Source: Burkholderiales bacterium (lineage in GTDB: Bacteria; Pseudomonadota; Gammaproteobacteria; Burkholderiales; SG8-39). From it: a DNA stretch of 64,000 bases. Of the stretch, positions 1-64,000 are shown in pieces (positions within the stretch are counted from its first letter, which is position 1; the number at the start of each line of letters is the position of its first letter). Where the stretch lies: NCBI GenBank assembly GCA_036559525.1, contig DATBSZ010000273.1, positions 240 to 64,239 on the forward strand, written 5' to 3'. The notes beneath the pieces were generated by a model. The model saw nothing but the letters and a program-made list of their open reading frames with translations, was not told the DNA's origin and did no database searches. The position numbers were made by a program, and so were the translations under genes.

Positions 1-259
1 TGTAGCTCGCCGTCACATAGGAGAGATCCACCAGGCCGTCGCGCACCGCGTCGAAGGTGCCCGGCGCGGCCGCTGGATGCTTCGGCAGCGACTGGAACTT
101 GACGCGCCCGCCGGTCGCCTTCTCGACGTCCGCGGCCCAGTTGGCCTGCCAGATGGTGAGGTGGTGCGTGGGCGGAACCCAGCTCGAGAACGTGAGCGGG
201 GCTTGCGCGTGCGCGGGTAGGGCGAGCGCGATGAGCGCCAATGCCAGTGACCTGATCAT
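1..259 (-). CDS. TRAP transporter solute-binding protein (DctP type), N-terminal part only; gene continues past the left edge
   Basis: Own translation of the minus strand from the ATG at 257-259: MIRSLALALIALALPAHAQAPLTFSSWVPPTHHLTIWQANWAADVEKATGGRVKF... It has a signal peptide and an SSWVPP-type motif typical of DctP-family binding proteins. A GGAGGAGG Shine-Dalgarno lies just upstream. It is absent from the ORF track because it runs off the edge. Confidence 0.7.
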   Translation of the reverse strand, partial: MIRSLALALIALALPAHAQAPLTFSSWVPPTHHLTIWQANWAADVEKATGGRVKFQSLPKHPAAAPGTFDAVRDGLVDLSYVTASY

Positions 260-275
260 GCAACCTCCTCCTTGA

Positions 276-327
276 GGTGTCGTAATCATAAATGTTTGTC
301 CTGCGGCGTGTGCAAATTCACGACACC
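276..327. promoter_or_regulatory. Inverted repeat GGTGTCGT-N36-ACGACACC in the divergent TRAP/hupB intergenic region
   Basis: Perfect 8-bp arms at 276-283 and 320-327, read directly from the sequence. They sit between two divergently transcribed genes. Function unknown. Confidence 0.3.
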
Positions 328-410
328 CGGCGACGCGCGCGTTGTATTTCGATTTTGGTTTGGATACGATTCCGTGCTCGCGGTTGGGGATGAAAGTCAG
401 GGGAGAGCGC

Positions 411-698
411 ATGCCACACGTGGTTACCAAGTCCGATCTGGTCCAGGTTGCGGCAAAAGCGGGGAACGTCAGCAAGGTGGCGGCAAACGAAGCGGTGAAT
501 GCGGTGTTCGAGGCGATCGTTTCCAACGTCGCGAAGGGCAAGCGCGTGACCGTGGTCGGTTTCGGCACCTTTCTTCCGCGCACCAGAAAGGCGCGGGCCG
601 GGCGCAGCCCGGTGAACGGGAAGGAGATCAAGATCTCTGCGAAAACAATTCCGGCGTTCGCCGCGGGCCAGGGCTTCAAGGAAGCAGTCGGCAAGTAG
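411..698 (+). CDS. hupB: HU-family nucleoid-associated DNA-binding protein
   Basis: The internal ATG at 411 of ORF 342-698 gives MPHVVTKSDLVQVAAKAGNVSKVAANEAVNAVFEAI...GFGTF...RAGRSPVNGKEIKISA, a typical HU/IHF fold signature. AGGGGAGAG Shine-Dalgarno upstream. Confidence 0.9.
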   Translation: MPHVVTKSDLVQVAAKAGNVSKVAANEAVNAVFEAIVSNVAKGKRVTVVGFGTFLPRTRKARAGRSPVNGKEIKISAKTIPAFAAGQGFKEAVGK

Positions 699-714
699 AG
701 CCTTACATGATCCG

Positions 715-754
715 CAAGGGGCTGAGCATTGCATGCCAGCCCCTTGTTTTTTTT
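715..754 (+). terminator. Rho-independent terminator after hupB
   Basis: Stem CAAGGGGCTG (715-724) pairs with CAGCCCCTTG (737-746) and is followed by a T8 run (747-754). Confidence 0.85.
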
Positions 755-796
755 GGCATTGCCAAGCAGAATCCTCGGCAAGCATGAATCTTGCGC

Positions 797-1375
797 ATGG
801 ATAAGCCGCTCATTCTTTCGCTCGACGCGCACGGCGTCCCGCACCGCTGGATCAGCTGGCAGCAGGCGTGCTTCTACTACGCGAAGGACCTGGTCGCGTG
901 GACGCTCGGCGAGGAGAAGTTCACCTACTACGGCGGCATCTGCCGCCGTACCGGCGAGCGCTCGAGCATCACCGCGCATTCCATCGTCGCGATCAAGGGC
1001 AAGGCGCTGGCGGCGAAAGGCTTCAACCAGGTGCCGCCGCTCAACAACCGGGAACTGTTCCGCCGCGACCGCCACATGTGCGCCTATTGCGGCGGCGAGT
1101 TCAGCTATTTCCGCCTGACGCGCGACCACATCACGCCGCTGTCGCGCGGCGGCCGCGATACGTGGATGAACGTGGTTACCACCTGCCGGCACTGCAACGG
1201 CCACAAGCGCAACCGCCTGCCGCAGGAATGCGGCCTCGAGCTGCTCTATGCGCCGTACGTGCCGAACAAGGCGGAGTACCTGATCCTCACCAACCGCCGC
1301 ATCCTCGCCGACCAGATGGAGTTCCTGAAGCAGCATGTCGCGAGCCACTCGCGGCTTGTCCTAGCCCCTGCGTAG
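797..1375 (+). CDS. HNH endonuclease
   Basis: ORF 791-1375. HNH/zinc motif CAYCGG...RLTRDHITPLSRGG...NVVTTCRHCNGHK. The start is either TTG 791 or ATG 797. Confidence 0.85.
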   Translation: MDKPLILSLDAHGVPHRWISWQQACFYYAKDLVAWTLGEEKFTYYGGICRRTGERSSITAHSIVAIKGKALAAKGFNQVPPLNNRELFRRDRHMCAYCGGEFSYFRLTRDHITPLSRGGRDTWMNVVTTCRHCNGHKRNRLPQECGLELLYAPYVPNKAEYLILTNRRILADQMEFLKQHVASHSRLVLAPA

Positions 1376-1380
1376 CTTGT

Positions 1381-2385
1381 CTGCCTGAGTTTTGGCGCAA
1401 TAGCGGTTTTCACCTTCTGAAGCGGGATCCGGCCGGTCGATTGACCGTCACCGACGATTTCCTGCGCGCCTACTACCTGCGGCCGGAGATCCACCCGGTC
1501 GAGGAATCCGGCGACGCCGAGCTCAGGCTGCACTCGTCGCTGATGAACGCGCCGCGAAGAAGCGTCGGCGAAAAGGAGCTCGAGGCGATCGAGGATGCCG
1601 ATGCGCGCGACAACTACCGCGTCATCCTGAAGTTCAGGCAGAAGCTGCTCGATGCGGGCACGGTCGAGGGCTGCTACAGGGGCCTCTTCAAGACCGGCGT
1701 CGACGTGCCGCCGATGTTCGTCGACCAGCTCGTGCATGTCATCCTGCGCAACGTTCTCGACGGCTGCGACGACCCGCTGAAGCTGCGCGCGGCGGAGCTT
1801 TTCTTCCGGGAGCAGAAGGCCACCATCCAGGAAGGCCACGCCCTGCTCGCCGACCTGGAGACCGTCGAGATGCACGCCAGCGGCAACCGCTACGGAGCGA
1901 TCGGCAAGCTGATCGTCGAGGCGCAGGGCGACCTCGGAAAAGTCGACCTCGATGTCCTCGACCGCGCCAATGCCGCGCTCTACTGGGAGCGCGACTCGCG
2001 CCACGACACGGTGATCAGCCTCACCTACGGCCGGCCGGCGCTGGATGCGCTTTGCCGGGTGATGGAAGCCTGGGTGTCTCATTTTCTGAAAACCAAAGTC
2101 CAGGTGAAACCCATTCGAAAGATCGACGAGGCGCCCTGGGCGTGGCACGTCGGGCTCGACGCCGAGTCGACTGCGATCCTGAACGAGCTGTGGTCGGGCG
2201 CGCAGATCGAGCAGGGCCGGATGCGCAACATCCTCGCCATCTTCGGCCTGCAGTTCGACGACCCGGCGGCCATGCGAACCGACCTCCGCGGCAGGACGAT
2301 CTACCTCGCGCTGTCGTGCGAGGACGGGGTGGTGCGGATGAAGCCGCAGAACCTGCTGACGAATCTTCCGCTGCATGAAGCCTGA
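1381..2385 (+). CDS. Conserved hypothetical protein (resembles the DUF6352-type family seen in Burkholderiales/Rhodocyclales)
   Basis: This is the 3-prime two thirds of ORF 868-2385; the 5-prime part overlaps the HNH gene in another frame. The conserved-looking N-terminus EFWRNSGFHLLKRDPAGRLTVTDDFLRAYYLRPE begins right after the HNH stop. The only start candidates are CTG 1381 or TTG 1441, so the start is uncertain. Confidence 0.6.
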   Translation: MPEFWRNSGFHLLKRDPAGRLTVTDDFLRAYYLRPEIHPVEESGDAELRLHSSLMNAPRRSVGEKELEAIEDADARDNYRVILKFRQKLLDAGTVEGCYRGLFKTGVDVPPMFVDQLVHVILRNVLDGCDDPLKLRAAELFFREQKATIQEGHALLADLETVEMHASGNRYGAIGKLIVEAQGDLGKVDLDVLDRANAALYWERDSRHDTVISLTYGRPALDALCRVMEAWVSHFLKTKVQVKPIRKIDEAPWAWHVGLDAESTAILNELWSGAQIEQGRMRNILAIFGLQFDDPAAMRTDLRGRTIYLALSCEDGVVRMKPQNLLTNLPLHEA

Positions 2386-2995
2386 TTACTGGGATCGCGC
2401 GAAGCGCGCCCTTTCCAGGAACGATGCGGTCATGAAGGAAATCATGCGCAGCCGGCGGGGCGTCCACCTGGTGCGTCGCGGCGAGCCCTTCCTCACCCTG
2501 GCGCGCGCGATCTGCGGGCAGCAGATCTCGGTCAAGGCCGCGCAGAGCGTATGGGACAGGGTCTGCATTTGCCTGGACCAAAAAATCACTCCTGAGGCGG
2601 TTATTGCCAAAGACAGAAAGGTCCTGCGCGCCTGCGGGCTTTCCGACCGCAAGACCGAGTACATCGCCGACCTCGCCCAGCACTTCGCCGACGGCAGCAT
2701 CCACGTCCACCGCTGGCCGCAGATGCCGGACGAGGAGATCATCGCCGAGCTGGTCGAGGTGCGCGGCATCGGCCGCTGGACCGCGGAGATGTTCCTGATC
2801 TTCAACCTGCTGCGTCCCGACGTGCTCCCGCTCGACGACCTGGGCTTGCAGAAGGCGATCCGGCTTTTGTATTTTCGAAAAAGACCCGTTTCCCTGCGGA
2901 CTATGCGCAAGCTTGGCGAAAGCTGGCGGCCGTGGCGCTCGGTGGCGACCTGGTACCTCTGGCGCTCGCTCGATCCAGTCCCGGTAGAATACTGA
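2375..2995 (+). CDS. DNA-3-methyladenine glycosylase II family protein (HhH-GPD, AlkA-like)
   Basis: ORF 2375-2995. HhH-GPD features ...[14 protein letters not shown]..., [18 protein letters not shown] and [10 protein letters not shown]. It overlaps the upstream gene by 11 nt. Confidence 0.8.
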
Positions 2996-3000
2996 CCCCG

Positions 3001-3969
3001 TTGAAGACCACCTTCCTCGAATTCGAGCAGCCGATCGCGGAGCTCGAGACCCGCATCGAGGAGCTGCGCTTCGTCCAGGACGACTCGGCGGTCGACATCT
3101 CGGAAGAGATCCAGCGCCTCACCAAGCGCAGCCAGTCGCTCACCAAGGACATCTACGGCAAGTTGAGCCCCTGGCAGGTGGCCCAGGTGGCGCGCCACCC
3201 GCAGCGCCCGTTCACGCTCGACTACGTCCAGGCGCTGTTCACGCACTTCGAGGAGCTGCACGGCGACCGCACGTTCTCCGACGATGCCTCGATCGTCGGC
3301 GGGCTCGCGCGCTTCAACGGCACGGCGTGCATGGTGATCGGGCACCAGAAGGGCCGCGACACCAAGGAAAAGATCCTGCGCAACTTCGGCATGCCCAAGC
3401 CCGAGGGCTACCGCAAGGCGCTCAGGCTCATGAAGCTGGCCGAGAAATTCGCGCTGCCGGTGTTCACGTTCGTCGATACGCCGGGTGCTTTTCCCGGCAT
3501 CGATGCCGAGGAGCGCGGCCAGTCGGAGGCCATCGGCAGGAATCTGTTCGAGATGGCGCGCCTGCGCTCGCCGATCATCGTCACCATCATCGGCGAGGGT
3601 GGCTCGGGCGGCGCGCTCGCCATCGCCGTCGGCGACATCATGCTGATGATGCAGTACGCCACCTACTCGGTGATCTCGCCCGAGGGCTGCGCCTCGATCC
3701 TGTGGCGCAGCGCCGACATGGCGCCCGATGCGGCCGACGCGCTGGGCATCACCGCTAGTCGCCTGAAGACCCTCGGCCTGATCGACAAGATCGTGCCCGA
3801 GCCCCTCGGCGGCGCGCACCGCGACCCGCAGGTCGCGGCGCAGGCGCTGAAGAAAGCGCTCGCCGAAGCGCTCAAGCAGCTCCAGGAGAAAAAGCCCAAG
3901 GAGCTGGTCGAGACCCGGCTCGAGCGGCTGATGGCCCATGGCAAGTTCAAGGAAGCGGCCGAGCGGTAG
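3001..3969 (+). CDS. accA: Acetyl-CoA carboxylase carboxyltransferase subunit alpha
   Basis: TTG at 3001 gives [23 protein letters not shown]..., the canonical AccA N-terminus. The rest of ORF 2932-3969 is AccA-like throughout. Confidence 0.93.
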
Positions 3970-5110
3970 GGGCATTGCGGTCGCCCTGTCGGGCGGCGTC
4001 GACTCTGTAGTTCTGCTTCACAGGCTAAGGAACGAGCCGGGCCTGCGCGCGATTCACGTCCACCACGGGCTAAGCCCGAACGCCGATGCATGGGCCGCCT
4101 TCTGCCGGCGCCTGTGCAAGCGCCTCGGCGTGCCTCTCGTCGTCAAGAAGGTGAAAGTGGTGAAGCAAGGCGAGGGACTCGAAGCCGCGGCGCGCGCGGC
4201 CCGGTATGAGGTGTTCAGGAAAATTCCCGCCGAGGCGGTGGTTCTGGCCCATCACCTCGATGATCAGGCCGAGACGGTCCTCATGAACCTGCTGCGCGGG
4301 GCGGGACGGCGCGGGGCGAGCGGCATGCCGCGCGAGTCGCGGTTCCATGGGAAGCGGCTGCTGCGGCCGCTGCTGGATGTGCCGCGCGAGGCGATCGTCG
4401 CCTACGCGCGCGAGCACGGCCTGACCTGGATCGAGGACGAGAGCAATGCGGACGAATCGCTGACGCGCAATTTCGTCCGGCGGCGGCTGGCACCCCTGAT
4501 GCAGCAGAAATATCCGAAGTGGCGTGAAAACCTGGCGCGGGCGGCGCGGCACTTTTCGCGCCAGGAAGCCGGCGCGCAAGACCTGCTGCGGAAATTCCTG
4601 CAAGCGAAGGGCCTGCGCGCGCCGAGCGAGGCGAAGCTGGTCGAGATGCTGAAGCAGCTCACGTCGCAGGGCAGCAAGACCCTGATCGAGCACGACGGCG
4701 CGCGCCTGCGCGTATACAGGGGAAAGATCATGGAAGATCGGGGCGCGGGCTCGTTCAGCCCGATTCCATGGAAGGGCGAGCCGAAGCTCCCGATTCCCGA
4801 GCTCGGCGGCGAGCTGCGCTTCCGCGCGGTGCGCGGTAAGGGCTTTTCCAAGAACCTGTTCAAGAAGACCCTCAGCATCCGGTTGCGCGCCGGCGGCGAG
4901 CGCCTGCAGCCGGACCCGCGGCGGCCGCGGCGCACGCTGAAAAATCTGTTCCAGGAAGCGGGCGTGCCGCCGTGGGAGCGCGACCGGCTCCCGCTTCTCA
5001 CCAGCGGCGACGACGTGGTGTGGGTCCCCGGGCTCGGCGTGGATGTGAAATACCGCGCGGCGAAAAATGCGTCCGGCATCCTGCCGGAATGGCGTAAAAT
5101 GCCGGGTTAA
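3938..5110 (+). CDS. tilS: tRNA(Ile)-lysidine synthase
   Basis: PP-loop motif [11 protein letters not shown] near the N-terminus. Length and C-terminal domain are typical of TilS. The accA-tilS order is conserved. Confidence 0.85.
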
Positions 5111-5140
5111 TGCGTTGATTTCCCAAGGAGAATGCAGTCA

Positions 5141-5575
5141 ATGGCCGTGGAGCAGACCCTCTCGATCATCAAGCCCGACGCGGTCAAGAAAAACGTCATC
5201 GGGAAGATCCTGGCGCGCTTCGAGGCCGCTGGCCTGCGCATCGTCGCCGCGCGCATGGCGCATCTGTCGCGCAAGGAAGCCGAAGGCTTCTACGCAGTTC
5301 ACCGCGAACGTCCGTTCTTCAAGGATCTGGTCGAGTTCATGATTTCGGGGCCGGTGATGATCCAGGTGCTCGAAGGCGAGAGCGCGATCGCGCGCAACCG
5401 CGAGCTGATGGGCGCCACGGACCCGAAAAAGGCCGCCAAGGGGACGATCCGCGCCGACTTCGCCGATTCGATCGACGCCAACGCGGTGCACGGCTCCGAC
5501 GGGCCTGAGACCGCGCGCAAGGAAATCGCCTACTTCTTTCCGAAGGTCGATGAGAGAAAACCTGCTCGGGCTTGA
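5141..5575 (+). CDS. ndk: Nucleoside-diphosphate kinase
   Basis: [15 protein letters not shown]...NAVHGSD active-site His motif. ATG 5141 is preferred over 5132 because of its spacing from the AAGGAG Shine-Dalgarno. Confidence 0.93.
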
Positions 5576-6632
5576 CGCGGCCGGCCTCGAGCGCTTCTTC
5601 GAAGCGCAGGGCGAGAAGCCGTTCCGCGCGCGCCAGCTCCTGCGCTGGATTCACCAGCGCGGCGAGGGCGACTTCGCAGGCATGAGCGACCTCGCCCGAG
5701 CGCTGCGCGAGCGGCTGCCGTCTATCGCGGGCGTGGAGGCGCCGGTGATCGTCGGCGACACCGCGGCGGCAGACGGCACTCGCAAGTGGCTGCTCAAGGT
5801 CGATCGGGCGAACGCGGTCGAGGCGGTGTTCATCCCCGAGACGCGGCGCGGCACTCTGTGCGTCTCGAGCCAGGCCGGTTGCGTCCTCGATTGCGCCTTC
5901 TGCTCGACCGGCAAGCAGGGCTTCAACCGTAACCTCTCCACCGCCGAGATCGTCGGCCAGCTCTGGCTCGCGAACCGCCTGTTGAAGGGTGATAATCACG
6001 GCGAAAGACCTGTGACCAACGTGGTCATGATGGGAATGGGGGAGCCGCTCCTGAACCTGGACAACGTGATCCCGGCGCTGCGGCTGATGCTCGACGACAA
6101 CGCCTACGGACTTTCGCGCCGCCGCGTGACGGTCTCGACCGCCGGCGTGATCCCGGGGATCGAGCGCCTGCGCGACGAATGCCCGGTGGCGCTCGCGGTC
6201 TCGCTGCACGCGCCCAACGACGAGCTGCGCGACCGCCTGGTGCCGGTGAACCGCAAGTATCCGCTCGCCGAGCTGGTGAAGGCGTGCAAGCGCTATCTCG
6301 ACAAGGCGCCGCGCGATTTCATCACTTTCGAGTACGTGATGCTCGAGGGCGTGAACGACGGCGACGCGCACGCCCGCGAGCTGGTGGCGCTCGCGGCGAA
6401 GGTGCGCAGCAAGTTCAATCTCATCCCGTTCAACCCGTTCGCGAATTCCGGCTTCAAGCGCTCCTCGCCCGAGCGCATCCGGAGCTTCGCCGAGATCCTG
6501 CAGCGCGCCGGGCTGACGGTCACGATACGCAAGACGCGCGGCGACGATATCGCTGCCGCCTGCGGCCAGCTGGCCGGCGATGTCACGGACCGCACGCGCA
6601 GGAGCCTTGCCCTCAAGGAGCTGCGCGCTTGA
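5550..6632 (+). CDS. rlmN: 23S rRNA/tRNA m2A methyltransferase, radical SAM
   Basis: N-terminus NLLGLD...[15 protein letters not shown] and radical-SAM cysteine cluster [15 protein letters not shown]. Confidence 0.93.
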
Positions 6633-7414
6633 AACGGCTTCTTCTTGTCATGCTTCTGGCCGGCTGCGCCGCGAAGGACACCGGTCCTTCGCAGGAGAGC
6701 GTGTCGATCATCGGCGAGGCGGCGGACCCGCGCAACCGGGCGAAGCTGCACACCGACCTCGCTTCGCTCTACTTCGGCGCCGGCAACTTCGGGGTCGCGC
6801 TGGAGGAGCTGCGCCTGGCCCAGTCGGCCGATTCGAACTACGCGCCGACGCACGGGATGTTCGGCCTGCTGTACATGGAGCTGAAGGAGAACGCTCGCGC
6901 CGAGGAGAGCTTCGAGCGCGCGCTGCGCCTTGCGCCGAACGACTCCGACATCAACCACAACTACGGCTGGTTCCTGTGCCAGACCGGGCGCGAGCCGGCG
7001 TCGATCAAGTACTTCCTGGTCGCGGTCCGCAACCCGCTCTACACGACGCCGTGGCGCTCGTATTCGGCGGCCGGGGTCTGCACGCTGAAGCTCGACGAGT
7101 CCAAGTCCAAATCGAAGGAGAAGGACGCCGAGGCGTTCTTCGAGCGCGCGCTGCGGCTCGAGCCGGACGAGCCCGCGTCGCTGCTGCAGCTCGGTCAGAT
7201 CCGTTACCGGCAGGGCAATATCGCCGATGCGCGCAAGCTGGTCGCGCGCTACAACAAGGTCGCCAACCCGAGCGCCGAGTCGCTGTGGCTCGCGGTGCGC
7301 ATCGAGCGCCGGCTGGGCGAGCGCCTCCAGGAGCAGGCTTACGCCAACCAGCTGCGGCGGCGCTACCCGGCTTCGGCGGAAAACCAGTCTTTGCAGCGCG
7401 GGCGATATGACTGA
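6629..7414 (+). CDS. pilW: Type IV pilus biogenesis/stability TPR lipoprotein (PilW/PilF)
   Basis: TTG 6629 overlaps the rlmN stop and gives [13 protein letters not shown] (lipobox) followed by TPR repeats. Its position between rlmN and rodZ is the conserved one. Confidence 0.8.
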
Positions 7415-8282
7415 AGCCCAAGCTGCGGAGATGCGCACTGGCGTAGGGCAGGAGCTCGCGGCGGCGAGGGAGGCGCGCGGGCTTGCGCTCTCCGACGTCG
7501 CGCAGCAGCTCAAGTTCGCGCCGCGCCAGCTCGAGGCGCTCGAGCAGGAGCATCTCGACGAGCTGCCGGGCGCGACCTTCGCGCGCGGCATGGTGCGCAG
7601 CTACGCGCGCCTGCTCAAGCTCGACCCCGAGCCCCTGGTGCAGCGCATCGCCGGGCGCTTCGAGGTTCCGGACTCCAACCGGCTCGCGGCGCGCTACCAC
7701 CAGCCGGTGCCGTTCTCCGACGGCGCGCGGCGCTCGACTTTCGTCTATCTCGCGATGTCGCTCGGCGTGCTGGTGCTGGTCGGCGCAGTCGCCTACGAGT
7801 GGCACCAGGAGCGCACCGCGGCTGCGCGCAGTACCACCCTTGGGGCAACCAGCGTCGCCAAGGCAACGCCCGCGCCGCGCGAGGAAAAGCCGCACGCGGC
7901 CCCGATCGCCCCCGTGCCGGTGCAGCAGGCCACGGCACCGGCGCCGGCGGCGACCGAAAAGACTCCGAAGACGGTGGAAAAGCCGCCGAAGACCATCGAA
8001 AAAGCACCCCTAGCCGCCGTCCCGGCGACTGCATCCGGGACGGGTGCCAATCGCCTGGTGGTGCGCACCGAGGGTGAAGCCTGGATCGAGATCAGGGATT
8101 CCGCCGACCGCATGCTCATATCCTCGCTGAATCCCCCGGGTAGCGAGCGCGTAGTGCGCGGCAAGCCTCCGTATAGCCTGGTCATCGGCAATGCGTCCCA
8201 GGTGAGCATCACCTACGACAACAAGCCGGTGGACCTCACGCCGCACACCCGGCAGGACGTGGCGCGCCTGACCGTTCCCTGA
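7407..8282 (+). CDS. rodZ: Cytoskeleton protein RodZ (HTH plus transmembrane plus C-terminal domain)
   Basis: ATG 7407 gives [37 protein letters not shown] (XRE-type HTH). A TM segment, a Pro/Ala-rich linker and a RodZ_C-like end follow. The gene lies upstream of ispG. Confidence 0.85.
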
Positions 8283-8287
8283 GAGCC

Positions 8288-9517
<1,230 letters not shown>

Positions 9518-9518
9518 C

Positions 9519-10874
9519 GTGCAGAAGGTAAAACCTGCCTTGCTGCGCGGCTTCGACCAGGAGTACCTGCCGCACGATCAGCTCCACTTCAACCGGCTGA
9601 TCGACATCATCCGGCGCAACTTCGAGCTCTACGGCTTCCTGCCGATCGAGACCCCGTCGGCCGAGCGCCGCGAGGTGCTCACCTCCAAGGGCGGCGTCGA
9701 GAAGGAGATCTACGCGCTGACGCGGCTGGCGGAGGCCGACGACGACGAGGCCGCGACCAAGGGCGCGCTGCGCTTCGACCTGACGGTGCCGCTCGCGCGC
9801 TACGTAGCGATGCGCGAGCGCGAGCTCGCGTTTCCGTTCCGCCGCTACCAGATCCAGCGCGTCTGGCGCGGCGAAACGCCGCAGGCGCGCAAGGGGCGCT
9901 TTCGCGAGTTCTATCAGTGCGACATCGACATCATCAACCGCGACAAGCTCTCGTACCTCGCCGAGGCCGAGATCCCGAGCGTGATCTACAGCGTGTTCCG
10001 CGAGATGGCGATCGGCGAGTTCCGCATCCGCATCAACAACCGCAAGGTGCTCAAGGGTCTGCTGCAAAGCTTCGACATACCGGAGCGCAGCTCCGGCGCG
10101 GTTCTGCGAACCTTGGACAAGATCGAGAAGGAAGAGGCGGCGAAGATCCGCGCCGACCTCGAGCGCGAAGGCCTTTCGCGCGATGCCGCCGGCGAGCTGC
10201 TCGACATGATCTCGACCCGGCGGGACACGAAGGCCACCCTGGAAGCGCTCGCCCGGATCAAGAACGAGACCGCGGCGCAGGGACTCGACGAGCTGCGCAA
10301 GATCGTGGAGGCGATCGGCCAGTTCGGCGTGCCGGACTCGGCGTTCGCCGTCGACCTCGGCGTGGTGCGCGGGCTCGACTACTACACCGGCACGATCTAC
10401 GAGACCACGCTCGCCGGCGCCCCCGAGCTCGGCAGCATCTGCTCGGGCGGGCGCTACGACGACCTGGCGAGCTATTTCACCGATACGAAGCTTCCGGGCG
10501 TGGGGATCTCGATTGGCCTCACCCGGCTGTTCTCGAAGCTGAAGGAAGCCGGCCTGCTCCAGCCGCTGCCCAGGAGCCCGGCGGAGGTCCTGGTGACGAC
10601 CATGGACCCGCGCTACCTCGACAAGTATTTCGCTCTCGGCCGCGTGCTGAGAGAGGCGGGCATCAATACCGAGGTCTATCTCGAGACCGCCAAGCTCGGC
10701 AACCAGCTCACCTACGCTGACCGCAAGGGCTTCCGGGTTGCGATAATCGCGGGCGAGAACGAGTTCGCCAAGGACGCGGTCCAGATCAAGGATCTGCGCG
10801 CGAAAACAGCCCGCGATGTGGCGCTTGCCGAAATCGTTCCGTCGGTTCAAGCCACGTTGGGTGGCAGTGATTGA
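9519..10874 (+). CDS. hisS: Histidine--tRNA ligase (divergent, alpha-proteobacterial/eukaryote-like subtype)
   Basis: Class II aaRS motifs (RFDLTVPLARYV, FREFYQCDIDII, CSGGRYDDL) plus a C-terminal anticodon-binding domain. It sits in the canonical ispG-hisS-yfgM position. Confidence 0.85.
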   Translation: MQKVKPALLRGFDQEYLPHDQLHFNRLIDIIRRNFELYGFLPIETPSAERREVLTSKGGVEKEIYALTRLAEADDDEAATKGALRFDLTVPLARYVAMRERELAFPFRRYQIQRVWRGETPQARKGRFREFYQCDIDIINRDKLSYLAEAEIPSVIYSVFREMAIGEFRIRINNRKVLKGLLQSFDIPERSSGAVLRTLDKIEKEEAAKIRADLEREGLSRDAAGELLDMISTRRDTKATLEALARIKNETAAQGLDELRKIVEAIGQFGVPDSAFAVDLGVVRGLDYYTGTIYETTLAGAPELGSICSGGRYDDLASYFTDTKLPGVGISIGLTRLFSKLKEAGLLQPLPRSPAEVLVTTMDPRYLDKYFALGRVLREAGINTEVYLETAKLGNQLTYADRKGFRVAIIAGENEFAKDAVQIKDLRAKTARDVALAEIVPSVQATLGGSD

Positions 10875-11060
10875 GGTTCAACTGGGACTTGGCGAAGGCC
10901 GAGGAGAACTTGGCCAAGCACGGAGAGGTTCGTAATCTTCGGACTCTCCAGCAGTGGCCGTCTGATGGTCGTCGCTCACGCTGAGCACAACGATACAATT
11001 CGCATCATCAGTGCCCGACTCGCGACGGCGGGCGAAAGGACCATCTATGAAGAAGGCTAG
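10871..11060 (+). pseudogene. BrnT-like (DUF497) toxin remnant with internal deletion and frameshift
   Basis: One frame, starting at 10871, reads LRFNWDLAKAEENLAKHGE, which looks like a BrnT N-terminus. From about 10929 a second frame reads FVIFGLSSSGRLMVVAHAEHNDTIRIISARLATAGERTIYEEG* and resembles a BrnT C-terminus. About 25-30 central codons are missing and the two halves are out of frame. Confidence 0.65.
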
Positions 11061-11307
11061 CGGCAAGTCCGACGAAGCGCTGCGACCGGAGTACAAGCGC
11101 TCCGATTTCGGTACATTGGTGCGCGGGAAATACGCGCGCAGAGTCGCCGAAGCGACCAACGTCGTCGTGCTGGAACCGCAGGTCGCGCAGGCCTTTCCGA
11201 ACGACTACGCGGTGAACAAGGCATTGAAAGGCCTTCTGCGCGGACGCCGGCAAAGCGCACGGCCGACGGCACGTGCACGGACGCGCCGCGAACGGCGCAC
11301 CGACTAA
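11047..11307 (+). CDS. Putative antitoxin partnered with the DUF497/BrnT toxin
   Basis: ATG 11047 overlaps the toxin remnant stop by 14 nt. MKKASGKSDEALRPEYKRSDFGTLVRGKYARRVAEATNVVVLEPQVAQAFPNDYAVNKALKGLL matches the pattern I recall for small antitoxins encoded downstream of DUF497 genes. Confidence 0.6.
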   Translation: MKKASGKSDEALRPEYKRSDFGTLVRGKYARRVAEATNVVVLEPQVAQAFPNDYAVNKALKGLLRGRRQSARPTARARTRRERRTD

Positions 11308-11324
11308 CACGACTCGAAGAGCCA

Positions 11325-11957
11325 ATGCCCCTCGATCTCGAAGAACAGGAACAGGTCGCCGAGCTGAAAGCCTGGTGGCGGCAGCACGGCAATCTCATCG
11401 TCTCGGCGGTGCTCGCCGCCGCGCTCGCCTTCGCCGGGTGGCAGGGCTGGCGCTGGTACAGCGCGAGCCAGGCGGCGCACGCCGCGGCGCAGTTCGAGGC
11501 GCTCGCCAAGGCGGCGCAGGCGGGCGACGCGAAGGCGCTGCGCGATGCCGCGGGCACGCTGATCGAGAGCTATCCGCGCACGCTCTACGCTTCGATGGGC
11601 GCGCTGGTCGCGGCGCGCTTCCACTTCGACCGCAACGATCTCAAGGCGGCCAAAACCCAGCTCCAATGGGTGGTCGAGAGCGCGCCGTCGGAGGATTTCC
11701 GCGACCTCGCGCGCCTGCGGCTCGCCGCCATCCTGCTCGACGAGAAGGCGCACGACGAGGCGCTGAAGGCCCTGGACGCAAGACATTCGGCGGCCTACGA
11801 CTCGCAGTTCGCCGCGTTGCGCGGTGACGTGCTGGTGGCCAAGAGCCAGCCGGCCGAGGCGCGCGCCGCCTACCAGCTCGCGCTGGACAAGGCCGGCAAG
11901 GAGCAGAACGCATTCCGCGAGAGCGTGCGCATGCGGCTCGAGGCGCTCGGGGGCTGA
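11325..11957 (+). CDS. yfgM: YfgM-family membrane-anchored TPR protein (ancillary SecYEG subunit)
   Basis: N-terminus EEQEQVAELKAWWRQHGNLIV followed by a TM segment and a TPR-like periplasmic part. Conserved position upstream of bamB. Confidence 0.85.
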   Translation: MPLDLEEQEQVAELKAWWRQHGNLIVSAVLAAALAFAGWQGWRWYSASQAAHAAAQFEALAKAAQAGDAKALRDAAGTLIESYPRTLYASMGALVAARFHFDRNDLKAAKTQLQWVVESAPSEDFRDLARLRLAAILLDEKAHDEALKALDARHSAAYDSQFAALRGDVLVAKSQPAEARAAYQLALDKAGKEQNAFRESVRMRLEALGG

Positions 11958-11959
11958 AC

Positions 11960-13078
11960 GTGAAGTGGAAGGCAGGGATGGTCATGACCGGGATCGTCTT
12001 CGCCGGCTGCGCGAGCGACCCGGGTCCGAAGCCGGCCGAGCCGCCGCGCATCGAGAAGGCCCAACGCGTGCGCACCCTGTGGTCGGCGAGCGTCGGCGGC
12101 GGGCAGGGCTTCACTTTCCAGCCCGCGCTCGCCGCCGGATCGGTATACGCCGCGGCACGCGACGGCACGGTGATGCGTTTCGACGAGAAGACGGGCGACA
12201 CGCGCTGGCGAGCCGAGCTCGAGCTCAAGCTTTCCGGCGGCGTCGGCGCCGACGAGCTCACCGTGGCCGTGGCGAGCGAAGAGGGCGAGGTCGTGGCGCT
12301 CGACGCGCAGACCGGCAAAGTGCGCTGGCGCGCGCGCGTCTCGAGCGAGGTGCTGGCCGCGCCGGCCATCGGCGCCGGGCTCGTGCTGGTGCGCAGCATC
12401 GACAACCGCGTGTTCGCCTTCGGCGCGGATGACGGCAAGCGCCGCTGGGTCTACCAGCGGGCGCCGTCGGCGCTCCTGGTGCGCGCGCCGGCGGGCATCA
12501 CGATCGACGGCGGGCTCGCTTTTGCCGGCTTTCCGGGCGGCAAGCTCGCCGCGCTGGCGTTGGAGAGCGGCGCGGTGCGCTGGGAAGCCACCGTAGCGGT
12601 ACCCAAGGGCACGACCGAGCTCGAGCGCGTCACCGACGTCATCGGTAGCCCCGCGGCGCAGGGGCGCGAGGTATGCGCCGCGGCGTACCGCAGCAGGCTC
12701 GCCTGCTACGACGTCGCCACCGGCAGGCAGGTCTGGGCGCGCGAGCTCACGTCGCTTTCCGGGGTCAGCCTGGACGCGCGCTATGCCTTCGTGGCCGACG
12801 ACCGCGGCACGGTACATGCGCTCGACCGCAGCAACGGGCAGTCCGTGTGGAAGCAGGACAAGCTCGCGTACCGCCAGCTTTCGACGCCGCTCGCAGGCGG
12901 CGAGTCGATCGCGGTCGGCGACTTCGAGGGGTACATTCACTTCCTCGCCCGCGATACCGGCGTATTCGTCGCGCGCGGCGAGACCAGCGGCCGCGCGGTG
13001 CGCGCGACGCCGCTGCGCCTCGGCGCCGGGCTGCTGGTCCAGACCGAAGACGGCGGCTTGTTTGCCCTCTCGCTGTGA
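11960..13078 (+). CDS. bamB: Outer membrane protein assembly factor BamB
   Basis: GTG start, lipobox VFAGCAS and repeated PQQ-like beta-propeller blades. yfgM-bamB-der synteny. Confidence 0.9.
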
Positions 13079-14415
13079 AGCCGGTCATCGCATTGGTGGG
13101 CCGGCCCAACGTCGGCAAGTCCACCCTCTTTAACCGCCTCACGCGCAGCCGCGACGCGATCGTGCACGACGTGCCCGGCGTGACGCGCGACCGCCACTAC
13201 GGCGAAGGACGGCTCGGCTCGCGCGCGTTCATCGCCATCGACACCGGCGGCTTCGAGCCACGCTCGCCCCAGGGCATCTTCGTCCAGATGGCGCGCCAGG
13301 CCGAGCAGGCGATGGTGGAGGCCGACGCGATCGTTTTCCTGGTCGACGGGCGCGCCGGCCTTACGCCTTCTGACCGGGAAATTGCACAAAAATTACGCAA
13401 ACTGAAAACCCCGGCGTTTGTCGCCGTCAACAAGACCGAGGGGATGCAATCCGACATCGCGGTCGCCGAGTTCCACGAGCTCGGCCTGGGCGCGCCCGCC
13501 GCGATCTCGGGCGCGCACGGCGAGGGCGTGCGCGAATTGATGGATCTCGTCCTGGAGAAATTTCCGGAGGACACCGAACCGGACGAAGAAGAAAAAGGCC
13601 ATCCCCGAGTCGCGGTGGTCGGCCGCCCCAACGTCGGCAAGTCGACGCTCGTCAACGCGCTGGTCGGCGAGGAGCGCGTCATCGCCTTCGACCAGCCCGG
13701 CACCACGCGCGACCCGATCGAGGTGCCGTTCGAGCGCGGCGGGCGGCGCTACACGCTGATCGACACCGCGGGGCTGCGCCGGCGCGGCAAGACCGGCGAG
13801 CCGGTCGAATTCTTCTCGATCGTCAAGGCGCTGCAGGCAATCGAGGCGGCGAACGTCGCGATCCTGCTCCTCGACGCCTCCACCGGCATCACCGAGCAGG
13901 ACGCGCACGTCGCGGGCTACGTGCTCGAGCGAGGGCGCGCGGTGGTGCTGGCGGTGAACAAGTGGGACGCAGCCGACAAGGAGCTGCGCGAGCGGATGAA
14001 GCAGGAGCTCGCCTGGAAGCTCGAGTTCCTCGGTTTCGCGGAAACGCATTTCGTCTCCGCGACGAAAGGCAAGGGCCTCGGCCCGTTGATGCGCTCGGTC
14101 GACGCCGCGCACGGCGCGGCGATGGCCAGGCTCGCCACGCCCAAGCTCACGCGCGCCATGATCGCCGCGGTCGAGCGCCAGTCGCCGCCGAAGACCGGGC
14201 GGGTGCGTCCCAAGCTGCGCTACGCGCACCAGGGCGGCATCAACCCGCCGCGCATCATCATCCACGGCAACGCGCTCGACCGCGTGCCGGAGACCTACAA
14301 GCGCTACCTGGAAAACTACTTCAGGAATGCCTTCAAGCTGGCCGGGACTCCGCTGCGGATCGAGTTCCGCACCGGGCGCAACCCCTACGTCAAGTCCCGC
14401 GCCGCGCGAGGATGA
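13075..14415 (+). CDS. der: Ribosome biogenesis GTPase Der (EngA)
   Basis: GTG 13075 overlaps the bamB stop (GTGA). Two G domains: [14 protein letters not shown] and [16 protein letters not shown]-like C-terminus. Confidence 0.93.
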
Positions 14416-15124
14416 GGCTGCGCACGAGCGCCGGCAGGTCGAAGCCGCGCGAGAGGAGCTTCCAGAAGATCATGCGCGCGATGCGCGCCGTGTCGACGGT
14501 CGAGCGATAGTGGCTTGGGCGCGCGTCCGGCGGATAGAGGGCGGCGATCGGCACGGCGGCGCTACGCACGCCGGCGCGGCCGGCTTCGATCAGGATCTCG
14601 CTCTCGAAGGCGAAGCGGGCGTTGGGGCCGTGGAAGAGCTGGATTTCGCGCAGGACGCTGGCGGGATACAGGCGAAACCCGGACTGGCTGTCGGCGACGG
14701 GGAAGCCCGCCGCCCAGGCCACCCAGAAGTTGGCGAAGCGGTTGCCGAGGTAGCGCAAAGGCGGCACTTTCTCCCGGTCCCAGAGCCGCGCGCCGATGAT
14801 GATGCGGTCCGGGTGCGCGCGCGCCGCGTCGATGAGGCGCGGGATGTCCTCGGGGTCGTGCTGCGCGTCGCCGTCGAGCGTGACCACGGCGTCCGCGCCG
14901 TCGGCCAGCGCGAGCGCGAAGCCGCGCCACAGGCTGGCGCCCTTGCCGTAGTTGACCGGGTTCGAGATGACCGTGACGCGCAGGCCGTCGAGCGCGGCGG
15001 CGGTGGCGTCGGTCGAGCCGTCGTTCACCACGATCACGTCGGGCACGAGGCGCAGCGTCCGGGTGGCGACCTCGCGGATGGTCGGTGCCTCGTTGTAGGC
15101 GGGAATGACGGCGACGAGCTTCAT
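14390..15124 (-). CDS. Family 2 glycosyltransferase (ApeJ-like, last gene of the polyene/lipid operon)
   Basis: The internal ATG at 15124 of ORF 14390-15538 gives [16 protein letters not shown]...VNDGSTD...[10 protein letters not shown] (GT-A fold with DxD motif). ATGA overlap with fabG. Confidence 0.8.
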
Positions 15125-15840
15125 GTCATGCCGCCATCGATCGAGATGACCTGGCCGGAGATGTAGCCGGCTTCGTCGGAGGCAAGGAAGCCCACCAGCG
15201 CCGCGACCTCGTCGGGCTGGCCGGCGCGCTTCATCGGCACCAGCGCGTCGATGGCGCTCTTGGTGAACGCCTGTGCGGTCATGGGCGAGTCGATGATCCC
15301 CGGCGCCACCGCGTTCACCGTGACGCCGCGCGAGGCGAGCTCGAGCGCGAGCGAGCGCGTGGCGCCGTGCAGGCCGGACTTCGCCGCGGCGTAGTTCGCC
15401 TGTCCGCGGTTGCCGCGCAGCGCGGCGACCGAGGACAGGCTGACGATGCGTCCCCAGCGCGTGCCGATCATCGGCAGCAGGAGCGGCCGCGTGACGTTGA
15501 AGAACCCGTGGAGCGAGACGTCGACCACGCTCCTCCACTGCTCTCCCGACATCCCGGCCATCGGCGCATCGGCATGCACTCCCGCGTTGTTCACCACGAT
15601 CTGCACCGGCCCGTCGGCGAGCAGGTGCTCGAGCGCAGCCGCTGTTGCTTTCTCATCTGTGACATCAAAAGAAATCGCGTCGGCGGCACCGCCCGCAGCG
15701 CGGATATTCTGCGCCACGCGCTCGGCTTCGGCCAAATTGCGGTTCGCGTGCACGGCGACGTGCCGCCCCGCGGCGGCGAGCCGGCGGCAGATCGCGGCGC
15801 CGATGGTCCCGCTGCCGCCGGTCACGAGGGCCCTGATCAT
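15121..15840 (-). CDS. fabG: 3-oxoacyl-ACP reductase (SDR, ApeQ-like)
   Basis: MIRALVTGGSGTIGAAI (TGxxxGxG), NNAG, and YAAAKSG (YxxxK). Confidence 0.88.
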   Translation of the reverse strand: MIRALVTGGSGTIGAAICRRLAAAGRHVAVHANRNLAEAERVAQNIRAAGGAADAISFDVTDEKATAAALEHLLADGPVQIVVNNAGVHADAPMAGMSGEQWRSVVDVSLHGFFNVTRPLLLPMIGTRWGRIVSLSSVAALRGNRGQANYAAAKSGLHGATRSLALELASRGVTVNAVAPGIIDSPMTAQAFTKSAIDALVPMKRAGQPDEVAALVGFLASDEAGYISGQVISIDGGMT

Positions 15841-16265
15841 CCGGAGAGCACGACGGCGGCCTTGCCGCGCAGGATCTCGACGCCGCCGCAGGACAGCGCA
15901 AACCGGTAGAGCGCCCGCTCGCCGTCGCCGGCAAGCCGCTCGGCATCGATTACCAGCTCGTGCTCGAGATCGTCCAGGCGAGCGGCGCTGCAGACGACGT
16001 CGCTGACGCTCGCGAGATAGCCCGCGTGCGGCGTTTCCCGGACCGCGGCGGACAAGCGCCCATGCACCGCCATGGCTTGCGCCGCGTACTCGATGCCGCA
16101 CAGCGCCGGCAGCTCGGCCCCGGCGCGCAGCGGATTGTCGCCGTCGCGGTGGCTGCGGCTGGTGCATCGAATCGCAGCTTCGCTCCATTCCAATACCTCG
16201 TGCAGCAGACACATCCGCCCCGCATGGGGAATCATGCCCGCGATCTCTGCCTTGCTTACGGGCAT
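15837..16265 (-). CDS. Hotdog-fold dehydratase (ApeP-like)
   Basis: 142-aa product MPVSKAEIAGMIPHAGRMCLLHEVLEW... Size and position between the KR and KS/CLF genes match aryl-polyene clusters. Confidence 0.6.
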   Translation of the reverse strand: MPVSKAEIAGMIPHAGRMCLLHEVLEWSEAAIRCTSRSHRDGDNPLRAGAELPALCGIEYAAQAMAVHGRLSAAVRETPHAGYLASVSDVVCSAARLDDLEHELVIDAERLAGDGERALYRFALSCGGVEILRGKAAVVLSG

Positions 16266-17053
16266 GGCGTGACTCGCGCGCGCAGCTGCGTCCCCGCGAC
16301 ATAGTTCAGGACGACGTCCCCGGCGACGCCGCGCGCGAGCACGGCGAGCAAGGCGAGGCTGCGCGCCGCCGGGTTGCCTTGCCTCGCGGCCTCGAGGGCC
16401 GGGTCGGCGAGCCGGGTCTCGGCGCCATCCGCAGGCCGAAGCTCGAGGTCGATGGCGGCGACGCTGTGGCGCGTTTCTTCGGGAACCAGGATGAGAGCGA
16501 CGCCGAACACGCTCGCGATCGGGCGCGCGGCGTGCAAAGGCTCGGGATACGGCTGGTCGTGGCTGACGAGGGCCACGGGCCTGCGGTCCACGGCGACCTG
16601 GGCCGCGCACTCGAGGAGGCCCGCGGCGAAGCTGGCGTCGAAGCAGCACAGGCTGGTCGAGGGCTCGCGCGAGCGGGTCGCGATGCTCCAGTAGCCGGCC
16701 GCGGCGTTGTGCACCGAGTTCATGAATTTCGTGGGCGACACTTCGCGCTCGGCGGTGGCCAGCGTCTCGCACATCTCGTGCAGGATCTCGCCGTCGCTCG
16801 ACGAGGAGGTGAAGACGGTTGGCGTGACTGCCGCATCGTGTCCGGCGGCCGCGAAGGCCTCGCGGCCCACTGCCAGCGCGAGCTTGACCGGGATGCCGGC
16901 GCGGCGCCGCTCGGCCGGCGGCAGCAGCTCGCTCGGGGGAATCGCCGTGCGCGCGGGGCGATAGGGCTCGGCGCCCGCGAGCACCGCGCGAGCGGCCGGC
17001 CAGCCGCTCAGGCCGGGGCCGAGGACGCCGATGCCTTCAATGAACGCGCGCAT
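16256..17053 (-). CDS. Beta-ketoacyl synthase-like chain-length-factor subunit (no catalytic Cys-His-His)
   Basis: 265 aa and KS-like (…FMNSVHNAAAGYWSIA…). I found no ACS or HGTxT catalytic motifs. It overlaps the KS gene by 17 nt. Confidence 0.65.
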   Translation of the reverse strand: MRAFIEGIGVLGPGLSGWPAARAVLAGAEPYRPARTAIPPSELLPPAERRRAGIPVKLALAVGREAFAAAGHDAAVTPTVFTSSSSDGEILHEMCETLATAEREVSPTKFMNSVHNAAAGYWSIATRSREPSTSLCCFDASFAAGLLECAAQVAVDRRPVALVSHDQPYPEPLHAARPIASVFGVALILVPEETRHSVAAIDLELRPADGAETRLADPALEAARQGNPAARSLALLAVLARGVAGDVVLNYVAGTQLRARVTPCP

Positions 17054-18236
17054 CGCCGATGACGAGGCTGCAGTTGCTGCCGCCGAAGCCGAAGGAATTG
17101 GTGAGCACGCGCCGCAGGCGCGCCTCCCGGGTCTCGAGAACGTAGTTGCTCTTCAGCGCAGGGTCGACGTTGCGGGTGTGGGCGCTGCCCGGAAGGAGGC
17201 CGTGCCGCAGGGCCAGCGTCGAAATGATCGCCTCGGTGATCCCGGCGGCGCCCAGCAGGTGCCCGGTAGCGCCCTTGGTCGAGCTGGCGGGCGTTTTCCG
17301 ACCGAACAGATCGACGACGGCCGTGTCCTCGGCGGCGTCGTTCGAGGGCGTCGCCGTGCCGTGGAGATTGATGTAGTCGATGTCGGCCGCACCGAGCCGC
17401 GCCGAGGCGAGCGCGCGCTGCATGGCCAGCTTCGCGCCCGCGCCCTCGGGGTGCGGCGCCGACATGTGGTACGCATCGGAGCTTTCGCCCACGCCGAGGA
17501 GTATCGGGGCGTCGGCGCTCGCGCCGGCATGCGGCTTCTCGAGCAGGGCAAAGCCCGCGCCTTCTCCGAGCGAGATGCCATCGCGCTCGCGGTCGAACGG
17601 CCGGCACGGGCGGCGCGAAGTGAGCTCGAGGGAGCGAAAGCCGTACAGCGTCGTGAGGCACAGCGAATCCGCGCCGCCGACCACCGCGGCATCGCAGGCG
17701 CCGGCCGCGATCATGCGCGCGGCGTTGCCGAAGACCTTGGCGGTGGAGGAGCAAGCGGAGGAGACGACGAACGAAGGTCCCGCCAGGCCGAGATAGCGCC
17801 CGACGAAATCGCCGAGCGAGTAGGTGTTGGCGGTCGCGTGGTAGCGGAAGCCGCGCGGCAGGGACCCGCTCGCCGGATCGCGCCGCTGGTAGGCGAGCTC
17901 GGCCTCGAGGATGCCGGAGGTGCTGGTGCCGATGAACACACCGATGCGGCTCGCGCCATAGCGGCCGCGCGCCGCCGCTACGGCAGCGGCGAAGCCGTCC
18001 GCCTCGAGGGCCATCTGCGCAATGCGGTTGCTGCGGCAGTCGTAAGCTTCGAGGCCGCGCCGGATGCCCGCGTCCTTGAGACCAGGCACGCTTCCGACCC
18101 AGGTGTCGATCGAAGTAGTCTCGAATTCGCAAGGCGTGAGCCCGGAGCGCTTCGTGCGCAGCGCATCGAGCACCGCCGCGCTCCCGGTGCCGAGGCAGTT
18201 GACGATGGAGAACCTCGTGATCAGGAGAGGCTGCAT
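17037..18236 (-). CDS. Beta-ketoacyl-ACP synthase (FabF/FabB-like KS)
   Basis: 399 aa from ATG 18236. Catalytic Cys in VVSSACSSTAKVF. His motifs INLHGTATPSND and KGATGHLLGAAG. Confidence 0.88.
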   Translation of the reverse strand: MQPLLITRFSIVNCLGTGSAAVLDALRTKRSGLTPCEFETTSIDTWVGSVPGLKDAGIRRGLEAYDCRSNRIAQMALEADGFAAAVAAARGRYGASRIGVFIGTSTSGILEAELAYQRRDPASGSLPRGFRYHATANTYSLGDFVGRYLGLAGPSFVVSSACSSTAKVFGNAARMIAAGACDAAVVGGADSLCLTTLYGFRSLELTSRRPCRPFDRERDGISLGEGAGFALLEKPHAGASADAPILLGVGESSDAYHMSAPHPEGAGAKLAMQRALASARLGAADIDYINLHGTATPSNDAAEDTAVVDLFGRKTPASSTKGATGHLLGAAGITEAIISTLALRHGLLPGSAHTRNVDPALKSNYVLETREARLRRVLTNSFGFGGSNCSLVIGDARVH

Positions 18237-18985
18237 GCCGCGGGAAGGGAAACGCACTTGAGGCCGCGCGCGGCGAGCTGCTCGAGCAGGGCGGGCAGGA
18301 CGGCGAGCGAAAGCGGCTCGCTGTCGTGCAGCAGGAGCACGTCGCCCGCCGCGAGCCCGGCGGTGAGGCGCCCGAGCACCCTGGCGGGGTCGCGCGCAAC
18401 CGTGTCCAGGCCGCGGCGCGTCCACGAGACGTAGCGCAGTCCCATCGGCGGGAGGACGAGGCCGAGGAACGGGCTGCGGAAGCCGGCCGGCGCGCGGAAG
18501 AACTGCGGCGCTTGCCCGGTGATGGCGGCGACGGTGGCCTGCGCGCGCTCGACCTCGCGCCGCAGGAGGGAGATGCCGTAGAACGCGAAGGCGTGAGAAT
18601 GGCGGTCGCTGTGGTTCTCGACGCTGTGGCCGCGGCGCACGATCTCGCGCACGATCTCCGGATGCGCCCGCGCCCTTTCCCCGACGCAGAAAAAGCTCGC
18701 CTTGGCCTGGTAGCGCTCGAGGAGCTCGAGGACGCGAGGTGTCAGCTCCGGATGCGGGCCGTCGTCGAACGTCAGGCACACGTGCCGGTGCGCGGCGGCG
18801 GCGGCCGGGAGCCGGCTCAGGTTCGGCCCGAGCAGGCGGCCGCGCACGTGAAACACTCCGGCGGCGATCACGAGATGATTGGCGATGAGCGCCGCGCCAA
18901 CCCAGGGCCACATCCCGGGCGCGAGCGCGAGGACGATCACGCCGGCTGCGTGCACCAGGATGGAAACGCGGATCACGGGCGTCAT
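18221..18985 (-). CDS. Polysaccharide deacetylase (NodB homology) with N-terminal membrane segments
   Basis: Hydrophobic N-terminus, then LTFDDGPHPE and GHSVENHSDRH, which are NodB motifs. Confidence 0.8.
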   Translation of the reverse strand: MTPVIRVSILVHAAGVIVLALAPGMWPWVGAALIANHLVIAAGVFHVRGRLLGPNLSRLPAAAAAHRHVCLTFDDGPHPELTPRVLELLERYQAKASFFCVGERARAHPEIVREIVRRGHSVENHSDRHSHAFAFYGISLLRREVERAQATVAAITGQAPQFFRAPAGFRSPFLGLVLPPMGLRYVSWTRRGLDTVARDPARVLGRLTAGLAAGDVLLLHDSEPLSLAVLPALLEQLAARGLKCVSLPAACSLS

Positions 18986-19551
18986 GCCGGCTTCGGGAAG
19001 AGCGGCTTTTCAAGCACGGCCCGCCACAATTGAATCCAGGTCGGCCAATCGTGCGCGCCCGGCATCCTGATCACGCGCTCGGCCGGCAGCTGGCGGGCAA
19101 GCATCTCGCTCGCCGCCGCGTAGCGGTCGCCGGTACCGAAGCCGAGATAGGCGGCGGGAAACCACTTTGCGTCGGCCGGTTCGAGCGCGTCGGGGCCGCG
19201 CGAGCCGAGAAACGGCGCGAGCAGGATCATCGCCTCGAGCTCGGCCGCGCGCCGGCGCGCAAGAGAGATGCAGCCATAGCCGCCGAGCGAGATCCCCATG
19301 AGCCAGATGCGAGCGTAGCCGTTGGCGCGCATCGGCGCGATGACGTCTGCCGCAAGGCGCTCGCCGACGCTGCCCTCGAGGTAGTAGTCCGCGTCGGCAT
19401 CCATGACCGCGACATCGAGCGGCGATCCCCGCTCGCGAAGCGCGGCCACGAAGCCCCGGTCCACCAGGTCTTGCGCGCAAGCCTTGGCGGGCGGCAGCAT
19501 GACGAGCAGATTGCCGCTCGCGCCCGGCGCGCGGTCATGAAGCGCGCGCAT
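18982..19551 (-). CDS. Small alpha/beta-hydrolase-like protein
   Basis: 189 aa with a nucleophile elbow, WLMGISLGG (GxSxG). ATGA overlap with the deacetylase gene. Confidence 0.6.
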   Translation of the reverse strand: MRALHDRAPGASGNLLVMLPPAKACAQDLVDRGFVAALRERGSPLDVAVMDADADYYLEGSVGERLAADVIAPMRANGYARIWLMGISLGGYGCISLARRRAAELEAMILLAPFLGSRGPDALEPADAKWFPAAYLGFGTGDRYAAASEMLARQLPAERVIRMPGAHDWPTWIQLWRAVLEKPLFPKPA

Positions 19552-21868
19552 AGGCCCCTTCGGCGCCGGATGGCCTGCTCAGGATCGCTGAGAACACCAG
19601 CGCCATCGCCGCGCCGAGGCCCACGGTGGAGCCGATGGCGTTCAGCACCGGCACGGAGGAGAACGCGAGCAGGCCGAACCCGATCACGGTGGTGACGGCG
19701 GCGAACACGAGGGACAGGATGGTGCGGCCGCGGTCCTGGACAGGCGCCGCGCGATCGAAGAACAGCGAATAATTCGACCCGACCGCCACCACGAGCAGCA
19801 GCCCGACGAGGTGGAAAATGGAAAGCTCGTGGCCGCCCAGCGCGAGCAGCCCGCAGGTCACGAGCGCCGCGGCGGCGAGCGGCGCCAGCACGTCGAACAC
19901 GCGCCGCGGCGAGCGCAGCGCAGCGAGCAGGAGCGCGACGATCGCGGCGGCGCCCAGCAGCGAATTGATCTGCGCCTCGCGCAGATAGCCGCGATAGAGC
20001 TCGTCCAATTCCTGCCGCAGGTCGAGAAGCACGCCGGCCGAAGTTCCCGCCACGGCGCCGGCGATGGCCTTGGCGTCACTCACCCCGCGCAGCGGCAGCA
20101 TCGCCGCCCAGCCAGTGGGCCGCTTCACGAGCAGCGCATCCAGCCTGAGCGCGAGGCTCGTACCCTGCAGGCTCGCACGGTCGAGCAGCGGCATGGTGCG
20201 CGCGGCGCCGACGTCGCGCACGAAGGGCTCGAACACGTTCGGGCGGAAGGCGAGCCCTTTCTGAGCCTCCTGCAGGTTTTGCCGCAGCGTCGGCGGCGGC
20301 GGTAGCGCCGCCTGGCGCTCGCGTTGCGCCGCTTCGCTCGGCAGGTAGGCGGCGGGCGAATCGAAGCCCTGCAGCCAGCCTTTGGCCACCGCATCGCGCA
20401 ATGCCAGCGCGGCCCGCTCGGCTGCCTGCAGCGCGGCCTGCTCGTCCGCGGCGTGCACGACGACGAGATAGCGCGGGTCCGGGGCGCCGAGGTCCTGGCG
20501 CAGCTCGCGGTCGAGCGCTTGCTCGCGCGGCGAGATCGGGCTCAAGCTCGCAGCCGAGCCGCTCCACAGGGGCTGCGGGCGCAGCAGGAGGAATGCGGCT
20601 GCGGCCGCGATCAAGACAACCAGCGGATAGCGCAGCCGGGGCGCCGCGCGCGCGAGCGCCATGACCCTCGGCGCGAATCCCGCTACGGCGGCGACGGCGA
20701 ATCCGCGCGGCAGCCACGCAGGCAGGGCCCACCGCGTAACGGCGGCGGCGACGACGAGCCCGGCAATGGAGAACAGGCCGAGCTGCGCAAGACCGGTGAA
20801 GCCTGAAAAGAGCATTGCGCTGAACCCGCAGATCGACGTAGCCAGCCCGAGCCGCAACGTCGGCCAGATGCGCTCGAAAGTGCTCTGCGCCGTCGCGCCG
20901 GGCGCGTTCTGCGTGAAGAGATAGATCGCGTAGTCCACGGCCTCGCCGATCAGCGTCACGCCGAAAGCGAGCGTGATGCCGTGCACCGAGCCGAACGCGA
21001 GGCTGACGGCGGCGACGCCGGCGAGCGCGCCGCTCGCCACCGGCAGCAGCCCGAGGCCGAGGACGCGCACCGAGCGGTAAAGCGCGATCAGCATGGCGGC
21101 GATGAGCACCGTCGCGATGAGCGAGAACCGCCACGCGTCGGCGCGGATCTTGTCGCGGCTCGCGACCGAAAAGACGCCCGGCCCGGTCACCTGCAGCCGG
21201 GCGCCGGCGCCGGCGGCCGCGGCCGCGAACGAATCCTGGATCAGTCCCAGCGCGCGCTTTTGCGCATCGATGTCCGAGGCCGCGGCGCGTGTCTGCGCGA
21301 CGAGGAGCGCGCGGCGGCTATCCTCCGAGAACCATACGCCCCCGTGCAGCCGCGGGCGCGTCGCCGGCGCGAGCTCTTCGAGCAGGCGCAGCAGCTCGCC
21401 GCCGGGATCCGAAGCCGACAGTCGCTGCAACAGCACGCCCGCAGGCGACGCGAGTTGTGCGAGAAGCTCTTCCAGGCTCGCCCGCAGGCCCGCCGCCGAG
21501 AAGCGCTCGGCCTTGACCGCGGGGCTAAGAAGGTAGCGGTGGCGCCAGACGAGATCGCGGTCCTTCTCGAAGCCCGCCTCCTCGCCGTTGTTCACCGCGG
21601 CGAATTCGCGCGAGGCGCGCAGTGAAGCCGCGAGGCGCTTGCTGACCTCCGCGAGCCGATCGGGGGAGTCCCCCTGCACCCCGATCAGGGTCAGCCGCGA
21701 CACCACGCCGTCGCGCAGCTGCTCGACCAGCGCCTGCTGGACGGGGGAGGGCGATCGCGGCAGAAAGGCCGACAGGTCGGTGCTGAACTCGGTGCGCGCG
21801 ATGACCGCGGCGCACGCCGCGGCGCCTGCGATCCACGCCGCAAGCGCCCAGCGCGCGGCCGGGCTCAC
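19535..21868 (-). CDS. MMPL/RND-superfamily exporter (ApeM-like)
   Basis: GTG 21868 overlaps the upstream stop (GTGA). About 777 aa with two blocks of multiple hydrophobic helices separated by soluble loops, as in MMPL transporters. Confidence 0.8.
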   Translation of the reverse strand: MSPAARWALAAWIAGAAACAAVIARTEFSTDLSAFLPRSPSPVQQALVEQLRDGVVSRLTLIGVQGDSPDRLAEVSKRLAASLRASREFAAVNNGEEAGFEKDRDLVWRHRYLLSPAVKAERFSAAGLRASLEELLAQLASPAGVLLQRLSASDPGGELLRLLEELAPATRPRLHGGVWFSEDSRRALLVAQTRAAASDIDAQKRALGLIQDSFAAAAAGAGARLQVTGPGVFSVASRDKIRADAWRFSLIATVLIAAMLIALYRSVRVLGLGLLPVASGALAGVAAVSLAFGSVHGITLAFGVTLIGEAVDYAIYLFTQNAPGATAQSTFERIWPTLRLGLATSICGFSAMLFSGFTGLAQLGLFSIAGLVVAAAVTRWALPAWLPRGFAVAAVAGFAPRVMALARAAPRLRYPLVVLIAAAAAFLLLRPQPLWSGSAASLSPISPREQALDRELRQDLGAPDPRYLVVVHAADEQAALQAAERAALALRDAVAKGWLQGFDSPAAYLPSEAAQRERQAALPPPPTLRQNLQEAQKGLAFRPNVFEPFVRDVGAARTMPLLDRASLQGTSLALRLDALLVKRPTGWAAMLPLRGVSDAKAIAGAVAGTSAGVLLDLRQELDELYRGYLREAQINSLLGAAAIVALLLAALRSPRRVFDVLAPLAAAALVTCGLLALGGHELSIFHLVGLLLVVAVGSNYSLFFDRAAPVQDRGRTILSLVFAAVTTVIGFGLLAFSSVPVLNAIGSTVGLGAAMALVFSAILSRPSGAEGAYARAS

Positions 21869-22461
21869 CCGGCCTCCCGGGTAACCTCGGTCACCGAGCG
21901 GTCGCCGCCGGCTTCGTCGATCTCGATCCGGTTCACCCAGGTGCCGCTGCCGCCGACGCGGATCTCGCTCGCCGCCTGCCGCATGCGCGGCTCCTTCGGC
22001 CTGAGCCGCAGGCGCCACGCGCCCGCGTCACCCTCCAGGCGCACTTCGTAGAATCGCTGCAAGGTCGCGAGGTCCCCGTTGAGCGTGGAACGCATGCTTT
22101 CCACGAAGGCCCACAGTACCGGGTGCTCCTGCAGCGGGAAAGTGCGGCGCTGTCCCTTGTCCTTGCGCTCGACGATCAGTCGGTCGCCCTCCAGGATCAG
22201 GCTCTCCTGCCGTGGCGACGTCATGTGCTTCTCGAGCCTGCCCGGCGCGACGTAAACCAGGGTGCCCGAGGATTCGAGCGGCGCGTTGAGCATCGCGAAG
22301 TGCTTGCGCTCGACGAACCTGCCGCGCGCGCTCTTGACCTGCGCGAGGTCTTTCATCAGCCGCTCGAGCACGAGCGTCGGCTTGTCCTGCGCTTGGGCGA
22401 GCGCGGGCGCAAGGCACCCCAGGGCCAGGACCACAGCCGCGAGCCTATGCCCAGTAGTCAT
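21865..22461 (-). CDS. LolA-like outer-membrane lipoprotein carrier family protein (ApeL-like)
   Basis: Signal peptide MTTGHRLAAVVLALGCLAPALAQA, then ARGRFVERKHFAMLNAPLESSGTLVYVAPGRLEKH, typical of LolA-like proteins in these clusters. Confidence 0.75.
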   Translation of the reverse strand: MTTGHRLAAVVLALGCLAPALAQAQDKPTLVLERLMKDLAQVKSARGRFVERKHFAMLNAPLESSGTLVYVAPGRLEKHMTSPRQESLILEGDRLIVERKDKGQRRTFPLQEHPVLWAFVESMRSTLNGDLATLQRFYEVRLEGDAGAWRLRLRPKEPRMRQAASEIRVGGSGTWVNRIEIDEAGGDRSVTEVTREAG

Positions 22462-23359
22462 AGAAGTTGAACCAGTTGTACGGGGCCTCGCGGCAGTGGT
22501 GCTCCAGGCGCTTCGCGTAGCGCTCGACCCAGGGCCGCACCGACTCTTCGCGGTTGCGCCGCTCGAGCGGAATTGCATCGGCGAAGGTCTCCAAGTGGAT
22601 CTCGTAACGCCGGCCGCCACGGTAGATGCCAAAGAACAGGACCACCGGCGCCTGCACCAGCCCCGCGAGCAGCAGCGGGCCGAGCGGAAAGCGGGCTTCG
22701 CCGCCCAGGAACTCGCAGCGGTAGGTGCGCTCGCTCCTCCATGCCCGGTCGCCGAGTATGCCGACGATCTCTCCGCGCGCGAGGCATTCGTGCACGCGCA
22801 GCAGCGCGTCCGGGCTGCCGAGCGGGATTACGCGCGCCTCGGCGCCCGGCGCAAGCGGGCGCAGCACGCTGTTCAGCTTCCCGGCGTTGTCCACGTACAT
22901 CAGGATGTTGATCGGCGGCACGCCTTCGCCGGGTCCGCACGCCCGCAGCACCTCGAAGCTGCCGAGGTGCGATCCGAGAAGGATGCAGCCGCGGCCGTCG
23001 CGCAGCAGCGCCTGCGTTTGCAAGCCAGCGTGGATTTGCACGTCGTAGGAAGAGATCCTGCCCGCCAGGAAATAGACGCGATCCTGGATGGTCGAGGCGA
23101 AGGTGTAGTAGTGGCGAAACACGTCGCCGAGCGTCGCGCGCCGGCCGAGAACGCGCCGCAGGTAGCCTGCCGAAGCGCTGCGCGCGTGCGACGAGAACAG
23201 AACGAAGTAGGCGCAGATCGGAACCAGCAGGATCCGGCCGAGCGGTCGGCCGAGCGCCAGCATCAGCCAGACCGCCAGGCGCATCGCGAGCACGCTGCCG
23301 CGCTCGGGGTGCTCGACCCAGTCCGGAGGCGCAGCTACTCGGCCGGGCTGGCGGAGCAT
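22445..23359 (-). CDS. LpxL/HtrB-type lipid acyltransferase (ApeD-like)
   Basis: HX4E motif in LLGSHLGSFEV. The C-terminus PYNWFNFYDYW is typical of this family. The start is uncertain (ATG 23359 or 23401). Confidence 0.7.
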   Translation of the reverse strand: MLRQPGRVAAPPDWVEHPERGSVLAMRLAVWLMLALGRPLGRILLVPICAYFVLFSSHARSASAGYLRRVLGRRATLGDVFRHYYTFASTIQDRVYFLAGRISSYDVQIHAGLQTQALLRDGRGCILLGSHLGSFEVLRACGPGEGVPPINILMYVDNAGKLNSVLRPLAPGAEARVIPLGSPDALLRVHECLARGEIVGILGDRAWRSERTYRCEFLGGEARFPLGPLLLAGLVQAPVVLFFGIYRGGRRYEIHLETFADAIPLERRNREESVRPWVERYAKRLEHHCREAPYNWFNFYDYWA

Positions 23360-23640
23360 TCGACTTCGCCCACGAGCACGGTGTTGCCCTTTACCGCGCA
23401 CTCGAACTTGATGGAGCCCAAGCCGTCGCTGAACTCGATGAGAACCTCGTCGCCGGGCCGCGCGGGAGAGGGAAACTTGGCGCGCCGGATGCGATACGGC
23501 GCGAGGCTTACGCCGAGGTCGGCTTCGATCAGCCGCACCGCCTCGCTTAGCAGGACCGCGCCCGGGATGACCGGGTTGCCGGGAAAGTGGCCTTGCGCGG
23601 CGGGATGCTCAGCGCTCAGCCGCTGCCGAATTGTCGCCAC
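23335..23640 (-). CDS. FabZ/FabA-like hotdog dehydratase (ApeI-like)
   Basis: 101 aa with the HFPGNPVIPGAVLL active-site motif. Confidence 0.75.
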   Translation of the reverse strand: MATIRQRLSAEHPAAQGHFPGNPVIPGAVLLSEAVRLIEADLGVSLAPYRIRRAKFPSPARPGDEVLIEFSDGLGSIKFECAVKGNTVLVGEVECSASPAE

Positions 23641-23641
23641 G

Positions 23642-24934
23642 TCAGCCGACTTTCGCCACGAGGCTGTCGAGCTCGGCGCGCGGCAGCTTTCCCGTCTCCG
23701 TGCGCGGCAGCGACTCCACGATGCACAGCGGCCGCGGAAGGAACGCGGGATCGATACGCTGCCGCAGCGCCGCCAGGATGGTCTCGGCGGTGAGCCCCGG
23801 GGCGACCGCGAAAGCGGCCAGCCGGGTGACGCCGCCCGGGTCGTCGGCTGGCACGACGAACGCGCCGTCGCGCACGCCGGGAATCGAGGTCAGGTGATGG
23901 TTGAGGCTGGCGAGCGAGGTGCGCTTGCCGGCGACGTTGACGAGATCCGCGGTCCTGCCATGCAGCAAAAAGCGGCCGCGGGTCTGCAGCTCGATGACGT
24001 CGCTCAGCAGGAACTCCATGGGCGCCTGCCCGCCCTTCACCCAGGTGCCTTTCTCGTCCTGGCGCATCGTGAGGTGGGGGAAGAGCTGCCATTCGGCCGA
24101 TTCGCTCGGGCGCCGGGTCGCCACCAGTCCCGCCTCCGTGCAGCCGTAAATCTCGTGCAGCGGAGCGCCCAGGCGCGCCTCGGCTTCGACAGCGAGCGGC
24201 GTCGGCAGCGGCGCGGTGGAGGACAGGAGGAAATCCAGTGACGGCAGGGCGGTTGCGTCCGCCAGCAGCGCACGCAGGTGTACCGGCGTGGTCACCAGGC
24301 CGCGCGGCCTTGGCAGCGCCTCGAGCTCGGCGCAGATATCCGCCGGAAAAAACGGGCGCCCGCCATGCAGCACGAGCGCGCCCTGGAGCGGCAGGAGCAC
24401 CGTGGATTCCAGGCCGTACAGGTGCTGCGGCGGCACGGTGCCGAGGATCGCCATGCCCGGGAAGTCGCGGATGCGCAGGCGCTCGATTTCGGCGATCGCC
24501 GTCGCCACCAGAGCGCCCCAGGACTTGGGATGCGGCACGGGATCGCCGGTCGAGCCGGAGGTAAATACGATGGCGGCGATGCGCTCCTCCGGTATCGCCG
24601 GGACCGCGGGCGACGGGACGCCGCGTCCACCGTCGGCCGCTGCGAAGTCGTCGTCGAGGCAATAGAGATCCGGGTAGTCGCGAACCAGCCTCTCGATCAC
24701 GTCGGGCGTGTGGGTGGGCGGCATGAGGCTGATCTGGCCGCGCACCAGCGCCGCCGCAAAGCCGGCGGTGAAGCGAAAACGGTCCGTGCAGAGGTTGATG
24801 ACGTATCGGCGATCCGGAAGCGCCTCGGCGAGGCGCGCGACCTCGGCGAGAAATTCGCCGGCGCGCACGAGCTCGCCTTGCCGCTGCGCGAAAAGCGCAT
24901 CCGGATCGTGGCGAACGAGGGGCTGAGCGGCCAT
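23642..24934 (-). CDS. AMP-dependent synthetase/ligase (aryl/acyl-ACP or -CoA ligase, ApeH/XanA2-like)
   Basis: ATG 24934. Adenylation motifs FTSGSTGDPVPHPK, EIYGCTEAG and PRTETGKLPR. Confidence 0.85.
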   Translation of the reverse strand: MAAQPLVRHDPDALFAQRQGELVRAGEFLAEVARLAEALPDRRYVINLCTDRFRFTAGFAAALVRGQISLMPPTHTPDVIERLVRDYPDLYCLDDDFAAADGGRGVPSPAVPAIPEERIAAIVFTSGSTGDPVPHPKSWGALVATAIAEIERLRIRDFPGMAILGTVPPQHLYGLESTVLLPLQGALVLHGGRPFFPADICAELEALPRPRGLVTTPVHLRALLADATALPSLDFLLSSTAPLPTPLAVEAEARLGAPLHEIYGCTEAGLVATRRPSESAEWQLFPHLTMRQDEKGTWVKGGQAPMEFLLSDVIELQTRGRFLLHGRTADLVNVAGKRTSLASLNHHLTSIPGVRDGAFVVPADDPGGVTRLAAFAVAPGLTAETILAALRQRIDPAFLPRPLCIVESLPRTETGKLPRAELDSLVAKVG

Positions 24935-24944
24935 CGGCGACGCC

Positions 24945-25610
24945 TCAGCGCGACAGCAAGCTCGACGCGCGGTCCTTCGCGTAAGCCTGTATCGCGGTGG
25001 CAATCGACGACTGCGGCAGGTGGCGGTAGCGGATCACGCGGTACAGGTAGTCGAGCGCGAACATCAGCCCGACGAGCGGGAAGCTGAGCACGTTGATGAA
25101 CAACGACCAGCTCTCGAGCGATCCATAGGCGAGGAGAAGCGCGGAGCCCGCGAGCTGCGCCGCGAAGAACACGCACCACGCGGCCGTGAGCCTGCGCGTG
25201 TAGCGTTCCATGGCCGGCGGCAACGTAGCGCCGTGCGCTTGGCGCGCGAGGCGCGCCAAGCGGGTAATGATGGCTTCCCGCCCGGGGAGCAGCGTGCGGC
25301 CAAACAGCCACAGCATGAAGGAATACGCCGCGGCGTGAGGCACGCCGTAGAGCACCGTGGTTCCCAGCCCCGTGCCGTGCGCGAGCAGCCACGTGGCGCC
25401 GGCGGCGCCGGCGACGATGAGGAGCCACAGCATCCGCTTCTGCGAGCGCGCGATGAGCCAGCAACCCAGCGCCGCCATCGGCGCCATCACCAGGAGGGTT
25501 CGCGCCGGATCGCCGGCGCTGCCGGCGAGCCCGACATGGATCAGGATCGGGTAGCCGACGATGGCGGCGGCGGCCAGCACCTTCCAGGCGATGGCGGCCG
25601 GGCGCGCCAT
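24945..25610 (-). CDS. Polytopic membrane protein of unknown function (ApeG-like position)
   Basis: 221 aa with about 6 hydrophobic segments. Encoded between the ACP and ligase genes with junctions of 1-10 nt. Confidence 0.6.
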   Translation of the reverse strand: MARPAAIAWKVLAAAAIVGYPILIHVGLAGSAGDPARTLLVMAPMAALGCWLIARSQKRMLWLLIVAGAAGATWLLAHGTGLGTTVLYGVPHAAAYSFMLWLFGRTLLPGREAIITRLARLARQAHGATLPPAMERYTRRLTAAWCVFFAAQLAGSALLLAYGSLESWSLFINVLSFPLVGLMFALDYLYRVIRYRHLPQSSIATAIQAYAKDRASSLLSR

Positions 25611-25611
25611 T

Positions 25612-25911
25612 TCAGGGCGCCCGGTGCGCCTGGATGTGCTGGCTGAGACTGCGCAGGGAACTGAAGATGCTTGCGTTGTTCTTGTTGTCGGACCGCAGCT
25701 TGACGCCGTAGGCCTTGGAGATCGCGAGCGCGATCTCCAGCACGTCGATCGAGTCGAGGCCCAGCCCGTCGCCGTACAAGGGCGCGGTCGGGCTGACTTC
25801 CGCCGGCTCCATTTCCAGCTTGAGGGTGGCGACGATGACGCGGGCCAATTCCAGCTCTTCCGCGGTCAGCGCGTCCGTCTGCGGAGCAATCTCTGTGGTG
25901 ACGATGCTCAT
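25612..25911 (-). CDS. Acyl carrier protein
   Basis: Phosphopantetheine attachment motif GLGLDSIDVLE. ATG 25911 is preferred because of the GGAG Shine-Dalgarno. Confidence 0.85.
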   Translation of the reverse strand: MSIVTTEIAPQTDALTAEELELARVIVATLKLEMEPAEVSPTAPLYGDGLGLDSIDVLEIALAISKAYGVKLRSDNKNNASIFSSLRSLSQHIQAHRAP

Positions 25912-25952
25912 GTTTCGCTCCAATGGCCGTTGGGCTCTTTGATCGGATTATA

Positions 25953-25976
25953 CGGGCGATTCAGCGGGCGATTCAG
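25953..25976. repeat. Perfect tandem duplication CGGGCGATTCAG x2 in the divergent ACP/halogenase promoter region
   Basis: Read directly: 25953-25964 and 25965-25976 are identical. Confidence 0.9.
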
Positions 25977-26011
25977 AGTGCGCCTACAATACCAAAGCCA
26001 AAGCAGATCAT

Positions 26012-27295
26012 ATGGTTAATCACCGCTGCGACGTGCTGGTGATCGGCGCGGGTCCTGCCGGGTCGACCGTGGCTGCGCTGCTCGCCGAACGCGGGCGCGA
26101 GGTCGTGATCCTGGAAAAAGAGCGCCACCCGCGCTTTCACATCGGCGAGTCGCTGCTGCCGCTCAACCTGCCGCTGTTCGAGCGGCTGGGGGTCGCCGCG
26201 GAGATCCAGCGCATCGGCATGCCGAAGCTCGGCGCGGAGTTCGTCTCTCCCTGGCACAAGCAGCCGGTGACCTTCGACTTTGCCCACGCGCTGGACAAAT
26301 CCTTTCCTTCCGCTTACCAGGTGCGCCGCTCCGAATTCGATGAGATCCTCTTCAAGAACGCGGTGCGCAAGGGGGCACGCGCGCTCGAGGCCTGCCGCGT
26401 GACGACCGTGGAATTCACGCCGCAGGGCGCCGCGGTGGCTGCGCGGCTGGAAGACGGAGCCGAGCAGCGCTGGGACACCCGGTTCGTAGTGGACGCGTCC
26501 GGCCGCGACACTTTTCTCGCCAGCAAGATGGGGATCAAGCGGCGCAACCGGAAGCACAACAGCGCGGCCATCTACGGTCACTTCACCGGCGCGAAGCGGC
26601 TGCCGGGCAAGGCCGAAGGAAACCTGACCGTGTTCTGGTTCGAGCATGGCTGGCAGTGGTTCATTCCGCTTGCCGACGGCACGACCAGCGTCGGCGCGGT
26701 GTGCTGGCCGTACTACATGAAGACGCGCAAGACCGGCACCGACCAGTTCTTCCTCGACACGATTGCGCTGTGCCCCGCGCTCGCGGAACGGCTGCGCGAC
26801 GCGCAGCTCACGGCGCCGGTCACCGCCACCGGCAACTACTCCTACGTTGCCGAGCGCACCATGGGCCGAAACTACGTGATGCTGGGCGATGCCTATACCT
26901 TCATCGACCCGGTGTTCTCCACCGGCGTGCTGCTCGCGATGCAAAGCGCCTTCGCCGGCGCGGACACCATCGAAACCTGCCTCGACCATCCGGCGAAGGC
27001 CGGCGCCGCGCTTCGGCGCTTCGACGCGATGATGCGGCGCGGCCCCGGGGTCTTCTCCTGGCTCATCTACCGGGTCACGACGCCGGCATTGCGGGAGCTG
27101 TTCATGAAGCCGTCCAACCGGTTCCGCGTGCAGGAGTCGCTGATTTCCGTGCTGGCCGGCGATATCTACCGCGACACGCCGGTGCGCGCGAGGATGCTTC
27201 TGTTCCGTGCCATCTACTACCTGAAGAGCCTGTCCCTGCTGCGCCAGAGCGTGTCGGCCTGGCTCAGGCGCCGGCGCGCGATTCAGTCAGCGTAG
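26012..27295 (+). CDS. FAD-dependent halogenase-like oxidoreductase
   Basis: GxGxxG motif (VLVIGAGPAGS) and a WxWxIP motif (GWQWFIPL, nt 26651-26668), which is diagnostic of flavin-dependent halogenases. Confidence 0.75.
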   Translation: MVNHRCDVLVIGAGPAGSTVAALLAERGREVVILEKERHPRFHIGESLLPLNLPLFERLGVAAEIQRIGMPKLGAEFVSPWHKQPVTFDFAHALDKSFPSAYQVRRSEFDEILFKNAVRKGARALEACRVTTVEFTPQGAAVAARLEDGAEQRWDTRFVVDASGRDTFLASKMGIKRRNRKHNSAAIYGHFTGAKRLPGKAEGNLTVFWFEHGWQWFIPLADGTTSVGAVCWPYYMKTRKTGTDQFFLDTIALCPALAERLRDAQLTAPVTATGNYSYVAERTMGRNYVMLGDAYTFIDPVFSTGVLLAMQSAFAGADTIETCLDHPAKAGAALRRFDAMMRRGPGVFSWLIYRVTTPALRELFMKPSNRFRVQESLISVLAGDIYRDTPVRARMLLFRAIYYLKSLSLLRQSVSAWLRRRRAIQSA

Positions 27296-27348
27296 CCACG
27301 ATCGCCTGAAGTAGACAGTGGCCACATAAGTGTGCGAGGATGTGGTCA

Positions 27349-27888
27349 ATGGCAACATATCATCACGGCGATCTGAGGACAGCGGTGCTGGCCGCGGCCG
27401 GCAAGCTGATCGAGAAAGAGGGGCTCGGCGGGCTCAGCGTCCGCGAAGCCGCGCGGCGGGCGGGGGTGTCGCATAACGCCCCTTACCGCCACTTCCCGGA
27501 CCGCGACGCGCTCCTCGCCGCGCTCGCGGCGCAAGGGTTCAGCCAGCTGGGGAAGGCGCTGGAAGGCCGTTCCGGACGCGAGCTCGGCGAAGCCTATGTG
27601 CGCTTCGCCCTGGGGCATCCGCAGCGGTTCCGGCTCATGTTCGGCGGGCAGCTCGCGCTCGACCGGTACCCGGAATTACGCACGCAGGCCGAGGCGACGC
27701 ACGGGCGCCTGACGGCGGCGTTCGCCGGACTGGGCGCCGAAGCGAAGTTCGCTGCCGCAGCCGCCTGGTCGCTGGTGCACGGCCTCGCGCAGTTGATTCT
27801 CGACGGGCACTTCGAGAACGATGAGGGTTTCGTGACGAAAGTGATCGGCGCGATCCGCTTCGCCGTGGGACCTCAGCGCTCGGCGTAG
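27349..27888 (+). CDS. TetR/AcrR family transcriptional regulator
   Basis: MATYHHGDLRTAVL...LSVREAARRAGVSHNAPYRHF (HTH). The start is 27340 or 27349. Confidence 0.85.
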   Translation: MATYHHGDLRTAVLAAAGKLIEKEGLGGLSVREAARRAGVSHNAPYRHFPDRDALLAALAAQGFSQLGKALEGRSGRELGEAYVRFALGHPQRFRLMFGGQLALDRYPELRTQAEATHGRLTAAFAGLGAEAKFAAAAAWSLVHGLAQLILDGHFENDEGFVTKVIGAIRFAVGPQRSA

Positions 27889-30830
27889 GAGGCGAAGGCC
27901 TCAGCGCACGTGGCAAGCTCCGCATGGCAGCGCAGCAGGCGGAAAGCCGGCCGCGCGGCGCGCGTGCCCGAGCCGTAGGTCTTCCAGAGCTCGAGCGCTT
28001 TCCCCTTGTCGCCGCTCGCGACGTAGCCGGTCAGCGCCACCAGCAAGAGGTATTCGCGCGCATCGGCGATCAGCGGCTGCTCGCCGGCGATGAGAGGGCC
28101 GGCGAGCTCGGCCATGCGCGTCGCGTTGCGAGCCCCCACCGCCTGGAACAACGCAATCCAGCGCCGCTGGAACTCCTGCAAGCTCGAATAGCACGCGCTT
28201 CCCATCATGCGCGCCCAGACCGGCGCGAGATCGCTCGGCGCCAGGTAGGGATTGAGGGCTTTGGCAACGCGCAGGGCGCTGTGCAACCAGATATCGAGCT
28301 CGCGCGGGTCACGGCACTCGATCAGGCGCAGCTTGACGAGCTCGAGGTCCTTTTGCAGCTCCCGCGGCACCGACTCGGGCACCGGCGGGCGAGGCCGCAG
28401 CAGGAAGTCGCGCGCGTACCACGCCAGGCGTGTGTTCTCGACCCGCTCGAACGCATACGCGCCCTTGAAGAGCGGGTTGATCGCGCGCCGGCTGCGATCG
28501 CGCTCGATCAGCTCGAGCAGCGGCAGCTCTGCGTTGAGGAGCGCTACGACGTCGGCGGCGCTCTTGTCCATGAAGCGATGGCGCGCCGCGTTGAGATCGA
28601 GCACCGGCGCGTAGTCCGAGTTCGCCGGCATGCCGTAGCTCGCGAACAGCGGCTCGAGCGTGGCGCGGCTGCCGAGATAGCGCGCGTCGAGGTCGCCGGC
28701 TGTGAGGACGTGCACCGTCCAGAGCTCCTTCGCCACGCCCGGGTGCTCGAACACGCCCGCCTGGGCCTCGAGCGGCACCGGCGCGTCGCCGGCCATGATC
28801 AGCAGGTCGTAGTCGCTCGCCGCGAACACCGCGTAGTGCGGGAACTCCGCGCCGAGCGCGCCGAGCACGGTGGCGACGAGCGAAGCGTCCATCTCGTAGA
28901 GCTGGATCCACTGCACCAGCAGCCCGCCGGGGTTGAGGTGCTTGCGGATGCGGCGGTAGAACTCGCGCGTGAATAGGCTCGACACGCCGCTCACCCAGGG
29001 GTTGGAGGGCTCCGAGATGATCAGGTCGTAGCGGCGGTTGCGCGTCGAGAAGAAGCTCTTGGCGTCGTCGATCAGGATCGCGCCGCGCGGGTCGGCGAAC
29101 GCGCCGCTGTTGCGCGGCATGAAGCCGCGCGAGGCCTCGGCCATCGCCGACTCGATCTCGACGGTCTCGACGCGCTCGATGTCCAGGCTCTGCAGCAGGG
29201 TGTGGGTGGTGAGCCCGGTGCCGATGCCGATCACCGCCGCGCTCTTCGTGCCCGGCTTGAGCGCGAGCGGCAGCGCGGCGGTGAGCACCATCGTGATCTC
29301 GTCGGTGCCGCGCTCGCCGGCCGGGTTCAGGTTGATCGAGCCGTCGGACTTGCCGTTGGTGCGCAGGCTCGTGGCGTCGGAGTACCTCACCAGGTGCACC
29401 GTGGCGGTCTTGCCGTCCTTGTTGAAGAGGATCGTGGCGTCCTGCGAGGTCTGGAGCTCGCCGTGGCGGAAGACCCCGGCGGTCATCTTGTGCACGTCGA
29501 GCTCCACTCCGATTCCTACCGCGAGGAACAGCACGCCGCAGACAACAGCAACCTGGATGTAGGTTCTTTTCACAAACTGAAGAAGAACCAGGCCCAGTGC
29601 CACATCGACGAGTGCCCCCGCGATCAGCGTCCCCTTCAAGCCGAGCAGCGGCAGCCCCGCGTGCACCGCCAGCACGACACCGGCGATCGCGCCGAGGGTG
29701 TTGGCGGCGTACACCTGGCCGATCGCCGCCTCGCCCGCGCCGCGGCGCAGGAGCGCGGCGGTGATGAGCGGCAGCGTCATGCCGGCGCAGAAGGTGGCCG
29801 GCAGCATGACCATCGCGGCGATCGCGGCGCCCGAAAGATTGAACAGCAGGTAGCCGGTCTCGCTGCGCGCCAGGCCCTTCAGCAGCACCTCCATGAGCGA
29901 GAACGTGAAGTCGTACACCGGCAGCGTCGCGAGCGCAGCGAGGCCCATCGCGACCTGCACCCCGGCGAGCAAGCGCACCGGGTCGGCGGCGGCATCGGCG
30001 CGCCGCCTCACGGCGAGGCCGCCGAGGGCGAGGCCCAAGATGAAGGTGGCGAGCATCAGCTCGAATGAATGCGTCGAGGCGCCGAGGACGAGCGAGAGCA
30101 TGCGGATCCAGCCGATCTCGTAGACGAACGACGCCAGGCCGGTGAAGAAAGCGATCGCGAGGAGCAGGCCAAGATTGCTTTCTGAAACAGAAACTCTCTT
30201 GAGGGGTTCGTGGCGGGCAGGCCGCGCGAGAAGCCATACCACCCCGGCGATCACGAGATTGAGAACGCCCGCGGTCCGCAGCGTGCCGGGGAGGCCCGCC
30301 CAGGCGATCAGCACGAAGCCGCTCGCAAGCACGCCCGCGGCCGCGCCGAGGCTGTTGGTGAAATACAGCATCGCCACCGACTCGCCGGCCGCGGCGCGAT
30401 GCGCGCGCACCAGCCCAGCGCTCATCAGCGGGAAGGTCATGCCGAGCAGCACCGACTGCGGCAGGATGAGGAGCGCCGACACGGCGAGCTTCGCGCCGAG
30501 GGCGAGCCACTCGTTGCCCAGCCCGGGCAGCAGGCGGTCGTACGACCAATCGGTCACCGCGACGAACACCGGATGAAAAACGAGAGCCGCGATGCCGACG
30601 GCCGCCTCCACGATCGCGTAGGCGGCGAGCGGGTTCGCGAGGCGGGCCGAGCGGCGGCCGCACCAGGCTGCGCCGGCGGCCATTCCGCCCATGAATACGG
30701 CGAGCACCAGCGACTGCGCGTACGCCGCGTGGCCGAGAAAGAGCTTCAGGTAGTGCGTCCACACCGACTCGTAGATCAGGCCGGCGAAGCCCGAAGCCGT
30801 GAACAGGACGTAGAAGGCGCCGCGCGACAT
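27873..30830 (-). CDS. Fused polytopic-membrane / spermidine-synthase-like protein with a long C-terminal extension
   Basis: ATG 30830 (985 aa). The N-terminal ~480 aa are highly hydrophobic. A SpeE-like methyltransferase-fold core follows (VIGIGTGLTTHTLL, DLIISEPSNPWVSG). The last ~280 aa form a helical tail of unknown function. Confidence 0.75.
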   Translation of the reverse strand: MSRGAFYVLFTASGFAGLIYESVWTHYLKLFLGHAAYAQSLVLAVFMGGMAAGAAWCGRRSARLANPLAAYAIVEAAVGIAALVFHPVFVAVTDWSYDRLLPGLGNEWLALGAKLAVSALLILPQSVLLGMTFPLMSAGLVRAHRAAAGESVAMLYFTNSLGAAAGVLASGFVLIAWAGLPGTLRTAGVLNLVIAGVVWLLARPARHEPLKRVSVSESNLGLLLAIAFFTGLASFVYEIGWIRMLSLVLGASTHSFELMLATFILGLALGGLAVRRRADAAADPVRLLAGVQVAMGLAALATLPVYDFTFSLMEVLLKGLARSETGYLLFNLSGAAIAAMVMLPATFCAGMTLPLITAALLRRGAGEAAIGQVYAANTLGAIAGVVLAVHAGLPLLGLKGTLIAGALVDVALGLVLLQFVKRTYIQVAVVCGVLFLAVGIGVELDVHKMTAGVFRHGELQTSQDATILFNKDGKTATVHLVRYSDATSLRTNGKSDGSINLNPAGERGTDEITMVLTAALPLALKPGTKSAAVIGIGTGLTTHTLLQSLDIERVETVEIESAMAEASRGFMPRNSGAFADPRGAILIDDAKSFFSTRNRRYDLIISEPSNPWVSGVSSLFTREFYRRIRKHLNPGGLLVQWIQLYEMDASLVATVLGALGAEFPHYAVFAASDYDLLIMAGDAPVPLEAQAGVFEHPGVAKELWTVHVLTAGDLDARYLGSRATLEPLFASYGMPANSDYAPVLDLNAARHRFMDKSAADVVALLNAELPLLELIERDRSRRAINPLFKGAYAFERVENTRLAWYARDFLLRPRPPVPESVPRELQKDLELVKLRLIECRDPRELDIWLHSALRVAKALNPYLAPSDLAPVWARMMGSACYSSLQEFQRRWIALFQAVGARNATRMAELAGPLIAGEQPLIADAREYLLLVALTGYVASGDKGKALELWKTYGSGTRAARPAFRLLRCHAELATCAEAFASYAER

Positions 30831-30853
30831 CGGGAGCGATGCTAGTTTAAGAA

Positions 30854-31963
30854 ATGGGGTTTCGTCTTTCCGCGTTCTACTTTGCGTTTTTCGCGTATGC
30901 CGGCGTGTACGTGGCGTATTTCCCGCTTTACCTCGCCGGCCGCGGCTTGAGCGCGGTGGAGATCGCCTGGGTGCTCGCGCTGCCGCCGCTCGTCCGCATC
31001 GTCGCGCCCGGCGCGTGGGGCTGGCTTGCCGACCGGACCGGCGCGCACCGCGCGATCGTCGCATTCTCCAGCGCAGTGACCGCGCTTGCGTTCGCGCTCC
31101 TGCCCTTTACGGAGAATGTTGCCCTCCTGATCGCGCTGATGAGCGTGTTCTCCGCGGGGGCGCTGCCGATCGTCGAGGCGATCACGCTCGGCTCGCTCGC
31201 CGGGCAATCGGGTCGCTACGGGCCGATTCGGCTCTGGGGCTCGGTAGGCTTCATCGCCGTGGTGCTCGCCGGCGGGGTGTGGCTGGACGCCCAGCCGGTA
31301 TCGACGCTGCCGGCGGTGCTCGTCTTGTTCGCCCTCTTTACGCTGGCCATGGCGCTCGCGCTGCCTTCGATCAAGCCGCTCGGGCCATCCCGAGCGGCCA
31401 CTTTCCGGGTCAGCCCTGAAGTGCGCGCGCTCTTTGCCGCCGGCTTCTGCAACGCGGTTGCGCACGGCGCGTTGTATGCCTTCCTGAGCCTGCACCTCGA
31501 GGCGCTCGGCTACAGCGCGACGACCATTGGCATGCTCTGGACCGCCGGCGTGCTCGCCGAGATCGTGGTGTTTCTCTACCTGCCGGCGCTTTTCCGGCGA
31601 TTCGCCCTTTCGAGCGTGCTGGTCGCGAGCCTGCTCCTGGGGGTCCTGCGCTTCGCCGCCATCGGGTGGGGCGCCGGGCAGGCGTGGATAGTCCTGTTGG
31701 CGCAGCTGCTGCATGCCGCAACCTTCGGCTCGTTCCACGCGGCCAGCGTCGCCGCGGTGCAGCGCGTGTTCCCCGAGGGCGCGCAAGCCCGCGGCCAGAC
31801 ACTCTTTTCCGGTTTCACCTACGGCGCCGGCGCCGCCGCAGGGCTGGTGCTGGCCGGCTGGGCATGGGCCGGAGGAGGGGCGCCGCTCGCCTTTTCGGTG
31901 AGCGCAATGGCGGCGGCTGCGGGCGCATTCTTTGCTGCCAGGCTGAAACGGGCCGGGCTGTGA
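30854..31963 (+). CDS. MFS transporter
   Basis: 369 aa with about 12 hydrophobic helices and the loop motif GWLADRTGAHR. Divergent from the fused protein gene, with only 23 nt between the two starts. Confidence 0.75.
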   Translation: MGFRLSAFYFAFFAYAGVYVAYFPLYLAGRGLSAVEIAWVLALPPLVRIVAPGAWGWLADRTGAHRAIVAFSSAVTALAFALLPFTENVALLIALMSVFSAGALPIVEAITLGSLAGQSGRYGPIRLWGSVGFIAVVLAGGVWLDAQPVSTLPAVLVLFALFTLAMALALPSIKPLGPSRAATFRVSPEVRALFAAGFCNAVAHGALYAFLSLHLEALGYSATTIGMLWTAGVLAEIVVFLYLPALFRRFALSSVLVASLLLGVLRFAAIGWGAGQAWIVLLAQLLHAATFGSFHAASVAAVQRVFPEGAQARGQTLFSGFTYGAGAAAGLVLAGWAWAGGGAPLAFSVSAMAAAAGAFFAARLKRAGL

Positions 31964-32004
31964 GCTGTCAAACAGAACAGTCTGCCAAACGTTGAGAGGT
32001 CAAC

Positions 32005-32832
32005 ATGATTCGTGCAATTGTCGTTGCCGCCGCTGCCGCAGCGGCAGTCCTTTCCGGCTGTCAGACCGCGGAGACAACGCAGGCCGGCGTGGTCGGCGTC
32101 GACCGCGATCAACGCTTCCTGGTCTCGGCCGACGAGGTCAACGCCGGAGCGCAGAAGGCATACGCGCAGATGATGGCCGAAGCGCAGAAGAAGGGCGTGC
32201 TGGACAAGGAGCCGGCGCAGGTGCAACGCGTGCAGGCGATCACCAAGCGCCTCGTTGCGCAGGCCGGTGCGTTCAGGCCCGACGCGGCGAAGTGGCCCTG
32301 GGAAGTTCACGTCATTTCCCTGGACGAGGTGAACGCATGGTGCATGCCGGCCGGAAAGATGGCGATGTACACCGGCTTGATCCAGAAGCTCAACGCGACC
32401 GATGACGAAATTGCCGCGGTCATGGGCCACGAGATCTCGCACGCGCTGCGGGAGCACTCGCGCGAGCAGATCTCCCGGCAAATGGGAACGCAGATGGGCA
32501 TCGGCCTGGTCGGCGCGCTGTTCGGCATCGGCGAGCTCGGGCAGAGTGTCGCCGGACAGGTGGCCAACGTGACGCTCAACCTGCCGAATTCGCGCCAGGC
32601 CGAGACCGAGGCCGATCGCATCGGCATCGAGCTTGCCGCCCGGGCGGGGTTCGATCCGAACGCGGCGGTCAGCCTCTGGGAGAAGATGGCGAAGCTGGGC
32701 GGCAGCCAGCCGCCGAAGTGGCTCTCGACGCATCCGCCGCACGAAGACCGCATCAACGACCTGCGGAACTATGCGCAGAAGGTGATGCCGCTCTACACCG
32801 CTGCCAAGAGCGGCGCAGGCGCCGGCAAATAA
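32005..32832 (+). CDS. M48-family zinc metalloprotease lipoprotein (LoiP/YggG-like)
   Basis: Lipobox VLSGC and HExxH motif in VMGHEISHALREH. Confidence 0.8.
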   Translation: MIRAIVVAAAAAAAVLSGCQTAETTQAGVVGVDRDQRFLVSADEVNAGAQKAYAQMMAEAQKKGVLDKEPAQVQRVQAITKRLVAQAGAFRPDAAKWPWEVHVISLDEVNAWCMPAGKMAMYTGLIQKLNATDDEIAAVMGHEISHALREHSREQISRQMGTQMGIGLVGALFGIGELGQSVAGQVANVTLNLPNSRQAETEADRIGIELAARAGFDPNAAVSLWEKMAKLGGSQPPKWLSTHPPHEDRINDLRNYAQKVMPLYTAAKSGAGAGK

Positions 32833-32847
32833 TCTAAAATCCCATGC

Positions 32848-34260
32848 TTGGGAAAGACGCTCTACGACAAGCTTTGGGAAAGCCACGTCGTCCACGTCGA
32901 GGACGACGGGACGGCGCTGCTCTACATCGACCGCCACCTCGTCCATGAAGTGACGAGCGCGCAGGCCTATGAGGGCCTGCGCGGCGCCGGTCGCAAGCCC
33001 TGGCGCATCGAATCGGTGGTCGCCACCGCCGATCACAACACGCCGACCACCGACTGGAACCAGGGTATCGCGGGCGTGCGCGACCCGATGGCCCGGCTGC
33101 AGATCGAAACCCTCGACGCCAACATGAAGGAATTCGGCGCCAAGGTGTATTTCCCGTACCTCGACAAGCGCCAGGGCATCGTCCACGTCATCGGGCCGGA
33201 GCAGGGCGCGACCCTGCCGGGGATGACGGTCGTCTGCGGCGACTCGCATACGAGCACGCACGGCGCTTTCGGCTGTCTCGCCCACGGCATCGGCACCTCC
33301 GAAGTCGAGCACGTGCTGGCCACGCAGTGCCTGGTCACGCGCAAGATGAAGAACATGCGCGTGAACGTCGAAGGTCCGCTCGCGCGCGGCGTGACGGCGA
33401 AGGACGTGGTGCTCGCGATCATCGGCCGCATCGGAATCGCCGGCGGCACCGGCCACGCCGTCGAGTTCGCCGGCAGCACCATCCGCGCGCTGTCGATGGA
33501 AGGCCGCATGACGGTGTGCAACATGGCGATCGAGGCCGGCGCGCGCGCCGGCATGGTCGCGGTCGACGAAACCACGCTCGAGTACATCAAGGGGCGCAAG
33601 TTCGCGCCGCAGGGCTCCGACTGGGAGCGCGCGGCCGGCTACTGGCGCACGCTGAAGAGCGATCCGGACGCGAAATTCGACCGTGAAGTCACGCTCGACG
33701 CGCGCGAGATCCGGCCCCACGTCACCTGGGGCACGTCGCCCGAGATGGTGGTGTCCGTGGAGGACCGCGTGCCCGACCCGGACAAGGAGAAGGACAGCCT
33801 GCGCCGCGAAGGCATGGAGCGGGCGCTCGAGTACATGGGCCTCAAGCCGCGCACGCCGATCACCGACATCCGGATCGACAAGGTGTTCATCGGCTCATGC
33901 ACCAACTCGCGCATCGAGGACCTGCGCGCCGCCGCTGCCGTCGTCAAGGGCAAACGAATCGCATCGAATATTCGTGCGGCACTGGTCGTTCCCGGCTCGG
34001 GCCTGGTGAAGCAGCAGGCCGAACGCGAGGGCCTCGACCGCATCTTCCGCGACGCGGGCTTCGAGTGGCGCGAGCCCGGCTGCTCGATGTGCCTGGGCAT
34101 GAACCCCGATCGGCTCGATCCCGGCGAGCGCTGCGCCTCGACTTCGAATCGCAATTTCGAGGGGCGGCAGGGCACGGGAGGCCGCACCCACCTCGTCAGC
34201 CCGGCCATGGCGGCCGCTGCCGCGATCGCCGGGCATTTCGTGGACATCAGAAAATGGTGA
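32848..34260 (+). CDS. leuC: 3-isopropylmalate dehydratase large subunit
   Basis: TTG start giving (M)[14 protein letters not shown]. Aconitase-family Cys ligands are present ([15 protein letters not shown]). Confidence 0.95.
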
Positions 34261-34847
34261 AGTTCACCGTGCTGAATGGCGTGGTGATGCCGCTCGACCG
34301 CGCCAACGTCGACACCGACCAGATCATTCCGAAGCAATATCTGGCGTCGATCAAGCGCACGGGCTATGCCCAAGGACTGTTCGCGGCATGGCGCAAGGAC
34401 CCGCAATTCGTGCTCAACCAGCCGCTCTACAAGGGCGCGAGCATCCTCCTCGCGCGCAAGAATTTCGGCTGCGGCTCGTCGCGCGAGCACGCGCCCTGGG
34501 CGCTCCTGGATTACGGCTTTCGCTGCGTCATCGCGCCCTCGTTCGCGGACATCTTCTTCACGAACTCGTTCAAGAACGGCTTGCTGCCGGTGATCCTCTC
34601 CGAAGCCGAGGTCGATCGCCTGTTCCACGAGTGCGCTGCGTTCCCGGGCTTCCGCCTCGTGGTCGACCTGGAGCAGCAATCGGTTTCCACGACGAACAAC
34701 GAAAAATCGTTCCGTTTCGAGATCGACCCTTTCCGCAAGTACTGCCTGCTGAACGGCCTCGACGAGATCGGCCTCACGCTGCGCCACGCGGACGCGATCC
34801 GCGCCTTCGAGGCGCAGCGCAAGGCGCAGTATCCCTGGTACTTCTAG
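34254..34847 (+). CDS. leuD: 3-isopropylmalate dehydratase small subunit
   Basis: ATG 34254 overlaps the leuC stop. [28 protein letters not shown]...[13 protein letters not shown]. Confidence 0.95.
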
Positions 34848-34848
34848 G

Positions 34849-35901
34849 ATGAAAATCGCGGTTCTGCCCGGTGACGGCATCGGGCCGGAGATCATTGCGC
34901 AGGCGCGCAAGGTTCTTCAAAAGCTGGATTTGTCGTTTGAATTCGCGGAGGCGCCGGTCGGCGGGGCGGGCTACGAGGCGGCGGGCGATCCGCTCCCCGC
35001 AGCCACCCTCCAGCTGGCAAGAGCCGCCGACGCGGTGCTGTTCGGCGCGGTCGGCGACCCGCGCTACGACAAGCTCGAGCGCGCCAAGCGCCCCGAGCAG
35101 GCGATCCTCGGGCTGCGCAAGGAGCTCGGGCTGTTCGCCAACCTGCGCCCGGCGCGCGTGCATCCCGAGCTCGCGGAAGCTTCCGCGCTGAAGCCCGAGG
35201 TCGTGTCGGGCCTCGACATCCTGATCGTGCGCGAGCTCACCGGGGATATCTATTTCGGCAAGCCGCGCGGCATCCGCCAGGTCGAGGGAATTCGCGAGGG
35301 CTTCGACACCATGCACTACAACGAGGGCGAGATCCGGCGCATCGCCCGCGTTGCTTTCGAGGCCGCGCGCAAGAGGAACAAGCGCGTCTGCTCGGTCGAC
35401 AAGGCCAACGTTCTCGAGACTTCACAGTTGTGGCGCGAAGTCGTGCAACAGGAGGCGAAAAGCTACGGCGATGTCGAGCTGACTCACATGTACGTGGACA
35501 ACTGCGCGATGCAGCTCGTGCGCAATCCCAAGCAGTTCGACGTCATCGTCACCGGCAACCTGTTCGGCGACATCCTGTCCGACGAGGCCTCGATGCTGAC
35601 GGGCTCCATCGGCATGCTGCCCTCGGCATCGCTCGACGAGCGTGGCAAGGGCCTCTACGAGCCGATCCACGGCACTGCGCCCGACATCGCGGGCAAGGGC
35701 CTCGCCAATCCTTTGGCGACCATCCTGTCGGCGGCGATGATGCTGCGCTACTCGCTGCGCCAGCCGCAGGCTGCGCAGCGCGTCGAACACGCTGTGACAA
35801 AGGTCCTCAAGTCGGGACTAAGGACCGCCGACATCCACACGCCTGGAGCGCGCCGCGTCGGCACCCAAGAAATGGGCGACGCGGTCGTGGCCGCGCTTTA
35901 A
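34849..35901 (+). CDS. leuB: 3-isopropylmalate dehydrogenase
   Basis: [15 protein letters not shown]...[26 protein letters not shown]. Confidence 0.95.
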
Positions 35902-35904
35902 ACT

Positions 35905-37050
35905 ATGAGCATGCTGAGAGTCGGAATCGTCGGCTGGCGCGGAATGGTGGGCTCGGTGCTCGTGCAGCGCATGCGCGAGGAGCGCGACTTCGACCATGTC
36001 GAGCCGGTGTTCTTCTCCACGTCGCAGGCGGGAGGCAAGGGGCCGGAGATCGGGAAAGCGACCGAGGCGGTAAAGAACGCGACCGACCTTGCGGAACTGA
36101 AGAAGCTGCCGGTGATCATCTCGTGCCAGGGCGGCGACTACACCAGCGAGATCTATCCGAAGCTGCGCCAGCAGGGCTGGAAAGGCTACTGGATCGACGC
36201 CGCGAGCGCGCTGCGCATGAACGACGACGCCGTGATCATCCTCGACCCGCTCAACATGGATCTCATCAAGAGCGCGATCAAGGCGGGGACGAAGAATTAC
36301 ATCGGCGGAAATTGCACCGTGAGCCTGATGCTCATGGGCATGGCGGGCCTGTTCCAGCGCGACGAGGTCGAGTGGATGACGAGCATGACCTACCAGGCGG
36401 CCTCGGGTCAGGGCGCGGCGGCGATGCGCGACCTGGTGGCGCAGATGGCGACGATTGCCGATCGCTCGCAGCAACTGCTCGACGACCCGGCCTCGGCCAT
36501 CCTGGAGATCGACCGCAACGTCACGGAGTCGATCCGCGCCCGCGATCTTCCGAGGAAAACCATCGGCTACCCGCTCGCCGGCAGCCTGCTGCCGTGGATC
36601 GACAAGGACCTCGGCAACGGACAAAGCCGCGAGGAGTGGAAAGCCCAGGCGGAGGCGAACAAGATTCTCGGCCGTGGCAATGGGAAAAACGGAGCCAAGG
36701 CCATTCCCATGGACGGCGTCTGCGTGCGCGTCGGGGCGATGCGGTGCCATAGCCAGGCCATGACCATCAAGCTGCGCCGGCCGGTGCCCATGGACGAGGT
36801 GGAGGGGATGCTCGCCGACGCCCATGACTGGGTGAAAGTCGTCCCCAATCGGCGGGAGGAAACGCTGGCCGAGCTCACCCCGGCGGCCGTGACCGGCAAG
36901 CTGACGGTGCCGGTAGGCCGGCTGCGCAAGCTCCCCATGGGGGACGACTACCTGGCGGCCTTTACCGTGGGCGATCAGCTCCTTTGGGGGGCCGCCGAGC
37001 CCCTCCGGCGCATGGTCCGTATCCTTTTGGACGCCGGGGTTAAGCAGTAA
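35905..37050 (+). CDS. asd: Aspartate-semialdehyde dehydrogenase
   Basis: [14 protein letters not shown]...[11 protein letters not shown] (active-site Cys). leuB-asd-fimV synteny. Confidence 0.93.
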
Positions 37051-37128
37051 TAAATCAAGAAAGTTTCTCGATTTGCAGGCCTAAGACCATGATGTTAAGG
37101 TACTTGGTCCTTCTAAGAAGACTCAGGG

Positions 37129-39792
37129 GTGGGCAAGACAGTGGGCAGAGCGATCACCGCCGCGATCCTTGCAACCGCGCTAGCGCTCGCAGCGCCGTTC
37201 GCCGCGCATGCAGCGGGCCTGGGCAGGCTCCATGTTCTTTCCCCGCTCGGACAACCCCTTAACGCCGAAATCGAAATCGTCGCGCTGCGGCCCGGCGAAG
37301 AAGAAGGCCTGACCGCGCGCGTCGCTGGGCAGGAGGCGTTTGCTGCCGCGGGCATAGAGCCGGGCGCGGTGTTGAACTCCATGCGTTTCGCGATCGAGCG
37401 TAGCGGAGGGCGGCGCATCCTTCGCGTGACCACGCTGCAGCCGGTCAACGAGCCGTTCGTCGAGCTGCTCGTCGAGCTGCAATGGGCGACCGGCCGCCTG
37501 GTGCGCGAATACACTTTCCTGCTCGACCCGCCCGAGTACAAGGCGCGCGACGCGATGGCCGCCGCGCCGAAGCCTGCGCCTGCCGAGGTCAAGCCCGCCC
37601 CGGCCGAGGCCAAGCCTGCGCCCGCCGAGCCGCCGAAGCCGGTCCCGCCGCTGGTCGAAGCCAAGCCGATCGAGCCGACCCCGGCGCCGCCGGTCATTGC
37701 GGCCGCTCCGGTCCCCGCCGCCGAGGCGGAAAAGCCGGCGCCTGTCGCGGAGCCGGCGAAGGAAGAGGCCGCCAAGCCCGAGGCGGCAAAGGAAGAGCCA
37801 ACCCAGCCGGAGGCGGCGAAGGAAGAGGCGGCCAAACCGGAGGCCGCCAAGGAAGAGCTGGTCAAGGAACCCGAAGGGGCCGCGAAGACGTACGAGGTCG
37901 CGAAGGGCGACACGCTGGGCAAGATCGCGCAGGACAACCTGCCGCCCGGCATCAGCCTCAACCAGATGCTGATCGCGATCTATCGCGCGAATCAGGACGC
38001 CTTCATTCGCGAAAACCTGAACCTGGTGCGCGCCGGACGCATCCTCAACATCCCGTCGGCCGATTCGATCGGCAGCGTGGATGCGGACGAAGCGAACCGC
38101 CTCGTGCGCGCGCACATGGCCGAGTTCCGCGAATACCGCAGCCGGCTCGCCGCGGTTCCGGCGACGGCGGAAGCCGCGCCCGGCCCGCGCGAAACTGCGG
38201 GCACGATCGAGCCCAAGCCGGCAGCGCCAGCGCCGGCCGCTCCGCAAGATCAGGTACGGCTCTCGAAGGCCGATCCGCAAAAGCCGTCTGCGTCGGGCGC
38301 GGCCGCGGCGCGCGGGGACGATCTGGTGGCGCGCGAGCGCGCCCTGAAGGAGGCGCAGTCGCGCATCGGCGACCTCGAGAAGAACGTCGCCGACCTGCAG
38401 AAGCTGCTCGAGCTCAAGAACCAGCAGCTCGCCGAGCTGGAGAGGAAGGCCGGCGCGAAGCCCGCTCCCGCGGCGCCCGTGCCGGCTCCCGCACCGGCTG
38501 CAAAGGCTCCTGAAAAACCCGCACCGGAAGCGCCGAAGCCGGTCGTCGAAGCGCCCAAGCCCGCCCCCACGCCTGCGCCGGCTGCGCCTGCGCCCGCGGC
38601 GAAGCCGACTCCCAAGCCGGCGCCACCGCCCGCACCGGAACCGAGCCTCCTCGACGAGTTCCTCGACAACCCGGTGGCGCTCGCCGGGCTGGGCGGCGTG
38701 GTGCTGCTGCTGCTCCTTTACGCGGTCTTTGCATGGAGAAAAAAAAAGACCGCACAAGCCAAATTCCAGGATAGCGTGATCGGCGCCGCCGCGGCTGGCG
38801 CGGCGGCGGGAGCGGGCATGACCGAGCCGACGCTCGGTGCGGCAACGACGGCATCGACCCAGCCTGTAGTCAGCACCCAGCCTGCCGCGGCGGCCGAAGA
38901 GGTCGACCCGATCGCCGAGGCCGACGTCTACATGGCCTACGGCCGCGATGCGCAGGCCGAGGAAATCCTGAAAGAGGCGCTGCAGAAGGACGCGAGCCGG
39001 ATCCCGGTGCACGCGAAGCTCCTCGAGATCTACGCCAAGCGCCAGGACACCAAAGCTTTCGAGCAGAGCGCGCTCAAACTCAAGAACCTGACCAACGGCG
39101 CCGGCCCGGAATGGGACAAGGCGGCGGTGCTCGGCAAGTCCCTCGATCCGAACAACGGCCTGTACGCCGGTGCTACGTCCGCTGCCGCAGCATTCCCGGC
39201 CGCCGCCGCAGCGCCTGCCGCGCCCGCTCCGACGCTCGATTTCGACATCGGCGGCGCGACGCAGGGGGTGTCGGCCTCGGCGCCCGATCTCACGCTCGAG
39301 TTGGCACCGAAGTCCGCCGACGGGGGCCTGGACTTCGATGTCAGCGGATCGACCGAGAAAAAGGACGAGGAAACCGTGGTGGCGCCGCGCCCGCAGGCCA
39401 AGGACGCGGGCCTCGATTTCGATCTCGACCTGGGGTCCGCAGCCCCCGAGTCGAAGCCCGCGTCGGCCGGGCCTGCCCCGGCCGCGGATCCCGGGCTGAC
39501 CTTCGATCTCAACCTCGATCTCGGTACCGAGAAGAAAACCGAGCCGGTCTCCGGGGCCGGGCCCGACCTCTCCACCATCAGCCTCGATCTCGACACCGCG
39601 GACTCGGGTGCCGCCGCCCCTGCCGGCACCGACCCGAAGTGGCAGGAAATCGCGACCAAGCTCGACCTGGCCAAGGCCTACGAAGAAATGGGCGACAAGG
39701 ACGGCGCGCGCGAGCTGCTGAACGAGGTGATGAAAGACGGCGACGGCGCGCAGAAAGGCCAGGCGCAGCAGCTTCTCGCCAAGCTGGGCTAG
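37129..39792 (+). CDS. fimV: FimV-family type IV pilus assembly/peptidoglycan-binding protein
   Basis: Signal sequence; LysM motif (YEVAKGDTLGKIAQ...); Pro/Ala/Glu/Lys-rich spacers; one TM segment (VVLLLLLYAVFAW); acidic region. The conserved FimV C-terminal motif is present: KLDLAKAYEEMGDKDGARELLNEVM. Confidence 0.88.
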   Translation: MGKTVGRAITAAILATALALAAPFAAHAAGLGRLHVLSPLGQPLNAEIEIVALRPGEEEGLTARVAGQEAFAAAGIEPGAVLNSMRFAIERSGGRRILRVTTLQPVNEPFVELLVELQWATGRLVREYTFLLDPPEYKARDAMAAAPKPAPAEVKPAPAEAKPAPAEPPKPVPPLVEAKPIEPTPAPPVIAAAPVPAAEAEKPAPVAEPAKEEAAKPEAAKEEPTQPEAAKEEAAKPEAAKEELVKEPEGAAKTYEVAKGDTLGKIAQDNLPPGISLNQMLIAIYRANQDAFIRENLNLVRAGRILNIPSADSIGSVDADEANRLVRAHMAEFREYRSRLAAVPATAEAAPGPRETAGTIEPKPAAPAPAAPQDQVRLSKADPQKPSASGAAAARGDDLVARERALKEAQSRIGDLEKNVADLQKLLELKNQQLAELERKAGAKPAPAAPVPAPAPAAKAPEKPAPEAPKPVVEAPKPAPTPAPAAPAPAAKPTPKPAPPPAPEPSLLDEFLDNPVALAGLGGVVLLLLLYAVFAWRKKKTAQAKFQDSVIGAAAAGAAAGAGMTEPTLGAATTASTQPVVSTQPAAAAEEVDPIAEADVYMAYGRDAQAEEILKEALQKDASRIPVHAKLLEIYAKRQDTKAFEQSALKLKNLTNGAGPEWDKAAVLGKSLDPNNGLYAGATSAAAAFPAAAAAPAAPAPTLDFDIGGATQGVSASAPDLTLELAPKSADGGLDFDVSGSTEKKDEETVVAPRPQAKDAGLDFDLDLGSAAPESKPASAGPAPAADPGLTFDLNLDLGTEKKTEPVSGAGPDLSTISLDLDTADSGAAAPAGTDPKWQEIATKLDLAKAYEEMGDKDGARELLNEVMKDGDGAQKGQAQQLLAKLG

Positions 39793-39801
39793 GTTTTCTC
39801 C

Positions 39802-40560
39802 ATCGGCAGGATCGCTCTAGGGCTCGAATACGACGGCAGCCGCTTTCTCGGCTGGCAGACCCAGCCCGGCGGCAGCACCGTCCAGGATGCTCTTGAGGCG
39901 GCCCTCGCCTCGATTGCCGGCACACAAGTGTCCACCACCGCCGCGGGGCGCACCGATCGCGGCGTCCATGCGCGCATGCAGGTGGCGCACTTCGATACCG
40001 CTGTGAAGCGCCCCGAGTCGGCCTGGGTCCGCGGCGTAAACGCCCTCCTCCCCGACGCGGTGGCCGTGCTCTGGTCGACGCAGGTCGCGGACGAGTTCCA
40101 TGCGCGCTACAGCGCGCTTTCGCGCACCTACCGATACGAGCTGCTCAACCGACCGGTGCGCGCGGCGCTTTCGGCGCACTACGCCGGCTGGTTCCACCTG
40201 CCGCTTGACGTGGAAAAGATGCGCGAGGCCGCGGCGCTGCTCCTCGGCGAGCACGACTTTTCGGCTTTCCGCTCTTCCGAATGCCAGGCAAAGACGCCGG
40301 TACGGAACATCCATGCGTTCACGATTGATCAGGAGGGTGAAAGAATAGTCTTCGTCGTGCGCGCCAACGCGTTCCTCCACCACATGGTGCGCAACCTCGT
40401 GGGCACGCTGGTGTACGTCGGCAAGGGCAAGCACCCGCCGCAGTGGGTCAAGGAGGTCCTGCGCTCGGGGGATCGCGCCAAGGCGGCCCCCACGTTCGGT
40501 CCGGAAGGGCTATACCTTGAGAGAATCGAGTACCAGCCCAAATGGGGACTGCCAATCTGA
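39802..40560 (+). CDS. truA: tRNA pseudouridine(38-40) synthase
   Basis: The conserved TruA N-terminus RIALGLEYDGSRFLGWQTQ and catalytic TDRGVHA are read in the fimV frame directly after the fimV TAG. There is no ATG/GTG/TTG between 39793 and 39927. ATC 39802 is taken as a provisional start. The track ORF (39928) is N-terminally truncated. Confidence 0.85.
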   Translation: MGRIALGLEYDGSRFLGWQTQPGGSTVQDALEAALASIAGTQVSTTAAGRTDRGVHARMQVAHFDTAVKRPESAWVRGVNALLPDAVAVLWSTQVADEFHARYSALSRTYRYELLNRPVRAALSAHYAGWFHLPLDVEKMREAAALLLGEHDFSAFRSSECQAKTPVRNIHAFTIDQEGERIVFVVRANAFLHHMVRNLVGTLVYVGKGKHPPQWVKEVLRSGDRAKAAPTFGPEGLYLERIEYQPKWGLPI

Positions 40561-41174
40561 GAACCCGGGTGAAAATCTGCGGCATTACGCGCACTGCGGA
40601 TGCAGCCGCCGCGGCGCGCGCCGGCGCGGATGCGATCGGGCTGGTGTTCTATCCGCCGAGCCCGCGCTTTCTCTCGATCGAGCGCGCGCGAGAAATCCGC
40701 GACGCGCTGCCGCCGTTCGTGCAGACCGTGGCGCTCTTCGTCAACGCCGACGCCGCCCAGGTCTCCCAGGTGATCGGCCGCGTGCATCCGGCGCTGCTGC
40801 AGTTCCACGGCGACGAAGCGCCCGATTTCTGCGCGCAGTTCGGGCTGCCCTTCGTCAAGGCTTGCAGAGTGAAAAAAGGGGTGTCTGCGCTAGAATACCT
40901 GCGCCCTTTTTCAAGCGCGGCGGCGTGGTTGTTCGACAGCCATGTTCCGGAGTACGGCGGCGTCGGCGAGAGCTTCGACTGGTCTCTGGTTCCCGTGACC
41001 GACAAACCCGTCATCCTGTCCGGCGGACTCTCCCAGGCCAATGTGGCGGCGGCGATCCGGCGCGTCAAACCCTGGGGCGTGGACGTGTCGAGCGGCGTCG
41101 AGTCGGCGAAAGGCATCAAGGACGCGGCGAAGATTGCCGCCTTCATGGCAGAGGTACGCAATGCGGATGTATGA
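40542..41174 (+). CDS. trpF: Phosphoribosylanthranilate isomerase
   Basis: [15 protein letters not shown]... The translation is TrpF-like over its full length. Confidence 0.9.
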
Positions 41175-42360
41175 CCTGCCCGACGCGCGCGGGCATTTCG
41201 GTCCTTACGGTGGCGTGTTCGTCGCCGAGACGCTCACGGCAGCGCTCGACGAGCTGCGCCTCGCCTACGAGCGCGCGCGCAAGGATCCCGCATTCGAGGC
41301 CGAGTTCCGCTACGAGCTCAAGCACTACGTCGGGCGCCCGAGTCCGGTTTATTTTGCAAAAAGACTGACTGAGAAATGCGGCGGCGCCCGGATCTACATC
41401 AAGCGCGAGGACCTGAACCACACCGGCGCGCACAAGATCAACAACACCATCGGGCAGGCGCTGCTCGCGCGCAACATGAAGAAACCGCGAGTCATCGCGG
41501 AGACCGGCGCCGGCATGCACGGCGTCGCCACCGCGACGGTGGCCGCGCGCTACGGCATGGAGTGCGTGGTGTACATGGGCTCGGAGGACATCAAGCGCCA
41601 GGCCGCCAACGTTCACCGCATGGGCGTGCTGGGCGCGAAAGTGGTGCCGGTCGAGTCGGGCTCCAAGACCCTGAAGGACGCGCTCAACGAGGCGATGCGC
41701 GACTGGGTCACCAACGTGGAGAGCACCTTCTACATCATCGGCACCGTCGCCGGCCCCCACCCCTATCCGATGATGGTGCGCGACTTCCAGTCCGTCATCG
41801 GCGAAGAGAGCATCGCGCAGATGCAGGAGCTCGCGGGGCGGCAGCCCGACGCGGTGATCGCCTGCGTCGGCGGCGGCTCCAATGCCATGGGGATCTTTTA
41901 CCCGTACCTCAAGCACGAGAAGACTCGCCTGGTCGGCGTGGAAGCCGCGGGTGAGGGGCTGGAAACAGGGAGGCACGCCGCGTCGCTTTGCGCGGGCAAG
42001 CCGGGGGTGCTGCACGGCAACCGCACCTACCTCCTGCAGGACGCCAATGGCCAGATCACCGACACGCACTCGGTATCGGCGGGGCTCGACTATCCGGGCG
42101 TCGGCCCCGAGCACGCCTGGCTCAAGGACAGCGGTCGCGCCGAGTACGTCGCCATCGACGACGAGGAGGCGCTCAAGGCGTTCCACGAGCTGTGCCGCGC
42201 CGAGGGCATCATTCCGGCGCTCGAATCGGCGCACGCGGTGGCGCAGGCGATGAAGATGGCGCCGGCCATGGCGAAGGACGCGATTCTTCTGGTGAACCTG
42301 TCCGGCCGCGGCGACAAGGACCTGCACACCGTCGCCGAGCGCTCGGGGAAGAAGCTTTGA
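41161..42360 (+). CDS. trpB: Tryptophan synthase beta chain
   Basis: ATG 41161 gives [28 protein letters not shown] lysine context [11 protein letters not shown]. Confidence 0.95.
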
Positions 42361-43153
42361 TGTCGCGAATCCAGGGCCGCTTCCAGGCGCTGGCGCGCGA
42401 CAAGCGCAAAGCACTCATCCCCTATATCACCGCGGGCGACCCGCATCCTTCGCTCACCGTGCCGCTCATGCACGCGCTGGTCGAGGCGGGAGCCGACATC
42501 CTGGAGCTCGGCGTGCCGTTCTCCGACCCGATGGCCGACGGCCCGGTGGTCCAGCGCGCCGGCGAGCGCGCGCTAAAGCACGGGGTTGGCCTTTCCGATG
42601 TCTTGAGGTTGGTAGCTGAATTCAGAAAAAGCGATAACGCAACCCCGATCGTCCTCATGGGCTACGCCAACCCGATCGAAGCGATGGGCGTGGAGAAGTT
42701 CGTCGCCGCGGCCAAGGCCGCCGACATCGACGGCGTGATCGTCGTCGACTACCCGCCGGAAGAGTGCGAGCAGTTCGCTGCGCTTGCCAAGAAGCACGGC
42801 ATCGATCCGGTCTTCCTGCTCGCACCGACCTCCACCGAGAAGCGTATCCAGCAGGTCGCCCGGGTCGGCAGCGGCTACCTCTACTACGTTTCGCTGCGTG
42901 GCGTCACCGGGGCAGGTCACCTCGATTTTTCGGAGGTCAGCTCGAAAATTCCGGCGATCCGCGCCGCGACCAAGCTGCCGATCGGAGTGGGATTCGGCAT
43001 CCGCGACGCCGAATCGGCGCGCCGCGTGGCGCAGTCCGCCGATGCAGTCGTCATTGGAAGCCGTATCATTCAGGAAATTGAAGCCGGCACCGCCGACGGC
43101 GCGGTCGCACGCGTCAAGGCGTTCCTGAAACCCATCAGACAGGCGCTCGACGG

Positions 43154-43157
<4 letters not shown>
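42360..43157 (+). CDS. trpA: Tryptophan synthase alpha chain
   Basis: ATG 42360 overlaps the trpB stop. [11 protein letters not shown]...[18 protein letters not shown]. Confidence 0.95.
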
Positions 43158-44022
<865 letters not shown>

Positions 44023-44026
<4 letters not shown>

Positions 44027-45558
44027 CGTTGCTTGCGGAGGTCGTGAAGACCTCGAGCACCGTGGCGGCGACGTCCAGCCGTCTGGAGAAGACCCGCTTG
44101 ATCGCCGAATGCCTGCGTTCGCTCTCGCCCGACGAGATCGAGATCGCGCTCCCTTATCTCAGCGGCGACATGCGCCAGGGCAAGCTCGCCCTCGGCTATT
44201 CGAGCCTCAAGGCCGCCATGGGCCGCCCGGCGTCGGTCCCCAGCCTCTCCGTCATGGACGTGGATCGCGCGTTCCAGGATCTCAAGACCGTCAAGGGCAA
44301 GGGGGCCGCGTCCACTCGCGAGCGCCGGTTGAAGGAACTATTCGGGAAGGCAACGGCAGAGGAGCAAGACTTTCTGCTGCGGCTGATCGTCGGGGAGCTG
44401 CGCCAAGGTGCGCTCGAAGGCGTAATGCTCGAGGCGGTCGCCGCGGCGGCCGGCTTGCCTGCGGCCGAGGTGCGGCGGGCAGCAACCTTCGCCGGCGGCA
44501 TCGCGCCCGTCGCCTGTGCGGCGCTCGCCGGCGGCGCCAAGGCTCTGGAGCGGTTCTCGATCCGCCTGATGCAGCCGGTGCTGCCGATGCTCGCCCAGCC
44601 CGCCGAGGACCTTGCCGCCGCGCTCGCGCAGCTCGGCGAAGCGCTCCTCGAATGGAAGCTGGACGGCGCGCGCATCCAGGTGCACAAGTCCGGCGGTGAA
44701 ATCCGCGTGTTCACGCGCAACCTGAACGACGTCACCGCGCGGGTGCCGGAAGTGGTTTCCGAGCTGAGAATGATTGATGCTGATCTGATTCTCGACGGTG
44801 AAGCGATTGCGCTGCGTGCCGACGGCCGACCGCACCCGTTTCAGATCACCATGCGGCGCTTCGGCCGCAAGCTCGAGGTCGAGGCGCTGCGCGACGAGCT
44901 GCCGCTTTCGGTGTTCTTTTTCGACTGCCTGCTGCGCGACGGCGAGGCCCTCGTTGACCGTGGTGCCGCCGCGCGCCGCCGGGTCCTGGAGGAGTCGCTG
45001 CCGAAGGCGCTCCTGGCGCCTTCCCTTACCACCGGTGACCTGGGAATGGCCGAGGCGTTCCAGGCCGATGCCTTGGCGCGGGGCCACGAAGGTTTGATGG
45101 CGAAGGCGCCCGCCGCGCCGTACGAATCCGGTCGCCGCGGCGCCGGCTGGCTGAAGATCAAGAGCGCGCACACGCTCGACCTCGTGGTGCTGGCCGCGGA
45201 GTGGGGCAGCGGCCGGCGCCGCGGCCGGCTTTCCAACCTGCACCTCGGGGCGCGCGATCCGAAGACGGGCGGCTTCGTGATGCTCGGCAAGACCTTCAAG
45301 GGCCTCACCGATGAGTTGCTCGAGTGGCAGACGCGCGAGCTTCAAGCACGCGAAACGGGCCGGGACGAATGGACGGTGCACGTGCGCCCGGAGCTCGTGG
45401 TCGAGATCGCTTTCAACGACGTCCAGGGAAGCCCGCACTATCCCGGCGGAATGGCGCTGCGCTTCGCGCGCGTCAAAGGCTACCGCCCGGACAAGCGCCC
45501 GGAGGAAGCCGATACGATCGACACCGTGCGCGCGATCTACCAGCGGGGTCTTGCGTGA
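44023..45558 (+). CDS. ATP-dependent DNA ligase (three-domain, Lig1/LigB-like)
   Basis: GTG 44023 overlaps the accD stop (GTGA). Nucleotidyltransferase motifs are intact: I EWKLDGAR (Lys codon 44656-44658), [13 protein letters not shown], IIIa [35 protein letters not shown]. An N-terminal DNA-binding domain is present. Confidence 0.85.
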
Positions 45559-46796
45559 AAAGCCTGGACGAGTGGCTCGCCTTCATCGAGCGCCAGCATC
45601 CCCAGCCGATTGCGCTTGGCCTGGACAGGGTGAGGGAAGTCCTCGCGCGAATGAACATCCGCCTGCAGTGCCCGGTGATCACGGTCGGCGGAACCAACGG
45701 GAAGGGCTCGACCTGCGCCATGCTCGAGTCGATTCTGCGCGCCGGCCGCTACCGCACCGGCCTCTATACCTCGCCGCACCTCGTCAACTACAACGAGCGA
45801 GTGCGCATCGCGGGTGTTGAGCTGGAAGACACTGCGCTGTGCGAGGCGTTCGCGGCGGTCGAGCGAGCGCGGGGCGGCGTCCCGCTGACCTACTTCGAAT
45901 TCGGCACGCTGGCAGCGTTTTGGGTTTTTGCTAGAGAGAAGATTGAGACTGCAGTGCTAGAGGTCGGCCTTGGTGGCAGACTCGACGCCGTCAACGTGCT
46001 CGATCCCGACTGCGCGGTATTGACGAGCGTCGGTATCGACCACGTGGACTACCTGGGCCCGGACCGCGAGTCGATCGGCCGCGAGAAGGCGGGCATCTTC
46101 CGCGCCGGCCGGCCGGCGGTGATCGCCGAGCCGGATCCGCCGCAGTCGGTGATGCGCGCCGCGGCAGAGAAGCTGCTGCTCGGAAAGGAATTCGGCTTTA
46201 CCCGGCAGGAAAACCAGTGGACCTATTGGGGTCCGCGCGGCCAGCGGGCCGGGCTCGCCCACCCGGCGCTGCGGGGAAGCATTCAGCTGCGGAACGCCGC
46301 CGCGGCGCTGTGCGCGCTCGACGCGATCGAGCTCGCCATCGCCATGCAGGACGTGCGACGCGGGCTTGCCGAGGTGACGCTGCCGGCGCGTTTCCAGGTA
46401 CTGCCTGGCCGGCCGCAGGTGATCCTCGACGTTGCGCACAACGTGGAGGCCGCGCAGACCCTCGCCGACAATCTGCTGAGCTCAGGCTATTCAAGCGAAA
46501 GCATTGCCGTGTGCGGGATGCTTCGCGACAAGGACATCGCCGGGGTGCTGCGCGCGCTCGCGCCGCGCATCACGCGCTGGCATTTCGCTTCGCTGCCGGG
46601 TGCGCGCGGCGCGTCCGCGGAGGAGCTGGCGAGAAATATTGATGGGGCGGTGGAAAAGTTCGAATCTCCGACGCAAGCGTTCGTCGCGGCAAAGGGACGC
46701 GCGGAGGAGGGTGATAAGATCGTCGTGTTCGGTTCCTTCCTCACAGTCGGCGAAGTGATGGCATGGCTGCAGAAAAACAAGACGTCGAAACGCTGA
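45555..46796 (+). CDS. folC: Bifunctional folylpolyglutamate synthase/dihydrofolate synthase
   Basis: GTG 45555 overlaps the ligase stop (GTGA). P-loop VGGTNGKGST. Mur-ligase-like over its full length. Confidence 0.9.
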   Translation: MKSLDEWLAFIERQHPQPIALGLDRVREVLARMNIRLQCPVITVGGTNGKGSTCAMLESILRAGRYRTGLYTSPHLVNYNERVRIAGVELEDTALCEAFAAVERARGGVPLTYFEFGTLAAFWVFAREKIETAVLEVGLGGRLDAVNVLDPDCAVLTSVGIDHVDYLGPDRESIGREKAGIFRAGRPAVIAEPDPPQSVMRAAAEKLLLGKEFGFTRQENQWTYWGPRGQRAGLAHPALRGSIQLRNAAAALCALDAIELAIAMQDVRRGLAEVTLPARFQVLPGRPQVILDVAHNVEAAQTLADNLLSSGYSSESIAVCGMLRDKDIAGVLRALAPRITRWHFASLPGARGASAEELARNIDGAVEKFESPTQAFVAAKGRAEEGDKIVVFGSFLTVGEVMAWLQKNKTSKR

Positions 46797-47206
46797 AGCG
46801 CAGGGGACGCAGGCGGCTCGTCGGCGCGGTCGCGCTGGTGCTCGCCGCGGTGATCGTTCTGCCGATGGTGTTCGACCCCGAGCCGCGCGGAACGCCCTCT
46901 GCGGTCAACGTGCGCATTCCCGGCGAAGATGACACGCCCTTCGCCCCGAAATTGCCGCCCAGGAAGAAGGCCGACGCGGCTCCAAAAGAGGAATTCGTCG
47001 TCCAGGTCGGCGCCTTTGCCAGCCCGCAGGGCGCGATCGCCAAGCTCGAGTCGGCGAAGATGCCCTACACCACAGAGGCGATGCAGGGCAATCTGACGCG
47101 CGTGCGCGCCGGGCCGTTCGCCACGCGCGAAGCGGCCGAGAAGGCGCTGGAGCAGCTCAAAGGGCTCGGCTTCGAGCCCGGAGCCGTGGCGCCGAAAGCC
47201 GGATGA
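46763..47206 (+). CDS. dedD: SPOR domain-containing cell-division protein (DedD-like)
   Basis: N-terminal TM segment plus C-terminal SPOR domain (FVVQVGAFASPQGA...RVRAGPFATREAAEKA). Position folC-dedD-cvpA. Confidence 0.75.
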   Translation: MAAEKQDVETLKRRGRRRLVGAVALVLAAVIVLPMVFDPEPRGTPSAVNVRIPGEDDTPFAPKLPPRKKADAAPKEEFVVQVGAFASPQGAIAKLESAKMPYTTEAMQGNLTRVRAGPFATREAAEKALEQLKGLGFEPGAVAPKAG

Positions 47207-47691
47207 CCTGGCTCGACTACGGCGTCATCGTGGTGCTGCTGCTCTCGATCGCCTGGGGAGCGTGGCGCGGGCTGGTGCACGAGGTGCTCTCCCTCGCCGG
47301 ATGGATCATGGCCTTCCTCGCCGCCAATCTGCTCGCCGCGCCGCTCTCCGAGACTTTCCCGGCCAACATGCGGCCGGAGTTCCGCGTGGTGGGGGCGTTC
47401 TTGCTGGTCTTCGTCGGGACGCTCGTCCTCGTGACCCTGCTGACGGCGCTGGTCACCAAGTTCATCAGGGTCTCCGTCCTGCAAAGCCTGGACCGCTGGC
47501 TCGGCGCGCTGTTCGGGCTGATGCGCGGGCTGGTGCTGGTCGTTGCTTTTGCCGTGATCGCGGGCCTCACCTCGTTTCCGGCCACGCCCATCTGGAAGGA
47601 CTCGGCAACCGGCTATTCGCTCGCCCAGACGGTGATCCAGCTCAAGCCCTGGCTGCCGCCCGCGCTCGCAAGTCGCTTGAAATATAATTAA
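47203..47691 (+). CDS. cvpA: Colicin V production protein CvpA
   Basis: Small 4-TM protein in the conserved position upstream of purF. Confidence 0.85.
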   Translation: MTWLDYGVIVVLLLSIAWGAWRGLVHEVLSLAGWIMAFLAANLLAAPLSETFPANMRPEFRVVGAFLLVFVGTLVLVTLLTALVTKFIRVSVLQSLDRWLGALFGLMRGLVLVVAFAVIAGLTSFPATPIWKDSATGYSLAQTVIQLKPWLPPALASRLKYN

Positions 47692-47721
47692 CCCTTAACC
47701 ACACCCGGGAACGCGTCTCCC

Positions 47722-49233
47722 ATGTGCGGGATCCTCGGAATCGTCGCCCGTTCGCCCGTCAACCAGTTGCTCTACGACGGGCTCCTGCTGCTCCAGCATC
47801 GCGGCCAGGACGCCGCCGGCATCGTCACGTCCGAGCGCAACTCCTTCCATATGTACAAGGCGCCGGGAACGGTGCGCGACGTGTTCCGCACCCGCAACAT
47901 GCGCTCGCTGCCGGGCAACGTCGGCATCGCACATTGCCGCTACCCGACCGCAGGCTCGGCGTTCAACGCGGCCGAGGCGCAGCCGTTCTACGTCAACTCG
48001 CCCTTCGGCATCGTGCTCGGCCACAACGGCAACCTGACGAATTCCGATCAGCTGAAGGAGGAGATGTTCCGCGCCGACCGCCGGCACATCAACACCGGGT
48101 CGGACTCCGAGGTGCTGGTCAACGTGCTCGCGCACGAGCTGGAACAGGCCTCGGTGAAGCTGCGGCTCGATCCGCAGACGATCTTCACCGCGGTGGCCAA
48201 CGTCCATCGCCGCGTGCGCGGCGCCTACGCCGTGGTGGCGATGATCGCCGGCTACGGCGTGCTCGCGTTCCGCGATCCGTTCGGCATCCGCCCGGCGGTG
48301 ATCGGCTACAACGAGACCAACGCCGGCACCGAATACATGGTCGCCTCCGAGTCGGTAGCGGTGGACGCGCTCGGCTTCCGGGTGCTGCGCGACATCGGGC
48401 CCGGCGAGGCGGTGTTCTTCGACGAGGACGGCAGGTTCCACCACCAGCAGTGCGCGCCGCACGCGAGCCTGAACCCGTGCATCTTCGAGTACGTGTACCT
48501 CGCGCGCCCCGACTCGTTGATCGACGGCGCTTCGGTATACGAGTCGCGGCTCAACATGGGCGAAAAGCTCGCGGAGAAGATCCGGCGCCAGTACCGCCAC
48601 CTTCAGGTCGACGTGGTCATCCCGATCCCGGACTCGAGCCGGCCTTCGGCGCTGCAGCTCGCCGTGGGCCTGGGCGTGCCTTACCGCGAGGGCTTCGTCA
48701 AGAACCGCTACATCGGCCGCACCTTCATCATGCCCGGCCAGGCGGTGCGCACGAGCTCGGTGCGCCAGAAGCTGAACCCGATGGCGATGGAGTTCAGCGG
48801 CAAGAACGTGCTGCTGGTCGACGATTCCATCGTGCGCGGCACCACCAGCCGCGAGATCGTGCAGATGGCGCGCGAGTCCGGCGCGCGCAAGGTGTTCTTC
48901 GCCTCGGCCGCGCCGCCGGTGCGCTTCCCGAACGTCTACGGCATCGACATGCCGACGCGCGCCGAGCTGATCGCCGCGCACCGCAGCGAAGACGAGGTGG
49001 CGCGCGAGATCGGCGCCGACGCGCTGGTCTACCAGGACCTCGATGCCCTCAAGGACGCGGTGCGACGCTGCAACCCGAAGCTCACGAGCTTCGAGACCTC
49101 GTGCTTCGACGGGATCTACATCACCGGCGACATCACCACCGACTACCTGCGCTCCATCGAGATCCGGCGCCACGCCAAGCGCGATTCCGGCGACGACGAA
49201 GCGCCGCAGCTGGACCTGAATTTGGCTGCCTGA
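47722..49233 (+). CDS. purF: Amidophosphoribosyltransferase
   Basis: MCGILGIV N-terminal nucleophile Cys and PRTase motif VLLVDDSIVRGTT. Confidence 0.95.
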   Translation: MCGILGIVARSPVNQLLYDGLLLLQHRGQDAAGIVTSERNSFHMYKAPGTVRDVFRTRNMRSLPGNVGIAHCRYPTAGSAFNAAEAQPFYVNSPFGIVLGHNGNLTNSDQLKEEMFRADRRHINTGSDSEVLVNVLAHELEQASVKLRLDPQTIFTAVANVHRRVRGAYAVVAMIAGYGVLAFRDPFGIRPAVIGYNETNAGTEYMVASESVAVDALGFRVLRDIGPGEAVFFDEDGRFHHQQCAPHASLNPCIFEYVYLARPDSLIDGASVYESRLNMGEKLAEKIRRQYRHLQVDVVIPIPDSSRPSALQLAVGLGVPYREGFVKNRYIGRTFIMPGQAVRTSSVRQKLNPMAMEFSGKNVLLVDDSIVRGTTSREIVQMARESGARKVFFASAAPPVRFPNVYGIDMPTRAELIAAHRSEDEVAREIGADALVYQDLDALKDAVRRCNPKLTSFETSCFDGIYITGDITTDYLRSIEIRRHAKRDSGDDEAPQLDLNLAA

Positions 49234-49249
49234 TATATAATTCTTCTTT

Positions 49250-49301
49250 CGCGCCGATTTGAGCCACAGCTTGCGGGCGCGTTACAAATTCCGCTAAAGC
49301 G
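49250..49301 (+). promoter_or_regulatory. Candidate SAM-II (metA-element) riboswitch in the metZ leader
   Basis: P1 stem CGCGCC (49250-55) pairs with GGCGCG (49276-81). The loop contains GAUUU and AGCUUG. The 3-prime tail UUACAAAUUCCGCUAAAGCG can pair AAGC with the loop GCUU to form a pseudoknot. This matches the SAM-II consensus as I remember it. Not verified with a covariance model. Confidence 0.5.
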
Positions 49302-49310
49302 TGCCGAGAG

Positions 49311-49347
49311 AACCCGGTCCGCTAGGAAAGAGAGGCCGGGTTTTTTT
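49311..49347 (+). terminator. Hairpin plus T7 run abutting the metZ ATG (attenuator/expression platform)
   Basis: AACCCGG (49311-17) pairs with CCGGGTT (49336-42), and the T run 49341-47 ends at the ATG (49348). The 18-nt loop carries the purine-rich RBS-like AGGAAAGAGAGG. Confidence 0.55.
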
Positions 49348-50480
49348 ATGGCAAAAGACTACGAGCTGGCAACCAAGGGCGTACGCGCGGGCACGGCGCG
49401 CACCGAGTTCCAGGAGCACTCCGAGGCGCTGTTCCTCACCTCGAGCTTCGTATTCAAGAATGCGAAGCAGGCCGCGGCGCGCTTCGCCGGCGAAGACGCC
49501 GGGATGGTGTACACGCGCTACACCAACCCCACGGTCTCGATGTTCCAGGACCGGCTGGCGGCGCTCGAAGGCGCCGAGAGCTGCGTGGGCACTGCCTCGG
49601 GCATGGCGGCGATCCTCGCCACGGCGATGGTGCACCTCAGGAGCGGCGACCACGTGGTGTGCTCCAACGCGGTGTTCGGCGCCACCATCCAGCTCTTCAA
49701 CACGATTTTCTCGCGCTTCGGCATCGAGACCAGCTATGTTTCTCCCACCCGGACCGACGAGTGGGCGCGCGCCGTCAAGAAAAACACCAGACTCTTCTTT
49801 CTCGAAACGCCGTCCAATCCGCTCACCGAGATCTCGGACATTCCTGCCCTGGCCAAGGTGGCGAAAGGAGCGGGCGCGCTGCTCGCCGTCGACAACGTGT
49901 TCTGCACCCCCGCGCTGCAGCGGCCGCTGGAGCTCGGCGCCGATCTGGTGATTCACTCGGCGACCAAGTACCTCGACGGGCAGGGCAGGGTGATCGCGGG
50001 TGCCGTCGCCGGCTCCAAAGCCCTGGTCGGCGATCCGATGACTACCTTCCTGCGCACCGCGGGGCCGACGCTCTCGCCGTTCAACGCGTGGGTGGTGCTG
50101 AAAGGGCTGGAGACCCTCGAGCTCAGGATGCTGGCGCAGTCGGCTGCGGCGCTGGAGCTTGCGCGCTGGCTGGAAAGCCACCCCAAAGTGTCGCGCGTCC
50201 ATTACCCGGGACTTGAGTCCCACCCCCAGCACCAGCTGGCGAAGCGCCAGCAGCGCGGCGGCGGCGCGGTGGTCTCGTTCGAGGTGGAGGGCGGCCGCGC
50301 CGCGGCTTGGCGCGTGATCGACTCGACGCGGCTCATGTCCCTGACCGCCAACCTGGGCGACGTCAAGACCACCATCATCCATCCCGCGAGCACCACCCAT
50401 GGCAGGATATCGCCGGAAGCGCGCGCGGCCGCCGGCATTACCGATGGCCTGATCCGCGTCGCGGTCGGCCTGGAGGCGGT

Positions 50481-52115
<1,635 letters not shown>

Positions 52116-52564
52116 GAAGGCAAACCCGGCGGCCAGCGCCGCGTAGACCGCGAACATCGCGCGCGGCGACAGGCAGGTCTCGAATCCGGGCCTGAAGCGC
52201 TTGGAAACGACGTAGTAGTCCACCACGTAGGCGATCGCCGAGAGCACCGAGGCGGTCGCAAGTCGTTGCGGACGCGGTTGCGCAGCGAGCGCCGCTTCGA
52301 GAAATGCCGCCCACCAGACCGAGGCGGCCGTATGGATGCCCAGACCGAGGAGCGTATTGCGGCCGTACCGGCCGTCGTGCTGCGGCGGCTCACCTCCGTC
52401 ATAGATATGGACGATGGCATTCATCGGCCTCGCGGCGTGGCCGTTCTCCACCCGGCTCGCGACCGCGGCGGCAGCAGCGGAGGCGAGGGCACCCAGGATT
52501 CCGGTCGTGAGGATCTTCTTGGGAAGCAGCATGGGTTGGCTTCCCTGCCCAGCAAACTACGTGC

Positions 52565-53284
52565 CTAAAAACGCACGAGGCGCGGCCCGCGCCGGCTGAC
52601 TTCGACGTAGCCGCCGCGGCCGTACCAGTCGGGCAGGACCCAGCGCTCGCAGCGCTGGCCGTCGACCTCGAGCGCGTGTCGGCCCGGGCGGTGGGTATGG
52701 CCGTGGATCAGGCGGCGCACGCCGTGACGGCGCAGCGCCTGGCGCACCGCCTCGTCGTTGACGTCCATGATCTCTGCCGTTTTTTCCTGCACCACCTGCT
52801 TGCTCTTCTCGCGCATCTGTCCGACCGCGCGCCGGCGCTCCGGAAGCGGTTTCGCCAGGAAGTCCGCCTGGAAGGCGGGATCGCGCGCCTTGCGCCGCCA
52901 GGCCTGGTAGTCAAGGTCGTCGGTGCACAGCGTGTCGCCGTGCACCAGCAGGGTTTTTTCCCCCTGGATGGTCTCCACGACGGGGTCCTGGAGGAGCTTT
53001 GCCCCGGTCGCGGCGCAGAATCGCTCGCCGATGAGGAAATCTCGGTTGCCGTGCATCAGGCTGACCGGCACCCCGCGCTGCGTCAGGTCGGCGAGCAGGC
53101 CGGCGACCACGGCGTTGAAAGGCTCGCCGAGGTCATCATCGCCGATCCAGTACTCGAAGAAGTCGCCCAGGATGTAGAGGGCCTCGGCGGTGCGCGCCTT
53201 GTCTTCCAGGAAGGCGATGAAGCGCTCAGTCGCCTCCGGCCGCTCCTCGGTGAGGTGCAGGTCGGAGATGAACAGCGTGGGCAC
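52565..53284 (-). CDS. lpxH: UDP-2,3-diacylglucosamine diphosphatase
   Basis: MPTLFISDLHL...YILGDFFEYWIGDD...HGNRD, the calcineurin-like motifs of LpxH. Confidence 0.92.
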   Translation of the reverse strand: MPTLFISDLHLTEERPEATERFIAFLEDKARTAEALYILGDFFEYWIGDDDLGEPFNAVVAGLLADLTQRGVPVSLMHGNRDFLIGERFCAATGAKLLQDPVVETIQGEKTLLVHGDTLCTDDLDYQAWRRKARDPAFQADFLAKPLPERRRAVGQMREKSKQVVQEKTAEIMDVNDEAVRQALRRHGVRRLIHGHTHRPGRHALEVDGQRCERWVLPDWYGRGGYVEVSRRGPRLVRF

Positions 53285-53297
53285 TACGGCTCGGGAC

Positions 53298-53873
53298 CTA
53301 CTTCTTCGGCTCGGGCACCACGGTCATCGATTCGATGACGATCGCCTGGCGCGGAACGTCGCTGGGACCCTTGGGCGTCTTGGCGATCTTCGTCACGACG
53401 TCCATCCCGGACAGCACCTTGCCGAAGGCCGCGTAGCCGTTGCCGTCGCCGCGCGGGTCGCCCCAGTTGAGGAACGAGTTGTCGGCGACGTTGATGAAGA
53501 ACTGGGCGGTGGCGGAATTCGGATCCGCGGTGCGCGCCATCGCGATCGTGCCGACCTCGTTCTTCAGCCCGGCCTTGATTCCGCCCTGCGCCTCGTTGAC
53601 GATCGGCTTGCGGGTCGGCTTCTGCTGCATGCTCGCCGTCATGCCGCCACCCTGGATCATGAAGCCGTCGATGACCCGGTGGAACACCGTACCGTTGTAA
53701 TGGCCGTCGCGCACGTACTGCAGGAAGTTCTCCACCGTCTTCGGCGCCTTGGCCGGGTAGAGCTCGAGGCGAATCGTCCCGGCGCTCGTCTTCACGTCCA
53801 CTTGCGGGTCGGCGGCCAGCGCGCCTGGAGCGACCGCCGCGGCCGAAAGGATGAAGAGGTGTTTGAGGTTCAT
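53298..53873 (-). CDS. ppiA: Periplasmic cyclophilin-type peptidyl-prolyl isomerase
   Basis: ATG 53873. Signal peptide, then FHRVIDGFMIQGGG...NSATAQFFI. Confidence 0.92.
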   Translation of the reverse strand: MNLKHLFILSAAAVAPGALAADPQVDVKTSAGTIRLELYPAKAPKTVENFLQYVRDGHYNGTVFHRVIDGFMIQGGGMTASMQQKPTRKPIVNEAQGGIKAGLKNEVGTIAMARTADPNSATAQFFINVADNSFLNWGDPRGDGNGYAAFGKVLSGMDVVTKIAKTPKGPSDVPRQAIVIESMTVVPEPKK

Positions 53874-55024
53874 CCTGCTCCTTCGTAGATGATCTTCCAC
53901 TGCGCGCCTTCCTTGACCCAGTACTGGCGCTTGCGCATGACGTTGGACAGGCCGTCGGAACGGTAGTCCTGGTTGAACGTCACCACGACGAAGTCGCGCT
54001 CGCGAGGGTAGCGGAACATCGCCACGCGCGACACGCCGACCTTGATCCAGCGCTTCGCGCCGTTCACCTTGCGCTTGTGCTCGGCCCATGCGGCAAGGTC
54101 CTGTCCCGGCGCCGCGAAGCGGCTCGAGTAGTGGGCAAGGTAGCGCTCGGTGTCGCGGCTTTGCCAGTCGGCGCGCCATTGCTCGAACGCGCCGGCCAGC
54201 GCCGCGCGCTCGGCGGCGATGGTGGCAGCGTCGCTCCATTCGATTTCGTCGGCGATGATCACCGGAGTGAGGCCCACCTGCACGTGGCGCCCCACCGACT
54301 CGAGGTCCGGGTTGGCGAGCACGATGCAGCCGTCGCTCGCGCGCGGCGGGCGGCTGTAAACGTCGGAGGGAACGCCGTGCAGCCAGATGCCGTAGCCGCC
54401 GCGTCCCTGACGGCGGTCCCACTCGTTCGGGTAGTTGATCGGGAACGCGCCTGCGCCATAGAAGTCAGTGAGCTTCTTGCGCGGCAGGTTCGCCGTGACG
54501 TGATAGACGCCGACAGGCGTCTTCTGGTCGCCTTCGCGGGTTTTCTCGATGCCGTTTTTCCCCAGAGTGACGTAGTAGTCGGCGACCAGCCGCGGCGTGC
54601 CCTTGTCATTGCCGAAGACGTAGAGCCGCGAGCGTCGCGAATCCACCATCAGGACGTGCTTCTGCTCGGCGTGAAGCTGCAGCACGTAGCGCGGCAAGCG
54701 GTCGTCGCCCGGGCGGTGGCGCTGCGCGCGCAGCCGCGCGAGCGCCTCTTCGCGCAGCCCATCGATTTTTTCGCCCGGCACCGTCTTCGCGACGTTGCCG
54801 AAGGTCTGCAGCGGGCGCGCGCGCGCGAGCAGCAGGTCGCCGCGCACGAGGTGCGCCAGGCGGAAGTTCGGGTATTCGCGGATCAGCGCATCCACGCGCT
54901 GCAGCGCTTCGTCCAGCCGGTTGGCTTCGATCGACTGGAATACGGTCGATAGCCGGTCCTCCGGGGTTGCGCTCGCCGCAACCGCGGCCCAGCACAGCAG
55001 AACCGACAAGACCACCGCGCGCAT
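53870..55024 (-). CDS. L,D-transpeptidase (YkuD) family protein with an extra C-terminal domain
   Basis: Signal peptide. Catalytic motif [25 protein letters not shown]. The C-terminal ~110 aa are homologous to the C-terminus of the upstream TPR protein. Confidence 0.82.
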
Positions 55025-56004
55025 CAGCCGCTTTTCTCGTCCAGGATTTTCCAGCCGCCGTCCGCCCGGATGAGAGTGAGCGTCTTGCGGCTATTGGACT
55101 TGAGCACGTCCGACTTGTAATTCTGCTGGAACGTCACCGTCGCGCGATCGGCGCCGTTCATGGTCACTTTGGGCGATGCCAGGCTCACCGAGATCGACTT
55201 CGGCGCGCTGATCCGGGCGCGCCGGGTCTTTTCCCAGCTGTCGCGCGCTTCGCCGCCGGGCGTCTTGAAGTCCTTGGCGTAGTAGGCGAGGTAGGCATCG
55301 GCGTCCTTCTTGGACCACGCCTCCGCCCAACCGTTTACGGCTTGCAGGATCTCGGCGGAGAGATCGGCGGCCGGCTTCTCGGGAGCCGGCTTGGCGACCG
55401 CTACCACCGGGGGCTTCGCGGCCTCCTTCGGAGCCTCTTTGGGGGTCGGTTGCGGCTTGGCCGCCTCTTTGGGCGCGACCGCCACCGCGGTCGCGCTCGG
55501 GCGGGCCACCAGCTCGCGCACCAGCGAGAGCTTGTTCTTCGCCGCGGTGTTCGACGAATCGATCTGCAGGGCCTTGTCGTAGGCCTGGCTCGCGAGCTTG
55601 GCGTACACGTCGCCCAGGTTCTCGTAGGCCGTGGCGTAGCTCGGATGGGTGCGGATCGACTGCTCGAGCGCCGCGCGCGCCCTGTCGTACTGACCTTGCG
55701 AGGCGTAGATGACGGCGAGGTTGTTGTACGGCTCCGGCAGCTCCGGGTAATCCTGGGTGAGCTTCGTAAAGATCTCGATCGCGTCCTTGCTCTTGCCTTG
55801 CTCGGTGAAGATGAGCCCCTTCAGGAAGCGCGCCTGCGCATCGCGCGGCTTCGCCGCGAGCACCTTGTTGACGAGATCGAGCGCCTGCTTGTGCTGCCCG
55901 GCTTTCAGCAGCTTGGCGGCGTCCTCCACGTCGTCGGCGCAAACCGGCATCGCAGCGGCAAGCGCGACCAAGACCCAACCCCAGCGGGCGGCGTAACTCA
56001 GCAT
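55024..56004 (-). CDS. TPR-repeat protein with the same C-terminal domain as the adjacent L,D-transpeptidase
   Basis: Signal peptide and TPR repeats ([24 protein letters not shown]..., [15 protein letters not shown]...). A Pro/Ala/Lys linker follows. The C-terminal domain reads ...[37 protein letters not shown]. Confidence 0.8.
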
Positions 56005-56052
56005 TGTGCTAATATTTTCAAGGCCCTACGAAAGCATCGGCATTCTAGACTA

Positions 56053-57411
<1,359 letters not shown>

Positions 57412-57412
57412 C

Positions 57413-57448
57413 GTGACTTAGGTCACAGACTCAGGTGTCTTGCCTAAG
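57413..57448 (+). terminator. Possible stem-loops just after cysS (no U-tract)
   Basis: GTGAC-TTAG-GTCAC (57413-26) and the alternative CTTAGG (57417-22) / CCTAAG (57443-48). Weak as a terminator because no T run follows. Confidence 0.25.
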
Positions 57449-57658
57449 CAGTTTCCCCGATACGCGCTCAGGTTATGGAGCAGTGGGGTGCGCGTCCCGT
57501 CGCAGCTACCCCCAGTGGCGCGCGCTGCCAAAAATAACTCCCAATAGTTCCTAGCTGTTACGAACATTATCAATTAGTTATGCCCTGCCGGGACACAATG
57601 GGCACAATCCGGGGGGAAGAACGATAGCCGCCGGGAGAGCGGGAGATAGATAGGCACC

Positions 57659-59812
57659 ATGTCTGAGGGGAAAGAATCCGTCGCCGCGAAGCCGGGCGGG
57701 CAGCGTCCACCGCTGCCGCCGATCCGCGAAGATTTGCGCCTGTATCCCGGGCCGGCTCATGCCGACGGCTCGCCGAGCTGGCGCATCCTCGATCCGGTTC
57801 GCAATTCGTTCTTCGAGATCGGCTGGCTCGAGTTCGAGCTGCTCGCGCGCTGGCGCGGACAGCGCGACGGCGCTGCGTTGCTCGAGCAGGTCGCGGCGGA
57901 AACGCCGCTCAAGCCCTCGCCCGAGGAGCTGAAGGAGCTGATCGACTTTCTCTCGACGAACCAGCTGCTCTCGCCGCGCAGCGCCATCGCACAGGAGGTG
58001 CTGAACCGCCGGCTGCATGAATCGAAGCATGCGTGGTACTTGCAGGTGCTGCATCACTATCTTTTCTTCCGGCTGCCGCTGTTCCGGCCCGACGCGTTTC
58101 TCGCCCGCACCGTCGGCGTGACCGACGTGTTGTTCACGCGCGGATTCATGGTGTTCGTGCTCGTCCTGCTCGGGCTCGACCTCTACCTGGTCTCGCGCGA
58201 GTGGTACAGCGTCGCCGACGCGATGGCGCGCATGTTCACGCCGCAGGCGTTCCTGTACTACGCCGTGGCGGTCTCGTTTTCCAAGGTGGTCCACGAATTC
58301 GCCCACGCCTACGCGGCGCGGCGCTACGGCGTTCGCGTGCCGACCATGGGGGTCGCGTTCCTGGTGCTGTGGCCGTTCCTGTACACCGACACGAGCGAAA
58401 CCTGGAAGCTCGCCGACCGGCGCAAGCAGCTCGTCATCGCCTCGGCGGGCATGGTCTCGGAGCTCACGCTGGCGGTGTTCTCGACCCTGCTCTGGGCGCT
58501 CGCTCCCGAAGGCGGCGCCAAGAACGTTCTGTTCGTCCTGGCGAGCACGACGTGGGTGGTGACCCTCGCCATCAACCTGAGTCCTTTCATGCGCTTCGAC
58601 GGCTATTTCGTGCTGTCGGACCTGCTGGGATTCCCCAACCTGCACGAGCGCAGCTTCGCGTGCGCGCGCCGCTGGATGCGCGCCACGTTCTTCGGCCTCG
58701 ACGAGCCGCTGACCGAGCCGGGCCTGCGCCCGCGGCAGCGCGCCGGGCTGATCGTCTTCGCGTGGCTGACGTGGCTGTACCGGCTGACCGTGTTCCTCGG
58801 CGTCGCGCTGCTCGTCTACCACATCGCCTTCAAGCTGCTCGGCATTTTCCTCATGCTGGTCGAGCTGATCTGGTTCATCGCGCGGCCGGTGTGGAAGGAG
58901 ATCGGCTACGTCTGGAAGGCGCGAAGCACGGTCAAGATGGCCTGGCGGCCGGCGATCGTGCTGCTCGCGCTGATCACCGCGCTGGTCTGGCTGATACCGG
59001 TGTCCTACGAAGTTACGGCGCCGGCGATCCTGCGGGCGCAGGAAGAGCACGCGGTGTATGCGCCGTTCCCTGCGCGGGTGACCGCGGTGCGGGTGTCCGA
59101 CCGCCAGCGCGTGGGCGCCGATGTCGAGCTGGTCAGCCTCGAGGCGGTCGATCTCGACGTGCGCGAGAAGAAGGCCGACATTTCGATCGTGGCGGCGCGC
59201 GCCGAGCTCGCGCGCATGCCCGCCAGCGTGCGCCTGCAGGAGAACTACGGCGTGCTTCAGGAGCGCCTCGCCCAGGCGCTGGCGGAGAAGCAGGCCGTGC
59301 GCGACGAGTACGGGCGGCAGCAGCTGCGTGCGGCCCAGGCCGGCATCGTCCGCGACTTGGCGCCCGATCTGCTCGCCGGCCGCTGGATCAACCCGCGCCA
59401 GCTGCTGATGCGCGTCGTCTCGGAAGACGTGCCGCTCATCGAAGCGTACGTCAGCGAAAGGCAGGTCGCGGCCATCGTTCCCGGCCAGTCGGTGCGCTTC
59501 TTCCCGCAGCTGCCCGACCGCCCGGTCCTGACCGGCGAAGTCGTCGCCGTGGACAAGTCGCCGCAGAAACAATTGTCGCGGCCGCTGCTCGCCTCGCTGC
59601 ACGGCGGCGCCGTCGTGGTGAAGCAGGACCAGCACGGCTCGCTGGTCGCGCAGGACGCGCTGTTTCGCGTGATCGTCAAACCGGTGGGCGCGCCTCCCAA
59701 GGTCGACGCCGTGATCCACGGCAGCGTGCGCATCGAGACCGGGTTGCGCTTCCTGGTGGAAAACTTCGTTTACCGCATTCTTTCGGTGCTGATCCGTGAA
59801 AGCGGCATCTAA
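57659..59812 (+). CDS. Fusion protein: site-2-protease (M50) polytopic domain plus HlyD-type periplasmic adaptor domain
   Basis: S2P motifs HEFAH (58292-58306) and NLSPFMRFDG (58574-58603) lie within multiple TM helices. After a further TM segment comes a barrel-sandwich/short coiled-coil/beta-barrel region typical of HlyD-family adaptors (…VTAVRVSDRQRVGADVELVSLE…GQSVRFF…). Confidence 0.8.
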   Translation: MSEGKESVAAKPGGQRPPLPPIREDLRLYPGPAHADGSPSWRILDPVRNSFFEIGWLEFELLARWRGQRDGAALLEQVAAETPLKPSPEELKELIDFLSTNQLLSPRSAIAQEVLNRRLHESKHAWYLQVLHHYLFFRLPLFRPDAFLARTVGVTDVLFTRGFMVFVLVLLGLDLYLVSREWYSVADAMARMFTPQAFLYYAVAVSFSKVVHEFAHAYAARRYGVRVPTMGVAFLVLWPFLYTDTSETWKLADRRKQLVIASAGMVSELTLAVFSTLLWALAPEGGAKNVLFVLASTTWVVTLAINLSPFMRFDGYFVLSDLLGFPNLHERSFACARRWMRATFFGLDEPLTEPGLRPRQRAGLIVFAWLTWLYRLTVFLGVALLVYHIAFKLLGIFLMLVELIWFIARPVWKEIGYVWKARSTVKMAWRPAIVLLALITALVWLIPVSYEVTAPAILRAQEEHAVYAPFPARVTAVRVSDRQRVGADVELVSLEAVDLDVREKKADISIVAARAELARMPASVRLQENYGVLQERLAQALAEKQAVRDEYGRQQLRAAQAGIVRDLAPDLLAGRWINPRQLLMRVVSEDVPLIEAYVSERQVAAIVPGQSVRFFPQLPDRPVLTGEVVAVDKSPQKQLSRPLLASLHGGAVVVKQDQHGSLVAQDALFRVIVKPVGAPPKVDAVIHGSVRIETGLRFLVENFVYRILSVLIRESGI

Positions 59813-59825
59813 GAAACGAAAGCCC

Positions 59826-62800
59826 ATGTCCAAGAAATCCGACCGCGAATCGAAAAAGGCCGTGCGGCGCAAGACCAGTGCCGCCCCAACGAAAAGACGC
59901 CCCCCGCGTCGCACGCGCATGCTGGCGCTCGAGCCGCGCATGCTGTTCGACGGCGCGCTCGGAATCGATCTCGGCGCCAAAGCGGCCGCCGCCCTGCAGG
60001 GAGACGCAGCGGCGCCCGCGGAAAGCACCACGCCGGCGGCGCCGCAGGCGCAGGCCGGCGCGCCGGCCGCGCCCGCCGCGCCCGAGAAGAGCGCTGTCGA
60101 AAAAACCGCCGAGCGGCTCGGCATCGCGCCCGAAGCGCCGGTGCGCAATGAGATCGTGTTCGTCGACTCGACCATCCAGGGCCACGAGGCGCTGATCGCC
60201 GGGCTTAGCCCGACCGCCAAGGTCGTGATGCTCGACCCGACCCGCGATGCCCTCGACCAGATCGCCGACTATATGGACGGCGAGCGCAACGTCGACGCGA
60301 TCCACGTCCTCAGCCACGGCAGCGCCGGCAACCTGATCCTCGCCGGGCAAACCTACTCGGCCGACCGGTTGACGCAGGAGTACGCCACCGACCTCGCGCG
60401 CATCGGCCACGCGCTGAGCGCGGACGGCGACATCCTGCTGTACGGCTGCGATGTCGGCAAAGGCAGCGCCGGCGAGCGCTTCATCGACACGCTGAGCGCA
60501 ATCACCGGCGCGGACATCGCGGCCTCGGTCGACAAGACCGGCGCGGCCGACCTCGGTGGCGACTGGATGCTCGAGGTGAAGACGGGGCAGGTCGAGACCG
60601 TCTCCATTTCGCTCACGCACGAGTGGGATTTCCTGCTGACCGCGCCGCCGGTCAACGTGGGCGGCGCGACCCTCGACTTCGACGGCGCCAACCGCACGCT
60701 CGTTTCCGGCGTCGCCGGCGCGGTGGGCGCGGTCTACAAGTACGCCGACGTCGCGACCATCAATGGCGTGCAGATCGATGCCTACGTCACGATCAGCGGC
60801 ATCACCAACGCGACGCTCGTCAACATCGACAACGATGCACCCGCGAGCTATGTCCCGCCCGCGGGCACGAATGCAGCCAACGTCTTCGCCCCCGAGATCA
60901 GCGTCACCGCGGCCAACGGCAAGATCGACTTCGCGATCAACTTCAAGGATCCGAACGGCAACAACCTGACGCTGCTCAACTTCTACAACAACTCGCTCGA
61001 CATCGACGGCGCGGGCGGCTTCCAGGAATTCGTCGAGTACGGCGGCTTCAAGTCGGTTACGACGGGCAACCCGACCGACCTCGTCATCAGCTCGTCCCCC
61101 GGCAACGACCGTCTGCGCTTTACCGGCAGCAGCGTCTACAACGGTCTCATCGTGAACGACGTGGGGCGCGTGCAGGCGAATTTCGACGCGATCTCGACGC
61201 TGCAGATCTCGATGGGCGCTACCGGCAACACCGGTGGCCTGCGCCAGTACGGCTCGCTGTTCTCCGCGGTTTCATTTGGCAGCCCGGTGACGATTACCGC
61301 GCCGACTTCCGACCTGCTGACCACCGCCGACACCACGCCGATCCTGACGGGCAGCGTTGGCGCTGCTCCGCTCGGCGGCGGCGAGACCTTCAGCGTGACG
61401 GTCAACGGCACGACGTATACGACCGCCAACGGCCTCGGCATCAGCGGGTCGACCTGGTCGCTGGAATTGCCCACGGCGCTCGCTTCCGGCCAGTACGACG
61501 TGCGCGCGGTACGCAGCTCGGCCGGGCTCGATATCGCGGACCAGACCCAGCTCGAGCTCACCATCAACGACGCGCCGACGCTGGCCGACACGGCGCTTAC
61601 GCTCACGGTGGCCGAGGACGCGCCGGCGCCGGCGGGAGCCGTCGGCTCGCTGCTCTCGTCATTCACTGGTGGTATCAGCGACGTCAACGCGGGTGCGGCG
61701 AAGGGCATTGCCATCACCGGTACCAACGAGACCAACGGCACCTGGTACTACACGACGAACGGCGGCACCACTTGGACCGCGGTGAACGCGATCGACGGCA
61801 CCGTGAGCGGGACCAATGCGCTGCTGCTGGCCGACAACGCGAACACACGGCTCTACTTCCGGCCCAACGCCGACTACAACGGCAGCGCACCGGCAGCGCT
61901 GACGCTGCGCGCTTGGGACACGACGAGCGGCACGGCAGGCACCAAGGTCGACCCGGGTTCGGGCGGTGGTTCGCTCGCTTTCTCCACGGCTTCGGATGTG
62001 ATCGACGTGACGGTCACGCCGGCGGCCGATGCGCCGGTGAATACCGTGCCCGGGGCGCAGGGCACCGGGCTCAATATTCCGCTGATTTTCAGCACGGCGA
62101 ACGGCAATGTGCTGAGTGCCGCCGACGTCGACGGCAACCTCGCCACCGTGCGGGTCACGGTGACCAACGGCGTGGCCAACGTCACCCTGTTCGGCGCTGC
62201 GACGATCAGCGCGGGCGCCAACGGGACGAACACGCTGACGATTTCGGGCACGCAGGCGGACATCAACGCCACGCTGAACGGCCTGCGCTACACGCCGACC
62301 GCAGGCTTTACCGGCGCGGCGACGTTGACGCTGCTGTCGACCGACAGCGCCGCGCAGACCGATTCGGATGTCGTCAACATCAACGTGTCGGCCGTGGCGG
62401 CCCTGCCACGCATCGATCTGAACGACGGCTCGGCGTCCGACACCATCGCGGACAACTTTGCCTCCGGCGGCTACGCCGGCTCGAGCGGCAGCGTCAATCT
62501 CTGGACCGGCAGCTGGGTCGAGAGCGACCCCGAAGGCGCGGCGCAGAGCGCCGCCGCGGGCGACGTCCGGGTGACTGCCGGCGCGCTAGTACTCGGTGAT
62601 CCCGGCGCGGACAACGGCGTCGTGGCGGCGAACCGGGCCAGCATCGCCCGGGCGCTCGATCTCTCGAACCACATCAACGCCTCTCTTTCGTTCAACTACA
62701 ACCGCGCCAACCTGGAGGCCGGGGACACCATGCTGGTGGAAGTGTCGACCAACGGCGGCGCCACCTACACCACCGTGGGGACCTTTCCGGGAAGCACCGC

Positions 62801-64000
62801 CGTCGGAGTGCAGAACGTCAGCCTGGCCGGCTACGAATCGGCCAATACGTTGATCCGGTTCCGCCTCAGCACCGACTTCGCCACGAACGAAACGGTGACG
62901 ATCGACAACGTCACCATTACCGCCGAGCCCACCGGCTACACGAATACCTTTACCGAGGCGGTGACCTATGTCGCCGGCGCCGGCGGCGCCGCGATCGCGG
63001 CCGCGGACACCCTCATTACCGATCCGAGCGGCGGCAACCTGGCCGGCGCGATGATTAGGATCGCGACCAATTACCAGAGCGGCGCCGACCTTCTCGAGTT
63101 CACCAACCAGGGCGGGATCACCGGCGTGTTCAACGCGGCGACCGGCACGCTCACCCTGACCGGCAACGCCACGGCGGCTGTCTACACGACGGCGATCGAA
63201 TCGATCCGTTTCAACAACTCCAGCGGCGCGCCCAGCACCAGCCCGCGAACCATCACCGTCGTCGTGACCGATACCACCGGCGCGGCGAGCAATACGGCAA
63301 AAAGCACGATCAACGTCGTCGCGACCAACGATGCCCCGGTCGGGGTTAACGACGCGTCGACCGCGATCGAGGCCGGCGGCGTGGCGAACGCCACGCCGGG
63401 ACTCAATCCGACGGGCAACGTGCTGACCAACGACACGGACGTGGACGCTGGCGATACCAAGACCGTGTCGGCGATCACCGGCGGCACGGTCGGCGTAGCG
63501 AAGGCAGGCAGCTACGGCTCGATCGTGCTCAACGCCAACGGCAGCTACACGTATACCGTGGACAACTCGAACGCCGCGGTCGAGGCGCTGCGCAGTGCAG
63601 CCAGTGAGTTGTACGACACGTTCACCTATACGGTACGCGACACGGCCGGCCTTACCAGCACGGCGACCCTGACGATCACCATTCAGGGCGCGAACGATAC
63701 GGCGACGATCGGTACGCCCAGCGTGGCGGTGGTGACCGAGGACGTCGGCGTCTCCGGCGGCAACCTCAGCGCAACCGGCTCGATCGCAATCAGCGACGTG
63801 GACGACCACGGCGCGATCTTCAGCACCATCGTGGTGCCGGTCGGCAGCCCGCTTGGCGCGCTGGTGCTGGCCGCGGACGGGACCTATACCTACACGGTGT
63901 CGAACGCCGCGGTCCAGAGCCTGGGCGCCGGCCAGACCGCGATCGACACGTTCATGGTGACGAGCGCCGACGGCACGACGCAGAACGTCTCCTTCACGAT
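59826..64000 (+). CDS. Giant DUF4347/cadherin-like/VCBS-repeat surface protein, 5-prime ~1391 codons; continues past the right edge
   Basis: Own translation of the frame from ATG 59826, with no stop up to 64000, so it is absent from the track. The N-terminus is MSKKSDRESKKAVRRKTSAAPTKRRPPRRTRMLALEPRMLFDGALG. A DUF4347-like block follows (EIVFVDSTIQGHEALIAGL...IHVLSHGSAGNLILAG...ILLYGCDVGKG...DIAASVDKTGAADLGGDWMLE). Ig/cadherin-like modules come next. VCBS repeats close the visible part (NDAPVGVNDAS...TNDTDVDAGDT...YTYTVDNSNAAVEAL...DTFTYTVRDTAG). Confidence 0.85.
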   Translation, partial: MSKKSDRESKKAVRRKTSAAPTKRRPPRRTRMLALEPRMLFDGALGIDLGAKAAAALQGDAAAPAESTTPAAPQAQAGAPAAPAAPEKSAVEKTAERLGIAPEAPVRNEIVFVDSTIQGHEALIAGLSPTAKVVMLDPTRDALDQIADYMDGERNVDAIHVLSHGSAGNLILAGQTYSADRLTQEYATDLARIGHALSADGDILLYGCDVGKGSAGERFIDTLSAITGADIAASVDKTGAADLGGDWMLEVKTGQVETVSISLTHEWDFLLTAPPVNVGGATLDFDGANRTLVSGVAGAVGAVYKYADVATINGVQIDAYVTISGITNATLVNIDNDAPASYVPPAGTNAANVFAPEISVTAANGKIDFAINFKDPNGNNLTLLNFYNNSLDIDGAGGFQEFVEYGGFKSVTTGNPTDLVISSSPGNDRLRFTGSSVYNGLIVNDVGRVQANFDAISTLQISMGATGNTGGLRQYGSLFSAVSFGSPVTITAPTSDLLTTADTTPILTGSVGAAPLGGGETFSVTVNGTTYTTANGLGISGSTWSLELPTALASGQYDVRAVRSSAGLDIADQTQLELTINDAPTLADTALTLTVAEDAPAPAGAVGSLLSSFTGGISDVNAGAAKGIAITGTNETNGTWYYTTNGGTTWTAVNAIDGTVSGTNALLLADNANTRLYFRPNADYNGSAPAALTLRAWDTTSGTAGTKVDPGSGGGSLAFSTASDVIDVTVTPAADAPVNTVPGAQGTGLNIPLIFSTANGNVLSAADVDGNLATVRVTVTNGVANVTLFGAATISAGANGTNTLTISGTQADINATLNGLRYTPTAGFTGAATLTLLSTDSAAQTDSDVVNINVSAVAALPRIDLNDGSASDTIADNFASGGYAGSSGSVNLWTGSWVESDPEGAAQSAAAGDVRVTAGALVLGDPGADNGVVAANRASIARALDLSNHINASLSFNYNRANLEAGDTMLVEVSTNGGATYTTVGTFPGSTAVGVQNVSLAGYESANTLIRFRLSTDFATNETVTIDNVTITAEPTGYTNTFTEAVTYVAGAGGAAIAAADTLITDPSGGNLAGAMIRIATNYQSGADLLEFTNQGGITGVFNAATGTLTLTGNATAAVYTTAIESIRFNNSSGAPSTSPRTITVVVTDTTGAASNTAKSTINVVATNDAPVGVNDASTAIEAGGVANATPGLNPTGNVLTNDTDVDAGDTKTVSAITGGTVGVAKAGSYGSIVLNANGSYTYTVDNSNAAVEALRSAASELYDTFTYTVRDTAGLTSTATLTITIQGANDTATIGTPSVAVVTEDVGVSGGNLSATGSIAISDVDDHGAIFSTIVVPVGSPLGALVLAADGTYTYTVSNAAVQSLGAGQTAIDTFMVTSADGTTQNVSFT

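Follow-up and report, generated by a model that had tools for sequence, protein, structure and literature searches.

Judged from sequence comparisons, the locus described here is very probably a functional gene cluster for an aryl-polyene (APE) pigment lipid, of the xanthomonadin/arcuflavin subtype. Its gene content and gene order correspond to those of genetically and biochemically characterised arc and ape systems, and its proteins are homologous to their components. The catalytic motifs are intact, with conserved ones in the NodB-family deacetylase, the LpxL-like acyltransferase, the first dehydratase subunit (DH1) and the alpha/beta hydrolase.

GC3 frame analysis and inspection of start codons in the 64-kb window (the whole stretch of DNA analysed) reproduced the 14 co-directional minus-strand genes of the preliminary description, from the ACP (25911) to the GT2 glycosyltransferase (14390), and all of them are intact and tightly coupled. 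It had been stated that nearly every junction overlaps; this is essentially right, and slightly overstated because three of the 13 junctions (ACP/membrane protein, membrane protein/ligase and ligase/DH1) have gaps of 1–10 nt. The other ten overlap, four by 4 nt (ATGA/GTGA) and six by 10–25 nt. The gene models were independently checked against JGI gene calls on metagenome contigs with an identical halogenase, which match where they overlap for the ACP (99 aa), membrane protein (221 aa), ligase (430 aa) and DH1 (101 aa). The cluster sequence is itself metagenome-derived. The domains assigned earlier were recovered by Pfam and NCBIfam, with E-values down to 5e-158 (KS), although DH2 and the alpha/beta hydrolase took extra work. 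Most of 80 related loci, which come from Nitrospira and from Alpha-, Beta- and Gammaproteobacteria, share this gene order; their commonest arrangement is ACP, membrane protein, ligase, DH, acyltransferase, LolA, MMPL, (alpha/beta hydrolase), NodB, KS, CLF, DH and KR.

Curated cluster-specific NCBIfam cut-offs were exceeded by three of the assembly proteins. The dedicated ACP (25612–25911; ApeE/XanC/ArcV type) scored 120.9 bits on NF006617 (cut-off 70), is 42.5% identical to ApeE in BLASTP and shows the phosphopantetheine site GLDSID in its translation. The ketosynthase KS (17037–18236; ApeO/ArcK type) scored 526 bits on NF006618 (cut-off 407) and only 245 bits on the FabF model, with 44% identity to ApeO and 35% to ApeR by BLASTP; the Cys-His-His triad was seen in its translation, with the motifs ACSS, YHMS and LHGT. 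The FabG-type 3-ketoacyl-ACP reductase KR (15121–15840; ApeQ/XanH/ArcH equivalent) scored 350.7 bits on NF004200 (cut-off 273), is 47% identical to ApeQ and has ATGA overlaps on either end. The truncated, CLF-like partner of the KS (16256–17053; ApeC/ArcJ/Lysobacter ORF16 type; Ketoacyl-synt_2, 3e-25) is 30% identical to ApeC in BLASTP. In the PDB, the KS (7F28_B, 2e-71; 6QSP_A, 1e-67) and the CLF-like protein (7F28_A, 7.6e-10; 6QSP_B, which is ApeC, 3.8e-7) have their best relatives among highly reducing type II PKS pairs, including ApeO:ApeC (6QSP).

The PDB relatives of the two dehydratase subunits likewise include a pair, ApeI:ApeP (6QSR). DH1 (23335–23640; ApeI/ArcS type) matched FabA and FabZ weakly in the domain searches, FabZ structures at 2e-6 and 6QSR_A weakly at 0.015. 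It carries the FabZ active-site motif HFPGNPVIPG, in which G17-H18-F19-P20 is conserved, and an identical protein has a precomputed Pfam match to the ApeI-like family PF22818. DH2 (15837–16265; ApeP/ArcI-like), previously called a hotdog DH, had no match in Pfam or NCBIfam and needed extra work. Its sole PDB sequence match, weak at E=0.016, is ApeP (6QSR_B), it is kept at the same position in 69 of the 80 related loci, and P13-H14, H39, E59 and H68 each reach 95% conservation or more, which upholds the earlier assignment. The AMP-ligase (23642–24934; ApeH/ArcT/XanA2 type; AMP-binding and AMP-binding_C in Pfam) is predicted to be an aryl-acid adenylating/ACP ligase. It lies at the position of arcT, is 27% identical to ApeH and has the 4-coumarate-CoA ligase model TIGR02372 as its best, sub-threshold NCBIfam match.

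The GT2 (14390–15124; Glycos_transf_2, 4e-25) is of the lipid-phosphate sugar-transferase type, with ArnC, DPMS and GtrB as its PDB sequence matches and PpgS as its best NCBIfam match, below threshold. This family fits the sugar-1-phosphate-glycerolipid linkage of Xenorhabdus APE lipids, in whose assembly ApeJ is proposed to attach GalNAc first and the APE second (10.1101/2020.12.19.423268). The GT2 is 33% identical to ApeJ residues 8–242, the N-terminal half, and the LpxL-like acyl-ACP-dependent acyltransferase (22445–23359; ArcR equivalent; Lip_A_acyltrans, 9e-6) is 33% identical to residues 250–549, the C-terminal half (E=1e-50), with an H131-x4-E136 motif at least 95% conserved. E. coli ApeJ is split in this cluster into a GT2 and an acyltransferase. 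The GT2 is of a different lineage from that of the relatives; it shares just 32% identity with their arcE-type GT2 and 50% with that of a Nitrospira locus.

The membrane-anchored NodB-family deacetylase (18221–18985; ArcN equivalent; Polysacc_deac_1, 5e-28) has D74-D75, H125, H129, R164 and H220-D221 at least 95% conserved in 56 homologues. BLASTP found no counterpart among the Ape proteins of E. coli CFT073, and the E. coli/Xenorhabdus APE product retains its N-acetyl group (10.1101/2020.12.19.423268). The next gene encodes a minimal esterase of 189 aa in the ArcO position (18982–19551), which had been called an alpha/beta hydrolase. Its Pfam matches are sub-threshold, and the assignment is supported by an S88 (GxSxG), D142, H167 triad invariant in 22 homologues, an AF2 model with pLDDT 90.5 and Foldseek matches (TM ~0.7) to small esterases, feruloyl esterases and APT1. 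Many of its 678 homologues have Hydrolase_4 or Esterase domains, and chain release or transacylation is its candidate role. Three genes are predicted to act in export. The MMPL/RND exporter (19535–21868; ApeM/ArcP type; MMPL, 8e-11) has sub-threshold HAE3 and HpnN matches in NCBIfam and 25% identity to ApeM over 787 columns (E=3e-27). The LolA-like periplasmic carrier (21865–22461; ApeL/ArcQ type; LolA_3, 3e-18) is 23% identical to ApeL and has a hydrophobic N-terminus, read by eye in the translation as a putative signal sequence. The integral membrane protein (24945–25610; ApeG/ArcU type) had no Pfam match; it is 33% identical to ApeG over 96 residues (E=9e-11), and its position is kept in 36 of the 80 loci.

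On the plus strand, a flavin-dependent halogenase of the phenol/pyrrole carrier-protein-substrate clade (26012–27295; ArcA equivalent; Trp_halogenase, 1e-31) matched 3E1T best in the PDB (1.5e-60), which we take to be CndH, followed by 5BUK (presumably Bmp2), PltA, CmlS and RadH. Across 29 homologues, conservation is at least 95% for the GxGxxG motif, the catalytic K72, W214-x-W216-x-I218-P219 and FIDPxFSxG. A halogenase gene is no guarantee of a halogenated product, since Azoarcus encodes a homologue and its arcuflavin is non-halogenated; the Lysobacter pigment is non-brominated, and the Lysobacter cluster has no halogenase gene. The TetR-family regulator (27340–27888; TetR_N and TetR_C_33) follows on the same strand. 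The halogenase and TetR had been described as divergent; both diverge from the ACP start, but TetR lies downstream of the halogenase and is not divergent from it. This TetR is particular to the form of the cluster carried by this lineage: no homologue occurs in the 80 related loci, and the gene also sits beside the halogenase in metagenome contigs from the same organism. The divergent intergenic region (25912–26011; 100 bp, 52% GC) presumably holds promoters and operators. It contains a perfect 12-bp tandem repeat (25953–25976) and an imperfect palindrome (25920–25933), with 4 matches in the repeat search against 1.06 expected; no sigma-70 consensus was found in it.

Taken together, these genes suggest the following pathway. 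A hydroxybenzoic acid (3-HBA or 4-HBA), produced elsewhere in the genome, would be adenylated by the AMP-ligase and loaded onto the dedicated ACP. The KS:CLF-like heterodimer would add malonyl units to this aryl starter, each extension being followed by 3-keto reduction by FabG and dehydration by the DH1:DH2 hotdog pair; with no enoyl reduction, the product would therefore be a conjugated aryl polyenoyl-ACP. The CndH-like halogenase may chlorinate or brominate the phenolic ring, probably on a carrier-bound substrate. The GT2 would add HexNAc to a phospholipid phosphate as the putative acceptor, NodB may strip the N-acetyl group, and the LpxL-like acyltransferase, as a detached C-terminal half of ApeJ, would move the polyenoyl chain from the ACP to the sugar. 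The small hydrolase may release or edit esters. Transport of the pigment lipid to the outer membrane would fall to the ApeG-like protein, MMPL/RND pump and LolA-like carrier; in that membrane the lipid would serve as an antioxidant and photoprotectant. The divergent promoters are probably under TetR control.

The cluster is flanked by der (13075–14415), as noted earlier, in a convergent 26-nt overlap with the GT2 stop. It was also suggested to be an accessory island, which is weakly supported. The position is not conserved (der adjoins the cluster in none of the 80 related loci), and some relatives are megaplasmid-borne, one beside a Tn3 transposase. However, the window contains no tRNA, the Pfam survey of its GC3-supported ORFs found no integrase or transposase, and the GC3 of the cluster equals that of its flanks (0.880 vs 0.876).

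Compared with its relatives, the cluster lacks the XanB2 chorismatase, methyltransferase, PlsC acyltransferase, MipA and darAB. One alternative is that the polyene is esterified to a dialkylresorcinol, made by unlinked darAB, instead of a glycophospholipid anchor, giving an arcuflavin/flexirubin-type pigment. Azoarcus BH72, with the most similar characterised gene set, builds such a hybrid from unlinked loci, and dialkylresorcinol clusters co-occur with these polyene clusters in several Betaproteobacteria (PMC3949708). Two flexirubin models, LolA2_flexi and FlxB, are among the best sub-threshold NCBIfam matches of the LolA-like carrier and KR. However, dialkylresorcinol genes occur in only 16 of 39 genomes surveyed (PMC3949708), neither another ketosynthase nor a DarA-like gene turned up when the window's GC3-supported ORFs were surveyed with Pfam, and the retained GT2, NodB and LpxL-like genes make little sense for a simple ester. 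We consider this alternative unlikely.

The aromatic starter of the aryl-polyene reading is an assumption, because no starter-unit gene (XanB2 chorismatase or TAL) was found in the 64-kb window; no methyltransferase gene was found there either. The closest relatives (L002, L003, L007 and L008) likewise lack XanB2 within 10 kb. In a second alternative, the trimmed cluster would have lost the aryl-starter pathway, the ligase would activate an aliphatic or other acid, not hydroxybenzoate, and a non-aromatic conjugated polyenoyl lipid would result. The Xenorhabdus ape machinery also yields a non-aryl conjugated C26:5 fatty acyl chain, but this is ascribed to ApeF and ApeD (10.1101/2020.12.19.423268), neither of which is present here. 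Moreover, the ligase is a syntenic homologue of ArcT/ApeH with an aryl-acid ligase as its best NCBIfam match, the phenol-type halogenase is kept and conserved, and E. coli-type clusters do not have a dedicated 4-HBA synthase gene either, making this second alternative quite improbable. A housekeeping fatty-acid or lipid A modification locus of FabF/FabG/FabZ/LpxL paralogues with no pigment, to which the FAS-II-like and LpxL-like single domains, core-gene surroundings and identical GC3 might point, is highly improbable and was rejected, as the KS fits NF006618 far better than FabF and the CLF-like partner, dedicated ACP, aryl-type ligase, halogenase, LolA/MMPL pair and full ape/arc synteny are foreign to such loci.

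The locus instead compares with ape/arc clusters, and the Ape/xanthomonadin paradigm proposed in the preliminary description agrees with the BLASTP pairing, the arc gene table, the NCBIfam models and the PDB relatives. When the 14 operon proteins were compared by BLASTP with the apeE-Q cluster of E. coli CFT073 (locus L082), 11 of them had an Ape partner, collinear except for CLF and GT2, and the second ACP, ApeF, is absent here together with ApeD. It is reported that ape clusters can be silent (10.1101/2020.12.19.423268). The likeness to Xanthomonas rests on published descriptions of XanA2/XanC ligase-ACP priming and the XanH reductase (PMC6859482), and in Lysobacter the KS and CLF-like pair was essential (PMC3691225). 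The gene set and order are already known from arc/ape clusters. Azoarcus BH72 has the same functions in the same order in two arc loci, arcN-V (NodB through ACP) and arcK-H (KS, CLF, DH and KR), which form one operon here; its gene table also has arcE (GT) and arcA (halogenase), ArcT adenylates 3-HBA, and insertions in arcK (KS) or arcT (ligase) abolished the pigment (PMC3949708).

The GC content of the window, about 67–71%, crowds raw ORF lists with spurious frames. The genes were defined by GC3 frame analysis together with start-codon inspection. Fourteen co-directional genes run on the minus strand from 25911 down to 14390, and two plus-strand genes, encoding the halogenase (26012–27295) and the TetR protein (27340–27888), diverge from the start of the ACP gene over a 100-bp intergenic gap with 52% GC. 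Overlaps were found at 10 of the 13 internal junctions of the minus-strand genes, and the other three have gaps of 1–10 nt. Four overlaps are of 4 nt (GTGA at LolA/MMPL; ATGA at hydrolase/NodB, DH2/KR, and KR/GT2) and six are of 10–25 nt, with NodB and KS overlapping directly by 16 nt. Both ends of the cluster overlap convergent neighbours in coding sequence, der with GT2 by 26 nt (14390–14415) and TetR with an MFS/spermidine-synthase-like gene by 16 nt (27873–27888), which leaves no space for terminators. JGI gene calls on metagenome contigs (3–7 kb) encoding an identical halogenase gave models identical to ours for the ACP (99 aa), the membrane protein (221 aa), the ligase (430 aa), and DH1 (101 aa); the cluster is known from metagenome sequence of an uncultured organism. 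All domain labels in the preliminary description were recovered by Pfam and NCBIfam. The gene cluster is real and far beyond chance. Its reading as an Ape/xanthomonadin-type locus also holds, and only the description of the locus as an island was weak.

More than 583 KS relatives were found when one genome was scanned for each species, with the best identity (74%) in Burkholderiales MAGs. For synteny, every protein of the window was compared by tblastn with the best 80 loci. The commonest order among the best 80 loci is ACP, membrane protein, ligase, DH1, acyltransferase, LolA, MMPL, (hydrolase), NodB, KS, CLF, DH2, and KR, and it spans Beta-, Gamma-, and Alphaproteobacteria and Nitrospira. 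The block of NodB, hydrolase, exporter, LolA, acyltransferase, DH, ligase, membrane protein, and ACP is kept in the same order in the window, in arcN–arcV of Azoarcus, and in most of the 80 loci. In most relatives a convergent block follows, with an arcE-type GT2, PlsC (31/80), MipA (24/80), a XanB2-like chorismatase (25/80), and a halogenase (30/80). Neither PlsC nor MipA was found in the 64-kb window by Pfam on the GC3-supported ORFs and tblastn with the proteins of the relatives. An SAM methyltransferase lies between NodB and KS in 24 of the 80 relatives, including the six closest, and tblastn found none in the 64-kb window. The Pfam scan of window ORFs showed no FkbO/Hyg5-like domain of a XanB2-type chorismatase, and tblastn with the XanB2-like protein of Azonexus had no match in the window, while the same query matched 25 of the 80 relatives; a XanB2 gene may be present in another part of the genome. 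The Pfam survey of GC3-supported ORFs, which covers linked genes, also showed no TAL, DarA-like, or KS III/DarB-like gene in the window. The cluster is thus a trimmed and rearranged member of a family with variable organisation, a feature of the family that has been noted before (PMC3691225). During this comparison, it was observed that public records of such loci hold annotation gaps or misannotations: on plasmid pTT6-1 of Skermanella sp. TT6 (locus L086), the gene in the ApeP position between CLF and fabG (13985–14419) is named 'phosphotransferase' by PGAP, and the ApeI-, ApeG-, and LpxL-like genes are labelled 'hypothetical'.

The biosynthetic core was compared with cluster-specific NCBIfam models, whose curated cut-offs are 407 bits (NF006618), 70 bits (NF006617), and 273 bits (NF004200). 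The KS scored 526 bits with NF006618, the ACP 120.9 bits with NF006617, and the KR (FabG) about 351 bits with NF004200, each over the cut-off. The KS carries a Cys-His-His triad, matches PDB 6QSP_A at 1e-67, and is the only KS, with no ApeR-like second copy. Its CLF partner matches Pfam PF13723 (3e-25) and 6QSP_B (3.8e-7), and a PDB sequence search gave 7F28 and ApeO:ApeC (6QSP) as the closest solved relatives of the two proteins. An alignment of 77 CLF sequences showed no Gln conserved in at least 95% of them; ORF16 of Lysobacter, with its essential Gln166, lies outside this alignment. The single ACP has a GLDSID site and no tandem partner, and the KR has the YxxxK motif and also scores 260 bits with FlxB_rubin_SDR, under the curated cut-off of that model. 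The AMP-ligase has the motifs TSGSTGDP and GKLPR. In DH1, the FabZ active-site motif HFPGNPVIPG is present with its catalytic His, and an identical protein has a precomputed ApeI-like Pfam match. DH2 (142 aa) has no Pfam or NCBIfam match, BLASTP against ApeP gave nothing at E≤0.01, and the sole PDB sequence match by phmmer is a weak one to ApeP (6QSR_B, E=0.016); 69 of the 80 related loci have a DH2 gene at the ApeP/ArcI position. The assignment of DH2 as a putative ApeP-type dehydratase has weak support from sequence and strong support from synteny.

Among the proteins for lipid anchoring and export, the LpxL-like acyltransferase has an intact H131-x4-E136 motif, and the NodB protein retains the motif residues D74-D75, H125, H129, R164, and H220. 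Homology and intact motifs support the predicted functions of the ligase, ACP, KS, KR, DH1, acyltransferase, NodB, and halogenase. The best NCBIfam match of the LolA-like protein is LolA2_flexi, under the curated cut-off. GT2 is a member of the ArnC/DPMS/GtrB lipid-phosphate glycosyltransferase family, and its gene is co-directional with and translationally coupled to KR. It shares 32% identity with the arcE-type GT2 of the relatives and 50% with the co-directional GT2 of a Nitrospira locus (L074), and it is of a different lineage from the arcE-type enzyme.

The 189-aa hydrolase gave sub-threshold Pfam matches and weak PDB sequence matches. It has 678 database homologues, many with Hydrolase_4 or Esterase domains, and Ser88 (in GISLGG), Asp142, and His167 are invariant in an alignment of 22 homologues. 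Its AlphaFold model (pLDDT 90.5) resembles small esterases, feruloyl esterases, and acyl-protein thioesterase 1 with TM values of about 0.7. From the homologue domains, the invariant triad, the model, and the structure matches, the protein is a minimal serine esterase, probably with a cytoplasmic location. The copy found here is without about 30 lid residues that longer homologues have. Identification of this gene, which follows MMPL, as ApeN (DUF3261) or ApeK (hotdog thioesterase) was rejected: BLAST showed no similarity to either, and the protein is instead an alpha/beta hydrolase whose Ser-Asp-His triad is invariant.

The halogenase has the motifs GxGxxG, K72, WxWxIP, and FIDPxFSxG, and its best PDB match is 3E1T (1.5e-60), which we take to be CndH. 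The halogenases nearest to it, namely 3E1T/CndH, PltA, and 5BUK (presumably Bmp2), act on carrier-bound phenols and pyrroles. Homologues are present in 30 of the 80 related loci; in the window the gene has moved to the ACP end of the cluster, outside the convergent block seen in most relatives. It is followed by the TetR gene, which has a counterpart in none of the 80. It has been reported that the arcuflavin of Azoarcus is non-brominated although the organism encodes the halogenase ArcA (PMC3949708), so that a halogenase gene is no guarantee of a halogenated product.

The ACP/halogenase intergenic region holds a perfect 12-bp tandem repeat, two copies of CGGGCGATTCAG at 25953–25976, and a copy with one mismatch lies at 27275–27286, just upstream of the TetR start. 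In the whole window, four matches to this repeat were found against 1.06 expected. An imperfect palindrome, CCAATGGCCGTTGG, at 25920–25933 abuts the ribosome-binding site of the ACP gene. The repeat and the palindrome are candidate operator sites. A scan with promoter and terminator consensus sequences gave nothing beyond the number expected from shuffling, and 25912–26011 has no match to sigma-70.

The preliminary description had suggested an accessory island. The left flank is accA-tilS-ndk-rlmN-rodZ-ispG-hisS-yfgM-bamB-der; the right flank begins with the fused MFS/spermidine-synthase-like gene, an MFS transporter, and an M48 peptidase and continues with leuC, leuB, asd, fimV, truA, trpF, trpB, accD, and folC, and both flanks are housekeeping blocks. 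The window has no tRNA, no integrase or transposase was found among its GC3-supported ORFs, and the GC3 of the cluster (0.880) equals that of the flanks (0.876). A recent mobile island was rejected, given the lack of a tRNA, a mobility gene, and a GC3 deviation and the overlap of both ends with convergent neighbours. In its distribution the cluster is accessory all the same. The der gene adjoins the cluster in none of the 80 relatives, and relatives in Skermanella, Azospirillum, Caballeronia, Burkholderia, and Variovorax are on megaplasmids or chromids, with the Skermanella copy adjoining a Tn3 transposase and an integrase. The varying location is a weak sign of accessory status, and past mobility is pointed to only by the non-conserved position and these plasmid-borne relatives.

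The MFS/spermidine-synthase-like gene on the minus strand (27873–31064) encodes a fused polytopic-membrane/spermidine-synthase-like protein of about 985–1063 aa that matches NF037959 over the cut-off. It was rejected as a member of the cluster, being nearby in none of the 80 relatives. Several other features of the flanks were observed, all on the plus strand. The left edge of the window has a stand-alone gene for an HNH endonuclease (791–1375), which precedes the gene for an HhH-GPD repair glycosylase and accA. The genes accD and folC are usually neighbours in proteobacteria; here an ATP-dependent DNA ligase (DNA_ligase_A_N/M/C, ~44030–45558, in ORF 43477–45558) lies between accD (43154–44026) and the folC-like Mur ligase gene (45315–46796). 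A SAM-II (SAM_alpha, RF00521) riboswitch at 49241–49318, with 39.7 bits against a gathering score of 36, is directly upstream of a gene for a Cys/Met-metabolism PLP enzyme (49348–50541), in a genome that looks betaproteobacterial. The gene at 57659–59812 encodes M50 peptidase and HlyD-like domains fused in one protein. The next gene (59796–64000), whose product exceeds 1400 aa and carries DUF4347, cadherin-like, and Big_9 repeats, runs past the window end; the two are likely to form a system for a secreted adhesin.

From the parallels with arc, xan, and ape, we infer a series of steps as follows. A hydroxybenzoate made outside the cluster would be loaded on the ACP; the starter cannot be assigned from the window, since it holds no XanB2 or TAL. 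KS:CLF with KR and DH1:DH2 would extend the starter to a conjugated polyene without enoyl reduction, and the halogenase may halogenate the aryl ring. Membership of GT2 in the ArnC/DPMS/GtrB family fits a GalNAc-1-phosphate-glycerolipid anchor of the type found in Xenorhabdus APE lipids. NodB would then deacetylate the sugar, a step without an E. coli-type counterpart, and we know of no system in which it has been characterised. The esterase is a candidate for chain release, and ApeG-like, MMPL, and LolA-like proteins would carry the lipid to the outer membrane. The pigment cluster of Lysobacter was noted for a 'missing thioesterase' (PMC3691225), a place that the esterase might fill.

With more doubt than belief, we consider that the product may be structurally new: a halogenated, unmethylated aryl polyene on a de-N-acetylated hexosamine-phospholipid, with NodB (ArcN) and the hydrolase (ArcO) doing the anchor-editing and chain-release. 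The single KS and ACP, the lack of methyltransferase, PlsC, MipA, and XanB2, the swapped-in GT2, and the TetR-linked CndH-like halogenase form the basis of this reading. If it is true, these two proteins, conserved but uncharacterised, would carry out steps without parallel in the pathway of E. coli/Xenorhabdus.

The products of aryl-polyene clusters guard cells from reactive oxygen species and light. The locus belongs to a well-known and extremely widespread cluster family, with lineage-specific trimming, and by itself another instance from an uncultured Burkholderiales-like organism contributes little. Its modest value is that of a compact natural 'minimal' version, a single 14-gene operon with a halogenase, and this compact form is convenient as a construct for heterologous expression. 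For the xanthomonadin-type pathway, the compact version could help define the roles of the conserved NodB and the esterase, whether the halogenase acts on an ACP-bound phenol, and the full-length lipid of this subfamily, a product that is not described in the arc, ape, and xan literature compared (PMC3949708, 10.1101/2020.12.19.423268, PMC6859482, PMC3691225).

Among known systems, the flexirubin clusters of Bacteroidetes have GT, LolA, acyltransferase, and exporter in common with the window. The LolA2_flexi and FlxB_rubin_SDR matches of the window proteins are both under the curated cut-offs, and the flexirubin features DarA/DarB and tyrosine ammonia-lyase are missing.

The core of the APE family consists of KS, ACP, CLF, two DH, KR, and a transporter (10.1101/2020.12.19.423268, Fig. 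1 legend), and the window has all of these functions in its KS, CLF, ACP, two hotdog DH, KR, and MMPL/RND transporter. The core is collinear with E. coli ape (ApeE, G, H, I, J, L, M, O, P, Q). In BLASTP comparison with the ape proteins of E. coli CFT073, identity was 44% between KS and ApeO (35% with ApeR), 47% between KR and ApeQ, 42.5% between ACP and ApeE, 33% between the membrane protein and ApeG, 30% between CLF and ApeC, and 27% between the ligase and ApeH. MMPL shared 25% identity with ApeM over 787 columns (E=3e-27), the LolA-like protein 23% with ApeL, and DH1 a weak 25% with ApeI. GT2 aligned to residues 8–242 of ApeJ (33%) and the acyltransferase to residues 250–549 (33%, E=1e-50), which indicates that the bifunctional E. 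coli ApeJ is represented by two genes in the window. ApeR (second KS), ApeF (second ACP), ApeD, ApeK (hotdog thioesterase), ApeB (methyltransferase), ApeN (DUF3261), and ApeA are missing from the window, whereas the NodB deacetylase, the alpha/beta hydrolase, and the halogenase are additions. In Xenorhabdus, the GalNAc-1-phosphate-glycerolipid anchor of the APE lipids has been solved, and ApeJ was proposed to act twice, adding GalNAc first and acylating this sugar with the APE from the ACP afterwards (10.1101/2020.12.19.423268).

Published gene lists show that the Xanthomonas pig/xan and Lysobacter enzymogenes clusters likewise encode a type II PKS with a KS and an essential truncated CLF-like partner, two dehydratases, a FabG3/XanH reductase, an XanA2 ligase with the XanC ACP, and a GT2 ('dolichyl-phosphate mannose synthase') (PMC6859482, PMC3691225). 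The Xanthomonas list also has a halogenase in common with the window. In these systems XanB2 makes 3-HBA, XanA2 loads it on XanC, and XanH/FabG3 reduces (PMC6859482, PMC3691225); by the published lists, both clusters carry xanB2 for 3-HBA, whereas the window is without it.

Arcuflavin of Azoarcus sp. BH72 is a xanthomonadin-dialkylresorcinol hybrid; mutants with an insertion in arcK or arcT lose the yellow pigment, and 3-HBA is adenylated by ArcT (PMC3949708). In comparison with Azoarcus arc, the window lacks arcB (XanB2 chorismatase), arcM (methyltransferase), arcD (PlsC acyltransferase), arcC (MipA), and any dar gene, and it has a TetR in place of the two-component regulators arcW/X. The arc genes form two unlinked loci, whereas the genes of the window form one operon. 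A glycosyltransferase (arcE) and a halogenase (arcA) are present in both. The order arcV-U-T-S-R-Q-P-O-N (ACP, hypothetical, ligase, DH, acyltransferase, LolA, exporter, hypothetical, deacetylase) is that of the window from 25911 to 18221, and arcK-J-I-H (KS, N-terminal KS domain protein, DH, KR) is its order from 18236 to 15121. The published arc gene table of Azoarcus matches the window even better than E. coli ape.
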